Part shown: positions 1 to 64,000 of the stretch, one piece after another | Numbering within the stretch: position 1 is the stretch's first letter | Layout: every line of letters starts with the position of its first letter | Assembly: GCA_965240325.2 (NCBI GenBank) | Contig: OZ251235.1 | Location: forward strand, 930,001-994,000 | Length of the DNA stretch: 64,000 bases | DNA from: Rebecca billardiae RCC1528 | Lineage: Eukaryota > Protista > Haptophyta | Reading direction: 5' to 3' | Made by a program: the position numbers and the translations under genes | The notes under the pieces: model-generated | What the model was told of the DNA's origin: nothing | Database searches by the model: none | Seen by the model: only the letters and a program-made list of their open reading frames with translations

Positions 1-518
1 TACTCACCGCCATGGCGTCCAACGTTGCCTTCGCCCTGCGCGCCATCCTCGCCAAGGTGTCGATGCGCGCCGCGGCGGACAACAACATGTCCCCCGCCAA
101 CCTCTTTGCCGTCGTGAACACGCTCGCGTTTGCGGTGCTCCTGCCGGTCGCGCTGCTCGTCGAGGCGCGCGGCGCGGGCGCCGGCTGGTCGGAGGCGATT
201 GCAAAGGGCACGACCGCTGGCGACCTGCTCAAGCTGATCATGATCACGGGCGTGACGTACTACCTGTACAACGAGCTTGCGTTCATGTGCCTGGGCGTGG
301 TGCACCCGGTGACGCACGCGGTCGCAAACACCATCAAGCGCGTCGCCGTGATTGCCATCTCGATCATCTACTTCAAGAACCCAGTGACCAAGGAAGGCAT
401 CATCGGCTCGGCGGTCGCCGTCGTTGGCGTGATGCTGTACTCGATCACGCTCAACAACGAGCAGGCGGCCAAGGTGGCGGCGCTGGAGGCAGCCAAGCAG
501 GGCAAGAAGGGCAAGTGA
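1..518 (+). CDS. Triose-phosphate/phosphate translocator (TPT family), 3' part (5'-truncated by window edge)
   Basis: ORF 12..518 with TPT C-terminal motifs YYLYNELAF, VHPVTHAVANTIKRVAVI, FKNPV; multiple hydrophobic helices. Confidence 0.9.
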   Translation, partial: LTAMASNVAFALRAILAKVSMRAAADNNMSPANLFAVVNTLAFAVLLPVALLVEARGAGAGWSEAIAKGTTAGDLLKLIMITGVTYYLYNELAFMCLGVVHPVTHAVANTIKRVAVIAISIIYFKNPVTKEGIIGSAVAVVGVMLYSITLNNEQAAKVAALEAAKQGKKGK

Positions 519-694
519 TGATTATAATGATGTCGAATATAAGACCGTTGCTGCTTCAGAAGTGTACTATGATACTACAGTATTATAAAGTGATGCTAAT
601 ATCTCGTAGACGTAGTCGTCACATTGTTTATTACTATTACTAACGACAATTCGATCCTGGTTACGATCCGGTAATAAGTCATGGCTATACTAGT

Positions 695-1201
695 GGCTCT
701 GGCTCCGGTTGATCCCTGCCAGTACGTCCGGTCATAGAAACCGGGCGTAGTAACTACCGAAAATATTTTTGAAAATGATCTTCGCATTCCTGCGGCCGAA
801 TGAACGCCCGAAGTGTCCCACAGGGCCTCAAGTAGGGTTGCTATGGATGGCCAATAAGTGCCCAGGGTGTCAGTTTGTGACTACTACTTCAGACTCTATT
901 TTCATAGCTATTTACCCAGTCCGGTGACACATTTCCAATAGCTACGGGTGCATCCGGATCGCTCCCGGACCATGTTCTGACCGGAGTCTGAAATGGGTAA
1001 ATACATAGTAAAAATAGAGTCTGAACTATAGAGGAAGTGCTTGTTGGCCCAATATCGCTCTGAAGTCATATCATCTAATTCTAGGCATCCATTCACCATT
1101 GAGATTTGAGGTCCTCCTGTGCTGTGTGCAGTTTTCACGAGTGACTTCATGAAGGAGCTCACAGTGCCCGTCTCTGGCAGGGGTCAACCGAAGCCAGAGC
1201 C
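695..1201. mobile_element. MITE family M1, copy 1 (~28-bp TIRs, non-coding)
   Basis: ggctctggctccggttgatccctgccag ... ctggcaggggtcaaccgaagccagagcc; internal inverted repeat ttcagactctattttca..tacccag / tgggtaaa..aaaatagagtctgaa; second copy in opposite orientation at 28346-28822. Confidence 0.9.
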
Positions 1202-1383
1202 AAGTAGTAGTCCGGAGTCCCGGACGGCTGGCGCCGTCGGCGTCGCGGTACGACCCGCCGGGAATCGTTCATTCGTTGACTAAATGACGGCGCCACACGG
1301 CGATTACATCACTCATCAGTATATATACACCAGTGTAGCTAGAGAGTTAGACTAGACACGTCGCGTTATTAATATTAAACTAT

Positions 1384-1442
1384 AGAGAGAGAGAGAGAGC
1401 CTAGAGAGTAGAGAGAGTCGAGAGAGAGACGGATGAGAGAGA
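1384..1442. repeat. Interrupted (GA)n microsatellite
   Basis: agagagagagagagag... tract. Confidence 0.8.
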
Positions 1443-2105
1443 TCGACACCGTGTCACTCACATTAAATATTATGCTCCTACTAACAATTTATACTAATTA
1501 TACAAGGCGGTAGCTAGTTAAGACTCCGGTTAATTCAGTTTGAGTTACAATATATATATTTCAAAATAAAATTTTCATATATGTAAAATGGCTAACGATT
1601 CCACTAGTGTCATCTCGTCGAAAGTAGTAACGATCTAGCACTATGATAAGTACGTGGCGCAGCCGGGCAGACGGGCGCGGCATCCTGCGTGGCACCGGCC
1701 CGCAGTCGGCGTTCAGCGGATCTCACCGCTGGTCCGCACCCGCATCCGATGATCGATGACACTTGACATCTGCGCGTCAGGCGCAGCCAGCCTGCGTGCT
1801 GCCGCTCGTCGCCGGGAAAATCGGCAGAGCGCATGGGCCGCGAGGCGATGCTCGCTCCCACGGGCGCTCGATTGTGCGGTACAAGTCCGATCCGTGAGCG
1901 CGTGGTCAGCACGCGCTGGGAGCCGGGGCTGTTTGTTGCCGGCGCGTTCCCAAACGAGCAGCAATCGCGGCCAGCCGCCGCCACGTGGCTCAGGCCTCGA
2001 CCAAGCTGCGCTCAAAGCGTCGAGGTCGGTCGAGGAGAGAGGCTGGAGGGCACACACACCGCGGCGACATCCGCCGTCCTTCTTGCTCCGCTTCAGTGCG
2101 GAGGC

Positions 2106-2836
2106 TCAGCCGAAGATGCCTGATGAAGAGCCCGGTGCGACGCACACGCAGCGGGGCGCGGGGGTGCGTCAAGCGGGGAGGAGGCACGGTGGGCGCACGC
2201 GCGCGATCGATGCGCGCTCCGGCACGTACCGCCGGGGATGCTGCTGACGTTCGTGCGGCTTCCCTGCTTGCGCGGCGCATGGCGCGGCGGCGCGCCGTCG
2301 TCGTTGTTCAGCGCAAAGATCCCGCCGGGCACGGACGACGTGTTCGAGTTCATTTTTGGCTTGTGCGCGGCCATGGGCGGCATGCCCACATCACTTCCAA
2401 TCGGTCCACCCAGCATCGAGGGGGCGTTCGCCGAGGGGCGGGCGGGCATCGCCGCCGGGTCGCGCGGCGTGTTCTCGTTTGAGAAGATGCCGCCCGAGAT
2501 CCCCGAGTTGGCGACCATCGCGGAGGAGTGCCCGTGCTCGCCGAAGAGGTCGCCAGCGAAGCGCTGGCCGTCGAACCCCACGCCATCGATCATGTACACC
2601 GAGAGCAGCAGCTCGAGGTCGCCGCGCGAGAGCTTGGTGCCAACGCGCTCCATCGCCTGTGCAAACTCGTCCGGGCTCAGGATCAGCTGCCCGTTGCTCT
2701 TGTCGAAGTGGTGCAAGATCTTGCGCAGGACGCGATTGGGGCCCTCGCCGCGGCTGCTCTTCGTCTCCAGACGCTCGACGATCATGTCGCACGCGTGCTT
2801 GTGCTGCGCGCGCAGGTCCTCGACGGTTGCCGACAT
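2106..2836 (-). CDS. EF-hand-like protein with C-terminal S-x-x-G-G-I-F repeats (Jupiter/SPIRAL1-like motif); exons 2836-2230 and 2119-2106
   Basis: FDKSNGQLILSPDEF EF-hand-like loop; repeats SGISGGIF, SSVPGGIF, and SSIPGGIFG* completed by splicing a GT..AG intron at 2229-2120. Confidence 0.7.
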
Positions 2837-3518
2837 GGTGCTTGCTGCGCGTGGGGGGCGGCGGGGAAAGCAACGCCTGGCGGTTGCGGGACGCGGGTCC
2901 GGCCCTGAGATATTGGCGGCTGTGAGGGAGATTGCGTCCCCTCCGCCAATGGACAGCTCCACTCTTCAAAGTTCTGCCAATTGTCAGTTTCATCAGAAAT
3001 CCAGCTGGGCTCGTCAACCGGCATGAGAACAATTCTATTGCGAATATGGGGGTACCATATTACCGATTTTGGGCAACTGAAAACATGATTCTGCACTTTT
3101 TTGAAAAACGCACTTCAAAAAGTTTCAACTTTTGAAAACCGGATTTAAAACATGTTTTGTTTTGTTTTTGGAAAAGAAGTTTTGCCAAAACGAAACAAAA
3201 ACCGAAAACTTTTTTCAAAACCTGTTTTCAAAACGTGTTTTCAAAAAGTGCAAACCTGTTTTCCCTTTTTCAAAAACGTTTTCACTTTTTGTCTTTTTCC
3301 AAAAAGTGACGCTCGAAAACACACGGTGAACAGAATGGCGGCCAAATGTTCACTTTAGGGTGCCGCCGCGCGACGCGGGCCGGCGGCCTAGTAAGAACCC
3401 TGAGCCGGCGCGGACGGGCACTGGCAGGTGCGCAACCACCCAACACATGCTCCAGGCACCGCTCACCAGCCCCTCACTTCGTCTCCTCGTCTATTACTGC
3501 CCGCGACACGCGCGAATG

Positions 3519-4260
3519 TCATCTCAATCGCCCTGGCGTCGCGCGACCGCGCGGCCGCGCGCGCATGCGGTGCGCAGGCGTCAGATGGCGGAGGTGGTGA
3601 TGCGGTGCGACGCGCATGGACGATCTCGCGCAGACGCACCTCGCTCGCAGGCCCGCTGCCACTGGATGCGCCCGGCTGCACCGTCCGTTTGCTGCGCGCA
3701 GTCGCAGCCGGCCGTTCTTGTCGACGGTGTTGGTGCGCTTCTTCATGATCTTCATCTTGCCCACGATCACCTGCTTGGCGGCCTGCTCGACGCGGCCAGC
3801 TCGCGGCATGCTCGTGCCGCGTCTGTTCGAGCTCAGCCCGCCCGCCCGGCACGTGCGGTCGCGGAACGTGTTGCCGATGATCTTGCCGTCGTGCTCCGAC
3901 GCTTGTGTGCTCGCGCGGTGCAGCTCGCCGCCGAGTCGCACGATGGCGCGAAGGGCGATGGCGACGACCACGTGCGGGTGGCACGCGACCGTGCTCGTCC
4001 ACCGCTTGAGCTCACGCACATACGCGCACCTGGCGTTGAGCGCAGCAAGCACCATCACCTTCACCTCCGCGGCGGTCGTCGGACGCCGCCGACGAGTTCG
4101 CGCACCGCCACCAACCACAGTCGGCAGAAGTCCTCACACGTGAGCTGCGGCTGCTGCGGTGCCTGAGCAGCGTTGGCGTAGCCCTCGCACGGCACGTTGG
4201 CGTCACGCGCGTGCTGCATCCTCTGCTGCCCGCCGTCACCGGCGTGGCCCTGGCCCTGGC
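3519..4260 (-). pseudogene. Second, frameshifted coding relic (cargo ORF) inside the transposon; unknown function
   Basis: Strong GC3 coding pattern (e.g. KQVIVGKMKIMKKRTNTVDKNG, EHDGKIIGNTFRDR); apparent frameshift near 4075. Confidence 0.45.
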
Positions 4261-4825
4261 GGTACCTGGCCGCACGCGGCGCGCACTACGACTCGTCGTG
4301 TCCGCCGACTTTGCGTCTGCCGACGGCTCGGTCCACACTGATCGTCAGCCCTGGGCTCCGCGGCCGTGCAGCGTCACTGCTGTCGTGCGACGATCGCATC
4401 GATATGACTCACAGCGACTCACGCGTACTTGTGTCGTAGTAGTATGGCAGCGTCATGCACGGCATCAGACGACTGATGACGAGGGCTCCTGCCCGAAGCG
4501 CACGGGCCCGCGGAGGCGGATGAATCATGTTAAAAGTCGAAAGACATGATCGGCTCGTCCGGACGCGCGCATCATCACGCTGCTCGTCGCGCCCAGATTC
4601 CGCTGCTCGCCATGATGACGAACGAAGCACGGACTCCTGCAGGCCGATGTGCTCAGCGGCGCGCTTACTGCGTCGGCGACAGGATCCTCCATCAGCTCCC
4701 GCCCCTGGCCCTGTCGCAGCAGGGCACGGCTGAGGGTCACACCCGCTGATGGCCGGGCGAGACCAAGCATCAAGCGCGCACGCATGCGCGGTCGCCGCGG
4801 CGCACTCGCGCGCACCACCGGAACC

Positions 4826-5265
4826 TCAACGGTCTTCTTGCGCGTCATGCGGATGACCTGCATTGCCCTGCAGACGGTCGGCTCGCTGACGCTCAGGCCA
4901 TACCACAGCGCAAGGCGTGCACACGTTTGCGCCAGCGTGTCTCGCGGGTACATCTTGACGAGTGCTTTCAGCAGGAAGAGCTGGGGCAGGTCGAAGATCG
5001 GCGGGCCAGAGGACGCGACGCCGCCCGACTGCGTGCTCACGATCTGCTGCGTCGCGAGGTACTCCCGCACCCACTTGAACACGGTCGATTTGGCGACGCC
5101 CGTGAGTTGAGCGATCTCGTCGTACGTGCACGACGAGTTGCCCGCGCGCAGTCGGAGGGCAGTCCCCACGACGCGCTGCCGAAGAACCACGTCGTAGCTC
5201 CTACCCTGTCGGTACACGCCGTTGTGCGCGTTGACTGCGATCCGCGGCCGTGGCTCGCGCGGCAT
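4826..5265 (-). pseudogene. IS630/Tc1-type transposase N-terminal double HTH; no DDE domain recognisable downstream
   Basis: GRSYDVVLRQRVV..TYDEIAQLTGVAKSTVFKWV..YPRDTLAQ..LSVSEPTVCRAMQVIRMTRKK, the typical IS630 HTH plus TRKK linker. Confidence 0.8.
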
Positions 5266-5926
5266 CTCCTGTCGCCGCCGATTGCCCCGCCGCGCGACGC
5301 GGTGGACAACGGTCTTTCTTTCCTCGCTCCAAGAAAACTTTTTCAAAACAAAACTTGTTTTCAAAACACGTTTTGAAAACTTAAGTTTTGTTTTGTTTTT
5401 TTGAAACACGTTTTGAAAACTTGTTTTGAAAACGTTTTTCAAAAAAACAAAGCAAAACAAGTTTTTCGAAAACATTTTTTCAAAAAGATGTTTTGTCCAA
5501 AACATGTTTCAAAAAAGGAAAAAAGATCAAAAAACAAAACAAAACTTGCAAAAACGAAATGCATGTTTTCAGTTGCCCAAAATCGGTAATAATCAAATCG
5601 ACGCAGAAAAGGGAATAATTGCGGAGTCCCGGTGGCGCGGAGCGACCTGGTCCCGGTCGCCCGGCATCGCTGTGGGATTCTGTATGCGCCGCTACTGCTA
5701 GGTGCGTGTCGCCGAGCCTTGGTGAGACTGGTGAATCGTGGTTGCGCGTCCCATGATTCTGACCCATGACACTGCCTAGACGGAGATTCTCAGCCACACC
5801 CATAAAGTGCTCAGCGCCTCGTCGGCCTCCCGATCGGAGGATGGTCGGCCCGGCCGCCGACTGCGGCCCGTTGGCCGTTCCGTCGCGGTCCGACTCTCCC
5901 CTCCCGTGTGCCTGCTGGACAGATCC

Positions 5927-6253
5927 TTACTCCAAATGCCTTGCGAGCAAGACTTCACGAATGAAGTAGGACTTGGCCTTCTCAGTCCACTTGAACTCGT
6001 CGAGGATGTGCGCGCACGTCACCCGCTCCGTGGCCGTGACACTGGCCCCGTCGAGGACGGCATCCAGGATCTTCTTCGCGTCGTCCTCCGAGATGCGACC
6101 ATCGCCTCGCCCCTCCACGGCGGTCTGCGCGGATTGGAGAATCTGCGCATCCATCTTGACCCCATCCACGACTTTGTAATAGCTGCTGCCCGTACTCAGC
6201 GCCCGGTGCAGCCCACGGCACGAGCGCACGGCCGTCAGCACGCGGCACGCCAT
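5927..6253 (-). CDS. Small protein with an organelle-targeting-like N-terminus and a bacterial-type YYK..DG..D / GDGRIS..DA / FKWT domain
   Basis: MACRVLTAVRSCRGLHRALST presequence-like stretch, then SYYKVVDGVKMD..GRGDGRISEDDAK..FKWTEKA. Confidence 0.75.
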   Translation of the reverse strand: MACRVLTAVRSCRGLHRALSTGSSYYKVVDGVKMDAQILQSAQTAVEGRGDGRISEDDAKKILDAVLDGASVTATERVTCAHILDEFKWTEKAKSYFIREVLLARHLE

Positions 6254-6297
6254 CGTTCGCGTCTGCTGAATGAATCCCTTATCCCGCCGGGTTCTGT

Positions 6298-6350
6298 ATC
6301 TCGCCTGCCTGAGCTGTGTGCGTCTCTTATTCTTAGTAATATAAACTGTA
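6298..6350 (-). repeat. Short one-ended element, family X, copy 1
   Basis: Reverse complement of TACAGTTTA(TATTA)CTAAGAATAAGAGACGCACACAGCTCAGGCAGGCGAGAT; also at 14408-14465 and 22463-22520. Confidence 0.9.
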
Positions 6351-6487
6351 TGTAGAGTTCTGACAAGTCCGACGAAGATCAATCGTCAATAAAAACAATT
6401 GCTGCGCGCCTACGACTGCGCTCAATATTGCTAATCAAACGGCGGCATCACGTCATTCGTCCGAGGCCGCCTGGTAGCACACAGCGG

Positions 6488-8650
6488 TCAATAGTTGAGC
6501 ATCATGAGGTTTTGCCGCCCGGGCGCGGAGGGCGAGGGCGAGAGATGCATCGAAGCTGGCTGCGACGAGCGCGACGGCGACGACACGCCGCCGGCCGCGA
6601 GCGGACCCTGGCAGCGTCCCTGCGCCCCCGGTCGCGCCGCTGCGCTCATCGACCCGCCGCTCGCCGCCGCCTCAGCACCCCCAGCCGCCGCGCGGCCGCC
6701 AGGCGCGGCGCTCCGCTGGCTCACGGCGCGCTCGACGCGCGCGGTCATCGCCTCGAGCGCCGCCAGCTCGCGCTCGACCGTGCGCTGCAGCGCCTCCGCC
6801 TCGGCGCGCGCCACCTCCTCTGCGGCCGACGGCCCCGGCTTGGGCTTCTCAAGCGCCAGGGCGTGCAGCTCGGCGCGCGCCGCGTCCAGCTCCTGCTGCA
6901 GCGCGCCAGCGCGCGCGGTGGCGGCCTCCGCCTCGGCGTGCGCGCCCTGGAGCTGCGCGCTCAGCTGCGAGACCGTCGCCGCCTCGGCCGCCGCCGCGCT
7001 CGAGATGGCTGCGCGCGTGGAGGCGGGCGCGCGCGGCAGGCGGCAGCGGGGCGGCGCGCCACTCGAGTGAGCGGTGCAATGAGTGCGCGCGCGCGCGTGC
7101 GCGGGGCGCGGGGCGGCGCGCCCGCGCGCACCTGCGCTCGCCCGCCCGACCTCCTGCCCCATGGCCAGCGCGTGCTGCGCCAGCCGCGCGTCCGAGTGCA
7201 GCGCGCCCCAGCGCCGCGCCTTGAGCCCGCCCAGCTGCAGCGCGCCCTCTGAGCCGCCGACCGCGGCAAAAAGACGCAGCAGGGCGGAGGACGACGCCCC
7301 GTCTTCGCGCGCGCCGCCTCCCGCAGCGGCGAGCAGCGCGCCGCCGCCATCGCGCGCGCTGAGCAGCGCGCCGAGCAGCTCGAGCTCCGCCGACGCGTCG
7401 TCGACGCGCGCCTGCCGCTCGCGCTCGAGCGTCGCCGTCAGCTTGCCCGCGTGCTCGCGCGCGAACGCGAGGTGCGCACGCGCGTCTGCAAGGTCGTCGC
7501 GTAGCCGGCGCGCCTCGTCCTCCGCGCGCGCGCGCGGCGTGTGCGCGCGGCCGTGCAGGCCGAGGACGAGCGCGCTGCTCTCGTCGGCTGACGGCGGGTA
7601 CGCCGCGACCGCCGCCGAGGTGCGCCAGCCGCTGAACGCGCGCGCCAACCCGATCAGCTGCGCAGAGTGCGCCGCGTGCACGAGCCGTCGTCCGCGCTCG
7701 GCCAGCGTCCGCTCGCGAGCGAGCGCGCGCGCCTGCTGCGCCTCCGCGGTGAGGACGGAGACGGTGCGCGCGAGGTAGGTCTCGGCGCCGTCCGCGCGCG
7801 CCCCCGAGCCGCCGTGCGCGGCGCTGATCCCCGCCTCCCCGCCGAACCCGCCCCCCTCCTCCTCCTCGCCAGCAGCGTAGGCGCCATCCAGCGTCTCAGA
7901 AAGGGGCAAAGAGCGTGGCCGGCGCGCGGACGCGGCCGGCCACGCGCCCGCGGAGGAGGGGCGCGTGGCGTTCGACGCCGCGGAGGAGGGCACGCCCGCG
8001 TGGGGCGGCGCGCAGGCCGTGCGCGGCGTGCGCAGGGGCGGATGAGCCCCAGCCGACGGCGCGGCGGCGCCGGGCCGCGCCGGCCGCGCGCGCGTCGGCG
8101 TCTGCCGCAGCGCGCGCGGTGGCGCGTGCGTGCGCGCGGCGGCGGCAGCGGCGGCGCCGGCCAGGCCCGCCGGCCTGGCATCGGACAGCGAGACCGTCAG
8201 CGCGTAGCGGCACGTCTCGCGCACGTGGTAGTTGTAGTTGGTCACGCCGATGTACCACGTGCCGGGTGTGAGCAGCCCTGAGTTGGTATCGACGGCGATG
8301 TGGTGGTCGGCGGCGTTGGCGTTGAAGGCCTCCTGGTCCCAGAAGTCGGCGATGATGCGCGAGCGCCGAGGCACGTGCGGCGGGGCGCCGTGCCGCAGCA
8401 TGAGCAGCGGGTCGCCCGACCCCTTGTGCAGGTGCACGACGACCTGGTGCACCGAGCTCGCAATCTCGATGTGGAAGAAGTGGGTGGCGCCGTGCAGGAT
8501 GGCGCCCGAACGAACCTCGCCGGGGTGGATCAGCTGGCTTTGCACCTCACCACGCGTCGGCGAGCCACCGTCGGCGGTTGGCGACAACCCGCCGTCCGCC
8601 TCCATGCCCTTCTGCCGCACGGCCGGCAAGCTCATGAAGCTCGCCGCCAT
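6488..8650 (-). CDS. Protein with an N-terminal PPC-like beta-sandwich and a C-terminal coiled coil; contains in-frame GC-rich intron(s)
   Basis: HFFHIEI..GDPLLMLRHGAPP..PGTWYIGV..CRYALTVS motif; Ala/Glu/Arg heptad region; probable intron ~7130-7010. Confidence 0.6.
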   Translation of the reverse strand: MAASFMSLPAVRQKGMEADGGLSPTADGGSPTRGEVQSQLIHPGEVRSGAILHGATHFFHIEIASSVHQVVVHLHKGSGDPLLMLRHGAPPHVPRRSRIIADFWDQEAFNANAADHHIAVDTNSGLLTPGTWYIGVTNYNYHVRETCRYALTVSLSDARPAGLAGAAAAAAARTHAPPRALRQTPTRARPARPGAAAPSAGAHPPLRTPRTACAPPHAGVPSSAASNATRPSSAGAWPAASARRPRSLPLSETLDGAYAAGEEEEGGGFGGEAGISAAHGGSGARADGAETYLARTVSVLTAEAQQARALARERTLAERGRRLVHAAHSAQLIGLARAFSGWRTSAAVAAYPPSADESSALVLGLHGRAHTPRARAEDEARRLRDDLADARAHLAFAREHAGKLTATLERERQARVDDASAELELLGALLSARDGGGALLAAAGGGAREDGASSSALLRLFAAVGGSEGALQLGGLKARRWGALHSDARLAQHALAMGQEVGRASAGARGRAAPRPAHARARTHCTAHSSGAPPRCRLPRAPASTRAAISSAAAAEAATVSQLSAQLQGAHAEAEAATARAGALQQELDAARAELHALALEKPKPGPSAAEEVARAEAEALQRTVERELAALEAMTARVERAVSQRSAAPGGRAAAGGAEAAASGGSMSAAARPGAQGRCQGPLAAGGVSSPSRSSQPASMHLSPSPSAPGRQNLMMLNY

Positions 8651-8882
8651 TGCGATTCGCCTCGGCCGCTGTCAAGTTCGAACCCAGCACCAGCAAAAGG
8701 CCAAAAAGCCCAAAACACTGAAAACAGCCTTGTATGTGTTCAGAAAGTCCGGTAGACCGAGTCCGGGGCTGGTTTCCGCAGGAACTGGTTGGTCGAGCTG
8801 CAAGAGTTCGACCGTTGGCGGGTTGGCGCAGCCGCGGCGGCGGCATCGTCGACTTGAAGAACACGCATCGGGCTGCGGACAG

Positions 8883-10205
8883 ATGGCGACGTCGTCGACC
8901 TGGGCGTGCGAGCTCTGCACGTTCGACGCGAATGGGAGCGCCACCAGCTGCCGCATGTGCGGCACGCCACGGCACGTGGGGTCTGCCCCCGCCGCGGGCC
9001 ATCCCGGCTATACGCCCAGGGCAAGCACTCCCCCGCCTGCGCTGGTTGATCGAACTGTGCCGGTGCCCTGCGGGGACAGAGATGGCGGGGCGCACGACGC
9101 GCGCGATGGTCTGACGCCAGGCACCGCACCCCCTTTTGCGCAGCAGGGCCCCCTGCTCACCCTCTCACCGGACGGCACGCCAGCAGCTCGCGCAAGCCGG
9201 AAGCGCTCGCAGGCAGACGTGCAGCAGGTGCGCTCGAGTCGCCGGACGGAGCGACGCGGGTCGCGGCCGCGCTGGGCCAAGCCCGTGATGGACAGCGCGC
9301 CCTCGGTGCACAACACTACGTCCGCGGGCATCGTCATCGCTGTCGACGCGGCCGAGTGCGGCGCGTGCGACGTCGACACCCTGCACGCGGCCGCGCAGTG
9401 CCTCGGCAGCTGGGAGGAGGGCGGCGGATTCGCCTGGTGCGCACCGAGCGGCGAGCTGCCGCAGTGCGCCACGCACCTGGTCCGCGAGGACACGGAGAGG
9501 TGGACCTTCAAGACGTACTTCGCGGCCGCGCGCGGTTTGCCCATCGTCACGCCCGGCTGGGTGCTGGCTTCGCTCGAGCGCGGCGCGTGGCTCCTGCCTG
9601 ATGAGTACGCCTGTTCGCGCTTGCTGGGCGCGGCCGCGCTCGGCAGCGCCACGCCGAGGCAGCCGCTGCTCGGCGAGCGCGTGTGCTTCTTCGGCCAGGT
9701 GCTGCTACCAAAGGCCACTCTTGAGGCCCTCGTCCGCGCGGCTGGCGGCGCTGTGGAGCGATCGCACCGCATGGCGACTGTGCTGCTGTCGGATGCCCCG
9801 CAGCCTGCAGCAGCGCTCGCGCGCGCGCGCGCGCGCACATGCCAGCCGAGCAAGTGGCTCTTTGAGCGGATTGAGCGCGCTGTGCGCAGCTCGGACGGGA
9901 CGACACTGGCCTCCAAGGGCGCGCCCGCCGCCGAGGCGGCGCACGACGCGGCACACGCGGAAATCGACTCGGCTGCGCCACGCGAGAGCGAGTCAGGTGA
10001 TCAGCAGGGGCGCGCTCTGCGAGCGAATGCGTCAGCATCGCGACCGGCTCCTTCTCGGCACCGCGCTGCGAAGTGCACGCTCGGCCGCGCGGTGCGGCGA
10101 TGCGAGCACGGCAGCGTGTCCGCAGTGGGCGTCTACGCCCAAGATTCGGAGGGCGCCGTCTCCGATGACGATGGCTACGCTGACGATTTGAGCGACGCAT
10201 ACTGA
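8883..10205 (+). CDS. RanBP2-type zinc finger plus tandem BRCT protein (MCPH1-like DNA-damage factor)
   Basis: WACELCTFDAN..SCRMC; BRCT motifs ATHLV..TFKTYFAAARGLPIVTPGWV and LEALVRAAGG..WLFERI. Confidence 0.8.
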   Translation: MATSSTWACELCTFDANGSATSCRMCGTPRHVGSAPAAGHPGYTPRASTPPPALVDRTVPVPCGDRDGGAHDARDGLTPGTAPPFAQQGPLLTLSPDGTPAARASRKRSQADVQQVRSSRRTERRGSRPRWAKPVMDSAPSVHNTTSAGIVIAVDAAECGACDVDTLHAAAQCLGSWEEGGGFAWCAPSGELPQCATHLVREDTERWTFKTYFAAARGLPIVTPGWVLASLERGAWLLPDEYACSRLLGAAALGSATPRQPLLGERVCFFGQVLLPKATLEALVRAAGGAVERSHRMATVLLSDAPQPAAALARARARTCQPSKWLFERIERAVRSSDGTTLASKGAPAAEAAHDAAHAEIDSAAPRESESGDQQGRALRANASASRPAPSRHRAAKCTLGRAVRRCEHGSVSAVGVYAQDSEGAVSDDDGYADDLSDAY

Positions 10206-10563
10206 CTGCTACCGTAACCGTTGGCGTTGAATCGAGCGCGCTGCTCCCCCCCACCCCCCACCGGCACCGGATCACCATCGTGGCCCCGCGTGCTGCGCGA
10301 CCTGCCGCACAGTGTGGTCTCGCCGCCTGGGCGTGGCCGTGCCGGCTGTGGCCGTGTCATTAAGGACTCCTCGCGGGCCCGACTGACGCGGGAGGCTCCC
10401 GCTAGGCGGCTCCGAGTCCAACTCCGAGACTCAGGAGCGGCACTGTCTCATGCGCCAACTGCCCAGTGAGACGTGAGTGACGCCGTGTCCGTGTAACGCG
10501 CAGCCGCGTGGGCCCCGCGGCTCGGGCCTCGCCGCGCCGCGGCTCGCGCGGACGGAGAGTCGG

Positions 10564-10777
<214 letters not shown>

Positions 10778-11235
10778 TATCACGACTCAATCACTGACAT
10801 ATGTACACTGTGACTGTGAGTGTGATGAGTATTGATGAGTGATACTGATAGTGATGGCGCATCGATCAGACTACTTATGATTCGATCATCAGTCTTAATA
10901 TTGGCTAATGTAACTGCCTCTGCCAACTCGGTCGGGCGAGACTCGGAACTGGCCGCTGAACGGACAGACGGCAATAGTAAACGGTCTTATATTCTTAATA
11001 ATAACATTAAGTAGCATGACGACGACGCCTCACGCCATCATCTAGCTAAGCTGATGAAGACCTGCCACGGCGCGTCAGGCCGTCACGAGCCTGGCACGGC
11101 TGGCAGTGGCACCTCGATCAGAGTCGAATCAGGCCTGTGCTATGAGCCATAGCCGACGATAGCGGCTGAGCATAGCGGCGCAGGCAGACAAGACGGCAGG
11201 CCTTGCGGCGTCAACTCGGCCGCGAGCCGCGAGGC

Positions 11236-12465
11236 TCATGCCCCGGGCGCGTGCTCGCGCAGCTTGGCACACAGCGCCTCCGCCTCCGACGTGCCCTTGA
11301 GCAGAAAGGAGTACTTGGCCGGCTTGCCGTCTGCGTTCTTCAGCGCGTTCACCAGGATCACCTGCAGCCGCTTGCCGACAACCTCCGGCTTGAGCGACGG
11401 CGTGAGCCGCGCGGAGAGCACCGGCCGGCCGAGGCGAGTGGCGCCCTCCGCGTCGGACTGCGGCTCGTTGTCCGCCGTCGACTCGGACACCTCGGGCCGG
11501 AACTCGACGAAGGTCACCGCGTCGTCCTTCATCAGCCGCACGCGCCCGATGCCGACGGCCTTCCACTCCATCACCGCCTTGGAGTGCTCGTCCACGCCCT
11601 TGCGGAACACGGACATCTTGGCGCGCAGCGAGAGCAGCGCGCTGGAGTCGGCGCCGTCGGCATCGCCCACGGCGGGCGCGGGCGCAGCCGGCTTGGCCGC
11701 CGCGGACGCAAACGCTGGCCCAGGCTGCAGGCCGCCACCGCCACCGCCACCGCCACCGCCACCGCCAAAGCTGAGCGTGCCACCGCCGCCGCCGCCGCCG
11801 CCCGAATTCGCGCCAAAGCTGAAGAGCGGGACCGAGCCCGCTGCCCCCGCGGTAGATGACGACGGCATGCGTGCCTGCAGAGCACGCCTGTGATCGAGGT
11901 AGTCCTTCGCCGCCGCCTCCCAGTCACCCTCGGGGCATCGCTGCCACTCGGCACGCAGGAATGCGGCAAAATTGGTGTTGAGCTCGCGAGAGAGGGTGCT
12001 GAAGTCGGCGGCACTGAGCGGCGTGGAGCCCTTCAGCAGAGCACGGAGGCGTGACGTCTCCGTAGCGTCACCGTCGCCGCCTCCGCCGGAGCGCGGCGGC
12101 TGCGCCGTGGGGCCGCCAAACACGGGCGCCGCCGCCTGTCCGCCAAACGGGTTGGACGTGGGTGCGGGCGCGGAAGCACCGAAGGGCGTCCCGCTCAGCA
12201 CACCCGCGGGGGCACCTCCAAGCGCGCCACCACCCGCGCTCGGCGCCGCGAGCTGAATCGAGGCGAACGGGTTGGCGGCCTTTGCCGGCCCGTCGCCACC
12301 TTTGCCGCCGGCAGGCCGCTTGAACGACCTGATTTTGCGCTCGGCCAGGGTGGCGTCGTCGGCCTTGGCGAATCCGCCGAAGGTCGGCGTGTCAGCGCCC
12401 CCATCCTCCTCCTCCTCGTCTTGGTTCAGCTGCGTGAGCTGCTTGTCCGCGCCCCGCTTGCTCAT
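11236..12465 (-). CDS. NUP50: NUP50/Nup2-like nucleoporin
   Basis: N-terminal MSKRGADKQLTQLN..FAKADDATLAERKI; FG repeats (PFG, FSFG, LSFG); LNTNF..W..DYLDH middle motif; C-terminal RanBD/PH fold (WKAVGIGRVRL). Confidence 0.85.
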   Translation of the reverse strand: MSKRGADKQLTQLNQDEEEEDGGADTPTFGGFAKADDATLAERKIRSFKRPAGGKGGDGPAKAANPFASIQLAAPSAGGGALGGAPAGVLSGTPFGASAPAPTSNPFGGQAAAPVFGGPTAQPPRSGGGGDGDATETSRLRALLKGSTPLSAADFSTLSRELNTNFAAFLRAEWQRCPEGDWEAAAKDYLDHRRALQARMPSSSTAGAAGSVPLFSFGANSGGGGGGGGTLSFGGGGGGGGGGGGLQPGPAFASAAAKPAAPAPAVGDADGADSSALLSLRAKMSVFRKGVDEHSKAVMEWKAVGIGRVRLMKDDAVTFVEFRPEVSESTADNEPQSDAEGATRLGRPVLSARLTPSLKPEVVGKRLQVILVNALKNADGKPAKYSFLLKGTSEAEALCAKLREHAPGA

Positions 12466-12624
12466 CGGCGCGCGCGACGCCCTCGCGCGTGTGTCGTCGT
12501 CGCGGAAGCCCTGAGTCGCTGACGCGCGCTGGCTCACGCGTCCGGGTGGCCACAGTGGCAGTGCCGGAGTGTCCCACCGCGCGGCGCACCCAGGACCGAG
12601 CTGGGCGGGCAAGGCAAGGGCACG

Positions 12625-13749
12625 ATGGAAGTGGCCGCCGTCGTTCGACGTGGGTGGGCCATGGTGTTGTTCGCGGCGACACTGGTGACGATGGGATGCC
12701 TCGCTGGGCTCCATGGTGTGCCTCACACGTCCACATCCACCGCTGGGTCGAGCGAGCTCGCGGCGGACGCGGCAGCAAGCGCATCGAACAACACCCTGGG
12801 CAAGGGCGACATGCCACCGGGCGTGTACGCGTGCGTGGGCACTGTGGGCAGCGACAGCGCCTGGCGCGCGGGCCAGGGCGGCTGCTCGGCACCGAGCTCG
12901 GACTGGGACCGCACGCAGCGCCGATATCTGCTCGTCGTGCCTCCACGGCCTCAACGTCCGGCACCACTCGTGCTGCTCGCGCCAGGGTCGGATTGCGATC
13001 CATCGTGGGAGCTCGAGATCACCGAGCTGACGCCGCTCGCGGCCAAGCATGGCTTTGCAGCCGTCGTGCTGCAGGGCGAAGAGGACAGCCTGAACGTCGC
13101 CAAGGAAGCCATGCCAGGCGACGGCGCTGACGATGTCGCGTTCACGCTCGCCGCCGCGCGGCATGCGCACACGCTCCTGCCCGGAGGCGTCGATCCGCGC
13201 AGAGTCTTCTGCACAGGCCACTCGCGCGGCGCGCGCTTCTGCTCGATGCTCGGCGCGCGCCTGCCCGCCCTGGTCGCAGCCATTGCGCCGCACTCCGGCC
13301 TGCGCTTCCCGCTCGCGCCCCATGGCACGCGCCCGGTGCCCGTGCTCGCCTTCCACGGCCTGGCTGACACGGTCAACCCGTTCTACGGCGGCGGGGCGGA
13401 GTACTGGAACACGAGCGTGCCGGACGCGGTGCAGAGGTGGGCGGCGTTCAATCGGTGCAACGGGACGGCCACGACGCGCCTCGATCACGGCGTCTCGCTC
13501 GAGGTGCACAGCGGGTGCCTGGACGGCGCAGATGTGCAGCTGTACACTTCGGACGGCGCTGGGCACACCTGGTTTGGCCAGCCGTGGAAGTACATGTTCA
13601 CCTGCAGCGTGGGGCGCATAGTTAGCCACCCGAAGGCATCGCCTCTGCTCTGGCGCTTCTTCGAGGAGCACCCGCTCCCACTCGAGTACGCCCCCGAGGC
13701 GTCGGCGCTCCTGAACGGCCCCGAGACCCTTCCAGTTCCAGTAGGATGA
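12625..13749 (+). CDS. Secreted LpqC/PHB-depolymerase-family (CE1-like) esterase
   Basis: Signal/anchor; DDVAF, VDPRRVFCTGHSRG nucleophile motif, PVPVLAFHGLADTVNP, GAGHTW. Confidence 0.85.
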   Translation: MEVAAVVRRGWAMVLFAATLVTMGCLAGLHGVPHTSTSTAGSSELAADAAASASNNTLGKGDMPPGVYACVGTVGSDSAWRAGQGGCSAPSSDWDRTQRRYLLVVPPRPQRPAPLVLLAPGSDCDPSWELEITELTPLAAKHGFAAVVLQGEEDSLNVAKEAMPGDGADDVAFTLAAARHAHTLLPGGVDPRRVFCTGHSRGARFCSMLGARLPALVAAIAPHSGLRFPLAPHGTRPVPVLAFHGLADTVNPFYGGGAEYWNTSVPDAVQRWAAFNRCNGTATTRLDHGVSLEVHSGCLDGADVQLYTSDGAGHTWFGQPWKYMFTCSVGRIVSHPKASPLLWRFFEEHPLPLEYAPEASALLNGPETLPVPVG

Positions 13750-14016
13750 CAAGTGAGTCTTTTACGGCCACCATTCGCGGACTCGCCGGCAGTGAGAGGC
13801 TGCTGTGCGCGCCACCAACTACGACTACTACGACGGACGATGAAATCGCGCCGCGGCGGCATCATATCATCGACGATCATTCATCAACGGGCCGCCGCTG
13901 CGCTGCCGTGCGTCGTAGCCAGTACTAGCCTACTCTGACTAAAGCTGTAGGCTTCGTATATTATTATTATTATTATAAACTCTCGACTATTTCAATAATC
14001 ATCGTCCCCTTTTTAA

Positions 14017-14050
14017 TATATATATGTGCATATATATATATATATATATT
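14017..14050. repeat. (TA)n microsatellite
   Basis: Directly visible. Confidence 0.85.
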
Positions 14051-14407
14051 ATAATAATAACGGGCTCCGGGTGATCATGCAGACAATCCGGCGGCCGAAG
14101 CCTCCAGCCCTACCCTCGGGCTACCCTGGCCAGCCCCCAACCAACCGCACCACCCCCGCACCCGCATTACCCAACCTCCGTTGAACGGTAAAGCGCCAGC
14201 GGTAAGTATTTAAGTATATTAAACCGCACCCGGACCGAGACACTGCTTATTCGGCCCTGCCGCCCCGGCACCACTCCGACTGCGGACAGCCCGCCCGTCC
14301 AGAGTCCAGAGGCAGAGGCAGAGGGGCGGGGGTATGCCATTGCCAACAGCATAGTAGTACATGATACATAGTTTAAAATACTAAGGGGTTAATTAAGCCA
14401 CTTTAAA

Positions 14408-14465
14408 GCGGGCGTCAATCTCGCCTGCCTGAGCTGTGTGCGTCTCTTATTCTTAGTAAACTGTA
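14408..14465 (-). repeat. Short one-ended element, family X, copy 2 (ends 8 bp before the esterase ATG)
   Basis: 58 bp identical (reverse complement) to 22463-22520. Confidence 0.9.
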
Positions 14466-14473
14466 CAGCATCC

Positions 14474-15454
14474 ATGGCGGCGTCCGACTCCGACGGCGAC
14501 GCGGCGTCGTACCTGCCGATCGCTCGTGCCCGTCGGCATGCGTTGCAGCTTCCGGCGGAGTTGGGCCCGCCCGCGCTGCCCACACTCGACCTCGACCTCT
14601 ACCTCGCGCCCGCGCCCGCGGGGTCGCTCGACGACGATCGTGCCCAGATCGTCCTTTACGTTTTGGACCCGGCGCCGTGTCTCTTTGGCATGGCGGCGCT
14701 CTTCGTGTACTCGCAGGCCGGTTACTTTGGCTCAGATGAGGGGTGCGCCGAGGGGCAGTTCTCCCGGACGCACGTGGTTGGCGTCGGCCACGCAGGTAGT
14801 AGCTTTGAGCTGAGCGCAGACGGCTGGAACAACACCGCGCTGCGTGACATGCGCCGCAGGGACTTCCCTCCACGGACACACCCTGCGCACGGCCCCGAGC
14901 GCGTGCCAAACGCGCACGCCGCCCGACTTGCTGCAGCGCTCTCTGATGTGGTGGCGCCGAAGGCCGAGGCGCTCCTTGGGCTACCCCCGGGCCAGTCGGG
15001 GCGCCCCGTGCGCCGCTGCGTGCTGGGCGCATCCTACAGCGCGGTCCTTGCATTGCAGGCACTCATGCTTCGGCCTCAGGGCTTCACCGATCTCATACTT
15101 GGGAGCCCGTCGATCCCGTTCGATCCGGAGCTTCTCGACGATCTTCGCAGCCTCGACGCACCGCGGCTCGACGCAGTCGGCGCGTGCATCATCGTCGGTG
15201 CGCGAGAGCGGCTTGGCAGCGCCCTCGCAGCCAATGTTGGCACAAAGGCAATGCCGACGATCCCCGAGCTCGCGCCGTCGCTGGCGACGGCGCTGCGCGA
15301 CAGAGGCGCGGAGGTGGACGGGCCGCACGAGATTGATGGCGAGGACCATTGCTCGGCGAAGCTGCCCCTCGTCAGCCGTGGGCTCACGTGGCTCGTGCAA
15401 CGGTCCCACGATAGTGACAAGGCCGCCTCGGCAGCTGCGGTGCCCAGCGCATAA
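14474..15454 (+). CDS. Alpha/beta-hydrolase, IroE/Fes-like putative esterase
   Basis: VLYVLD, VVGVGH, RRRDF, GASYSA, ILGSPS, GEDH motifs. Confidence 0.8.
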   Translation: MAASDSDGDAASYLPIARARRHALQLPAELGPPALPTLDLDLYLAPAPAGSLDDDRAQIVLYVLDPAPCLFGMAALFVYSQAGYFGSDEGCAEGQFSRTHVVGVGHAGSSFELSADGWNNTALRDMRRRDFPPRTHPAHGPERVPNAHAARLAAALSDVVAPKAEALLGLPPGQSGRPVRRCVLGASYSAVLALQALMLRPQGFTDLILGSPSIPFDPELLDDLRSLDAPRLDAVGACIIVGARERLGSALAANVGTKAMPTIPELAPSLATALRDRGAEVDGPHEIDGEDHCSAKLPLVSRGLTWLVQRSHDSDKAASAAAVPSA

Positions 15455-16774
15455 TTCAGGATTCTGATGTACTGATGGTCAGTGACACTGCTGATAGTGA
15501 CAGTATACATATTAGTTAAGCGTCCAACCGGTATACAACATATAAGAAGCTTGCGAGCTCTACAGGTATCTTATTGCTTCATTGTCACCGTCTTCACATC
15601 AATCACATCTGATTCTGGGCTTCTGGCTACAGGCTCAGTACAGGCTAGCGTCGCCGCTCGCGGTTGCCAGCCCGGCGCGGCTCGGGCCCAGCCCGCCCGT
15701 TTGTAGTCGTCGTCATCAGACTAGATTTAAAGACATCACATGCACGAGGGCGCAGCTCTCCTGATTCGTCTGTCGTGGTACTGGTCGAAGCTTGCACTCA
15801 GTGGCAGTGCTGGTGTTACTCTGAGCACGTTGATGTTGGTCGCCACTGGGGTGGATGTTGTTGTCCGTTGTCGTCGTCGACGTAGTCGGTCAGGCCCGCC
15901 AGGAAGTGCAGCATGGGAGTACCACTGAATCAAAGGCGGGTGAGCATGTTGGTCGGTCGGCAAGGGCGTCCCCTACTCTCTACTTCAGGGTACAGTCGAG
16001 TTCGCCCGCCAGTGTAAGCTAACTAGAGTCTATTAAGCAGCGTACGTACACTCGCTCTGTCACTCACACAGCAGCGGAATAATAACATTATAATAATATT
16101 ATTAAAGACTAATTTAGTAGTCAATTTTTGAACGGTAGTTACCGAAAAGCGGAATCCTCTCCGAAGTCTTACGGTAACGGTTACGCCTTACGGTAACGTC
16201 GGTAACCGATTACCGGAGTAGCAGCTACCGATTCGAGTACCGATGTAGCTTAGTAACGTCGTAGTATACTTCGACGATATACTACGTGTATTAATAAACA
16301 GGCTCACTGCGAGTGGCTCAGCAGGCACCGTAGCTAATCCGTATCATATTCCGCCACTCAGATCGAATTGATTATTGAATACTCGACGGTACAGTCCCGC
16401 GCCGGAAGTCTGATCCATCACATCATCCGATTATATTGTTTCAACAGTCAGCCGATCGAGTGGCACTTATGGCTAGCCGATCCGCGCGGCCCGGCGGGCG
16501 GCCGGACGTCCTGTGCCACTGCCTGCTGCCCGTGCAGGCACCGCCCGTGGTGCCACAGTTTACTCGGGCGGGTCTCATGCCGTCTGGGCGCCGCCGGTCA
16601 CGGCGGGGCGGCGAGCGGCGCCCATCGACCGCGTGATCAGACATCGCCACTCCGATGAGGGCGTAGTCGGACTGCACATGGCAATGCCGTGCACACAGCC
16701 GTGACCAGGGCTGAATGCAGTTGTCAGAAGGCCGTGATCGAGGCTTCTGCTCCAGGCTTGATGCACGCTCATTG

Positions 16775-17131
16775 TTATGGAGACAGTGGTACTTGGGCGA
16801 CCAGGATGTCCCCCTCAGATGCGCCGTAAGGAACGATTGCTGCCATCTCCCTACCATCGGGGATACTGAAGGCGACCTCGTCACCCGCGCACGTTCCCGT
16901 CGGCAGCGGCACCTGCACCTCCACAGATTCGGCGTCGGACAGCGAGGATGCTGACGATCGCAGGACCGCGCCCTGCCCGAGTGGCACGTTCATCAGGAAG
17001 TGGTCGCCTTCTTGTAGACCAGAGGGCACCGCGACAGCGACTTGTCGTCCATCGGGGAGCACGACCCCCAACATCTCACCGGGGCGCACGCCCAGCGGCA
17101 CTTCGATATCCACATCGACAGCGTGAACCAT
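16775..17131 (-). CDS. Small protein of four V-x-V-P-x-G repeats, unknown function
   Basis: IEVPLGVRPGE, VAVPSGLQEGD, VPLPTGTCAGD, IVPYGASEGD. Confidence 0.65.
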   Translation of the reverse strand: MVHAVDVDIEVPLGVRPGEMLGVVLPDGRQVAVAVPSGLQEGDHFLMNVPLGQGAVLRSSASSLSDAESVEVQVPLPTGTCAGDEVAFSIPDGREMAAIVPYGASEGDILVAQVPLSP

Positions 17132-17293
17132 TCCACCAAGCCGGAAGGGGAGCCTCCTTCGTTTTTGCAATTTTGCCGGCTCTTCCGCTGGTTCCTCACG
17201 CCGGCAGCGCGGGCGGCGGCGGCCGGCGGCCTGGAAGGGCGGGAATCTTACGTGCATCTGAGAGCGGGAGGACCGGCGGACGGATATGTCGGT

Positions 17294-17337
17294 TACAGTT
17301 TACAATGTTTTAACGTGCACACTTGGTTAAGGCGTGA
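17294..17337 (+). repeat. Short one-ended element, family Y, copy 1
   Basis: tacagtttacaatgttttaacgtgcacacttggttaaggcgtga; 2 mismatches to 22612-22655. Confidence 0.9.
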
Positions 17338-17929
17338 TTAGGGGAGAGAGGGCGTATTATAGTCGGATTCTCTCCCCCATGTCGGTTCGCGCCTAGCTTT
17401 GACACTCGCGATGATGAACAGATGTTGCCTGCGTCGTCATATGACACCATTATCCCGTTATTTACCGTTACGCGCTGCGGAGGTGTCCGGTCGTTGTCAT
17501 TATAGGTTCATCGTTGTTTGCGTACTACTGTTAAATACTTGACGGTTCTACTTAACCGTAAACCTATAGTTTTATGTTTAAGCATGCCGAAATCATTCAT
17601 CGAATGAACGATTTGGCGTCCCAAATACCAGAATCTAGTCTGAGTGACTTATGGAGTAACATGCGGCGAAGTTACGGTGAGTACTTCACCCACAAGGCAC
17701 GATGAACCATACTCATAGATGACCGCAGCGGTATTTATCTCGGCCTTACCTCGCATATTGTCTTTGCACACGAGCCTGAAATTACCGCGCTTGGACTCTT
17801 TGGAGTGCATTAGTAATCAGAGTTAACGACGCACACCCTCATCACAAACATCAAACATCTAGCATCCACAGCCCAAGGTCACGGCGACTCCTCCCTCCCA
17901 GGGCGTTGGGGGTTGGTCGGCGCGAGAAG

Positions 17930-20900
17930 ATGCTGCGGCGACACGCGCCGGCGCGCGAACTCGTCCTCATAACAGACCCGGGCCCCGATCCGGATGACGT
18001 CAAGGCGCTCCTGATCGCGGGCACGCTGCACAAGCGCGGCGACATTCAGCTGCGCCTCGTCGTCGCAAACGGTGGCCACCAGGCGCGCGAGCGCGCGAGG
18101 CTCGCGCAGTGCCTGCTCGACGCGATCGGTGTTCGCAGTGTGCCGGTGGCAATCGGGAGCGAGGGCCAGACGGCGTACGAGCCCGTCGCGCACGAGTACC
18201 TGCTCAAGGGCTACGACGCGGTCGATGATGCACGCCTCGAGCCCGACGGGCGCGCGAGCTTGCTTCGGGTGCTCGATGTGGCCGCCAGCAAATCGCTGGT
18301 GATCGTGTGCATCTCGTCGCTGCGCGACCTCGCGGACGTGATTGGGGCGCAGCCCGCGCTTGTCCTGGACAGGGTCGCGCGCGTCGCGGTCCAGGCCGGC
18401 CTCGACTTCGACGAGGCTTCCTCGCGTTGGGTGCCGGACACGTCCGTCAACAACGGCTTCGACCCGGACGCTGCCGCGGCCGTGTACGACTTCTGCTTCG
18501 GGAATGGGCTGCCGCTGACGGTGGTGTCACGGCACGCGGTCCCGCTGCTGCCGATGCAGCTCGCGCGCTCGTTCGCCGAGCGCACCGCCTCGCCCGTCAT
18601 GGCCTACCTCGCCAACGCGCAGTTCCTCGGCCTCCGCGGCCTCTGGCGCAAGCTGTGCGACGGCAAGCTGCCCGCGCGCTGCACCAAGCAGTGGTACTTC
18701 GAGACGTTCTGCGGCGTGGACGCGGCGCGCTTTGCTGCGCAGGGCTTCGAGACGCTCGACGCCACCGCGGACATCCTCCCGCACCTCAACGGCTACGTCA
18801 AGCCGTACGACGTGTGCGCGCTGATGGCCGTGCTGCCGCACAAGCCGGGAGAGGCGTTCGACGCGTGCGCGGTCGCGCCGCCGCGGCTCGCGCCCGGGCA
18901 GCCCGCGGCGGCGCACCGGCTGCACCTCGCTGCTGAGCACGGGATCGACGTGACGCACGTGACGCGGCTCCTCCGCCACGTGTACCACGACATCGTCCTC
19001 GCCACCGTCCCACCGTCAACGGTCAACCCGCGGCTGGGATTCGTGCGCCGCTCGGACCGCTCCGAGCTGCTCCACTCGGCCGAAGACCCGAGCCTGCTGC
19101 AGTGCGTGGACGAGCAGGAGCGGCTCAAGTCGTGGAAGGAGCCGCGACGCGCGGCCTCGGAGAACCCGGGCGCCACGAGTGCCGCGGGGCATGCCCTGCT
19201 CGACGCGCCGCAGATCATCGAGCTCTTCCACCGCAGCCTCGAGCTGACGGGCGCGCAGCTGCAGCACTCGTCGCGCGTCGCGGCGTGTATGGGCATCCTC
19301 TTCTTCATGGGCGCGGCGGCGACGGTGTTCTGGGCGTTCGACACGGAGCCGCCGCCGGGCGCGGGCCGCGCGCACTTCGCGACGCGCAAGCTTGTCGGCG
19401 AAGCCGCCTTCGACATCGCCGACCTCGCCATCGCGGTCGGCGTGCTCGCCCTCCAGCCGGTCGCGTCGCACCGGCGCGCGACGACCGCGACCGCTGCCGC
19501 GATCGTCGCCGCGTCGCTCCTCTTCGCCGTGCCGGCCGTGCCGCAGGCGGCGGAGGCGCTGCGCACGTGGGAGGACGACGACGCGGTGCGGCCGGCTCCC
19601 CGCGCCTGCGACGAGGTGAGCAGCCCCGCCGCATGGCGCCTCGCCCACGGCGTGTGGCTCGCGCAGTCGGTGCTTGCTTACTTTTGCTTCGATCTGTGGC
19701 TCGCGCGCGTCTGGCTCATGACGCGGCGGCACCCGAGCGGCTGGGCGCAGACTGTGCGCGTGCGCGCGCTCTGGTCGGCGTGCATGGTCAACCTCGCGCT
19801 GCAGTCGTGCACGCGCGCGCTGCTCTCGAGCACGCGCTGCGCGAACGCCGTCCTGCTGAACGCCGAGCCCGCCCCGGCCTTCCTGCTCCCTGCTCTCCTC
19901 AGCATGCACGGCGCGGCGGTGCTGCTGTACGCCGCGCTGCTTGCGCCGGGTGGGCGGCTGCGCGCCAAGGCGCTCCTGATGCGGCTGGGCCGCGGCCGGC
20001 CGTCGGCGCGCCGGGTGCACGCGGAGGCGCCGCTCGCGCCGCTGATTGGCTACGGCTCGCTCGTCGCGCTCGAGCCGTCCCGCCTCGTGCCCGAGGCGCT
20101 CCGTGGCATGCGCGCCGCCACACTCGGGCCGCGCACGGTGCGCGCGCTCACGCTCGATGCAGGTGAGCAGTCGACGCCGCAGGCAGGCCGCCGCGGGCGC
20201 GCGGGAGCGGGCGCGGGCGGCGCGGCCTCTTCGCCCGGCGTCACGGGCGGCAAGCTGGGCTCTCCGCACCCGCGCGCCGCGCTCGCCCAGCTCTGCCACC
20301 GCAGCAGCAGCGCCGTCGCGCCGATCTCGAGCGAGCACAGCATCTGTGCGGACGCGCCGAGTGCAAAGGGGGGCAGCGGCAGCGGCGCCGCCCCGGGCCC
20401 GGAGCCGAGCGGCCGCCGCGGCAGCTCAGCCACCCAGAGCAGCCGCAGCAGCTGCAGCCTCTGCTCGAGCAGCCGCAGCAGCAAGCCTTCGAGCCTCAGC
20501 GGCGGCAGCGCCGTGAGCCACAGCGCCGGCGGCAGCACTACCGCCACCACCACGGCCACGACCACTGTCACTGCGATCAGCCCCAGCGGCCGCGCCAAGC
20601 CCGAGGCTAGCCCGAGCAGCCTCGGCGGCAGCAGCGCCCTCTGGATGGGCCGGAGCAGCAGCCGCGGCAGCCCGCTCGGCCCGCCGCCGCTCAGCCGCCC
20701 AGGCAACTCGTCCTTCCTCTCTGACGCGAGCACGCCGCGCTCCGCAGACGGCGGCAGCTCAGTGCGCACGCGCTTCCGGCAGAGGCTGAGCCGGCGCAGC
20801 GTGCGTGCGCCGCCCAGGCGGAGCTCCAGCGAGCAGCTCTCGACCACCATCGTCGACATCGATCACGACCGCGCGCTCACTCCCGATTCTTTCGACGTCT

Positions 20901-21479
20901 TCGTGCTCCACTCCGAACGCGACCCGCCCGCCGAGCGTCTGATCGCGCTGAGCGCGTGGGCGCGCGAGTTCCGCGCCGCGCGCGGGCGCTGGCCGCGCGT
21001 GTGGCTCGACTCGCTCTGCGCCGACCCGATCGTCGACCGACGCGAGCGGCTCGCTCACGAGGTCGTGGCCATGTGCCGCGCGCGCACGCTGCTCTGCCTG
21101 GTGGGCGCCAGCTTCGTCGCGCGCCTCGCGTGCATCGGCCGGCTGCTCGCGTGGCGCGCGACGGGCGGCTCACTCGATGACGTCGAGGTCGTGCTGGTCG
21201 GCGCCGACGCCGCCGAGTTCAGCGCGATCGTCGCGGCGGTCGACGCGTTCCACGTCGTGTACGCCGAGCACACCGCGCGGCCGCGCGCGAGCAGCGCGGA
21301 CGACCAGGGCCCTCTCGTCCACGCCATCGAGCTCGCTGGCGCGCGGCGCGTGAATGAGCTCGTGCACAGCCTGCTGCCGCAAGTGCAGCGCGCGGTGCCC
21401 AAGGCGCTGCAGCGCGCGCGCCCGGCGTGGGCGCTCGGCCGCGCGTGGGTGGCGGGCCTCGGCGAGCCCAGCTCCGACA

Positions 21480-21514
<35 letters not shown>

Positions 21515-21790
21515 CCGTTGGGAGCGGACGGTTCTGGTGACAAGCGGTCGCGTCGTCGGTCCTCGTCGTCGCCGACCAAGCAACAGCCGGCCTCCGAGAT
21601 CCACGCACTCCACCAGCCGCTCCAGCTGTCGCGCCGCGTGGGCACACAGCCGCAGCTGCCAGAAGACGAGCCGACATCATCAAGTGCTCGCTGCAGCGGC
21701 GTGTCCCACTGCAGCCTGAGCGCGGCTGCGCTCGATCACAACGGGCACGGCGCACGTGAAACTTCGCCGTTCCCAGCAACTGCAATCTGA
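17930..21790 (+). CDS. Nucleoside-hydrolase-like domain + multi-pass transmembrane region + Ser-rich linker + TIR-like domain
   Basis: LVLITDPGPDPDD..VVAN..VPVAIG..CISSLRD..NNGFDPDAA..YDVCA (IU-NH fold); ~6 hydrophobic helices; FDVFVLHS..RVWLDSLC..LLCLVGASFVARLAC (TIR-like). Confidence 0.8.
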
Positions 21791-22203
21791 TGCGCTGACG
21801 ATTTCGCTTCGCGGCGGCGGCTGCGAGTGCGAGTCGGCAGCGCCGGCCGCCGCGCGCCAAACGCGCAGCCGCACCGGGAAATGAGCTCGCCGAATGGCGG
21901 TGTTGAGTGTACTAACTACATGCTGACGTGTCGCCTGCAGTGCCGTGCAGGCGGCATCGGGCTGATCAGCTGCTCAGTCGGAGTAGCGGCGAAATAAACG
22001 GCTGCCGCCGCTGGTAGTGCAGGTAGTGGTGAGTACTGAACGTAGCCGACGCGGCCGCGGGGCCCCCGGCCGGCCCGCCCGGGATCAGTCATCATAGTTT
22101 CTGCTGATGCGAGAACTGGACGACAGGTCGGAATGACGACTACGATGGATACAGTCGGAATAATGACGACGATGGGTTTCGGATTGCTCTGGGGACTGTA
22201 CTA

Positions 22204-22461
22204 GCTGAGACTGCCAGCTGACATCCGGACCTGCACCTTCGCCCTTGCTCGGGGCACAGCAGGTCCGCATGCGAGCTGACCGCGCAGCGGCAGGTGGATC
22301 GCGCTTCAGCAGCTCAGTCAAGGCCGCGCTCAAGCTTTACGATCGCGGTGCAGGCTATGCTCTGCCACCAGCGCCGACTTCGTGTCGACGATCGGGCACT
22401 GCCGCCGACGAATCAGGAGACCCGCGTCGTCCTACCTGTGTCGTTAAATCATAGAATGAGT
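22204..22461 (-). mobile_element. One-ended element, family Z (~260 bp), copy 1
   Basis: Reverse-complement near-identical to 47393-47650; terminal motif ACTCATTCTATGATTTAACGACAC at 22461-22438. Confidence 0.9.
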
Positions 22462-22462
22462 A

Positions 22463-22520
22463 TACAGTTTACTAAGAATAAGAGACGCACACAGCTCAGG
22501 CAGGCGAGATTGACGCCCGC
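22463..22520 (+). repeat. Short one-ended element, family X, copy 3, abutting the family Z terminus
   Basis: tacagtttactaagaataagagacgcacacagctcaggcaggcgagattgacgcccgc. Confidence 0.9.
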
Positions 22521-22611
22521 CAACTGTCACCGCCCATGAAGCCGTCGCCGATGGTAGCATCCATAGTACGAGTCGACAGCCTAAAAAAGACTGCATCAGG
22601 ATCAAGGGCGG

Positions 22612-22655
22612 TACAGTTTACTATGATTTAACGTGCACACTTGGTTAAGGCGTGA
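22612..22655 (+). repeat. Short one-ended element, family Y, copy 2
   Basis: tacagtttactatgatttaacgtgcacacttggttaaggcgtga. Confidence 0.9.
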
Positions 22656-22759
22656 CAGTAGCCCTTGTAGGATCAAGCCCTTGCAAGGATGCACCCGGGC
22701 AGGTGGTGAGCAGGCGGCGAGCTGCCGGCCTACCGGTACGGCGCCCGCCCCCGCCGGCG

Positions 22760-24481
22760 ATGGCGGAAGCCCACGCCCGCCGCCTCAAGAACGCGCTCGC
22801 GCGACGCAACGCAGGGACGCGCGGGGTAGAGGTGGTGATCAATTCGTACGCCGATCTCCTCGCACAGCACACTGACCTCCAGCGCCGGCACGCCGAGCTG
22901 CAGCAGGAGGCCTCCGTCCTGCGCCACGAGCGCTCTCAGCTCGCCCGCGACGTCAAGCTGCTGCACGAGAACGAAGCAAACCTCGGCGTGTCGTCGGAGC
23001 ACATCCAGCAGCTGCAGGACAAGGTCGCAGCGCTGCAGAACGAGATCAGCGTCGGCCAGCGTGAGCGAGCCGCTGCCGAGCAGGACGCAAAAGACGCTCG
23101 CGAGGCGGCGGACGCTGCGCGCGAGGCGCAGGCGGCAAGTGAGACAGCCAGGCAGGCTGCGGTCACGGACGCGCACGCAGCCCGCCAGGCGACCACGGAC
23201 GAGCGCGAGACGGTGCAGCTCGTTCGAGATGAGCTCAGCGCCACGCGGCGCATCGTCACCGAGCGCGAGGCGCGCGCGACGCAGCTCGAGGCGGAGAACG
23301 CGCAGCTTCTGGCGCGCTACCTCACGCTCGTGGACGCGCGCGCCGACGCGCTCAACTCCGACGTCGACCTGAGCGAGCAGCTCTCGGCTGCGCGCCGCCA
23401 GATCGAGGAGCTGGTTCGCGAGCGTGGGGCCGGCTCTTCCGGCCCGCCGGCGCCCTCGGCGCCCCTCGAAGGCCTGCGCGATGCCGATGCTGACGCCGCC
23501 GACGCTGCCACCGACCAACTGCCTGCGAGCGCGCCGCGCACGGCAAGCATCGTCCCGGCTGCTGCACAGCGCGTGCACAGCGCTCACGTGGGGGAGGCGA
23601 ACGCTGTGCTCTTCGTGCCCGACGGCAGCGCCGTGCTGAGTGGTGGCGCGGACATGCTCGTCGCGTGCACCGACGCCGCGACAGGCCGCGCGCGCGCGCA
23701 GCTGCGCGGCGCCACCTCCTCCGTCCTCGCGGTGAGCGCGTGCGCACACACGGAGCGCGTCTTGGGCGCGTGCCACGACGGCTCGGTGCGCGTGTGGCAG
23801 CTGGAGACAGGGCGCACGATGCACGTGCTCACGGGGCACACGGCGCGTTGCTTCTCCGCCGTCTTCGCGACCGACGCCAAGCTCGCCTTCTCCGGCGCGT
23901 ATGATCGCACTGTCCGCAGCTGGGACCTCGCGGGCGGCTTTGGCGTCGCCACGTTCGCGTGTGGCTCCAACTGCAACGGCGTCGACGTGTCGCGCGACGG
24001 CAGGCTGCTCGCGTCGGCGCACTGGGACCACGCGGTGCGGCTTTGGGACGCGCGCGCGCCCGGTCACGACCCGGCCGGGTGCGCGCGAGAGCTGGCGGGC
24101 CTGCACACGGCGCCTGTGACATGCGTCGTGCTCTCTCGCGACGGCAGCCAGCTGCTCACGTGCGCGCGGGACGACAGCCTCAAGCTGATCGACCTGCGCG
24201 GGACCGCGCACAGCGTGGTGCACACGCTCACGCACCGGGGCTTCTGCTGTGGCGCCGACTGGGCGCAGGCTTGCTTCTCACCCGACGGCCGGTACGCTGC
24301 GGCAGGCGGCGCCGATGGCTCGCTCTTTGTGTGGGAGCTCGCGCACGCGCGCGCGGTCGCCAGCCTGGCCACGCCGCACGCGGCCGGCGCGGCGACGGGG
24401 GTCGCGTGGGCTCCAGATGGGCGCACGCTCGCTTCCGCGCATAAGGACGGGAGCGTGATCATGTGGGCCGCGGAGAAGTGA
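22760..24481 (+). CDS. ATG16: Autophagy protein ATG16 (coiled coil + WD40)
   Basis: N-terminal helix, coiled coil ending LEAENAQLLARYL..ADALN; WD40 repeats incl. LTGH, SGAYDRTVRSWDL, SNCN, DWAQACFSPDGRYAAAGGADGSLFVW. Confidence 0.88.
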   Translation: MAEAHARRLKNALARRNAGTRGVEVVINSYADLLAQHTDLQRRHAELQQEASVLRHERSQLARDVKLLHENEANLGVSSEHIQQLQDKVAALQNEISVGQRERAAAEQDAKDAREAADAAREAQAASETARQAAVTDAHAARQATTDERETVQLVRDELSATRRIVTEREARATQLEAENAQLLARYLTLVDARADALNSDVDLSEQLSAARRQIEELVRERGAGSSGPPAPSAPLEGLRDADADAADAATDQLPASAPRTASIVPAAAQRVHSAHVGEANAVLFVPDGSAVLSGGADMLVACTDAATGRARAQLRGATSSVLAVSACAHTERVLGACHDGSVRVWQLETGRTMHVLTGHTARCFSAVFATDAKLAFSGAYDRTVRSWDLAGGFGVATFACGSNCNGVDVSRDGRLLASAHWDHAVRLWDARAPGHDPAGCARELAGLHTAPVTCVVLSRDGSQLLTCARDDSLKLIDLRGTAHSVVHTLTHRGFCCGADWAQACFSPDGRYAAAGGADGSLFVWELAHARAVASLATPHAAGAATGVAWAPDGRTLASAHKDGSVIMWAAEK

Positions 24482-25174
24482 TGATTCCGGTGCTGACGTC
24501 GTACTGGCGGTCACATATCGTGTGATGATGTGTATCATAAGCTAGACGCAGCTAGTGACAATGTGTATCAATCCGATATCAAACGCGACTCGATCTGCAT
24601 GAGCAGGCACGCGCAGCCGCGCCTGAGCCGGTCGGCGGCTCGACGACCCTGGCTGCGGGACGATAGTGATGATTCCACGGACACTAATTCAGAATAGCCG
24701 CTACTGCTGCAGTACGACTCCGAGTCCGGCCTGACCGGGACCGGGTAGCAACTAGCACTATCGCAGTCCGTTAGCTAGTGAACTACTAGTACTACTGATA
24801 CTTAGTAGCTACTAGTCATAATCATCGCGATTCTCGTCGAGATTCAGGCGCCATCGCCAGCCCGGTGGTGTATACCGGTAACACTGATGATGATGCTCAC
24901 TGCCGACCGGAAACGGATTTAATTATGAACAATTAATATTTAATTAATACCCGGGCCTGACGGACTGTTACTGCGGTCAACCGTCCGTCACTTGAACTCT
25001 ACGCATCTACAACTACCCCGCCACCCCGGGATGATTGAAGTTATTACTGGCCATCGCCACGGCTCTGGCAGCATGGGCAGTGCCCGTCGATATCCAAGAG
25101 GCCGATCGTCGCCGCTTGCCATACCGCGCTTAGCGGCTTAGCAACGCTGCAACGGTCCCGCTGACCGCAGAAAG

Positions 25175-25762
25175 TCAGAACGAGAAGCCCATGCCTGGTG
25201 AGGAGACCACCTCGGACCAGTACGAGGTGGTGAGCACAATCCAGGTGACCACCGTGGAGCGGCGCGCGAAGACAGGGTCACGTGTCTCGCGCGCGATGGC
25301 AGTCGCCTGCTCCCCGTACATGGCGTCGAACAGCACACGCATCGCCTGCAGCTGCTCCGGGTCGTCAGGAATGTCATCATCCATCCACGGCATCGTCCCG
25401 GACGCGTCGTCAAACGCATCGGGCCCGTTCGGGAACTCCGTGTGCCACGCAAGCGCGCGCTCGTCGTCAACCAGCGGCGTGAGCCCGTCATACCCCAGGA
25501 TCCGCCTCACCAGCTGGTTGACCTCAGCCTCCGAGCTCGACCCATCGAGCACGCCGCGGAGCGTGATGTACCGATCAAAGTCGCTCTCGTCCTCCAGCGG
25601 GTTTCTGCACACAGGGCGAGCGCGGCGCAATGCGCAGTGGCGCCGCAGTCCTCCACCACGAGCGCATCGCACGGGACGTCCGCCCGGCCCCGCCAGCAGC
25701 CACGCGGGCGTCGCCGCTAGGATGCACGCGAGGAGCGCGACGACAATTCGCCTGGCGGCCAT
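25175..25762 (-). CDS. Probable plastid-targeted protein, DUF1823-like
   Basis: Signal peptide plus Arg-rich transit; VLDG..EAEVNQLVRRILGY..W..EFPNGPD resembles a cyanobacterial DUF1823-type motif. Confidence 0.55.
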   Translation of the reverse strand: MAARRIVVALLACILAATPAWLLAGPGGRPVRCARGGGLRRHCALRRARPVCRNPLEDESDFDRYITLRGVLDGSSSEAEVNQLVRRILGYDGLTPLVDDERALAWHTEFPNGPDAFDDASGTMPWMDDDIPDDPEQLQAMRVLFDAMYGEQATAIARETRDPVFARRSTVVTWIVLTTSYWSEVVSSPGMGFSF

Positions 25763-25911
25763 CGGCCTCGGTCGCCGGACCTCTCAACGCCCTCAGAGCT
25801 CCGGACTGAAGAAGCCTCGCCGGCGCCGCCGGGATGCGCGGCCCCGGCGCTTCTGTTCCGCATTTGGCCGCCGCCGCCCGCGCCCAGCAGAAGCGCTTAC
25901 ACCGGCGCGCG

Positions 25912-28314
25912 ATGCTGGACGACGACGACGTTGATGACGAGGAGTTCGAGGAGTTCGACTCGGCGTCGGAAGGGACGCACCCAGCGGGCTCGCCTTCTGA
26001 CATGAGCGCCGAGCACCGCACGGCAGTCGACGCGCAGGACGCGGCAGATGCGCTGCTCCGTGAGGCGACCGAGTTGAACAAGGTGATTGGTGAGCGCGCA
26101 GACAGGCTTGCGGCGCTGCGCGCGCAGATACCCTGCGCGCCGACGGAGAAGGCCGCGACGCAGAGCGAGCACGAGATCCGCGAGCTCGTGGCCCAGCTCG
26201 AGCCCGTCGCCGTCTCCGGCGGCCAGGCCGCGCGCACACTCGCAGACCTGCGCGTGGAGCTGCGGCAGCTTCGTGCGGCGCGGCCAATGATCGCCGAGTG
26301 CGCGGCAGTGCGCGCGGAGATTCGCGCGCTGCGGACGCAGCTCGCGGACGTGCACACGCGCCTCGAGCGCGCGGAGGAGGCCATCGCCCCCAAGCCCGTG
26401 AGCACGCCACCCGCCTCCTCGCGGCTCGGCGTGCCGAGCGCTCAGGACATGCGCTCGCTCGTGGCCGGCTGGAAGCACGACGTGGCCGCGACGGCAGAGG
26501 CGCACAGCGCGGCGCTGCAGCGCGCCAACGCGCGCGCGCAGGCCGCGCGCGACGCGCGCGCCGCCGCCGAGGCGCGCAGCGCGGCGGACGTCCAGGCGCG
26601 AGCGCTGTATGAAGACGCGTGCGAGCGCGCGGCTGACGCCAGCTCCGAGTGGCGCGTGGCGGCGTCCTCGCCCGCGCGCGCTCGGGGTGCGGACGGCGCG
26701 TGGAGGTGGGCGGCGGCGGCGGAGGACGAGGATGGCAGCGTCAGCGTCGACGACGCGCTCGGCATGTGCGAGACCGCCATCGCCTTCCTCGAGCACGCGC
26801 GCGAGGACGGTGTTGGGTCGGCCGCGGCCTCCACGTCCACGCCCCGCCGCTCACGCGCGCGCGGCAGCCATGGCGGTGCGGGCGATGCGGGTGACGGCGG
26901 CGCGCAGGTGGAGACCCGCGCCGCGTACGTGTCCTCGCTCGCGCTGTGCCTCAACGCGCTGGGCATCTCGAACCACGTGCTGCTCTCCCCGCGAGCGTTT
27001 CTCGAGGACTCAGCGCACGCGCCGCTTAGCGCAGCTGCAGCGGCCGACAGCAGGACCGCCAGCGGCAGCCCGGCGCAGGACGGCGTGGCGGCGGGCGAGG
27101 AAGCGAGCGAGGCGGCGCTGCGCAATGGCGCGCGAGCCCAGGAGCCAGCCCCGTCTCGCGACCGGACCGGCCAATCGGCCAGCCCCGATGCGCGGCGCGG
27201 CGTGCACGACACACACTCGCCTGACCCGCGCGAGATCGAATCTCCCTCCCTCGAGATCGAATCTCCCGACAGGCCGGCCGCCGGCTGGCGGCGAGACGCC
27301 ATCCCGCCGGACCCTGCAGACGGGGGCGCGCGCGCGGCCGTGCTCACGGCGCTCTATCGCGCGCGAGATGCGCTCGAGAGCGCCCGCTCCGCCCCGCCAT
27401 TGCATTCAGTCACGGCCGATGCTGCCGACGCCACGGGAGCGGACGGGCCGTTCGGCCAATCGCCTGACCAGGCGGCCATGGCGCTGGCGGACGCAGAGCC
27501 GGATGTCTCGTCGGCGAGGCACACGCCGGCCAACGGCGTGAGCGGGTGTGCACGCCCGGTAGCTGCCGAGCACACGCCGGCGTGCGCGGAGCACGCGATC
27601 ACGCGCCCAGCGGTGGCCGAGGTGCGCGTGCACGCGAGCGCGAGCGCGGCGCAGAGTGATCCCAGCGCTCATGCCGTGAGCGCGGCCGACGGCGCTGGCG
27701 CGCCGACGCAGCGCTTGGCGCCACGTCGACTGGACAGCGCGCTTCTTCGCACGGGTACGGCGCGTGCCGAGGATGCTGCCGCCGAGGTGGCGGCGGCCCC
27801 GTCGACCGAGGCCATGCACCGGGCGCAGCAGCACTGGGAGCGCCGTGCGCGCGCGCACACGCTCTCCGGCTGGGAGCGCTGGCACATCAGCGGGCGCATT
27901 GACTCGCGGATGAAAGCTGCGAGGGGCCAGGGCGGGCAGCACAGCAGGATGAAGCGCGCGCTGCACCGCATGCACGCGTACGCGCGGCTGATGCACGTCT
28001 CGCACTCGCAGATGGACGCGTCCGAGCTGCTGCACCTGCTCGCCACCGTCACGAACACCTTCTCCAAGCTCGAGGTGCACGCGGCCACTCGGCGGCGGCG
28101 CAAGCGACTGCGCGAGGGCGGCGATGCGACGCCGCAGCCCGGCACACTCTCGAATAGGCTCCCGAGCCCAGTTGGCGTCGGGAGCAGCACGGGAAGCAGC
28201 TTCCGGGTTCGATACGGCTACCCGCCTGGCGTGCACGTCGAGGAGAACGGCTCGGAGGAAGACCATGACGGCATCGATGCTGATGCCCTTGCCGACGACG
28301 GGCTCATTGAGTAA
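25912..28314 (+). CDS. Coiled-coil / low-complexity protein, unknown function
   Basis: Long ORF with acidic N-terminus, heptad segments and coding-like GC3. Confidence 0.65.
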   Translation: MLDDDDVDDEEFEEFDSASEGTHPAGSPSDMSAEHRTAVDAQDAADALLREATELNKVIGERADRLAALRAQIPCAPTEKAATQSEHEIRELVAQLEPVAVSGGQAARTLADLRVELRQLRAARPMIAECAAVRAEIRALRTQLADVHTRLERAEEAIAPKPVSTPPASSRLGVPSAQDMRSLVAGWKHDVAATAEAHSAALQRANARAQAARDARAAAEARSAADVQARALYEDACERAADASSEWRVAASSPARARGADGAWRWAAAAEDEDGSVSVDDALGMCETAIAFLEHAREDGVGSAAASTSTPRRSRARGSHGGAGDAGDGGAQVETRAAYVSSLALCLNALGISNHVLLSPRAFLEDSAHAPLSAAAAADSRTASGSPAQDGVAAGEEASEAALRNGARAQEPAPSRDRTGQSASPDARRGVHDTHSPDPREIESPSLEIESPDRPAAGWRRDAIPPDPADGGARAAVLTALYRARDALESARSAPPLHSVTADAADATGADGPFGQSPDQAAMALADAEPDVSSARHTPANGVSGCARPVAAEHTPACAEHAITRPAVAEVRVHASASAAQSDPSAHAVSAADGAGAPTQRLAPRRLDSALLRTGTARAEDAAAEVAAAPSTEAMHRAQQHWERRARAHTLSGWERWHISGRIDSRMKAARGQGGQHSRMKRALHRMHAYARLMHVSHSQMDASELLHLLATVTNTFSKLEVHAATRRRRKRLREGGDATPQPGTLSNRLPSPVGVGSSTGSSFRVRYGYPPGVHVEENGSEEDHDGIDADALADDGLIE

Positions 28315-28345
28315 CTGTACGTATACAGTATAGTTAACTACTGAA

Positions 28346-28822
28346 GGCTCTGGCTTCGGTTGACCCCTGCCAGAGACGGGCACTGTGAGCTCCTTCATGA
28401 AGTCACTCGTGAAAACTGCACAGGAGGACCTCAATGGATGCCTAGATAGCAGTAGATGATGACTTCAGAGCGATATTGGGCCAACAAGCACTGCTTCCTC
28501 TATAGTTCAGACTCTATTTTCACTATGTATTTACCCATTTCAGACTCTGGTCAGAACACGGTCCGGGAGCGATCCGGATGCACCCGTAGCTATTGGAAAT
28601 ATGTCACCGGACTGGGTAAATAGCTATGAAAATAGAGTCTGAAGTAGTCACAAACTGAGTTTCACACCCTGGGCACTTATTGGCCATCCATAGATAGTAA
28701 CCCTACTTGGAGCCCTGTGGGACACTTCGGGCGTTCATTCGGCCGCAGGAATGCGAAGATCATTTTCGGTACGCCCGGTTTCTATGACCGGACTGGCAGG
28801 GGTCAACCGGAGCCAGAGCGCC
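28346..28822. mobile_element. MITE family M1, copy 2
   Basis: Reverse-complement homolog of 695-1201 over its whole length, same TIRs. Confidence 0.9.
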
Positions 28823-28841
28823 TGAAGTCTAAATGAATAAT

Positions 28842-28880
28842 CGTACGTACTACGTCGTACGTACGTACGTACGTACGTAC
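28842..28880. repeat. (GTAC)n microsatellite
   Basis: cgtacgtacgtacgtacgtac. Confidence 0.8.
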
Positions 28881-29079
28881 AGTATAGGTAACTCAGTAGC
28901 GGAGCGGGAGACGTCCGCGAGTTGCCGACCGTACTGAGACGTAGTACGTACTGTCTGAACTGGCCGAACTGCAATGCCGATACCGCCTGTACGTAGTATA
29001 TATAGAGTAGCAGTTATTATCTGATTCGCGCGAGTGCGACGCTGTAGTAAGTCTGATCAACGGTAGTGACGACGAGACT

Positions 29080-30558
29080 CTACTCGTCTCCGTCCCGTCG
29101 CTCTCTCCGTGACGTTCGGGCTGATGCTCGTCGTCGCCGCCGATCGATTGCCCAACGCCGAAGGTTGCTTGAGGACGATGCCACCGTTCGACTGTGCGAA
29201 AAGATGAGTGTGCGCACAATCAGGCGGGACCGCTCTGCTGGTCGTGGTGGTCCGTCAGCCAACGCCGATGCATTGGCGAGCCCTGCTGCTGGTTGCGGCG
29301 GTCCACTCCATGGCCGCAGCACAAGCTCGCACGCGCACCACGCTGTCGACGTAGTCCTCGTCCAGTTGGTCTCCTTCTCAATCCACACACCCAGCTGCTC
29401 GACCACGGTCACACGGCGGCGAGGCTTCCACTGCAGCGCGTTGTACACGCAGACGCCGGGCTCACCCCGTGAAGGCCAGGTCATCGCACCGCAGGTGCAC
29501 GCGCAGCCAACGCATTCGATGGCCACGACGCCCATCAGCGGTCGGTTGAGCTCATGCGAGAGCACCACGCCCACCGTCGCACTGCTTGTCCTTTTGATTG
29601 TGTCATGTGGCTCGTCGTTCCGAGCGACACAGAGCCCGATGCGCCCTGCCGGGTGGCGCACCTCGAGCCCAACCTTGGGCGTCAGATGCGCTGCCGGGCG
29701 CGCGACATCCTGCACTTGCGGCAGGAGTGTCGTGATCCCGCTGTCGCTGTCATCGTGCCACGGAGCCGTTCCGTAGTGTTTTGCGCTCATGTCCACCTGC
29801 TGCACGTGTGCCCCCGTCGTGAAGGCGCGCGTGAGCTGCTGGCCGATGTAGCATCTGTTCCCTGTTCCGACAACGGATGGATCGGTGCTCTGCGCGGCAG
29901 CCACCGGCACAGGCGCGCTTCTCGCCGCTGCTGCTGCCGCCGCCCATGCCGTCTGGTTCAAGAACATGCCAGCGAGCCACTCTGCGACAAGCGCATGACC
30001 GGCGCGGCTCAGGTGGACGTTGTCCCAGCCCAACAGGCCTTCAGGCATGCCTGGGGCGGTCGGATCGACCTCGAGCGTGCGCAGACCGTGCCTCGTGGCC
30101 ATGGCCTTCATCTTGGGGTGATGCTTGCTGCGTAAGTCCATCACCCGTCGCGGATTCTTTCTGTACTGCGGAAAGATTTGCAGCAGCACACCGTGCGCAC
30201 CAATCTTGTGCACACGCGCGAGGATGCGACCCAGGGCCTCGAACTCCTCAGCGATGGTGACCGAGCCATATGCAATATTGGGAAGGTACTCGACCACCAC
30301 GTACCGCGCCGTGGCGGGCAGCATGGACTCGACGCACATGCCCACAAAAACTGGGCCAGACGCTGGAAGGCACCGATTCAAATGCTGGCGCGTGCGCAGC
30401 CGCGCGGCCAGCTGATCGTGGAATGAGTCCCAAGAGCGCACGCCATGGCCGCATGTGTTTGATCCGCCCAGCGAGACGAGCTCCGCTGGCCCCACAGGAG
30501 TGGACAGGGCGGCTACGAGCAGTGTGCCAGGTAGCAGCCAGAGCGCGGCGGCCACCAT
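29080..30558 (-). CDS. Secreted SGNH/GDSL hydrolase-like protein
   Basis: Signal peptide; block I LGGSNTCG, VVEYLPN, block V DNVHLSRAGH. Confidence 0.75.
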   Translation of the reverse strand: MVAAALWLLPGTLLVAALSTPVGPAELVSLGGSNTCGHGVRSWDSFHDQLAARLRTRQHLNRCLPASGPVFVGMCVESMLPATARYVVVEYLPNIAYGSVTIAEEFEALGRILARVHKIGAHGVLLQIFPQYRKNPRRVMDLRSKHHPKMKAMATRHGLRTLEVDPTAPGMPEGLLGWDNVHLSRAGHALVAEWLAGMFLNQTAWAAAAAAARSAPVPVAAAQSTDPSVVGTGNRCYIGQQLTRAFTTGAHVQQVDMSAKHYGTAPWHDDSDSGITTLLPQVQDVARPAAHLTPKVGLEVRHPAGRIGLCVARNDEPHDTIKRTSSATVGVVLSHELNRPLMGVVAIECVGCACTCGAMTWPSRGEPGVCVYNALQWKPRRRVTVVEQLGVWIEKETNWTRTTSTAWCACELVLRPWSGPPQPAAGLANASALADGPPRPAERSRLIVRTLIFSHSRTVASSSSNLRRWAIDRRRRRASARTSRRERRDGDE

Positions 30559-30668
30559 CAAGCCCACCTTGCATCAAGTCCGGACGCTGGCTCCGTGGTG
30601 CAGAAAACGTTGGTCGTCTTCCGGCCGCCCGGTGTGCTCCTGGCGGGAAGACGAGACTGAACGTATTA

Positions 30669-31273
30669 TGGAGCGCTCGTTGGAACTTGACGCCGGTTTG
30701 GCGCCCGCGCGGCGAGGGCGACGACGGGCGTACACGGGGCCTGCGGCGGCGGGAAGCGCGCGGGCGCGGCCGAGAACGGAACGGTCCGGACGCCTCTCGC
30801 CAGCCGTGGACGCGCACCGCGCCTCCTCCTCGCACGCTGCTAACTTGATCCGGGTTAAACGGTGGTTTTGCTGCCGACCAGCTCAAGTTTCACGGCTGGT
30901 CAAGGTTCGGCTTGCGACCTCGCCGCTGGTGCTTGCAAGAAGGTACACGAGTTGGTCGAACTCCCACGCACCCGCTCTGCGCTCGTCGACGCCCTCTGAA
31001 GGTGACTCGGGGTGCATGCGGGGCAGTGGAATGCAGTGGTTCGGCGTTGCCTCTCAGTCGTCCAGCGCGCAGGCCATGTAGCGCGGGTGTGGTGCGCGCA
31101 TGGCCCGGTAATTCGGTCGCGGCATGTCTGTCTGGGCTGCCCAAGGCCTGCCGCACCGCGAAGCGAGCGCTCAGGAGCGTGTGCCGACCGTGCCAGCCCC
31201 GCCGAGATGGGGCACTTCGCTGGGAAATGCGGTGTCAAGTTCCACCACCGCTCAAGTTCCAACGAGCGCTCCA
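30669..31273. mobile_element. MITE family M2, Tc1/mariner-type (22-bp perfect TIR, TA TSD)
   Basis: ta|tggagcgctcgttggaacttga ... tcaagttccaacgagcgctcca|ta; internal tcaagtt sub-repeats. Confidence 0.85.
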
Positions 31274-31399
31274 TACATGCTGCGTATTACGTATCGGGAT
31301 GGCGGCGGTGACGGTCCAAACGGCAATATGATACAACTGACCACTGAAGGGAAACGGCAATACGTGCGTGCGGCATTGATGGCGGCTTGATAGTCTGCG

Positions 31400-32854
31400 C
31401 TAGCACGAGCGCAGCCACTGGGTGAGACGATCGAAGCGCGTGTCGATGGTGACATGCGCAAGCCTGGAGGCGTGAATGTCGCCCCTGGAGCCTGGCCGTG
31501 GGGCTGTCCGCGGCGCCGACTCAAGCTGCACGCTGTCGTGGGCGACCGCACGCCCCTTGGCTGCAGCCTGGAACAGCGCGTCGGTCACGACGAGCGCACC
31601 GTGGGCGTGCAGCCACTCCAGGACGCCCAGGTGGGCGCCGTAGGCCGCGCCGTATGCGGCATGCTCGGAGACCATCGCATCGCGCAAGTCCACGTGTCCA
31701 CGCTCGTTCAGCCAGCGAAGCGTGTCCGCCGAGCCCGCCCTGGCCGCCATCACGGTCGCGCGACGCCCGGGAGCTAACCCTGCCTCGTCGCACAGGAAGC
31801 GCAGGATATGCACATGGCCGCCCGACGCCGCAGCGGAGCACACCGTCGCGTCGCACGCGCAGCGCGCGTGCAGTAGCCGAAGGCAGCCCAGGTGCCCGCC
31901 TCTCGCCGCCTCTCGGCACGCTTTCATCTGGGGCTCAACCCCCACATCCGCCAGCAGCCATCGCAGAGTGTCCAGCTGACCGCCGCGCGCGGCGAACTCG
32001 CACGCGGCCGGTACGAAAGCGACGGCACCCCGTGCGCGCAGCCAGGCGAGGACTCTCCTCGCTCCATGCTGTGCTGCCCGCATCAGCAGCGGCGTGCGGA
32101 CAGCGGGCATGGCAGCCGACTCGAAGAGCCAGGCCAGTGCGCTCACTTGATCCGCTTCAGCCGCTGCTGCCGCCGCGCCGGCGCCGATCGGGCATGGCAC
32201 GTTCCCTCCCCGCAGGAACTCGAGCATGTCGACCGAGCCGTTCCGAGCCGCCGCCTCGCACGCGCGCTGATCGCGCGGGCAGCCCTTCGCGGAGAGCCAT
32301 GCGCACGCTGCCATGCTGCCTCCGGCGGCAGCAGCCTCGTAGACCCGCGGCGAGAGGATGACGCGCGCGCTGCGGAGGGTGCAGAGCCAGCGCAGCACGT
32401 GGACGTGGCCGCCGCGCGCCGCCTCGCACCATACTCCCTCGTCGACGGCACACCCCGCAAGTCCGTGGAGGTACTGGCAGGCGTCGAGGTGGCCGGCAGA
32501 CGCGGCCGCGTCGAGCGCCGTCGTATCTGGCAGCGAGCCGTACCGCTGCGCAAGCTCCTTCAGCATGGCCACATCCCCTAGGCGCGCTGCCGCGGCGCAC
32601 GCGGGCGCGCCGAGCGGCGCGCCAAGCTCAGACGCCCAAGCCACACGCGTGGGGGAGGCCACCACCCCCGCAAGGGTCGTCATATAGCACGGCGGCGTGC
32701 AGGGCGGCGGCGTGCGCGCCAGGATGGCCTCGTGCATTGCCCGGCTCACGAGCGCAACGGCGAACGCGTCATCCTCGTCGATGCGGTCGGTCACTAGGCG
32801 GAGAAGCTCCGGGCTCGCCATCATGAGCTCGATGGCGGGCACGGCCGCCGCCAT
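31400..32854 (-). CDS. Ankyrin-repeat protein with an F-box-like N-terminus (3' end uncertain)
   Basis: Many C..AA..GH/L..L.WL repeats; PELLRLV..AFAVALVSRAM. Confidence 0.85.
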   Translation of the reverse strand: MAAAVPAIELMMASPELLRLVTDRIDEDDAFAVALVSRAMHEAILARTPPPCTPPCYMTTLAGVVASPTRVAWASELGAPLGAPACAAAARLGDVAMLKELAQRYGSLPDTTALDAAASAGHLDACQYLHGLAGCAVDEGVWCEAARGGHVHVLRWLCTLRSARVILSPRVYEAAAAGGSMAACAWLSAKGCPRDQRACEAAARNGSVDMLEFLRGGNVPCPIGAGAAAAAAEADQVSALAWLFESAAMPAVRTPLLMRAAQHGARRVLAWLRARGAVAFVPAACEFAARGGQLDTLRWLLADVGVEPQMKACREAARGGHLGCLRLLHARCACDATVCSAAASGGHVHILRFLCDEAGLAPGRRATVMAARAGSADTLRWLNERGHVDLRDAMVSEHAAYGAAYGAHLGVLEWLHAHGALVVTDALFQAAAKGRAVAHDSVQLESAPRTAPRPGSRGDIHASRLAHVTIDTRFDRLTQWLRSC

Positions 32855-32941
32855 CGCCTCCGTCTCGTCGTACTGTATGTAGCCGGGGATTTCGCTCGTC
32901 GCTGTTCAGCTCAGGCACAGTAGTGAATCCGACGACGACCG

Positions 32942-34066
32942 ATGGCGACCGGGGGGAATGGCCAGCAGGCGATGTTCGATGCGTGCGCCGACCCCTGGGC
33001 AACAGGGCCCACGGACGGGTCGCGATCTCGCTGCCTCGTGGTGTTGCTCGTGTCCAGTGCGGCGCATTATGTCGATCGGCGTCGCGCCATCCGCCAGACA
33101 TATGCGCGAGCGCTGCGGGAGGATGTGCCTGGGGGTCTGAGTGAAGACGAACGCTCGGCAGTGGTCATGCGCTTCCTTCTCGGCCGTGTGCCCTCCGACG
33201 CGGACTCAGAGGCCTTGGCCGAGGAGGCGAGTGCGCACGGCGATATGGTCCTGACCGCCGTGCAGGAAGCGTACGACACTCTGTTCGCAAAGCTGATTGC
33301 TGGATACCGATGGGCATCGCAGCACTTCGAGTTTGCGTACGTGGTGCATGCTGACGATGATAGCTTCGTGCGACTGGAGAGGCTTTGCAGTGAGCTTGAC
33401 CACCTCCCACGAGAGCGCTGCTGCTGGGGTTACATGTGGAACCTCCCCGGCGCCGAGGGCGATGGGCGCCGCACGCGGCCGCTGCGCGACCCGGGCGCAA
33501 AGTCATACATGCCAGCCGACCAATGGCCAGCCGACAGCTACCCGCCGTTCCCGTCAGGTTGCTGCTTCGCCCTCTCCGCAGATCTCGTCAGGGACTGGTT
33601 CGTGCGCAGGTCGGCACTCGCGCCGGGCACCTCGGGCGCACTCCGCTTCCTCAGGCTGATCGACGTGGCTGTCGGGGTCGCGCTGTCGGAGGCGAGCGTC
33701 GAGGCGGACGTGCGCAACCACGAGCCGTCAGATGCTGTCGTGCACTTCGTGCACGCTCCGAGTGTGCGTCCGTACCGGCCGCTGCCGCTATTTCGAGAGG
33801 AAACAACCGTTCAGCACTACATGCGCCCCGAGGAGTTCCGAGCATTCCACTGTCGAGCATATGGCGGCGGACACTCCGCGCGGCAAGCAGCAGAAGGGCC
33901 GCCACAGTCTGGAGTCGGTGCCGCTGCGCCGGCGGCAGCTCATAACGTGGCGGCATCGAACTACAGCTCGTCCGCCGATGCATCATTATCAAGGTCCGTG
34001 TCTGACGACGCGCACATACACGAGGTGTACGAGCTTCTCGTGCGGAGCAAAGTTCTCCGGCAATAA
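32942..34066 (+). CDS. Glycosyltransferase family 31 (beta-1,3-galactosyltransferase-like)
   Basis: RRRAIRQT, EEASAHGDM, EAYDTLFAK, HADDDSFV, YPPFPSG, DVAVG. Confidence 0.9.
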   Translation: MATGGNGQQAMFDACADPWATGPTDGSRSRCLVVLLVSSAAHYVDRRRAIRQTYARALREDVPGGLSEDERSAVVMRFLLGRVPSDADSEALAEEASAHGDMVLTAVQEAYDTLFAKLIAGYRWASQHFEFAYVVHADDDSFVRLERLCSELDHLPRERCCWGYMWNLPGAEGDGRRTRPLRDPGAKSYMPADQWPADSYPPFPSGCCFALSADLVRDWFVRRSALAPGTSGALRFLRLIDVAVGVALSEASVEADVRNHEPSDAVVHFVHAPSVRPYRPLPLFREETTVQHYMRPEEFRAFHCRAYGGGHSARQAAEGPPQSGVGAAAPAAAHNVAASNYSSSADASLSRSVSDDAHIHEVYELLVRSKVLRQ

Positions 34067-34559
34067 TTTATGGCGCACGCCGCACGGCCCCCCCGCGGGC
34101 CTGAAAGGTCGGAGCGTGAGCGAAAGCCGGGGGGGCGGCGCGCGTGCTCCGCAAAATCAAAATAGAAGAGGATGCGCGCAGTAGGAGTTTGGGGATTTTT
34201 GTGGGTGGATTTAGGTGTAAAGCGCATTTGAGTGGATTGCACTGCCCTTGATTAGATTTGATGATTGCGTTTCTACTGCCCCTTATTTTTAAGATTATAT
34301 AGCTAGTAAGTAATAGAAAAATGGATGAACTCAAACAAATATAGGAGAAAGATGTTTGCACCTGCAGCCTTTCTGATATGGTGGGCCGTTCAAGATTTTC
34401 CTGCTGATATACTTTTGGTATATACTGATTCGCAGTCAATGAGTAAGGAATCTTGGCCGATCGAGTCGTCTCCTATTCACGCGCTTTTGAAGAACGCCGA
34501 ACGGCGTTTCAGATCGAGGACGCGTTCCTCCTCTAGACCTAGTCCTCTCTAAAAGCCTT

Positions 34560-34624
34560 ACTCATTCTATGATTTAACGACACTGGTACCCAGATTCCCG
34601 CGCGCGGGCAATAATCGCGTACCA
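34560..34624 (+). repeat. Family Z terminal motif followed by a hairpin
   Basis: Exact ACTCATTCTATGATTTAACGACAC (34560-34583), then tggtac..cccgcgcgcggg..gtacca. Confidence 0.8.
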
Positions 34625-35257
34625 TCAACCGTGACGATTCGAACATTCTCTCTCAGAAATGTTGAAGGCGGTTACCCGTGCGGCGCAAGTATAAGCAGCC
34701 TGAAACAGCTCGCTAATCATATAGGAATGTCAGTACGGAACGATTCGTCGTCGTCGATAATATGTGCTTTTGCTACCTCCCTTTAAGATTAATATCCTAC
34801 GGCGAATTGGTTGGCAACTTGGCTCACAGCGGTTGGGCCACTATCAGCTCCGGATACGTATTATTTTTCACGAATAAATACCCGGGAAGCTGCGTTGTGA
34901 ACGAACGCGAGGCACCAAGCTCAAATCAAAGCGCCGAAGGAAGGGCCGGCCCGCGAGGCACAACGACTACATCAAGGAGCTTTGACGAGTACCGAGCAGT
35001 TGCGGGCTGCCCCCATTGATCGACCGACAGGGGTCAGGGCCGCAGGGCGCGCAGGCCTGTGGCACGCCGCCACCGGGCCGATCAGCCCGGCGCGCCCGCC
35101 CAGCAGGTGGGCACGCCCGCAAAGTGTCCGCGTTTTTTTTGAATCGGCGCTCATGCGTGCAACTGGCGGTCAAATACGAATCTCATGACAGTCCCACGTG
35201 ATCGATGATGATTGTGCCGCGGATCATTCGTCCGTTGGTCCGACGACGACGGATCCG

Positions 35258-37159
35258 TCACACGGGGGGCACGACTGTGCCACGCGCTTCCTCAGCGCCG
35301 TTCGTGCGCGAATAAGTGGGCGCGTCCGAGCGCTCGGCGCCACTTGGCAGCAGCGAGCTGCTCGCGCCTGCCGGCGCGGCTGATGCGGCCCCACCGCCGT
35401 CACTGCCTCCCGCAGGCTTCGTCGCCCCGTCCGCGCGCTGGCGCTCGGCACGATCTGCCCACCCGTCCACGCGCACGCGCAGCCACTTGCGGAACGGCTC
35501 CTCCGCGTGGATGGACACGGCTGCGGCCAGCAGCCATGTCGCCAGCAGATAGGACACGAGCATCGGCCCCGCAAACCCGCGCGACGTGTTGCCCGTCAGG
35601 CCGATCTCGGCGCCCTGCGGCCCGGGCGAGGGAGAGGGTGGGGAGCGGGGGCGGTTGAGCAACGCTGGCCGGCGAGCCGCACGGCGCTGGTGCGGCGCGG
35701 CGCCTGCACGCGCCTTGAAAAGCATGCCGAGCGGCCAGTGCCACAGGTACACCTGAAAGGAATACTCGCCCAGCCCTGCACCCGCCCGGCGCGGGGGGCA
35801 GCACCAGCACGGGGCACGGCAGGGTGAGGGAGCGTGCGAGGCGGCGCGGCCGAAGGGCACATGCGGCGTGGACGGGCGCAGGGCGAGGCTGAAATGGCAC
35901 TGCGTGACACACCCGACATGATTGGATGGCGCATGATGCGCGCGGAGTGCGAGAGGCCGGTCGTATCAAGCGTGCTGAAGAGCATGAAGCCAGCTGCGCG
36001 CCCGCGCGGGCGCCGCGCGCGGCCGAGCTCGTGAGTGCGCGAGCAGTGGGGCGCGCACTCCGCGGGTGCGCACATGGCGCGCGCACCGAGCAGTGGCTGC
36101 ATCGCGCCCACGAAGAGGGGCTCGTAGCCCGAGTGCGCGTCGATGCTGGTCGAGCGCGGGTCAGCTGGGATGAACGCGCACAGTACCCAGAGCACCATGA
36201 AGCACGCGTCGCTCGCACGGCCCCAGCCGCGCCAGCCGATCGGCCGCCTGAGTGCCTGCGCCGCGTTGTCGGCGCCCGCACTCGTCGCAGCCGAGGCGAG
36301 CTCTGCGAGCGCCATGCCCATGGTGAAGTCGCCCAGGCGGAAGACGGGGAAGTGGTACAGCCAGAGGTACATGCGCTCGGTCATGTAAAAGCGCTCGACG
36401 GTCGGCGGCCCTTCGCCCTCGGCTGGCGGCACCTGCACGCCTCCCGCCGTCGCCACAAAGGCTGCCCAGATGGGCATCTGCGTGCATGCGCACGCGCACA
36501 CGCACAGCAGCAGAGGCCGTTGCGCGAGCGGGCGCTGGAGCAGCTTGCGCAGGAATGGGTAGAGTAGCCATAGCAGCCCCATCGTCGAGATCGTCCACGC
36601 CGGCCCGTTCGGGAAGTACGGCTCCGTGGGCTCAAACGACTGCAGCATGAGGAGAGACAGCGCGCCGCGTGTGATCGAGTAGACTGGGTTGAGCATGTGG
36701 TCGTTGGAGATGCACGCGCCGGAGGCGCACGCGCCGATGGAGAGGATGAGCATCACGAGCCACGTCGCATAGTACGAGAAGAGCACTGCGCCGAACCGTC
36801 GCGCGTAGTAGCGCAGGATCGCGGTCGCAGAGTTGTACTGCTTGGACGCGTAGGCGTAATGCGTCACGTAGCCGCTCAGCAGGATGAAGCCCTCGACGGC
36901 GACGGGTCCACGGTTGATCTGCGATAGCAGAAGAGGCACGCGCGCGACCGCCGTTGGGCGCGCGCGTGCGCGCGCGCGGGCACGGTGCTGATGCGCGAGC
37001 GCGCGCGCGCGCGCGCACCAGCGCGCCTCCAGGGATGCGCGGCACGCCCATGAAGTGGCCGAGCACGAGCCACAGGCTGGCGCACGTGCGGAAGCCAGCC
37101 AGCTGCGTGAGCTTCGGCTTGCCCGTCGACGTGAAGCCAGCCGACGCCGGTGGGGGCAT
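35258..37159 (-). CDS. Acyltransferase-3 (OafA/YrhL-like) membrane O-acyltransferase, multi-exon
   Basis: LAGFRTCASLWLVLGHF, AVEGFILLSGY, NGPAWTIS, RLGDFTMG, LGEYSFQVYLWHWP, AEEPFRKW; introns e.g. ~37018-36920. Confidence 0.9.
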
Positions 37160-37347
37160 CGTCGCCAGGGACCCTCGCGCACGTGGAGAGCGCCGAAATG
37201 GTCGCTCCGCCGGGTTCAGCGTGGCGGAGGCGTGCGGGGAGGCAGGTGGGTGAACGCTGCTCACTGCGCCGCGGGCCCTGGCGGCAAGCGGCCGGACTTT
37301 CAGGCATCGGCCCGCCGTCCGGCCGCTGCAATAGCTTTTCGTCCACG

Positions 37348-38055
37348 ATGCAGGGAACTCAAGGCATGTCGACGTCGTCGCCGTGGCGCGTTGCTGCGGC
37401 GATGCTCATCGCGATGGGTACCCTGTCTCACGCACACACGCTGCCGCGAGCGAGTGCTGCTCCGTGTGCGCGCCCGCGTGCCGCTCGGCTGCTTCCAACG
37501 CAGCGCCACGTTGCGGTGAGTTCTGACACGGACGCGCCTGGCGGTGGCGGCGCGGATGGTGGCGGTGAGGAGCTGCACTGCGTGTGCTCGCGGTGCGGCG
37601 CGGTGTACGTGGCGAACATGGCGCAATTCGGCGGCAAGGGCGCGCGTGTTCGCTGCTCCGTGTGCACCAACACGTGGTTCCAGATGACCGAACGCCTCGT
37701 GGCCAAGCCGCCCGCTTTCGAGCTCCAGCCCTTCCCGGAGGAGCGCCGCGCCGACCGGCCGGCGGCGCTGGACTCGCCGCAGCTGGGGGGCAAGATCAAC
37801 ATGTACGTGGGTAACATGCCGTTTTCGCTCACCGACGTCGCCCTCGCCCAGATGTTCTCCGAGTACGGCCGCGTGACCAAGGCCATGCTCATGCGCGATG
37901 AGATCGGCCGCTCGAAGGGCTTCGGGTTTGTCGAGATGGCAGACGAGGCGGAGGGGCAGCGCGCGATGGCGGAGCTGAATGACCAGGTGTTCGAGGGGCG
38001 GCCGATCACCGTGTCCGCGCGCGAGGTGCGCGGGCCGCCGCCTCGCCGCCACTGA
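37348..38055 (+). CDS. MJ0042-type zinc ribbon plus RRM RNA-binding protein with bipartite targeting peptide
   Basis: CSRCGAVY..VRCSVCTNTW; RNP2 MYVGNM, RNP1 KGFGFVEM. Confidence 0.85.
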   Translation: MQGTQGMSTSSPWRVAAAMLIAMGTLSHAHTLPRASAAPCARPRAARLLPTQRHVAVSSDTDAPGGGGADGGGEELHCVCSRCGAVYVANMAQFGGKGARVRCSVCTNTWFQMTERLVAKPPAFELQPFPEERRADRPAALDSPQLGGKINMYVGNMPFSLTDVALAQMFSEYGRVTKAMLMRDEIGRSKGFGFVEMADEAEGQRAMAELNDQVFEGRPITVSAREVRGPPPRRH

Positions 38056-38964
38056 GCGCGCCGCCGAGCCCGGACGGGCCTTTCGGCACCAGCCCCGATC
38101 GCGTGATGGCCGCATCAAGCGATCGGCCGAAAGGCGAAGCCAGCCGGGACTATCAGCATCTGCCCCCGGCGCCGCCGGCGTTGGCTCGTGGCGAGGCGTC
38201 AGCCGACAGGTGAAGTATCGTGCTGCATTTCATGCAGAGTCTGCAACCCGTGCCCAGCCGGGCGTACGCGATGTCGTGCCAGCGTCGGCCCGTGAGCGTT
38301 CACTGGCTGGCGGCGTGAGCCGTGACGCCGGTGAGCCGTGAGTGTGCCTCTGTAGTCTGTCGTGTGTCGTCTACTGACTACTGACGACGGACCCAGTCGG
38401 ACTGGCTGGCACATCCGGTTTTTGATCCGGCCGCACTTGATTGAGCGGTCGCTTGAGTAATCCGGAACCGCACTGTTAGTGTTGAACCGCCCGGCGGCGG
38501 ACCGCGGCCGGGGCGCCCCGTGACACCGTAACACCGTGACTCACGTCACGTATGACGTAAAGTGAGTCGAGTGTCACGTTGCCAACACTTTCTGTCCCGG
38601 CTCACTGACGACCTCAGCAGATTATTGAGTAATTGAGTTCCGGCTGACGTGATCCGAGCCGCGGCACGGTCCGTGAGACTCTACGCCGCAGACTCAGTCA
38701 GACTCAGTCTCACTGACTCCGTGTCTCAGACCCCGTGAGACTGACAGTACGGTCTACAGCTATGTAGAGTCGATGTCACGCGATGAAGATCTGGCAGATT
38801 CTGCCTCAACGCATGCGGTCGCTCGTCGTCGCGCTTCTGAGGCGGCGACTTCCGAAAAGTCTCGTGAGAATTGAGAAAGTACCGGCAGAGTGCCCTCCTC
38901 GTGCTGAGCCGGAGGCCGCTGCCAGCGCACTGAGTGAACGCGGACGCAGTGCGCGGCCGCCATC

Positions 38965-40796
38965 ATGCTTCCGCTCGCGCTCGCGGCGCTCTCGGCGGCG
39001 GCGGCAGGCTGGAGCGGGGCAGCGGTGGGCACGGCACGTACCGCCATCGGCGCCTCGTCGCGCCCACCCGCTGCCGTCCGCGCCATCGCCACGCCGCTGC
39101 CCCCGCGCGTCGATGGCGGCGGCGCGGCCTCGGACCGGCAGCCATTAGCGGCCGGCACGGCCGCATCGGGTGGGGCCGATGCGGATGATTCGGTGGCGAT
39201 CATGCTGCTCAACTTGGGCGGACCCGACTCGCTCGACGCTGTCGAGCCCTTCCTGTACAACCTCTTCGCCGACCCCGAGATCATCACGCTGCCCAAGCCG
39301 CTGTCATTCCTGAACAAGCCGCTTGCGTGGGTGATTGCGAAATACCGCGCGCCGGCGAGCCGCGAGGGGTATGCGTCGATCGGCGGGAGCTCGCCGCTCC
39401 TCGCCACCACGCGCGCACAGGCGACCGCGCTCGAGTCCGCGCTCCTCGAGCGCGGCGTGGCCGCCAAGGCGTACGTCGCGATGCGGTACTGGCACCCGTT
39501 CACGGACGACGCGGTCGCAGACATCATCAAAGCCGGGCACAAGCGGCTGGTGATTCTGCCGCTGTACCCGCAGTTCTCGGTGAGCACGTCGGGCTCCTCC
39601 CTCCGCGTGCTCGAGGACCAGTTCTACGAGAACCCCGCCTTCCAGCGCGTGAACTCGATCGTCGTGCCCGCGTGGTACAACCGCGCCGGGTACGTGACTG
39701 CCATGGCGCGGCTGATTGAGGCGCAGCTCGTCGCGTCGCCGTTCGTCGACGAGGCGGAGCGGACGGCGGCGGAGGGCGGCTCGTGCGACGCGCAGGCCTC
39801 CGTTCGCGCCGCCGCCTCCGTGCCGCACGTCTTCTTCTCCGCGCACGGCCTCCCGGCCAAGTACGTGACAGAGCTGGGCGACCCGTATCAGGCGCAGACG
39901 GAGGCGACAGTCGCGCTGGTGATGGACCGGCTCAAGGAGTGGGGGTACGAGAACGAGCACTCGCTGGCGTACCAGAGCCGCGTCGGCCCGGTCAAGTGGC
40001 TCGAGCCGTACACTGACGACGTGCGTCGCCGCACGCGCCACACGCGCGCGCTGCAGCTGCGCCGCACCGCTTGGCCCACTCGAGAGCGTGCGCGCACGCG
40101 TCGCTGACTGCCGACCCCGTGGGCGCCATGCGGTGCGGTCACCTCTGCGGCGCGCGCGCAGGTGATCCCGGAGCTGGCCGAGCGCGGCGTCAAGGACCTG
40201 GTCGTCGTGCCCATCTCCTTCGTCTCGGAGCACATCGAGACCCTCGAGGAGATCGACGTGGAGTACCGCGAGCTCGCTGAGTCCCTCGGCATCGAGCGCT
40301 GGAGCCGCGTGCCGGCGCTCGGGCTCGACGCGCGATTCATCGGCGCGCTCGCGGACGAGGTGAAGGACGCGCTGCCCAGGCTGCAGGTGCGGCGCACGCG
40401 TGCACGGGGGGAGGCGGCGGGGTGACGGCCGCGCAGGCCCGCCACGCCTGCAGCGCGCGCTCGCGCTCGCGCGGCGTGCGCTCACACTGAGCCCCGCGCC
40501 GCCTGCCGCGCCCTCGGGCCAAAACGCTTCGCGGCGCGCAGGTCCCCACTGTGCGCGCGATCAATGACGGCGCGCCTGTCTCGCTGCGCGTGATCAACGA
40601 CCTGGTGGCCCTCTCACGCAAGGAGGCGGAGGCGGGGCCCGGCGCGCAGAGGAGGCGGCGGTACGGATTCACCGAGACGGCGGAGCGCATCAACGGGCGC
40701 ATCGCCATGGCGGCGATGAGCTGCGTGGGCATTGCCGGGCTGCCACCACTGATCGAGATGGTGGGGACGCTGATCAGGGAGGGGGCGCAGCGCTGA
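38965..40796 (+). CDS. hemH: Plastid ferrochelatase with C-terminal CAB motif; exons 38965-40020, 40162-40386, 40542-40796
   Basis: [67 protein letters not shown]; [15 protein letters not shown]. Confidence 0.95.
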
Positions 40797-41659
40797 GCAT
40801 GGCTCCAGGCGCCAGGCGGGGTGCCTGCGCGTAGCAGCCTCAGGGGGTGGCACGCCGCGGGGACGCCGCTGCCGGGCGCAGGCGTTGAGCGTTTGGCGGG
40901 GCGGGGCTCTGTCCTGGGTTGGGCTCATCCGCCCCATTGGCCGAGAAGGCTCGGAGTCGGGCCTGTACGGGGCGCAAGGCGCGCTCGGCTGCGGCCGAGC
41001 TGCAGCGCCCCCGATCTCAGATCTGCCACCGACCGTCAACACTGCTCGGGAAGTGTCCGTTTCTGTCTGAGTGGCACCGTCGGCGGGAATGGCGCCATAC
41101 GGCGATGGTGCCAGTCATGCGGTGCGACTGGTTACTGGACGACAGGCAGCAGGACACTGGAGCCGGAGGACAGCGGTCAGTCAGAGCGGACTTGGAGCCA
41201 TGGGCATGGAGTTGATGGTCAGTTGACAATACATGTCGGTCGTACTATGTAACTCGATGTTACCGTTTACCGTTACGTCCCCGGGGGCCGTAATTACCGT
41301 TATAATAGTATCGCTTATTAGCGCAGTAGTACTGTCTGTAGTGTCTGTTGGCACTGAGCCCGCACTGTGACCGAGTCCGGATCGTTTATTCGTTATCGTG
41401 AGTGGCTGACAGACAGACAGTGACGACAGTCGGGCACTCTCGTATCGCGTAGTCGCCTAGGGCTAGTAGTAGTAACGTCAACCGTGCTGCTGAGTGAATC
41501 GGAAAAAATATGCGCACATGGTCGCCGTAGTTAGGTGCAAGGATGAATATATATATATGATGGTTTACAATGGCAGGTAACGCGACTGCCCGTCGTCGAG
41601 TGTCGTCTGTGAGTGAGGTAGCCTGTCGACATGCTCATGCTCGATGCTGTCAATCGCGG

Positions 41660-43019
41660 TCACGCCGTTATCTTTCGGCTACGCGCCGCATCTGCCGGCC
41701 GCACGCGGTCGTCTGAGCGCGTCACGCTTCGCATGCCCAGGTCGCGTGCGCTGTAGTAGTACGAGTAGAACTCCGAGGCGCTGACCGCCAGCCTGTAGTT
41801 GAGCAGCGCCGCCATCTCGCTTTCCACGCGCTGCACCTCCTCCACCGGCGGCACGCCGCGCTCGGGCAGAGCGCGCGCGATCGCCTCAGCTGCGCGTGTG
41901 AGGTCGATGCCTGTGGGCACGTCGCACCACGACTGCGCCGCGCCGCGGACGAGGGGCAGCGCGCACGCGCGCGCGAGGCGTGAGCCCACGGGCGCGCGCG
42001 GCGGCGCGTGGCGCGGCGGCGCCGCGCACCTTGTACGCCAGCATCAGCGCGCCGAGCAGCGCGAGGTGCCAGTTGGTCGCGGCGAGGAAGCAGCAGCCCG
42101 CGGACGCAGTCGCGCACCGCTCGAGCAGCACGAGCGCGAGGATGGGCAGCTCCTCGTCGAGGCAGAGCTCGCGGCGGAGCTCGGACAGGCACGCCTCGAC
42201 TTCGGACACACGGAAGTGCGCGGCCGCGGAGACGATCGTTTGCAGCGTGCGCGCGCGCGCGGCCGGGTCGGCTGCGGGCGCACTCGCGCCGCACCCAGCT
42301 GATGGGGCATCGCCGTCTGGCCGGTGCGCCTGCAGCTTGCGCAGCGCGCGCTTCGCCGCGCGCGTGGTGTGTCGCACGTGTATCTCCACCGCAGCCGCGA
42401 TCCCAGCGTCCACGAACCACTGCGCTTCGTCGTCGTCGAGCAGTCCCGCGCCTTCGTGGCCGCCGACAAGAGCGCGCATCAGCTCGGGCTCTCGCGCGAG
42501 CCGAGCGCGCGCGGCCTTGGTGACCGCGGTGGTGTCGTCGACGTCGGCGGTTGCGAGGAGCGACGCGATCGTATCGGTGTACGCGCGCATGCGCAGCGCC
42601 GAGCTCATCGGCGGGTGCGCCGACTCGTCCGACGCGTGCGTGGCCGCCGAAAGCCGTCGTCTTGAGAGCCGGCTCGACATGCGCGGCGTCTCGCCCGAGG
42701 ATGCGTCGATGTCGGCGCTGGTGTCGCTCGTGCGGTTCGACGAGGGCGGCGTGCTCTCGTAGGAGCAGCGCGGCATCGACGCGCCCGCGCCGCTGGATGC
42801 CGGGGGCGCTTCCGCGCGGCTGCGGCCAGGTATTGGCAATCGCACCGCCGGCGACGCCCTGTGCCCCGCAGCGGGCAGAACTCGGCGCGGCGCGTGCCGC
42901 CCGGTGACTGCGTTGAAGAGATTCGCGTATTGCGAGTACCTGTGCTGCGTCGCAGTCGCCGTTGCGCCTGCAGTGGCGCTCCCCCTCCCCTCGCCGAGCG
43001 GCGGGAGGTGCACGACCAT
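41660..43019 (-). CDS. Cyclin Y / cyclin-P-like protein; intron 42029-41933
   Basis: ILALVLLER..TNWHLALLGALMLAYK|SWCD..ESEMAALLNYRLAVSASEFYSYY cyclin box. Confidence 0.75.
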
Positions 43020-43465
43020 TCGTGCCGTCAGCCGTCAGGGCTAGTGTGAGTGGAACCCGTTTGTTCATCCGGTCGCTGAGATCGAGCGCAGATGCGCGCA
43101 TGTTTCCGAGATTCCTCCAGCGAAGTCAATACACGAATGTCGACATTCAGGGCCCCAATAGCGCCGACGGTTACCCAACCCTGCTCGGAATTCGGCAACC
43201 GGCGGCGAACCAATTCACCCTGATTGTAACATCTCCGAAAAGTGAATTCATCAGTAATTAGGGTGTGGCATGGCTCTCACACAATTCTGAGGGCGCCTTA
43301 CACAGCGGCCCTGATTGTCGTGTGCGGTCGTATGTCCCTGGGGACAAGATACCTATGTCCTCGGACAGGCTGAAAACAATATTCATTGTGAGTCTCGTAA
43401 TCACGCCGTACTTGGCAACGTCCAATTAATGATTCCCCGTCAAAACCACAACATCCCCAAAACGT

Positions 43466-44460
43466 TCAGGCTGCTGGAGCGCGATCCACCTGCGCTGCGC
43501 GGCTCGCATGGACCTGCTGTGCCCCGAGCGAGGGCGATGGTGCAGGTCCGGATGTCAGCTGGCAGTCTCAGCCGCTGGTAGCAGCTGGTCGAGCCTGCCC
43601 CGTGCTCCCCGGGCGGTCGCGTACGCGCTTGCCGCTCGAGCCTGCTGGCTGGCTGGCGGCGGCTGGCGCTGCGGCGTCGTCCAGGGTGCGCTTCGTCCGC
43701 TGCTGCGGCAGCTCCTCGTCGTCCAAGTCGTCGTCCAGGGGCGAGTCTCGGTCCTCGTGGAGCGGGGCAGCAGGGGCTGGCGTGGGTGCAGCGATCGGCG
43801 CCAGGCGCGCCGCCTTGCGCGCCTGGCGTTCCTCGACGGTGCGGCTCCGAGGAGCGACGGCTCGATGGAGAACGAATCCGTCGGCCCTCGGCGTCGCGCC
43901 GTTGCCCGCGCTCCCCACGCCGGGGCTTCTCCTTCCGCTTCCGAGAGTGCTGCTGCTCGCCATTCGCCTGCAGCGCCTCAGCGTCCGAGCCCTGCGCGGC
44001 GGACGGGCGCACCGGCGGGGCCGGCTTGCGCGCTGCGCGCTGGGCGGTCTGCGGGGGGGGGAGCAGGAGGCGCGCCACCACCTCCCGCTTGCATCGCTGG
44101 CCCGGGGCGGGGACCGGCGGGTTTTCCCTGTGGAGAAGCAGAGCCAGCCTCCTGCGTGGCCGGCCTGGCGACGGAGTACGTCAGCCGCGTGCCACTTCCG
44201 GAAGCCGGATGGTCCACCAGCGCGAGAGGCCATCCGCGGCGGTGCGCTTCGATCCGTCACACAGTGCGCGGTCGGAGAAGCGCAGCGCGCCGGGGAAAGT
44301 CCCCTCGGGCTCGGTGTTCGTGGCGACGCTCGGCATCCTGGTTACGTGGCCATGCTGATGCTCGGGAGGAAGGTTGATCTGGGAACATCCCTACCGATGT
44401 CCGATCAAATCGATGGCGGAGGCCACCGCCGTCCACGTGGCACCAAGGGCCGTCGTGGTG
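43466..44460 (-). mobile_element. Longer, decayed body of a family Z element with a frameshifted ORF relic
   Basis: 43470-43580 matches 47537-47650 and 22204-22312; continues into a broken ORF 43568-44360; outer boundary uncertain. Confidence 0.55.
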
Positions 44461-45566
44461 GCACGTGTGTATCGAGTATCGACCACCCGTCCCAGAAACC
44501 TCCTGAGCCCGTCCCCGGCTCACGGCGGGCTTACACTAACCGGAATAATACAATACCTGCCTGATGGACAAGTTATTTGAGCTCCGAAGCCGTGACTATT
44601 ATAGAGGCTGATGGGCGGCTGGCAGGCCGAATACAGCTGGCCGGTCACACGCGGTGACGACACACGGGTATTTCACGGACTCAATACCACTTACCAGGGA
44701 GCCTCATTGATGTAGTAGAGCAGTCACGGCTGGGGACGCGGGACAGCGGGTCGGGATTGCCGTGCGAGCATAGCTACTGCCCGGAGTGCCGGGTGCGCCA
44801 AGGAGTGGCGGCTCCCTGACTTGAGTCTCACTCAAATGCTAGGCTCACGGACGGGAATTTGCCCGCTCCTTACAGTTAATACTGAGCTTGGCACGTCGTC
44901 GTCGCGTATAATTATAAACGCGGCGCCGCGCATGCTTCTAGATCCACCGCCAGAGAATCCAGAGATGTCGAGTATCAGTCTGCAGCCGTGGCCTACTGTA
45001 CTCAGGACGCGCTACTCGTCGGTTATCACCGCCGCCCGGACCGTTCACGCCTCACGGGCTCAACTACAGGCAGCCATCATCACTCACTTCACTGCCGACG
45101 ATTATTATATTCGGCCAGCTAGTGCCGGTCACGGCGAGCTCCCGGGAATTACCGTCGATCACTCAGAGTCAGATCAGTCGATCTCACTTTGACTTATTAC
45201 TACTTAGTCAAGTGTGCTACTGTCTCGTCCGATTCAATTTCAAGGCGATTCAGATCAGCCGGACTACAATCTATCTACATCAGATCAGTCATCAGCCCGA
45301 AGTGGCCGAAGTGGCCGAAGTCAGCCATCAATCACCGGCGTCACTGCGGTCCGACGTACGGCAGCTTCACCGAGTGAACCGGGTAAAGTGACTTATTAAG
45401 TGTCGTCCGCTGTCTGACTTTGATGATGATTTGATGAGCCGTGCCGCCGTGAGCGGATCATGCCGAGGGGCCCCGCCAGAGCACGGGGCGCCGGCCCCTG
45501 AGAGGCGCAGATGAGGCCACAGCCGACGCAGCGTCAGACCTGAGATGGTGCACGGACGGCAAGTGC

Positions 45567-47277
45567 TCAGCTACCCGGCGCCCTCGTCTCGGTCTCGGCC
45601 GCAGCCGCGAGCGCGCGCGGCTTCGGTGGCAGCGAGACGTTGGGCGCCGAGAGTCGGCGCAGCCGCGGCACCTCCGTGTCCGCCACGTGCGCGACGCGCG
45701 CGAGCTCGGCCGCGGACACGCGCGGCAGCGAGGGTAGCCCGAGCGTGTCGACGGCGCGGCGGAGCTGGGGCGCAATCCGAGCCCATGTCGCCTCGGCGTA
45801 CGAGTCACCGTCCGAGAGCGCGCGCGAGTGCGTGTGCCGGAAGCACGCGTCGAGCCCTGCGGCCGAGCCGAGCGCGTCCGCCGTCTGCGCGAGCGAGCGG
45901 CGCACGTGCCACGCGCCGCCGAGCGCCGCCGCCGCCGAGAGCGCGCTGAGCGCCGCCATCGGGCCGAGCGGCAGGCCGTTGGTCACGCCGGCGATCGCAA
46001 GGGCCTGGCCCGTCGCGAGCGCGCCGCCCACCGCACTCCACTGCACCCACCGCTCACGCGCGTACCGCCGGCGTGCCTCCTCGGCCACCGCCGCATGCAT
46101 GTGCAGCGCGCGCGCTCCCTCGTACAGCCGAGTCACCACGTTGTCGACGCGGCGCTCAGGCGCGCGGTGCACCTGCGGCGACGCGGCGGGGACGGCGTGC
46201 GCGCGCGCGCGTGAGCGGCGCCGTGGCGCGCGGCGCTCGAGCGCGGCGCGCGCCGATGCAGGCGGGGGCAGGCTGCGCTGCCGCCCGCACCTCAGCCAGC
46301 ACCTCCTCACGCACACCGTCGAGCGAGGCCAGCGGGCCTGCGAGTGCGGAGGGCACGCCCTCGCCGCCCGCGTGGTGGCCGGGCAGAAACATGGTGTAGA
46401 TGCGCGGCAGGTCCTTCCGCGGGATCACCTTCGCCAGGTTCCAGCACAGCGAGCCGTACGCGCGCGCGAAGTCGTGCAGCTGCTCGAAGCGGTCCACCTT
46501 GTTCAACACGATGTGCAGCTTGTGCGAGACGCCGCCGAGCGAGCCCGTGAGGCAGTCGAGCGTCTCGCCAGTGGTGCCCGGCTTGTCCGGGTCGAAGAAG
46601 AGGAGGACGACGTCGGCGCGCTCAGCGAGCCAGCGCACCACGCCGAGGAAGTCGTACCCGCGCTCCGTCGGCGCCGAGCGCAAGCTGCCACCGCCGCCGC
46701 CGTCGCCGCCGCCGCCGCGAGCCGCCGCTGCCGCCGCCGCCATCGCAGCAGGCGAATCGATCATGCCGGGCGAGTCGACGAGCATGAGCCCGTCGATCGC
46801 GAGGCCCGAGCGCACCTTCAGCTGCACGTGGTTGAGCAGCCCCGGCCCGAACGTGCGCAGGTGCGCGAACCCCAGCTCCGGGTCGCCCACAAACGCGGGA
46901 CCATCTCGGTCGGCGTCAGCCGTGCCCGGCGCGATCACGGTGAACGAGTCGTCGGTGGGCGCGACGCCGGCCTGCTGCACGGGGCGGCCGAGGACGTAGT
47001 TGATGAACGAGCTCTTGCCCGACGAGTGGTTCCCGAGCAGCAGCACGAATGGCAGCGGCACGCTCTGTGCGAACGCCGAGCGCTCGAGTGGCCCCATCAG
47101 GCGCTCGTTGAGTGGCGCAAGGATGTCGCGGTGCAGCGCCTCCGAGCGCGCGCGCACCTCCGCAGCGGCCTGCGACACGGCCGAGCCGCTCGACACGCGG
47201 CGCAGCGGGGCGGGCCAGCCCACCAGCCGCGCCGCCGTGGCGCACGGCGCGCGCGCGTGCGCTCGCGCGCCGTGCAT
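45567..47277 (-). CDS. EHD/sarcalumenin-type dynamin-like NTPase; intron 46290-46173
   Basis: LLGNHSSGKSSFIN, GVAPTDDSF, VDSPG, RGYDF, FFDPDKPGTTGE, LNKVD; hydrophobic hairpin at C-terminus. Confidence 0.9.
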
Positions 47278-47392
47278 CCGGCACTTTGATCGTGCGACGC
47301 GCCGACCGTGCGTCCGCGCTTGGCGCCGCAAGTCGGTAGCCTTGCACGGCAAATGAATCCGGATCGAGGACGACAGCGTGACACCGCGACAG

Positions 47393-47650
47393 ACTCATTC
47401 TATGATTTAACGACACAGGTAGGACGACGCGGGTCTCCTGATTCGTCGGCGGCAGTGCCCGATCGTCGACACGAAGTCGGCGTTGGTGGCAGAGCATAGC
47501 CTGCACCGCGATCGTAAAGCTTGAGCGCGGCCTTGAGCTGCTGAAGCGCGATCCACCTGCGCTGCGCGGCTCGCATGGACCGCTGCTGTGCCCCGAGCAA
47601 GGGCGAAAGTGCAGGTCCGGATGTCAGCTGGCAGTCTCAGCCGCGGGTAG
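47393..47650 (+). mobile_element. One-ended element, family Z (~260 bp), copy 2
   Basis: Begins with ACTCATTCTATGATTTAACGACAC; homologous to 22204-22461; agact at both ends. Confidence 0.9.
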
Positions 47651-48197
47651 ACTACTCCGTACTCGGCAGCTGTCTGAACTCTTGATCAGAGTCCGTGAGG
47701 GATGCACGGGTTTAGCTCACCCGGTCACCTCTACATACTAATACTTCTAGCGCACGGACTCAGTCTTGCCATGCAGTCCGTGCGCAGTATCTATACCGTC
47801 AGCAAGTCTTCTGAGGTCTTAATGATTAAGGCCACTAGTGTAACTGAATTTATCCACTCCGGGTCTGAAATCTGATGTCCGATGTCGGATGTATGCGGCG
47901 GGGCGGCCTCACACGGTCCGTAACTGTCCCAGAGTCACAGTCGGCCCGAGCGGCGTCGCAGTGTCCGAGTCGGTCCAAGCGACTCTGGTTGATGCGCCCT
48001 GTGCCGGTGCCATCGCCCATCGGGCCATTCATCCGCGCGGAATCATGCACGGTGGATCACAGCCTCACCCTCGGTTTGTCTCACGAGTGTCACGGTGTAA
48101 TCGAGTGTGCGTGCGTCACTCTGTGCCTCCATCCCGCCGGCACTCGAAGCAGAGTGCTCAGCGGCTTCGAGCGGCCTCGTCGTCCTTGATACGGATG

Positions 48198-48806
48198 TTA
48201 TCCCGCCGGTGTGCGAGAGGCCCTTGCGAACGGGCTGCGCGCTGGGCTCGGTGGCGCGAGCGTCGAAGCGAATCCTGGGCGGTCGAGCTTGGCTGACTTC
48301 TTCTCCGGAGGCACGACCGGCAACAGGCCGAGCGAATGCCGGTGAGGCCGCTTGGGTGAGCCGTCGTCCTGGCCGGTGTGCTTCTTGCCGCGCTTCGGCG
48401 AGGTCGCGCCGCGAACCGCCAGCCCCTCCGCGGTGCTGATGAGCTGCCGCGCGTCCTGCGAGATGGACATCGAGCGCTTGGCCGCGATCTGCTGCTCCGC
48501 CGTTTGGATGAGACGACGCGCGTCGGGACTGGCCTCGCCGTCGAGCGGGGCGGCGCCCACGCGTGGCGTGGATGATGCGCGACGCATCACGTGCACCATC
48601 TCCGCCTGGTGCAGGGACGTCGCCTCCTCGCCCCAGCACGAGTTGCACAATTTGCGGCGCATGATCTCTCCGCCGCCGATATCGACGCGCTGCACGACGT
48701 GGCAGGTGCTGCACACGCGGCGGCTGCACACGCCACACGTGCGCAGGTGCCAGCGGTTGTGCTCGCACTCGCCACAGCGCTCACGATGCGGGAGCCCAAA
48801 ACCCAT
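48198..48806 (-). CDS. FYVE-like 8-Cys zinc-finger protein, tandem paralog A
   Basis: CGEC..CGVC..CSTC..CNSC followed by a Ser/Pro/Arg-rich tail. Confidence 0.75.
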   Translation of the reverse strand: MGFGLPHRERCGECEHNRWHLRTCGVCSRRVCSTCHVVQRVDIGGGEIMRRKLCNSCWGEEATSLHQAEMVHVMRRASSTPRVGAAPLDGEASPDARRLIQTAEQQIAAKRSMSISQDARQLISTAEGLAVRGATSPKRGKKHTGQDDGSPKRPHRHSLGLLPVVPPEKKSAKLDRPGFASTLAPPSPARSPFARASRTPAG

Positions 48807-49316
48807 GCTCGCGTGCGGTCCGACTCCCGAGCTATCTCCGCCGCACACGGCCAGCGATTGCGAATCTCCGCCCCCCTTCGCTCGGTGAGTCGGGGTGCGC
48901 ACCGGGGTGCAAAGCGCACCCGTGTGACGGATCCGGGAGAGGGTGCGGTGGGTGAAGCCTCCTAGTCTAGGACAGTCGACATAGATTCTGAGATTCCCCC
49001 TCTATGTCTTTGATGGCGCCAGCGCACACATATATTCAAACGCCTCACTTTGATTCATCTCCAGTATTTCTTCATAAGGCTTGGCGACCGTTGAGAGGCG
49101 TTGGGTTTGTGGTGGCGGTCTGGCAGCGCCTGGCGGACACGTTCCCCAACGGCAAAGGGCTAAAATAAGAGCGCCTACCCCCATACCCTCATACATGCCA
49201 CATATCTGATCTAGTCAGAACGCGGCCTCAAAGTATGAAGGCTGAGAAGACAGTGAGAGCACCATCGGTGTCAGTAGCAAAGCGTCCGTCAGTAGTTGCT
49301 AGCGATGCGCGCGACG

Positions 49317-49940
49317 TTATCCCGGCGGCGTGCGAGAGATCCTCGCGAACGGGCTGCGCGCTGGGCTCGGCGGCGCCAGCGTAGCAGCGTGGGGCAGGCC
49401 GAGCGCGCGGCCGCGCATACCGGCTGCGTTCTTCTCCGGCGGCGCGACCGGCAACGACAGGCCGAGTGCCGGCCTTTGCGGACGCGGGGGCGAGCTGTCG
49501 TCCGGGCCAGTGAGATACCCGTCACGCGTCGGCGAGTCCGCGCCCACGCCCGACAACCCCTCCGCGTTGCTGATGAGCTGCCGCGCGTCCTGCGAGATGG
49601 ACATCTGCCGCTTCACCTCCACCTTCTCCTCCGCCTTGTGGATGAGACGCCGCGCGTCGAAACTGCTGTCGACGTCGAGTCGGGTGGGGGTTCCTTGTGG
49701 CTCAGATGACGCGCGACGAATCACGTGCCTCACTTCCGCCAGGTGCAGGGACGTCGCCTCCTCGCCCCAGCACGAGTTGCACAATTTGCGGCGCACGATC
49801 TCTCCGCCGCCTAGCTCGGCACGCTGCACGACGTGGCAGGTGCTGCACACGCGGCGAGTGCACTTGCCACATGTGCGCAGGTGCCAGCGGCTGTGCTCGC
49901 ACTCGCCACAGCGCTCACGATGCGGAAGCGCAAACCCCAT
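49317..49940 (-). CDS. FYVE-like 8-Cys zinc-finger protein, tandem paralog B
   Basis: Colinear with paralog A (MGF.LPHRERCGECEH..SMSISQDARQLIS..TLAPPSPARSPFAR). Confidence 0.75.
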   Translation of the reverse strand: MGFALPHRERCGECEHSRWHLRTCGKCTRRVCSTCHVVQRAELGGGEIVRRKLCNSCWGEEATSLHLAEVRHVIRRASSEPQGTPTRLDVDSSFDARRLIHKAEEKVEVKRQMSISQDARQLISNAEGLSGVGADSPTRDGYLTGPDDSSPPRPQRPALGLSLPVAPPEKNAAGMRGRALGLPHAATLAPPSPARSPFARISRTPPG

Positions 49941-51145
49941 GCTCGACGGTGTTGCGAGTCGGGGACGGCAGAGAGGAAGTTGCTTGCGGAGCTTTTCGGC
50001 ACTGGCGTCGTGGTTCGCGGGCTCGGCAAAGGAATGCCGTTGCCGAGTGGGCGAAACTTTCCAGCGGTCGGAGCTACAGTGCTTACGCGGGCGGTTCGGC
50101 GCGGGAAACGAGACTACGTTCCCCCGTGTCGGACCAAGGACCGGACACGCGATCCAATCGACCAATCCGAGCGTGCGTCTGAGCGGTTCATAAGTGGTGG
50201 GCGAAACAGCTTATAAGTACTCATTCCAACTGCTCTACCAACCACAGGTCCGACGCCCAATCAGAGCTCCCCACGGAGCGCTTAAGAATCCCCAACAGGG
50301 GCCGTAAGCACTACTGGACCGGCGCGCTCACCGGCGGCACGGCGCGCGAACATTCCGAAGGCGTACCGATGGAAACCGTCTACGAACATTCTTCGCTCGA
50401 GCTCAACGTCTGGGTATGCCGTTACACAGTGAGAAGCAAGTGATTATGATAGAGGTGTGTGCGTCTGCTCAGTAAACTGTAACGGACCCGACGGAGGCCG
50501 CTCCCGCGCTTCCAGCGTATTGTGGCTCTCGGCCTTCCGCCGCTCCAGTAGAGCTCCCGATGGGGCCCAGCGGGGCGGTAGCGAGGCGGGGAACGACTGG
50601 AGCTTGCGCGTGGTTGTGTGTTTTGCGCCCCCGCACCTCTGGAGGTCTGCGAGGCCCGCGCGAGCTTGAGCTTGCGGCGGTTCACATCTGATAAATTACC
50701 TGCATCGACAGCCGTTCAAGGTCCACCGGCACGTTGCCTGCATTCGAGGCGCATGAAGCCGCAGGGCGTCATGGCGCGCGTCCACGACCTTGCTGCAAGA
50801 TGGCTTAGACTCTCCCGGGATGCGCGCCTCGGGTTGCGCTCAGCGCGCGCACACTTTGCTGGGACGACAGCACAACTAAGCGGTGAGTCAGCCGGCATAG
50901 GCAGTCAGGGGCGCTATGCATATGTCCGGGTGGGCCGTCAAGGCGCAGAGAATATGAGCAGACGCCAGTAGCCTCGCGACACAAGACGGCGCAGACACAC
51001 GCTGCCCCTCTGCCCAACCGCGTGCACCATCACCGCGTGCACGTCGACGACCGCGGCGGCCGCAGCGCGCGGCGGCACCCGCGCACGGCAGCGCCGCGCG
51101 GCGCGCCGCATGTGTGGCGGCGGCCCGATGTTACGCAGGCAGAAG

Positions 51146-51560
51146 GATGAATGAATAATCAAAATGAATCAGTGGCAGAGCTGCAGCGGATCGATCAGCA
51201 GGGACGAACACCAGGATCAGCGCTCCTCGCAGTCGTCCCTCACCTCGCCGTCGCCCCGCGGCATCACTCCATCGCCGAGCATCGCCATCGGTCAGCCGTC
51301 GTCTCGAAGTGATAATCGTCGCGTGCCGCGCCCCCGAGAGCGCGTGCCCCTGGGCACACCTGAGCCATGCGCGCGGCCGATGAGCATCTTGGCCTGGCCA
51401 CGCAGGCAGCACACGCCCAGCTCGCGCCGCATGGCGCCAGTGGTGAGCGCAAGCTGGTTGTGCGCGCAGCACGGCAACCAGGGGAGGCGGGTGCCGCAGG
51501 CTGCGGCGAGGCGCGCGCAAATCTGCATCGTCATCAAAAGCAAGCAAACAGGAGAACGGG
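51146..51560 (-). mobile_element. Possible 3' relic of a non-LTR retrotransposon (CRE/RLE-type)
   Basis: RRELGVCCLRGQAKML resembles the RLE C-terminal R-LSV...RGNA helix; downstream TTCA-rich tail. Confidence 0.3.
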
Positions 51561-51619
51561 TATCGCCTGCGGGCACTGCTCACCGACATCGGCGGCGTCG
51601 CCGCGGCTGGCGCGGCGCG

Positions 51620-54604
51620 ATGGCGGTGGAGGACATGGCCATGGATGTGCGCGCGATGAAGGCGCGCGCCAAGGTCGCCCAGACGCGCAAGCAGGAGGAG
51701 CTCGAGCCCGGCGCCGACTTTGGCGAGTCGCCGGGCAAGATGCCGGGGGTCGAGGTGTGGCGGATCGAGGCGTTCAAGGTGGTGCCGGTGCCGCGCGCGG
51801 CGCAGGGCAAGTTCTACTCGGGCGACTCGTACATCGTGCTCCACACGCGCGCGCGTGGCGGCGGCGGCCGCGCCCTGGACTGGGACCTCTACTTCTGGCT
51901 GGGCGAGGCGACCTCTCAGGACGAGGCAGCGGTCGCAGCATACAAGACGGTCGAGCTCGACGACAGGCTGGGCGGGCGGCCGACGCAGTACCGCGAGACG
52001 CAGGGGCACGAGTCGAAGGGCTTCCTCGCCGTCTTCCCGCGCATCCAGTACCTCAAGGGCGGCGTCGACTCCGCGCTCAAGTCGGCCGCGGCGCGCGAGG
52101 GCACCTTTGAGCCGCGGCTGCTGCACTGCAAGGGCGCCAAGACGGTGCTGGTGAGCGAGGTGGCGCGGCGCGCGGCGTCGCTCAACCGGGGCGACGTGTT
52201 CGTGCTCGACGCGAACGACACCATCTACCAGTGGAACGGCGCCTCCGCCAACCGGCGCGAGAAGGCGAAGGCGCTCGAGGTCGCGCTCGCCATCCGCGAT
52301 GACGACCGCCAGGGGAAGGCGGAGCTGGTCGTGATCGATGACCCCGGGGCCGGGCACGCGCAGGTGCCGCTCGCCGAGCTGGACGAGGACGAGCGGCGGT
52401 TCTGGGCCGCGCTCGACGGCACGCGCGCCGACGTGCGCGAGGCCGCAGCGGCCGGCGAGGACGCGGCGGCCGGCGGCTCCGCGGGCGGCACGGCGGCCGC
52501 GGCCGGCGGCGGCGGCGGCGGCATGCTCGGCGGCCTGTTCGGGCTGGGCAAGGGCAAGGGCAAGGGTGGTGAGGGCGGCGCTGCCGCCCAGCCGGCCAAC
52601 GCCGCGGGCGCCGGCCCCGCCGGCCCGGCTCCGCCCAAGCTGTTTGTGATCTCAGACGCGCGCGGCTCGCTCAAGCAGACGGCTGTTGGGCCGGCCGGTG
52701 GCGGCGCGCTGACGCGCTCGCTGCTCGACGACGACGACGCGTTCCTGCTCGACGCGGGCGCGCACGTGTTCGTGTGGATCGGCAAGCGCGCGAGCCAGGG
52801 TGAGCGGCAGGCCTCGATGCGCGTCGCCGCCAAGTACCTCCGCGCGGCCGGCCGGCCGGCGCACACGCCGACGACTCGCGTCGCGTCCGGTGGCGAGCCG
52901 GCGGCCTTCCGCGCACACTTCGTGGACTGGCTGAGCGCGGAGGGCGGCGGCGCGCCGGTCACCGACCTGCAGGCGTTCCGCAAGGGGCAGGCGCGCGTGA
53001 GCGCCGCGCAGACGGAGCGCTCCACCGAGGAGCTCGCCGCCGAGCTCGCCGCCTCGCCTGCGCGCGCTGACGTGGGCGGCGCGTCGCAGCCTCTGGCCGA
53101 GCGGCCTCCGGCGGGTGCGGTGCGCGTGTGGAGGATCGAGAAGCTCGAGCGCGCCGAGCTGCGGCCTGAGGAGCTGGGGCTGCTCAACGCGAACGACTGC
53201 TACATCGTGCTGCACACGGACGAGCGCGCCAAGACGCGCACGCTGTACTACTGGCTCGGCGCCAAGTCGACGCAGGACGAGCGCGGCGCCGTCGCGCTAC
53301 AGACGGTGGCTCTGTCTGATGAGCTGGGCGGAAGCGTGCCGCAGGTGCGGGTGTGCCAGGGGCACGAGCCGCCGAGGCTGCTGTCGCTCTTCGCGCCGAG
53401 GCTGGTGGTCTTCTCGGCGGGCGGCGTGGAGACGGCGTTCCGCTCGGTCCCGCCGCGCGGCGCGCCCGCCGACCCCGCGCCCGTCGCCGCTGCTGCCATC
53501 AACCCGGCCAGCGAGGGCCCTGGCACACTCTTCCAGGTCCGGGGCACGACGGCGCGCGACGTGCACAGCACGCAGGTGGCGGCGAGGGCGGCCTCGCTCA
53601 GCTCGTACGACTGCTTCCTCGTGTGCTCGGCGCTCGCGGCGAGCGGCGCCGGCGGGAGCGGCGCGCTGCCCGCGTGGATGCAGCGCACGGTGGGCGCGGC
53701 CAAGGGCGGCGCGCCCACGCTGTGGGTGTGGCGCGGCGTGCACTCCAACCAGGCCGAGCGCGAGGGCGCCGATGAGGCCGCGCAGCTGCTGCTGCACGCG
53801 AGCGCGCACGGCGTCAACCCGAACGTGGCGGGGCCGCCGGGCTCGAAGCTCGGTGCCGAGGTGAAGGTGGTCGTCGTGGACGAGGGCTCCGAGCCCGCCG
53901 CAATGTGGGCGGCGATCGGCGGCAAGGGCGAGTACGCGCGCGTCGCTCCGGACGGCAAGGGCGGTGGCGGTGCCGGCATGCGGCTGCCCTTCGGCTCGCG
54001 CGGCATGGCGAGCAACAGCGCGTACGCGCAGGTGCCCAACGTGGATGACGCGCGGCTCTTCCACTGCTCAGACCGCACTGGCGTCTTCAAGGTTCGCGCC
54101 ACGCGCCACCGCGGCCCGTCACCCCGGATCGGGCGCGGGCGCGCCAAGCCGGGCCGCGCGCACCCGCCCGGTCGGGCGTCTGAGGTGAGAGTGGCCTCTG
54201 CTCATCTCGCCTCCCCCCGCTGCCCGCGTGCTTGCCCACCCTCGCAGGTGGAGGAGGTGCGAAATTTCGCTCAGGACGACCTCGACCCGGACGACGTGAT
54301 GCTGCTCGACGTGGTCGCCACCATCTACGTCTGGGTCGGCTCGGGCGCCTCGGAGAACGAGCGCCGACGCGCGCCCGAGCTGGCTGACCAGTACGCGCAC
54401 ACTGCCGGCACCGGCGGTGGCCGGCCCCCGCACGTGCCTGTGATCCGCGTCGAGCAGGGCGCCGAGCCGCTGCACTTCAAGGCGTGCTTCTTCGGCTGGT
54501 CGGACGAGAAGGGGGCGGTGGGGTACGACCCGTTCGAGGCGAAGCTCAAGGCGTCCAAGCAGGTCCGCCGCGCCAAGTCGATCGTGACGACCAACGCCAA
54601 GTAA
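51620..54604 (+). CDS. Villin/gelsolin-family actin-binding protein; in-frame intron 54092-54247
   Basis: VWRIEAF, FYSGDSYIVL, LYFWLG..SQDE, YRETQGHES, SLNRGDVFVLD, QDDLDPDDVMLLD, EPLHFKACFFGW; about six gelsolin segments. Confidence 0.95.
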   Translation: MAVEDMAMDVRAMKARAKVAQTRKQEELEPGADFGESPGKMPGVEVWRIEAFKVVPVPRAAQGKFYSGDSYIVLHTRARGGGGRALDWDLYFWLGEATSQDEAAVAAYKTVELDDRLGGRPTQYRETQGHESKGFLAVFPRIQYLKGGVDSALKSAAAREGTFEPRLLHCKGAKTVLVSEVARRAASLNRGDVFVLDANDTIYQWNGASANRREKAKALEVALAIRDDDRQGKAELVVIDDPGAGHAQVPLAELDEDERRFWAALDGTRADVREAAAAGEDAAAGGSAGGTAAAAGGGGGGMLGGLFGLGKGKGKGGEGGAAAQPANAAGAGPAGPAPPKLFVISDARGSLKQTAVGPAGGGALTRSLLDDDDAFLLDAGAHVFVWIGKRASQGERQASMRVAAKYLRAAGRPAHTPTTRVASGGEPAAFRAHFVDWLSAEGGGAPVTDLQAFRKGQARVSAAQTERSTEELAAELAASPARADVGGASQPLAERPPAGAVRVWRIEKLERAELRPEELGLLNANDCYIVLHTDERAKTRTLYYWLGAKSTQDERGAVALQTVALSDELGGSVPQVRVCQGHEPPRLLSLFAPRLVVFSAGGVETAFRSVPPRGAPADPAPVAAAAINPASEGPGTLFQVRGTTARDVHSTQVAARAASLSSYDCFLVCSALAASGAGGSGALPAWMQRTVGAAKGGAPTLWVWRGVHSNQAEREGADEAAQLLLHASAHGVNPNVAGPPGSKLGAEVKVVVVDEGSEPAAMWAAIGGKGEYARVAPDGKGGGGAGMRLPFGSRGMASNSAYAQVPNVDDARLFHCSDRTGVFKVRATRHRGPSPRIGRGRAKPGRAHPPGRASEVRVASAHLASPRCPRACPPSQVEEVRNFAQDDLDPDDVMLLDVVATIYVWVGSGASENERRRAPELADQYAHTAGTGGGRPPHVPVIRVEQGAEPLHFKACFFGWSDEKGAVGYDPFEAKLKASKQVRRAKSIVTTNAK

Positions 54605-55071
54605 GCGAGCAAGCTGCGTTTGGCACACCTCACTCACGCGAGTCGCGCACTCGAGTTAATCTCGCGCACTCGGACTCGCTGCAGTGCGGTGATGTGCGGA
54701 ATGCGATGACCAGCCATGCGCCCGTCTTCAAGCTGCTCGGACTCGGAGACGATCGGAGGAGTCGTCGTCGTCGGACTCTGACTCGCGAGCCAGTCTGGCC
54801 ACTCGGAGCCATTTGACAGGCCATGCATTATTCAGGGCCGCGCGTTGTTATATTCATCAGTATGACGCGCATTATTCGCGCGTCATATCAGATCCATATA
54901 TACATTATAAGTATATGGCAATAATACTGAGTTACAATTGATAATAAATTATAATAAATAAATAATACATTATTTTAAAGCAGAATATATATATAACGTC
55001 GTCGGCGCCGGGACCGTGACTCGCGCGCGCTGCTCAGGCCTCATTACTAGTATGACGGGCTCATTGCCGGC

Positions 55072-57696
55072 TCAGCGCTTCTTGGCGACGACGTACAGCA
55101 GCCAGATCTTGTCGAAGTGCTCATCGATCCTCCAAAGCGCGTGCTCGCGCTTTGAGCACAGGTCGTACTTGACCTCGAGCACGTCAAAGCCGCGGTCGAC
55201 GAAGAGGCTCTCGAGGGCTTGGTGCGAGAAGCGATAGTAGTCCGCCGGCGTCGCGTGCCAGTGGTACGACCACGGCACGGCGTGCAGCGCGAGCCCGCCG
55301 CGCTTGGTGACGCGCGCGATCGTGTCGAACGCCTTCCACGGCTCGCGGACGTGCTCGAGGACAAAGTGGGAGAAAGTGACGTCGAAGCCGGCGGTGGGCG
55401 CCGCGTCGCACCGCGTGATGTCGCAGCGCACGCTGTTCGGCAGCCCCTCCACTGCCACGTCCGCGTCGAGCACCCAGTACTGGAGCGGTCCGGCAAAGTG
55501 CGCAAACTTGGAGGTGGCGGCCTTCATGCCCGACGCGGTCGAGCCCGTGGCGCCGATGTCGAGGAAGCGGCCGCTGATCGGGCCGTCTGGCGCATTGTAG
55601 TACGCGCTCAGGTGGCGCGTGAACGCCTGCACGTACCCGTCGCTGAAGAGAGACGGGTCCATCACGACGTAGGGCTCCGGCCGGCCCGTGTGCTCGTGCT
55701 GCATCCTGTGCGCCCACTCCGGGCCCTGGCCGCAGCAGTACCAGCCGGAGAGGCACTGCTGCGCTGACGCGCCGTCCCCGCTGCGCAGCTGAGACGCGAT
55801 GTCCCAGATCCGTCGCGGCGCGCCGCCGCCCGACCCGCCGTTGGCCGTGGCCTCGGGCGAGTCCGGGCTGATCAGCTTGACGAGCGTGACGAGGTGGTAC
55901 TCGAGCGTGCCGTTCACGTACAGCTGGCGGCGAACGTTGCCGCCCGCAAAGCCCTGGTGCAGCCTCGCCCGGCCTGCTTGGTCGAGCCTGCGCGACGGCC
56001 GTCCTGCTCCGCCGCCGTCGCGCCGCCATGCTCCGCCTTTGCTCGACGTGCGCACACTCTTGGCTACCGGGCGCAGCGGGCCTTCGCCCCGCCCTGCTTT
56101 ACCTTTGCTCGGCTTGCGCGCGCGCTCGCCCCACTGGCGCAGCGGGCCTGGCCGGACCCGCGTGGCGTTGTAGTTCCAGCGCAAGACGTCGTACTCCGCG
56201 CCGATGTCGCGGTCCGACGCGATGCGCAGGCCCACGAGCTCCGCGCGCGCCGCCAGCTGCGCCACCGTCACCACCGTGTTCGCCATCCACAGCTCGCGGT
56301 ACGCGCCGATCGCCGCGCCCGACGCGGCGGCCGCCGCGCGCTCTGCCAGGAAGTCATCGATCACGACGACCGCGCCGCCCGGCGCGAGCTTGCGCGCCCA
56401 CGAGGCGAGGGTGGCGCTGAGGTCGGGCGAGTGCACGAGCGCCTCGACGCAGTAGATCCCGTCGAGCCTCGGCAGCGCGTCGAGCTCGTCGTACGAGCCG
56501 AGCCGCGCGGAGAACCGGTGCGGCCGCAGCCCGGTCTCGATGTAGTGCAGCTGCGCCGGCGAGAGCGTCACCCCGTGCAGCTCCCAGCGCGGTTGGCGCG
56601 CCTCGAGGTACACCAGGCCCGCGCCGATGCCGCAGCCCGCGTCGAGGAGCACGGCGCGGCCGTCGGGCGCGGCGCGCACGGCCGGTGCGTCCACGAGCGC
56701 CGCGCGCACCAGCGCGAAGTGCGTGTCGGCGGACCTGTTGCCGGGCGGGCCGAGCACGCGGTGCACGGCGAGTGTTGAGGTCTTGGACGGGTCGCGCCTG
56801 CCAGCCTCGTCGCGCGTGAGGTCGTCGTAGTACTGGGCGAGGGTTCCGAAGCGGTGGAGGACGGGCGAGCTCACAGCGCCCGGGCCGCGCTGCCGCCAGG
56901 CCAAGGTGGCGAGCGCGCGCTCGACCGAGAGGCCCGGGACGGAGGGCTCGCCCGCCTGCGCACCGATCGCGAGCGACCACGCGTCCAGTGCGCACGTTGC
57001 GTGCCACCACTGCTCAGGGAACCACACCAGCTGCCCGGGCTGCTGCTCGCAGTACGTGGGCCCGCCGGCCGCGCGCGCGCGCCCTCGGGCCAGCGCCGCG
57101 CACTCCGCCAGGTCCGCCTGCTTCGTCGACGGCCGATCTCCGGGTGGCGCAAACCACCACGCCTTGCGGCCTTCGAGCTGCGCGAGCCACGACGCGCCGT
57201 GCGTGTGGCTCACGTGCGCACTGCCCCGCGCAGCGCCAGAGACAATGCGGAAGTGCGGGCCGTTGAACACGCGCGCGAGCTTGGGCGGGCCGAAGCCCTG
57301 TGGGTGCGCTGCGTCCAGCGCCTTGAAGAAGGGGCCGTTCTCGGCGTCAACCGCGAACAGGAGCACAGACTCATTGCGGCAGCGGCGGAGCACGTCGGCC
57401 GTCGACTCCACGCGTCGATGACCGGCCTCGTCCAGGAGCGGGCGCACGTCGAGGCCCTTCACGAACTGGGGAAAGTCGCCGAATTGCCGTAAGAACGCGT
57501 CCACGCCACCGTCGCCGCCGAGCCACGCGCGCGCGCCTGCCCAACCCGTGAGCAACACGGGCTCGGTTGGCGGCTCGGCGCGTTGGAAGTCGGCGAGGGG
57601 AAGCGTGCGGAGGTCGCATCGCGGCGATGAGCCCGACTCGAGCGCTGCCACGCAACCGAGGAGGCTCAGCAGCAACACACCGGTGGCCGAAGACAT
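55072..57696 (-). CDS. Signal peptide + JMJD8-like JmjC domain + two class I SAM methyltransferase domains
   Basis: HTHGASW..GRKAW..CEQQPGQLVWFPEQWWHAT; LLDAGCGIG..EALVHSPD..LAPGG; FLDIGA..FVLEHVREP..KRGG..HATPADYYRF. Confidence 0.85.
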   Translation of the reverse strand: MSSATGVLLLSLLGCVAALESGSSPRCDLRTLPLADFQRAEPPTEPVLLTGWAGARAWLGGDGGVDAFLRQFGDFPQFVKGLDVRPLLDEAGHRRVESTADVLRRCRNESVLLFAVDAENGPFFKALDAAHPQGFGPPKLARVFNGPHFRIVSGAARGSAHVSHTHGASWLAQLEGRKAWWFAPPGDRPSTKQADLAECAALARGRARAAGGPTYCEQQPGQLVWFPEQWWHATCALDAWSLAIGAQAGEPSVPGLSVERALATLAWRQRGPGAVSSPVLHRFGTLAQYYDDLTRDEAGRRDPSKTSTLAVHRVLGPPGNRSADTHFALVRAALVDAPAVRAAPDGRAVLLDAGCGIGAGLVYLEARQPRWELHGVTLSPAQLHYIETGLRPHRFSARLGSYDELDALPRLDGIYCVEALVHSPDLSATLASWARKLAPGGAVVVIDDFLAERAAAAASGAAIGAYRELWMANTVVTVAQLAARAELVGLRIASDRDIGAEYDVLRWNYNATRVRPGPLRQWGERARKPSKGKAGRGEGPLRPVAKSVRTSSKGGAWRRDGGGAGRPSRRLDQAGRARLHQGFAGGNVRRQLYVNGTLEYHLVTLVKLISPDSPEATANGGSGGGAPRRIWDIASQLRSGDGASAQQCLSGWYCCGQGPEWAHRMQHEHTGRPEPYVVMDPSLFSDGYVQAFTRHLSAYYNAPDGPISGRFLDIGATGSTASGMKAATSKFAHFAGPLQYWVLDADVAVEGLPNSVRCDITRCDAAPTAGFDVTFSHFVLEHVREPWKAFDTIARVTKRGGLALHAVPWSYHWHATPADYYRFSHQALESLFVDRGFDVLEVKYDLCSKREHALWRIDEHFDKIWLLYVVAKKR

Positions 57697-59347
57697 CGGC
57701 GCACCGTGCGTCACGGTCTGGCGGCAAAGGATCAAGACGCGTGCTGCGGCTGCGCCGGGGCGAGGCGGCGAGCGAGGCCGCGCGAGTGAGGGACGCCAAA
57801 CGCAGCCGCCCGACTGAACCCAATCTATGATTTATCATAACCACACAGGTTCCACTGGGGACAAGGCACCCAGGGTCGGAGAAAATCGGCGCGCTTTTTA
57901 TTTCCGCCTTGCATTTATTCAGCCGCGCGCTGCGCGGCGGACGCGCGCGTCTCGGGCGAGCGGGCGACGGCGCCGCGCTCCCGTGCGTGTGGACGATCCC
58001 GCGAGCGCAGAGCCGGCGAGCTAGGCTGGGCAGTCGTGCTGAAGTGCCATTCGCCGCTTCGCGCCGCGCATCGCATTCGGCTGTACTTGCCTCGGGCCAG
58101 CACTTGTCTGTGCACACCGCCACACGGCCAGCCCGTCGCCCGCGTGCGCCATGCGAGGCGAGACACACACGGAGCATGCGCTTCCGCGCGGCGAGGCCTA
58201 CGCTGTACGCACTGCGCTACCTTGCGCCGCCGCGCATGAGCGCGGGTCCGAACAGCTGCGTTCAGGTGTGCTGATTGCATCATTCATACGAGCCGATTGG
58301 TCGAACAAGCGCTCTGGCCCGACGATGACGTTGCAGCGCACGCCATGCTGATATGCGGTGACGCGGAGCATGTGCGCTCGCGCGGAGTGGCCACACGCGT
58401 GACCGCTGTCCAGCTCTGCCCCGGCATTGAACTCCCTGACTCGTGCTCCGACGTCAATCTTGGCCCGAGCTAGTACGTGCATGTATGCGTGCTGATGCAG
58501 AATATACCTGAACGAGGCCCATGATGGCCTGCCTGCGTGTATGTGCCTCCTCGGATGACACGGCGCGTGTATGAATGTGTGTATACTACCTTGTCAAGCA
58601 GTAGCTCACGTCTGGACGTTCGTGTCGAACTTGACGGTGCGCATCGTGCACACACGGTCAGCCTTGATAGACGCACCCGTGCAGCCGGAAGGCAGCATCA
58701 GCCTGCCTAAGACGTGAGCATCCAGCCCCGACGCCGCTTCCGGTGCCTGAATGGCGCGCGCTCCTTTCACGCGGGAATGTGCTCACTACATCACTATCCA
58801 GAAGGGCGCATGTCCGTGCTTTGCATGCTCACATGACCCTCGCCGTAGGTCGATGCCAACCGCTGCGTGATGCTCGATCATGCCTTTTGACGGCTGTGTG
58901 ACCCGTGCAGATGCGTATGCCAGGCAGCGTACTGTGGCGAGCGATGACGCGTGCATAAACTACCTGGACATTGCCCAGTGCAACCAAGTGCCGGACGCCG
59001 ACGCCGCTGCTCGCGGCACGCGTGCAGTCAGCCGAGGAATGCACACAACTTCCTTGTTGGTGCGGCGCACGCGATGGCCTGAGGCGCGGCGGATGCAGTG
59101 ATTCCGAACGGCGAGCGGTGGAACGACGCAAATGGCTGCTCTTCAGCCGCGCTCAACCACGCGCACCGCCTTCGCGGGCACGCAACTACCGCAGGAGGGC
59201 GCGCAGTCGGCGCCCATCTCGCCCCTCCAGCGCCGCCCAGCGCGCTGTCAAGCGCAGCCGCCAGCGGCAGAGGTTGGTGGTGCTCTGACGGCATCACCAA
59301 CATATTCGGAAAAGAAAATCCCCACCCGAAATTCCTGCGCCCAGTGG

Positions 59348-59391
59348 CAGGTAGGACGACGCGGGTCTGTCTGATTCGTCGGCGGCGGTGC
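59348..59391 (+). repeat. Internal fragment of family Z (segment adjacent to the terminal motif)
   Basis: caggtaggacgacgcgggtctgtctgattcgtcggcggcggtgc matches 47416-47458. Confidence 0.8.
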
Positions 59392-59432
59392 TCCACCCAC
59401 CCGTTCAGGCGCCCGCTGTCGGGTCGGATCTG

Positions 59433-60841
59433 GGGGTGGCCCGCGGCTCGCGGAAAACATTTCAGTTGAAATGGCTTATTGGCTTCCGGCTGCGCGCCGG
59501 TAAAGTGGCCCTGCCAGTGGCGTGCGCGGCCTCGCCTCGCGTGCGCGCCAGTGAAGACGAAGGCTGGGCGACGGCGCGCGAGGCGGGTACGTCTGGTCGC
59601 ACCTACTGACCCCTTCTGACGCTCATGGCTCGCCTCCGTAGCCTCTTCTGCGCCCATGGTCACTGCGTACGTCCATGCGTCTGCATGCCGTTGCGGCTGG
59701 CGGTGCTTGCGCCGTCGCTTCATCGCACCGGATGTGCTGCAAGGGCAAGACGCGGGCTTCCTGAAGAGAGAACATATATGCCAGCCCCATGCGCACCGGT
59801 TCAAGCCACGACTCAAGCGCATGTCGCGGACAGAAGCGGGCGCGGTAGGCAACGTTTGGCCTTCTCGGTCGGTGGCAGTCGAGTAGTGCTCAGAAGCGGA
59901 GAAGAGGCTGAGGCGGCACACTTCTGCAGAGCCGGATGTCCCTTGAGCAGTTCTTCAAATGATGGCCGCGATGCGCCGTCGCCACGGCCATGCCAGCCGC
60001 CGCAGACGACACGCGCGACGGGCGGCGCGACGGGTCTTGGCGCTCATCTCGCAGTGGCGCGCACTGCGCGCCACTGTGTCCGGGCGGAATTATGCGTACC
60101 GGGTACGCATAATTCCGCCCCGGACTCATTCTATGATTTAACGACACAGGACGTGTGAATTAGGTCGGGTCGCCTGAACGGGTGGCGTTCAGGCGACCCG
60201 ACCTAACTCACACGAGTCCGGGGCGGAGTGCGATGAGCGCCAAGCCCTGGCGCGGCGCCCGCCGCGCGCGCTCGTCTGCGGCGACTGACACGGCCGTGGC
60301 GACGGCGCATCGCGACCATCCTTTGAAGAACTGCTCAAGGGACATCCGGCTCTGCAGAAATGTGCCGCCTCAGCCTCTTCTCGGCTTGTGAGCACCACTC
60401 GACTGCCACCAGCCGAGAAGGCCAATCGTTGCCTCCCGCGTCCGCTTCTGTCCGCGACATGCGCTTGAGTCGTGGCTTGAACCGGTGCGCATGGGGCTGG
60501 CATGTATGTTCTCTCCTCAGGAAGCCCGCGTCTTGCCCTTGCAGCACATCCGGTGCGATGAAGCGACGGCGCAGGCACTGCCAGCCGCAAGCATGCAGAC
60601 GCATGGACTTACGCAGTGACCATGGGCGCAGAAGAGGCCGCGGAGGCGAGACATGAGCGTCAGAAGGGGTCAGTAGGTGCGACCAGACCTACCCATCTCG
60701 CGCGCCGTCACCCAGCCTTCGTCTTCATTGGCGCGCACGCGAGGCGAGGCCGCGCACGCCACCCGGCACGGCCACTTTACCGGCGCGCGGCCGGAAGCCA
60801 TTTCAATTGAAATGTTTTCCGCGAGCGCCGCGGGTTGCCCC
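59433..60841. repeat. ~1.4-kb imperfect palindrome: arms ~59433-60127 and ~60214-60841, with three hairpins and a family Z motif at the centre
   Basis: Arms align by eye throughout as reverse complements; hairpins at 60052-60076, 60082-60120 and 60152-60214; motif at 60124-60147. Confidence 0.92.
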
Positions 60842-61193
60842 TGGCAAGATATTGCCTCCCGATGGCCAGAATATCGTATTTGATATTCGCTAGCCTCTCA
60901 GTGCAGATATTATTGCCTAATATTGATCGAATATCGCTGCGCCGCACGGCCCGGCGCGCGGCCGCGCGCGCGGCGCGGCCCGCGACCGTGTGATTACTCA
61001 TCGTCGTCTCACTCGTCATCACTTCCGACGTACCGCGGTACCGTCCGAAGTCTACAGACGGACTGGGTGGGCACTGGACACTTGGGAAGTCGTCTTTGAC
61101 CAGTCACACTGTCAGGCATGCTCAGAGCTCTGAGCATGATTCTGCGCGGGTTTTGACGCTGTTTCCTTATTCGAAGGAAACTTGAAACTGTAG

Positions 61194-61231
61194 TACAGTT
61201 TACTATGTGATTTCACGTGCACACTTGGTTA
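61194..61231 (+). repeat. Short one-ended element, family Y, copy 3 (diverged)
   Basis: tacagtttactatgtgatttcacgtgcacacttggtta. Confidence 0.85.
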
Positions 61232-61675
61232 GTGATGGAGGCCACTTCATTCACCGAAATCCAGGTTGGGGAGGATCTCCGCTGCCGTCCACTGGCGTCC
61301 AGCAAGGGCCGTGCGTCCAGCGGGTTGCAGCAGCCGTTCGTCCAGCGCTGAGAGAGAGTGCGCGTCTGCAACTGCGGAACCGCCCGGCTGCGCCGCTGCG
61401 TTGAACTAGGCGGCCGCGAGCAGCTCGGCCTTGCACGCGTCCGTGACGCTCAGGCGGTCACGTAGCGCGGTAGCGCATCTCTGCACTGCTACGAATGAAG
61501 CGACGTGGCACGTGCGCTCCGACGAGGCCTCACTCTCAGGTCGACTTAGCCGCTACTGAGCGCTGTGAGCGACGACGGAGCATGACATTGGCATGACCGG
61601 AATCCGGATGACGTAAATACTCGATCATCACTGCTACGCGGTAAATAGACTAATTAATCGCAGCATGATCACAGT

Positions 61676-61678
<3 letters not shown>

Positions 61679-61718
<40 letters not shown>
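61679..61718. repeat. (TA)n microsatellite
   Basis: Directly visible. Confidence 0.95.
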
Positions 61719-61721
<3 letters not shown>

Positions 61722-62254
61722 GACCGCGTTCCGCGGTCTTTTTCCGTAGAACGAACGTAGTTCGGGGCCCGCGGCGCACCCTCCGTCGGCTGCTCTGGAA
61801 CGTGGTGTTGTTCACCCGCGTCACCGTCCTCGAGTCGAGCAGCGCGTTCAATACGCGGCGAACGTAGTCCTGGTCGGCGTCGCCGGTCGAGGTGCTGCTT
61901 GCCATCGCCCCCCACCCACGTGCGATCGGGCCCACCTCTGTTGTTTTGCGTCGGTGACGGGGCCGCGACGACTCATCTCAGGGTTACTACGTGAAGCGGT
62001 AGAATAGAATTTCATTTACGAGCATTGATACGACGCGGTGCAACGTGAAGCGGTTTTTTTAAGATACGACGCGGTCTAATGACCCATTGTTCATACATGT
62101 ACATGAATGGGTCGTCATAAACGGCGGGCGGCTCATTTATGACCAGACCGGGCCCTGGGTGATTGATGATCAGAACCCGCAAAAGCTAGCGGCAGTCCAG
62201 CACACAAGTAATGAATTAATAACAAGCGCAGTCCAGCACACAAGTAATGAACGA

Positions 62255-62605
62255 ATGGCCCGCGGTGCCGGCTGGCTATCTAGATACGTCGTCATCGCTC
62301 CTTGATGACCTTGCGGCAATCTCATTGGCTGGAAAAATCGCTTGTAACGGTTCGTTACGTTATGGATCCTAAAGGGCGTGAAGTTTTTTGGACGGGCGTC
62401 ACTCCAATATGAACTTGCCGTGGGCGCGACCTTTTTCGACGCTAATGCACCTGTAAGGGAGTCTCAAAATTCGAAACTCGGTCTCCTCCAGCCCTGAAAA
62501 TCGTCCCCCGTCCCTTTTTTCTTGATCAAAGATCTTTTTGAAACGTTGTTCGGGCCCGCTGGTGCGGGCTCCACGCTGCGCGCTCCGCCCTGCACCGCGG
62601 GCCAT
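62255..62605. mobile_element. Putative MITE (14-bp inverted ends, lower-GC interior)
   Basis: atggcccgcggtgc ... gcaccgcgggccat; no clean TSD; single copy in the window. Confidence 0.4.
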
Positions 62606-62944
62606 AAGCGCGCGCCGCCCTTACAGTTACAGAACGGGATTCGGTAGGCATTGTTGAATCATTGTAGCCATTGTGTGCTGCCATTGCAGTCAGCATCTCA
62701 ACTGGCCATGGCTGGCCATCAGCCTCTGACTCAGGCACATGGCCCTGATCATGGCGCCGCCGTGCGCTCAGCACCATTGCGCCTGCTGCAAATGAGTCGG
62801 CCGCTCCATGACCATGGGCATGGCCCGTTTGCGTCCGCGCGCATGGCATCTCGCCGCGTGCCCCGTGCCCGCGGGAGTGGCGCGGCGCCTATTGCTCCGG
62901 ACGAGTGGCCAGTCGCAGGCAGGAGACACCTTCTGAGACTCGGC

Positions 62945-64000
62945 TCAGGTGCACACGGCCTGGCATCGCGCGCCAACGTTGAGGTTGACCATGCCGCACT
63001 CAGCGTAGCAGTAGCAGCACGCGCAGTACAGGCTGGCCAGCTGCTCAGCGCTGCGGCAGCCCGCCTTCCCCACTGCCTGCGGGTGCGACACGGTAGGCAG
63101 CGCGCCGCCGGCGCGCGCCCGTCAGGCTCTCTCGCGCGCACTGAGGCGCGCGGCGAGTGGCGCGCGTGTCCGCGCGCAGCGCGCGCGGCGCGCACCTTCT
63201 GACAGACGAAGCCGTTGCCGTCCTTGTTCGGGTCCGCGCCGCTGCCGAGCTGCTTACCCGTGCAGTACGGGCTGGGGTAGGGCGACGGGACCGCGGGCAG
63301 CGCCGGCACAGGCGCGGCTGCGCGCCAGGGAGCGGCCGCGCGAAGGGGTGCCGCGGCCGCGCGCGGAGCCTCCGGCATTGGCGTGGGGTACGGGTCAGGG
63401 CTGATGGGCGGCTGCGCGCCGCCGTGCGTCAAGCTCCCCGTGCACATCGTCTCGCGGCACTGCGCATTCACGGTGTTCGCCATGCCGCACGGCTCGTAGC
63501 AGTGGCAGCACGCGCAGTACAGGTCCGCGAGCTGGTCCGCCGACGAGCAGTACTGCTGGTCGACCGCCGCCACGCAGATGTAGCCCTGCCCGTCCGCCGA
63601 GCCGCCGCCATACTTCCGCCCGACGCAGAACTCGTTAGGATATGGCGTGGCGGGGTGCGGCACCGGCGCCGGCGGTTGCGGTAGGCTCGCCTGCTGCCCA
63701 GGCCCGAGACACGGCAGCGACGCCATGCACTGCGCGTTGGGCGTGCGGTTCATCTGGCAGTTCATGTAGCAGTAGCAGCATGCACCTACACGCGTGCACG
63801 GCGCAAGGGCGCAGGTGTGGGTGACAAGGTGCGGCGGCGCTCCTGTGCGCGCGCGCGCGCGCGCGCGCACAGTAGAGCGAGCTCAGTTCCTCGTCGGTGG
63901 TGCAGTACGCCTTGCCCACCGCCTTGGCGCAGATCATGCCATTCCCATCCACGTGTGGGTTCACCGGCCGGCTGGGGCGGATCCGGCCGGTACAGAAGCG
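62945..64000 (-). CDS. Cys-rich repeat protein, 3' part (5'-truncated by window edge), with at least two introns
   Basis: Three repeats C-x-G..DG-x-G-x-x-C-x-x-AV..C..L-x-x-LYCACC-x-CY-x-x-C-x-M..C separated by Pro-rich linkers; introns ~63868-63786 and ~63196-63077. Confidence 0.75.

Follow-up and report, generated by a model that had tools for sequence, protein, structure and literature searches.

A family of short noncoding repeats with one exact end in nuclear DNA of a haptophyte-like alga

The X, Y, and Z repeats form a noncoding interspersed family in which each member has one exact end. They lie in a 64-kb stretch of DNA (the window), which is nuclear DNA from the compact, 66% GC genome of a haptophyte-like alga. 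The copy census is limited to this window, and public collections added no copy. The most fitting description of the copies is that of substrates defined by a single end. As to their origin, we tentatively read them, with a probability of about 0.4, as terminus-bearing fragments of a mobile-DNA family that were inserted one-ended by end joining near promoters.

The terminal block and its copies

The first-pass annotation had listed ten dispersed copies in three groups by position, and all ten were recovered there. Judged from sequence, a single homologous terminal block of ~31 nt occurs in three variants, X, Y, and Z. The block begins with a tip of 7 to 9 nt (TA-CAGTTTAC in X and Y, ACTCATTC in Z); at that distance from the terminus follows the common part, CTATGATTTAACG or a variant of it and then CACAC. 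Among the Y copies, exact CTATGATTTAACG occurs only in that at 22612; the other two differ from it by two to three bases. TA directly precedes 8/8 CAGTTT tips and 2/4 Z tips, while the TA dinucleotide frequency is 2.1%. In dinucleotide-preserving shuffles, chance matches averaged 0.00 for the 12-mer and 0.04 for the 13-mer, compared with 6 and 5 observed. With a 31-position profile (nhmmer), eleven clear copies were significant (E = 9e-8 to 0.011); the remaining matches were four weak partial ones (E = 19 to 36), including one that overlaps the diverged 57817 copy.

The earlier observation that one end is sharply conserved and the other variable is borne out: each copy has an exact terminus, no conservation was found upstream of the tip, and the inner stop differs by locus, giving lengths of 24 to ~260 nt inward from the terminus. 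Because pairwise similarity reveals only the length of the shorter copy, matches of 58/58 and 44/44 are no proof of a fixed inner end. A real distal boundary is seen in Z-long only, where three copies end within 9 nt of one another. Identity among copies is 93 to 100% and diverged older copies are also present, which indicates repeated copying over time.

Three X copies are known. That at 6298 to 6350 (minus strand, head at 6350) carries a 5-nt insertion in the tip, matches the other X copies at 100% over 42 nt, and is oriented toward an ATG 97 nt downstream (6253). The copy at 14408 to 14465 (minus strand, 58 nt) is 100% identical to that at 22463 to 22520 (plus strand); the head of the former lies 8 nt from the ATG at 14474 (plus strand) and is oriented away from it, and the head of the latter abuts the Z head ending at 22461 (GAG-TA-TA-CAG). 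A diverged X-like copy at 50455 to 50481 (minus strand) was absent from the earlier list. All three Y copies are on the plus strand. The copy at 17294 to 17337 is 95% identical over 44 nt to that at 22612 to 22655, and the copy at 61194 to 61231 is ~90% identical to both. The first is separated by 163 nt from the start of a small minus-strand open reading frame (ORF; ATG at ~17131) and by 636 nt from the plus-strand ATG at 17930; the second is 148 nt upstream of the ATG of an ATG16/WD40 gene (22760). One base before the Y head at 61194 is an inverted 8-nt copy of the X/Y tip (61185 to 61192, minus strand), a snap-back-like junction.

Z copies differ in length. Z-long occurs at 22204 to 22461 (minus strand, head at 22461) and at 47393 to 47650 (plus strand); positions 47393 to 47641 are the reverse complement of 22204 to 22461, at 94% identity over ~260 nt, and the plus-strand head lies 116 nt upstream of the ATG of a dynamin-like gene (47277, minus strand), oriented away from it. 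Two solo heads, both on the plus strand, have only 27 to 30 nt in common. One (34560 to 34588, ~30 nt) sits in the AT-rich spacer that separates two convergent genes, and the other (60124 to 60150, 27 nt) occupies the center of a 1.4-kb palindrome, between its second and third strong hairpins. Further plus-strand copies were newly found: a diverged Z-like copy at 57817 to 57849 (profile match, E = 32), 121 nt upstream of a methyltransferase ATG (57696, minus strand) and oriented away from it; a diverged copy of the common block (TTAACG..GCACAC) at 17800 to 17836, which precedes the ATG at 17930 by ~100 nt; and a degenerate Z-like copy at 15724 to 15770, 79% identical to 47414 to 47447. Body modules occur without a head and in new combinations. 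A 44-nt module of the Z body at 59348 to 59391 (plus strand) is followed by half of the hairpin at 60160 to 60206, and the distal 110 nt of Z-long recur at 43470 to 43581 (plus strand).

Sharp ends meet head to head at 22461/22463; under random placement, at least one such pair arose in 0.55% of trials. Heads on opposite strands form three plus/minus pairs (17294 to 22461, 47393 to 50481, and 60124 to 61192), each with one X/Y-type and one Z-type end. All heads are nongenic, and 7/12 fall in the 300 nt upstream of an ATG, compared with 21% of nongenic DNA. Including the later-found copy at 57817, we count ~6/10 independent loci within that distance. Some heads point toward the nearest ATG and others away from it, at distances of 8 to 541 nt, and by our own reading ~7 of ~26 genes have a copy. 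A rule placing X/Y at 5' ends and Z at 3' ends was discarded, as only three independent loci underlie it and divergent spacers make it trivial.

Searches for a second end, an enzyme, and outside copies

The first-pass annotation had described the repeats as lacking a partner terminal inverted repeat (TIR) and a poly(A) tail, and both statements stand. The 31-position profile, run at E values up to 50, returned no inverted partner for any of the eleven clear copies, and neither did a search by 14-mers with up to three mismatches. No tail was found on the copies, no target-site duplication flanks any unit, and ARAGORN and Rfam detected no tRNA-like part in them. With inverted partner, duplication, tail, and tRNA-like part all missing, the layout falls outside the classical MITE and SINE designs, as had been proposed. 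Across the window, ARAGORN predicted no tRNA genes, and Rfam gave no match at gathering score; at E ≤ 1, its only matches were to generic hairpin (miRNA) models, and no hammerhead ribozyme was among them.

Folding of the X, Y, and Z units did not differ significantly from that of shuffled sequences (z = -0.8 to +1.1). Two of the bodies attached to the Z motif had been thought to start with a hairpin. This is correct for positions 60152 to 60214, which fold strongly (z = -10.2), but not for the body at 34560, where the fold is not significant (z = -1.1). Among the ORFs of the window scanned against Pfam, none contained a Rep, reverse transcriptase (RT), GIY-YIG, or tyrosine-recombinase domain, and no helicase ORF was found. 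These ORFs offer no candidate enzyme for the X, Y, and Z copies.

Classical two-ended elements do occur in the window. Three TIR families are present and intact: an element at 3058 to 5591 and another at 30667 to 31275, both clearly TA flanked, and a family represented at 694 to 1202 and 28346 to 28819. Their intactness indicates that decay is not the general fate of elements there. The ORF of the element at 3058 to 5591 retrieved no homologues and no informative PDB match.

Searches beyond the window were negative. Neither 21.7 kb of the relative Pavlovales sp. CCMP2436 nor a 2.3-kb contig from a closer relative contained a copy; this sample is small, and both relatives are distant. Motif scans of viral contigs and a metagenome scan with a Y/Z pattern gave no matches. 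The matches listed for a looser X/Y pattern were all chance ones in AT-rich contigs, none of which reached the CACAC block, and three matches in prokaryotic genomes were at chance level. A literature search with the motif strings retrieved unrelated primers only. As for the host genes, a word search with the ferrochelatase, whose exons were compared as DNA only, by reference, found haptophyte relatives of at most 75% identity. The same type of search with the ATG16/WD40 protein retrieved no close relative, its matches being flooded by WD40 repeats, and an exact look-up of the gelsolin ORF gave no recorded match.

Candidate origins of the repeats

Under our preferred reading, the common block would be bound by a sequence-specific enzyme, which would create the terminus. 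Host end-joining repair, rather than a concerted two-ended transposase reaction, would then attach the free DNA end to chromosome breaks near promoters and, in at least one case, to a second end of this kind. End joining of single ends would account for why partner ends and target-site duplications are missing, and for the head-to-head junction, the 8-nt snap-back copy beside one head, the headless body pieces, and the mosaic bodies. We infer this step from two junctions. The TA-CAGT tip looks like a Tc1/mariner-type end, and the one-ended anatomy may be likened to rolling-circle (HUH) elements or to T-DNA, of which one protected end is kept. Comparison with T-DNA or captured linear DNA is mechanistic only: one exact and one ragged end, inverted head-to-head junctions, short snap-back filler, and no target duplication are common to both, but no transfer system or relaxase is known here, and the analogy is one of outcome rather than of family. 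Against a mobile-DNA origin, units of 27 to 58 nt are unusually short for mobile DNA, the scanned ORFs of the window offer no enzyme, and the promoter-proximal bias would also fit a functional cis-element.

That bias keeps a host or exapted regulatory role alive, in which the repeats would be promoter-proximal cis-elements, possibly transposon derived, with the block bound by a transcription factor or serving as core-promoter sequence. We regard this as unlikely, although several features agree with it besides the excess of heads near ATGs. Two Z-type copies precede unrelated genes in the same orientation, at 116 and 121 nt from the ATG, and the second of these, the old diverged copy at 57817, retains CTATGATTTA and ACACAGGT; such retention of sub-blocks at nearly equal distances from the ATG also weighs against a mobile-DNA origin. 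The diverged copy at 17800 is likewise close to an ATG, the reverse strand carries a TATA-like TTAAAT, and the tips presumably fit the textbook initiator-like consensus. However, unrelated loci are 100% identical over 58 nt and 94% identical over 260 nt, which requires recent copying, not selection. The mixed orientation, the small share of genes with a copy, the copy between convergent genes, the lack of conservation upstream of the sharp end, and the absence of copies from the Pavlovales sp. CCMP2436 sequence also argue against this role. Other host or artifactual origins were dropped: intron 3' ends or 5' untranslated exons (mixed orientation relative to genes), polyadenylation sites (Z fits, but X and Y fail), organelle-derived inserts (Z-long is too GC rich), and sequencing adapters (a 9-nt resemblance to the Tn5 mosaic end is the only likeness). 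Relic spliced leaders were dropped as well, with 58 identical nt in X before three unrelated genes; trans-splicing is not known in haptophytes.

A somewhat less favored proposal is that the copies are ordinary decayed Tc1/mariner-type elements or MITEs, the heads being solo TIRs left after deletion of the rest. Like Tc1/mariner elements and Stowaway-like MITEs, the repeats have TA outside a CAGT-type tip (CAGT being the usual Tc1 tip), then a conserved block of ~30 nt, the size of a binding site, and they form subfamilies with a common terminal block and different interiors; the window also contains TIR elements flanked by TA. Unlike Tc1/mariner elements and MITEs, the repeats have no second inverted end, where a far-side TA would be sought, the Z tips are not always TA flanked, and copies are as short as 27 nt. 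Ordinary paired Tc1 ends had been named in advance as the finding that would speak against a new system; the TA was found before every CAGTTT tip, but the partner end was not. None of the eleven clear copies (0/11) has a partner although the copies are young, while the other TIR elements remain intact, and a single TIR is immobile for a cut-and-paste transposase, yet the copies are near identical.

The enzymes suggested by the first-pass annotation are not supported. An HUH/rolling-circle element (Helitron, Helitron2, or Replitron like), copied from the conserved end with variable termination, seems improbable, and nothing positive was found for it. Canonical Helitrons have a 5' TC and a 3' CTRR with a nearby hairpin and insert between A and T; the X/Y/Z tips read TACAG and ACTCA, and the opposite-strand ends (..CTGTA and ..TGAGT) are not Helitron type. 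The repeats resemble Helitrons and Helitron2 in having no TIR pair, no target duplication, one conserved and one variable end, and mosaic bodies, and Z-long has a defined far end. The three plus/minus head pairs each join an X/Y-type with a Z-type end, and Helitron2 elements have asymmetric inverted repeats (PMC5148889). However, these pairs enclose ordinary host genes, head-to-head junctions are not expected from rolling-circle copying, the TC/CTRR ends are absent, and the window ORFs scanned include no Rep, helicase, or RepHel ORF. The units fold like shuffles and have neither terminal nor subterminal hairpins for an HUH enzyme to recognize, which also bears on any HUH version of the mobile-DNA reading. 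The other suggestion, extreme 5' truncation products of Penelope-like or other non-LTR retroelements whose 3' ends are read on the opposite strand, is unsupported and has very little probability. One conserved end and variable length agree with it, and some Penelope-like and non-LTR families lack poly(A) tails. The lack of a hammerhead ribozyme at E ≤ 1 weakens it, as do the lack of RT and GIY-YIG domains in the scanned ORFs of the window, the absence of target duplication and tail, and the headless pieces, which retain the opposite end.

Implications for repeats and promoters in haptophytes

We also see a slim chance of a eukaryotic micro-element system mobilized via a single recognized end, by analogy with bacterial REP/RAYT or with left-end-only Helitron copying. 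The tip beside the common block would be set by a nicking enzyme whose gene lies elsewhere in the genome, and copies of 27 to 260 nt would be placed near promoters with neither a second end nor a target duplication. Bacterial REP/BIME sequences are likewise short intergenic mosaic modules that occur in variants, sometimes as inverted pairs, with no duplication; in contrast to them, the units described here belong to a eukaryote and do not have hairpin form, nor is a RAYT-like gene known.

Among the repeats of protist genomes, those of haptophytes included, most lack a classification, and Pavlovales-like algae are used for lipid research. Single-end mobility, if true, would represent a transposition mode not yet described in this form in eukaryotes. 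If the repeats instead prove to be an exapted promoter module, they would offer a first entry point into the promoter architecture of Pavlovales-like algae.

Homologous terminus of the X, Y, and Z repeats

All ten copies reported by the first-pass annotation for three variants of short dispersed repeats were found in place, namely, X (6298-6350 and 14408-14465, both minus; 22463-22520, plus), Y (17294-17337, 22612-22655, and 61194-61231, all plus), and Z, comprising a long form, Z-long (22204-22461, minus; 47393-47650, plus), and heads alone (34560-34588 and 60124-60150, both plus). Chance matches in shuffles numbered 0.00 and 0.04 versus 6 and 5 observed. In an alignment, all three variants are homologous over ∼31 nt. 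This block, the conserved head, consists of a 7- to 9-nt tip, reading ACTCATT in Z and TACAGTTTA in both X and Y, that is followed by CTATGATTTAACG or a variant of it and lastly by CACAC; the bodies diverge beyond it, and the aligned copies show no conservation upstream of the tip. Within the 64-kb window, from which all repeat figures derive, a block profile recovered eleven clear copies (E = 9e-8 to 0.011), below which it gave just four weak partial matches (E = 19 to 36). A looser search added diverged copies at 57817-57849 (also among the weak profile matches), 17800-17836, and 15724-15770.

The copies indeed have one sharp end and one variable end, with exact tips and differing inner ends. 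Because pairwise similarity shows only the length of the shorter copy, matches of 58/58 and 44/44 nt are no proof of fixed inner ends. The distal boundary of Z-long is real, with three copies stopping within 9 nt of one another. TA, which makes up 2.1% of window dinucleotides, immediately precedes 8/8 CAGTTT tips and 2/4 Z tips. The shared Y/Z block also encloses a minimal open reading frame (ORF) of ATG, one codon, and TAA (22621-22633, 34567-34579, 47400-47412, 60131-60143, and 17303-17315), kept in a variant Y copy as ATG-TTT-TAA. GT directly follows the Z head in three of four copies (CAG/GTAGGA twice, CTG/GTACCC).

As originally described, no copy has an inverted partner in the window by profile or looser searches, and none carries a tail; flanking duplications are likewise absent from the X, Y, and Z copies. 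As single strands, these units form structures no more stable than those of shuffles (z = -0.8 to +1.1). Two Z bodies had been said to open with a hairpin; only the 60124 head is followed by a strong one (z = -10.2). Neither a tRNA gene nor, at gathering score, any Rfam family was detected in the window. No further copies were found in viral or prokaryote collections, among the metagenome matches listed, in the literature, or in two relatives (21.7 kb of Pavlovales sp. CCMP2436 and a 2.3-kb contig of a closer relative).

Host genes and neighboring two-ended elements

The window (66.2% GC) is non-human DNA of a GC-rich, compact haptophyte-like alga that resembles Diacronema lutheri (73% GC; PMC8379373) but differs from it. 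Its ORFs are closely spaced, mostly uninterrupted, and have GC3 values of >0.8. Pfam identified ordinary eukaryotic genes, including those for gelsolin repeats (51164-54604), NUP50 (11236-13752, minus), ATG16/WD40 (22760-24481), ferrochelatase (from 38965), a triose-phosphate transporter (12-518), a dynamin-like GTPase, a methyltransferase, an RRM protein, ankyrin repeats, a galactosyltransferase, and a GDSL lipase. For the ferrochelatase, haptophytes supply the best named relatives (Pavlovales sp. CCMP2436, 67%, followed by Scyphosphaera, Calcidiscus, and Prymnesium), and its exons and the transporter gene share 76 to 80% DNA identity with a CCMP2436 locus. Gene starts are ORF-based predictions; since the ferrochelatase gene (39188-40714) has at least two introns, with exons aligning to the CCMP2436 gene at 39188-40018, 40218-40395, and 40535-40714, gene ends predicted elsewhere may be incomplete. 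Tandem paralogues at 48198-48806 and 49317-49940 (both minus; 81% DNA identity) encode ∼205-aa proteins with a Cys-rich, zinc-finger-like N terminus and no Pfam match.

All heads lie in non-genic DNA, and 7/12 precede a predicted ATG by no more than 300 nt, versus 21% of non-genic DNA. With clusters counted once and the 57817 copy included, about 6/10 loci do so by our own count. Orientation is mixed, with heads pointing toward the nearest ATG at 97, 148, 297, and 541 nt and away from it at 8, 116, 121, 163, and 299 nt. The 163-nt case separates the Y head at 17294 from the ATG of a small ORF outside the long-ORF list (16780-17131, minus; ∼117 aa), whose GC periodicity was judged by eye to be of coding type. 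Long (TA)n microsatellites occupy AT-rich spacers at 10669-10790, 14001-14060, and 61670-61720, one with a (CA)n core; two lie 350 to 470 nt or less from an X or Y copy.

Classical two-ended elements with terminal inverted repeats (TIRs) are intact in the window. A 2.5-kb element (3058-5591), probably a degenerate Tc1/mariner/IS630-like transposon, has perfect 30-nt TIRs with TA outside each of them, along with arrays of 13-nt A/T-rich subterminal repeats. Its ORF (4525-5505, minus) weakly matches HTH_23, HTH_29, and HTH_Tnp_1, with no recognizable catalytic domain and no homologues in a word search, and its ends show no relationship to X, Y, or Z. A 609-bp, 67% GC MITE with perfect 24- to 26-nt TIRs and TA on both sides (30667-31275) sits between lipase and ankyrin genes. 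Two mutually inverted MITEs of roughly 500 bp (694-1202 and 28346-28819) are 86% identical, with 27- to 29-nt inverted ends; a ∼22-nt direct repeat (28313-28335 and 28870-28892), adjoined by a (GTAC)6 run (28857-28880), surrounds the second.

Head junctions and body mosaics

A single base separates the Z head that ends at 22461 from the X head that starts at 22463, the two facing outward (GAG-TA-TA-CAG), and an inverted 8-nt tip copy lies one base ahead of the Y head at 61194. When 12 heads were placed at random in 23.4 kb of non-genic DNA, 0.55% of trials yielded at least one such pair and 0.0005% yielded two; the former is the safer figure, because the second "head" was found through its position. 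Body pieces also occur head-less and newly combined. The 44-nt module following the Z head at 47416 is seen again at 59348-59391, adjoining half of the 60160-60206 hairpin, and 43470-43581 repeats the distal 110 nt of Z-long. Three plus/minus head pairs are mixed, with one X/Y-type and one Z-type end each (17294..22461, 47393..50481, and 60124..61192); the first two span ordinary host genes (a nucleoside-hydrolase-like protein and the two Cys-rich paralogues). None shows duplications, so the pairs are regarded as unproven.

A 1.4-kb palindrome (59440-60834; arms ∼92% identical) has three strong hairpins at its center (60052-60076, 60082-60120, and 60160-60206), the last two separated by a 27-nt Z head. 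Because the Arg-rich ORFs in its arms appear non-coding, the surrounding 57.7- to 62.7-kb region may be gene-poor.

Proposed one-ended insertion and its rivals

Unrelated loci are 100% identical over 58 nt and 94% identical over 260 nt, which requires copying, and the diverged members show that copying occurred more than once. The strongest rival, itself rather unlikely, is a cis-element lying near promoters, perhaps exapted from a repeat of this kind; it is favored by the bias of heads toward positions upstream of ATG and by the copies at 116 and 121 nt, one of which is old. Somewhat less probable are decayed Tc1/mariner elements, for which the TA-CAGT tip is the sole support. Because the copies are young and partnerless while two-ended elements persist nearby, one-endedness points to the mode of insertion and not to decay. 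Least probable of these is a true HUH element, every positive mark of which is missing. The tips are not TC, the opposite ends are not CTRR, and the window ORFs scanned contain no Rep, helicase, RT, GIY-YIG, DDE, or tyrosine-recombinase domain. The Helitron-like origin first proposed is thus favored by negative features alone (no TIR, no duplication). Nothing favors the proposed Penelope-like origin, with no RT or GIY-YIG domain in those ORFs and no hammerhead ribozyme at an Rfam E value of ≤1, the matches being generic hairpins elsewhere in the window.

Head-to-head junctions, snap-back copies, head-less fragments, and a lack of duplications are the usual outcome of linear-DNA end joining. 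The head-to-head junction, snap-back copy, head-less fragments, and missing duplications seen here may reflect such a step, as at junctions of T-DNA and captured DNA. We tentatively favor (probability of about 0.4) a model of cleavage and end joining, which covers most features. A putative enzyme would cleave sequence specifically beside the shared block, making an exact DNA end, and end joining would then tie it to breaks at accessible sites near promoters or, sometimes, to another such end.

Follow-up and report, generated by a model that had tools for sequence, protein, structure and literature searches.

A predicted membrane protein of the haptophyte Rebecca billardiae joins a XopQ-related hydrolase domain to a TIR-fold domain without the catalytic glutamate

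In bacteria and plants and, according to a 2026 preprint, in animals and protists, TIR domains produce immune signals from NAD+. A green-alga TIR makes 3'cADPR (preprint), and changing the catalytic Glu abolished activity in every tested TIR that is cited (preprint). Little is known of how hosts switch such signals off, and the report that XopQ is a pathogen enzyme destroying one of them is very recent. XopQ/HopQ1 (from Xanthomonas, Pseudomonas syringae and Ralstonia; PDB 4KL0, 4P5F and 7JLU) is soluble, secreted and monomeric; it carries a secretion region of about 80 aa at its N-terminus and has neither membrane segments nor a TIR. The reported reaction of XopQ is hydrolysis of 2'cADPR, a TIR product, at the O-glycosidic ribose-ribose bond, and the enzyme is described as near diffusion-limited and specific, with no cleavage of 3'cADPR; the D120N protein is inactive, and D399 is the second residue altered in an inactive double mutant (preprint 10.64898/2026.06.15.732069). 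An older crystal structure of XopQ has ADPR in the active site, and a large closing movement occurs upon ADPR binding. In bacterial TIR systems, a domain that binds the signal is often combined with membrane helices, and type VI Thoeris (TIR + ThsG) uses 2'cADPR.

We analysed a gene of R. billardiae RCC1528 (hereafter the query) at 17930-21790 on the plus strand of the window, which is the whole 64,000-nucleotide stretch of DNA under study; residue numbers are counted from the Met of the query. From the N-terminus, the domain order is a XopQ/HopQ1-like hydrolase, six membrane helices, a Ser-rich linker and a C-terminal TIR fold, an architecture for which we found no published description in the literature. 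Its features are:

17930-21790, plus strand: coding sequence of the query, 1286 codons and a TGA stop, uninterrupted, no intron needed
17936-19009, plus strand: XopQ/HopQ1-type nucleoside-hydrolase-fold domain (aa 3-360), predicted cytosolic, from Pfam, NCBIfam and PDB matches
17972-17998, plus strand: Asp cluster TDPGPDPDD (aa 15-23), with Asp20 aligned to XopQ Asp120
18800-18811, plus strand: KPYD (aa 291-294), with Asp294 aligned to XopQ Asp399
19205-19942, plus strand: six-helix membrane module (aa 426-671), from a structure model, with a charge distribution that fits N-in/C-in
20033-20056, plus strand: juxtamembrane motif LAPLIGYG (aa 702-709), directly past helix 6, found family-wide
20135-20884, plus strand: low-complexity linker rich in Ser, Ala, Gly and Arg (aa 736-985), 58 Ser in 250 residues
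20885-21409, plus strand: TIR-fold domain (aa 986-1160), from a structure model and structure searches
21125-21145, plus strand: LACIGRL, a degenerate WCxxE(L) motif with Ala1067 for Trp and Arg1071 for the catalytic Glu
21410-21787, plus strand: low-complexity C-terminal tail, containing 12 consecutive Asp residues and a basic patch rich in Ser

The open reading frame is listed as 17906-21790 (+) with its first ATG at 17930, and an in-frame, stop-free leader from 17780 precedes that ATG. An earlier note on this DNA had described one uninterrupted ORF encoding a nucleoside-hydrolase domain with an intact Asp cluster, about six transmembrane helices, a long Ser-rich linker and a TIR-like C-terminal domain from which the NADase Glu is absent. 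Each of these parts was borne out by our analysis, and the positions given for them are off by no more than a few tens of bases. We confirmed that the architecture is real and far beyond chance, because all three modules are kept in dozens of homologues. A PADLOC search with each of the three modules gave no family at E up to 1, and a complex prediction for the hydrolase and TIR domains of the query, run without controls, gave a score of 0.00 that carries no weight in either direction as to binding.

The hydrolase domain matches Pfam PF01156 (IU_nuc_hydro) with 37.8 bits against a gathering cut-off of 34.2, and the match covers aa 23-221 when the scanned ORF is numbered from its TTG start. When the PDB was searched by sequence, we found XopQ (7jlu_B) at E 1.1e-22 with 84 bits over 304 aa, as compared to 25 bits for ordinary nucleoside hydrolases; by these scores, XopQ is a far nearer relative of the predicted domain than they are. 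The NCBIfam XopQ model (NF041355) matches at E 1.2e-30 over profile positions 48-355 of 402, with 106.6 bits that lie below the equivalog cut-off of 500. The sequence comparisons indicate that the query hydrolase is a related or distant XopQ branch and not an orthologue, and its substrate could differ.

XopQ is the closest solved relative of this domain, and the two have in common the DPxxDPDD cluster, a C-terminal YD that contains the second catalytic Asp, and an NNxxD ribose-site motif. Both XopQ positions whose mutation inactivates the enzyme (D120 and D399) are Asp in the query (Asp20 and Asp294). This pair is invariant in a 26-sequence alignment and is also retained in two further genes of the Glu-less clade to which the query belongs (see below), and D16, D20, D22, D23 and D294 show 93-100% conservation across the family. 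The query differs from XopQ in its general build: its hydrolase fold begins about 10 aa past the Met, and the protein continues into six membrane helices. Pattern scans of viral contigs and of bacterial and archaeal genomes with the DPGPDPDD-type motif of the algal hydrolases gave no confirmed relative, and XopQ itself would escape such scans. Stand-alone 'DPGPDPDD' hydrolase proteins exist, and one dinoflagellate example is fused to an EF-hand.

The membrane block was modelled as six long helices (pLDDT 82.5), with hydrophobic cores at aa 450-470, 486-506, 517-537, 577-597, 613-633 and 652-671, and six hydrophobic peaks are seen in most paralogs. The block has 16 Lys and Arg residues on the predicted inside as compared to six outside. 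With this N-in/C-in distribution, the hydrolase and the TIR would both lie on the cytosolic side. As modelled, the module is without recognisable fold relatives: the best Foldseek match in the PDB had E 0.11, all shape matches in the ESM-Atlas had TM below 0.4, a feature search of the Atlas gave scores of at most 0.79, and a wide VIA search gave only BAR-like and generic long-helix matches with Z up to 10.7, where helical proteins need a Z of roughly 13. Within the family, the six-helix module is conserved together with the juxtamembrane motif in the form LAPL[IL]G[YF]G. The region that contains the linker (aa 721-985) has a Ka/Ks of 0.92, which is about neutral.

We are confident that the C-terminal domain, as modelled (pLDDT 89.7), has a TIR fold. 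All 50 matches listed by Foldseek were TIR domains, as were all 50 entries listed by VIA-align, and the best VIA match was RPP1 (Z 11.2, 145 residues aligned, rmsd 3.7). At the sequence level, a Pfam search with the TIR and membrane parts of the query gave no match at E up to 10, a PDB search with the TIR part gave noise only, and Pfam TIR models matched two of 26 family members (TIR_2, best E 0.008). A family TIR profile gave weak matches to TLR15 and SIGIRR (E 0.1-0.3). The TIR alignment is too variable for a pattern scan. We also considered a HET domain and rejected it, as Pfam PF06985 was found in one of 26 family members (E 1.2) and not in the query itself.

The query shares this fold with the catalytic TIRs (RPP1, RUN1 and SNC1; SARM1; AbTir; SPARTA; Thoeris ThsB) at Z 9-11, although its TIR forms the C-terminal domain of a protein that crosses the membrane six times and theirs stand on NLR, SAM/ARM or Argonaute partners. 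Most query paralogs also share with the catalytic TIRs the C-x-x-E-L helix motif, including the catalytic Glu, whereas the query has the Arg/Ala form. The Glu of the family consensus LxCxxEL is replaced by Arg1071 (codon CGG, 21140-21142), and the Trp that many paralogs carry is replaced by Ala1067. Judged by this alignment, the query TIR lacks both the Trp and the catalytic Glu.

The query is not a singular fusion; it is one of at least 157 matches to its TIR type in the R. billardiae genome. Our architecture census covered 20 paralog loci; in each of them, as in the query, hydrolase and TIR share a strand and the hydrolase lies upstream. The family has further members in Diacronema, Pavlova and Pavlovales sp. 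CCMP2436, and Pavlova gyrans and other MMETSP homologues are complete single transcripts with both domains. From these searches, the family appears to be large and pavlovophyte-specific. Some TM-TIR gene models without the hydrolase are also present among the public matches; they have no other Pfam domain and may be partial models. P0024, an apparently permuted TM-TIR-hydrolase protein, may stem from read-through of two tandem genes and was excluded as evidence.

To describe how often the Glu is kept, we took a census of 30 + 12 loci plus public representatives. The Glu is kept in 18 of the best 30 genomic copies and in 123 of the 171 rows that cover the position (170 public representatives and the query), a share of about 60-72%, and it was lost several independent times within the family. 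In a tree from a quick IQ-TREE search, the query sits in a 13-member Glu-less clade (SH-aLRT 96 with 12 members and 99 with 13), so that its dead TIR is a trait of this subclade. An exhaustive search found the clade and its Arg type only in R. billardiae, and a word search with the TIR region gave only two proteins. In the 12 core members, the Glu position is Arg in nine and Gly in three, and the neighbouring Trp is lost in all 12. The clade retains 29 positions that are conserved family-wide and has conserved features of its own (P1045V, Y1047A, C1049 and the motif VGRLLAW). When the query is compared with its closest paralog, the hydrolase has a Ka/Ks of 0.30, the TIR one of 0.41 and the linkers values of about 1.0. 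Deeper pairs within the clade have TIR Ka/Ks values of 0.6-0.9; as this genome is GC-rich and Ks reaches saturation near 0.5-0.8, these values carry no information. Constraint on the TIR of the Glu-less clade is only moderate. We found no Glu-bearing partner gene adjoining the query in the 64-kb window.

Our tentative reading of this pattern, to which we give slightly less than an even chance, is that the query, facing the cytosol, hydrolyses or senses cADPR-type signals made by TIRs, and that its own TIR is an assembly module without catalysis. In the family at large, a Glu-carrying TIR would turn NAD+ into a cyclic-ADPR-type signal and the XopQ-like domain would bind and hydrolyse that signal, as XopQ does with 2'cADPR; a hydrolase on the same protein as the TIR would then be a built-in off-switch or sensor. 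We read the query TIR as a non-catalytic assembly module because the Trp and Glu are lost while the fold and the family core residues are kept. It would be comparable to the Glu-less TIRs of animal adaptors, which likewise lack the catalytic site and are protein-protein scaffolding domains (preprint); however, the Glu loss in the query is recent, of separate origin and inside a mostly Glu-retaining family. Such a TIR would bring the intact hydrolase to TIR assemblies or membranes, and the query, which would not make the signal, would break or sense it. Whereas the identities of the domains, the state of the key residues, the number of family copies, the clade and the signs of constraint come directly from our data, we infer the substrate, the oligomerisation partners, the immune role and the job of the membrane module.

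Taken together, these data partly support the interpretation given in the earlier note. Its suggestion that the protein processes the products of active TIR paralogs gained real support from the XopQ-type hydrolase and from the Glu kept in most paralogs of the same genome. The TIR may also regulate the hydrolase, as the earlier note proposes. Its description of the hydrolase as a different N-glycosidase probably names the wrong chemistry, because the reported XopQ reaction cleaves an O-glycosidic and not an N-ribosidic bond (preprint 10.64898/2026.06.15.732069).

The same modules could be arranged as a ligand-gated membrane effector, in which the XopQ-like domain serves chiefly to receive a cADPR-type signal, a change in its conformation upon binding opens or assembles a six-helix channel or pore, hydrolysis is a timer and the Glu-less TIR only clusters. 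XopQ closes strongly upon ADPR binding, bacterial TIR systems such as type VI Thoeris often have this combination of parts, and the six-helix module and its juxtamembrane motif are conserved family-wide. However, the almost invariant catalytic Asp residues argue for turnover and not for binding alone, and the membrane module is unlike any known channel or transporter, with its generic long-helix matches at low Z. We consider such an effector unlikely. Comparable arrangements would be TRPM2, which carries a NUDT9-H domain, and the Thoeris effectors that span the membrane. In TRPM2 NUDT9-H and in self-limiting CARF ring nucleases (Csm6), a ligand-degrading fold acts as a sensor or timer on the same polypeptide, and their likeness to the query is an analogy of logic only, with no sequence or fold relation. 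Thoeris with membrane effectors (type VI ThsG and type VII ThsH) is like the query in having a signal maker, a binder and membrane helices; however, its parts are separate operon genes, its sensor domains (DUF6650 and SLATT) are unrelated to the query hydrolase, and in the Thoeris paper we found no effector that carries a nucleoside-hydrolase domain.

It is quite unlikely that the family works outside immunity, in membrane-anchored NAD+/ADPR/cADPR or nucleoside metabolism and calcium-type signalling with the TIR in an ordinary role as NAD+-cleaving enzyme or scaffold. Calcium signalling uses canonical cADPR as a messenger, and the stand-alone hydrolases with their one EF-hand fusion would fit such a role, but the size of the family, its recent dispersed duplicates, its recurrent Glu loss and its fast-evolving linkers form the pattern of conflict-driven receptors and not of housekeeping genes. 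The Arg that is kept in most of the core clade, within the conserved VGRLLAW and beside the clade's other conserved substitutions, could mean that the TIR is still an enzyme that uses other residues, or that it has a new ligand-binding or catalytic function involving this Arg. This seems very unlikely, as three core members have Gly at the position, none keeps the Trp, and no tested TIR cited remained active when its Glu was changed (preprint). Large families shed members, and the Glu was lost several independent times in this one; the query might be a decaying paralog that is becoming a pseudogene, with its Glu loss a degeneration without function. We rejected this as highly improbable: the 1286-codon frame and the catalytic residues of the hydrolase are intact, Ka/Ks is 0.30-0.41 in the two domains as compared to about 1 in the linkers, and the Glu-less state is common to a 13-member clade that is still duplicating.

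A large algal family whose members carry a XopQ-like domain and a TIR in a single membrane protein points to an endogenous design of maker plus breaker or maker plus sensor, and under our preferred reading of the query as a hydrolase or sensor with a non-catalytic TIR, the Glu-less clade would be a natural, testable split of these functions. Haptophytes are ecologically important and kept in check by viruses, and the family opens a way into the study of their immunity; it also raises the question of where XopQ activity first evolved. A broader and doubtful extension is a pavlovophyte network of more than 100 TIR receptors in which XopQ-type hydrolases are native, Glu-bearing copies would make a 2'cADPR-like signal, and the Glu-less clade would quench, decoy or sense it in the same assemblies. 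If this were true, the specialisation of the XopQ fold for TIR products would have arisen, or would also exist, in eukaryotic immunity and not only as a bacterial weapon.

At the nucleotide level, GC content rises from about 55% upstream of the query to 73% within the gene, and the C-terminal tail contains the repeat (GAC)13 at 21475-21513.

The gene lies in GC-rich eukaryotic DNA; the window spans C18:930001–994000 of a 72-Mb, 41-contig genome. We found an open frame at 17906–21790 (forward strand) in the ORF listing; its first ATG is at 17930, from which 1286 codons run to a TGA. The gene is readable without assuming any intron, and the claim of one uninterrupted ORF made in the earlier note therefore holds over its full length. 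The features of this neighbourhood are as follows.

16775–17257, reverse strand: upstream ORF of 160 aa with an internal repeat pattern resembling VxVPxGxxxGDxF and no Pfam match
17879–21860, both strands: numerous long overlapping ORFs of up to 440 aa in the gene's other frames
17930–21790, forward strand: the gene under study
21475–21513, within the gene: (GAC)13 microsatellite, giving a 12-residue poly-Asp run in the protein's C-terminal tail
22652–24481, forward strand: downstream neighbour, a single uninterrupted ORF with an ATG16 coiled coil and a WD40 propeller (autophagy protein 16-like)

GC content is ~73% within the gene as compared to ~55% immediately upstream, and the other-frame ORFs look like by-products of this high GC rather than genes.

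The N-terminal domain (aa 3–360) scores above the Pfam IU_nuc_hydro threshold (37.8 bits versus 34.2) and contains TDPGPDPDD, in agreement with the nucleoside-hydrolase-like domain with an intact Asp cluster first noticed here. It matches the NCBIfam XopQ model at 1.2e-30 (106.6 bits, under the 500-bit equivalog cut-off) and the PDB XopQ chains 7jlu_B, 4kl0_A and 4p5f_A at 1e-22 over 304 residues, whereas Crithidia and Leishmania IU-NH appear at 5e-5 or weaker in the PDB sequence search. Judged by sequence, the affinity of the domain is with the XopQ/HopQ1 branch, and ordinary nucleoside hydrolases are much more distant. With an offset derived from the printed 4kl0 alignment, Asp20 of TDPGPDPDD aligns with XopQ Asp120 and Asp294 of KPYD with XopQ Asp399; the XopQ variants D120N and D120N/D399N are inactive (10.64898/2026.06.15.732069). 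D16, D20, D22, D23 and D294 are conserved at 93–95% in 43 family sequences and do not vary at all among 26 aligned sequences, some of them stand-alone relatives; N174, N175 and D178 are likewise invariant in the latter alignment. With catalytic-type Asp residues present and conserved in the family, the hydrolase domain looks catalytically competent. P0077 (EukProt EP00747, Dinoflagellata sp. TGD), P0048 and P0064 are soluble stand-alone proteins with the DPGPDPDD XopQ-like subtype, which therefore also occurs unfused and beyond haptophytes; P0077 has an EF-hand pair N-terminal to its hydrolase.

By sequence, the C-terminal domain has no Pfam match and returned only noise in the PDB search. When we aligned 26 homologous C-terminal domains (alignment A1), a weak TIR_2 signal was present in 2 of the 26 members (0.008), and a profile search gave the TIRs of TLR15 and SIGIRR weakly, at 0.1–0.3. 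A confident model of the domain built from A1 (pLDDT 89.7, pTM 0.85) was then compared with known structures; all 50 matches listed by Foldseek and all 50 entries listed by VIA-align are TIR domains, with RPP1 as the top VIA entry (Z 11.2, 145 residues aligned, rmsd 3.7), followed by RUN1, AbTir, SPARTA, MyD88 and SARM1. The earlier note had staked its TIR-like domain on a TIR/flavodoxin-like fold, and both searches return a TIR fold. At the alpha-C helix, the family consensus is LxCxxEL, which the profile search lays on WCxYEL of a TLR TIR. The gene under study reads LACIGRL, where Arg1071 replaces the Glu and Ala1067 the Trp; the catalytic Glu is indeed absent, as had been claimed.

By hydropathy analysis, hydrophobic segments cluster at aa 450–680, and six peaks are present in most of 40 full-length homologues. 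An AlphaFold2 model of aa 401–721 (41-sequence alignment, pLDDT 82.5) has six long helices, matching the approximately six proposed earlier. A six-pass protein that lacks a signal peptide would have its hydrolase and its TIR on the same side of the membrane, a prediction that bears on the topology question raised with the original observation. In the loops predicted to lie inside there are 16 Lys+Arg and 3 Asp+Glu, as compared to 6 Lys+Arg and 10 Asp+Glu in the outside loops, a charge distribution that fits a cytosolic location of both domains. The motif LAPL[IL]G[YF]G directly follows helix 6 in most paralogs, and the linker (aa 736–985) is 23% Ser.

The hydrolase–membrane–TIR architecture is shared by a whole family of genes; the fusion is not a one-off. 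A word-based search returned 40 proteins of 730–1930 aa, in most of which BLAST places the hydrolase at the N-terminal end and the TIR-like domain close to the C-terminal end; the sources include Diacronema lutheri, Pavlovales sp. CCMP2436 and Pavlova gyrans (EukProt/MMETSP), so the search of algae suggested at the outset did find the same architecture. Several homologues are MMETSP transcripts marked complete, and single mRNAs with both domains therefore exist in relatives. The Rebecca billardiae genome has at least 157 TIR-profile matches, and in each of the 20 paralog loci fetched in full the TIR is preceded, on its own strand, by a XopQ-like domain. The hydrolase part is spread over reading frames, presumably by introns, in roughly half of these 20.

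Glu is kept in 18 of the best 30 genomic copies. Searching the genome with the gene's own TIR, we found 12 copies, including the gene itself, at E 2e-42 or better (51–74% identity), and the remaining copies are a clear step below (E 3e-36 or worse, ~43% identity). All 12 close copies have lost both Trp and Glu, with Arg at the Glu position in 9 and Gly in 3. In a quick maximum-likelihood tree the 12 form one clade (SH-aLRT 96), to which a copy carrying Gln in place of the Glu is sister (support 99 for the 13 together); further Glu losses are scattered across other parts of the tree. The clade retains 29 family-wide conserved positions and differs systematically at the Glu and Trp positions and by P1045V and Y1047A. 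DPGPDPDD, NNxFD and KPYD are retained in two other members with a readable hydrolase domain. In an exhaustive search of 1.84 billion representatives, 801 relatives of the gene's TIR reached E 1e-3, and 129 of them reached 1e-10. Glu is present in 123 of 171 rows covering that position (170 public representatives plus the query), and the sole other Arg-type sequence in these rows is a 208-aa fragment 99.5% identical to a paralog of the same genome, so that Rebecca billardiae is the only species in which the Arg-type clade was seen. Near-identical Glu-less paralogs lie on separate contigs (loci L025/L054/L055 on C17, C7 and C1; L026/L056 on C17 and C3), from which we infer that the clade duplicated and spread very recently.

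Ka/Ks of the gene under study against its closest paralog (62% identity)
Hydrolase domain: 0.30
TIR domain: 0.41
Membrane module: 0.66
Linkers and tail: 0.92–1.05

We call the constraint moderate because deeper pairs give Ka/Ks of 0.6–0.9 with Ks saturating. The closest paralog (L045:1912–5418, contig C15) has an in-frame insertion of ~40 aa directly after the hydrolase Asp cluster, possibly a short in-frame intron read through.

A preprint of June 2026 (Roth et al., 10.64898/2026.06.15.732069) reports that XopQ/HopQ1 hydrolyses the O-glycosidic ribose–ribose bond of the TIR product 2'cADPR to give ADPR, with sub-micromolar Km and near diffusion-limited efficiency, and that 3'cADPR, canonical cADPR and nucleosides are not cleaved. 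XopQ is also reported there to block the PAD4-dependent immunity of plants and, in bacteria, a Thoeris system using 2'cADPR. An older XopQ structure has ADPR in an enlarged active site, with a large closing movement upon binding (review PMC8910321). A further preprint (10.64898/2026.04.20.719644) reports that the majority of eukaryotic TIRs retain the Glu and produce cADPR isomers, and that activity is lost when the Glu is altered. Given this literature, and with a XopQ-like domain and a TIR carried by a single membrane protein and both predicted to face the cytosol, our preferred reading is that the family couples the making of a signal to its breakdown or sensing: the TIR would make a signal that the XopQ-like domain on the same protein would break or sense. 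In the chief alternative, the membrane module would be an effector gated by the hydrolase domain; the module itself had no informative match in Foldseek/PDB, an ESM-Atlas shape search, a VIA wide search or an Atlas feature search. Under the maker-and-breaker reading, the maker part of the gene under study would be dead, and we infer that its TIR serves as an assembly module with the hydrolase domain as the working part.

The domains are known; their combination and setting are undescribed. A full-text literature search for PF01156 with TIR returned only the XopQ preprint, which does not mention eukaryotic homologues, and a survey of bacterial Thoeris effectors includes no nucleoside-hydrolase effector. 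For Gephyrocapsa huxleyi, TIR proteins with N-terminal membrane helices have been described, with no hydrolase fusion among them (PMC12489294). New in our analysis are the clade with a dead TIR, the count of Glu states across the family, the Ka/Ks analysis of constraint and the argument on topology. An apparently variant order of domains was seen in L063:8001–12406 (a Logan SRR30664517 contig from an alga of 66.8% GC). An uninterrupted ORF there encodes, in this order, five membrane helices, a TIR with the Glu present, a XopQ-like hydrolase and one more helix; beyond a frame change near 10841 follow further helices and another TIR-like domain, in which His takes the place of the Glu. Two tandem genes may have been read through here, or the locus encodes a single TM–TIR–hydrolase–TM–TIR protein.
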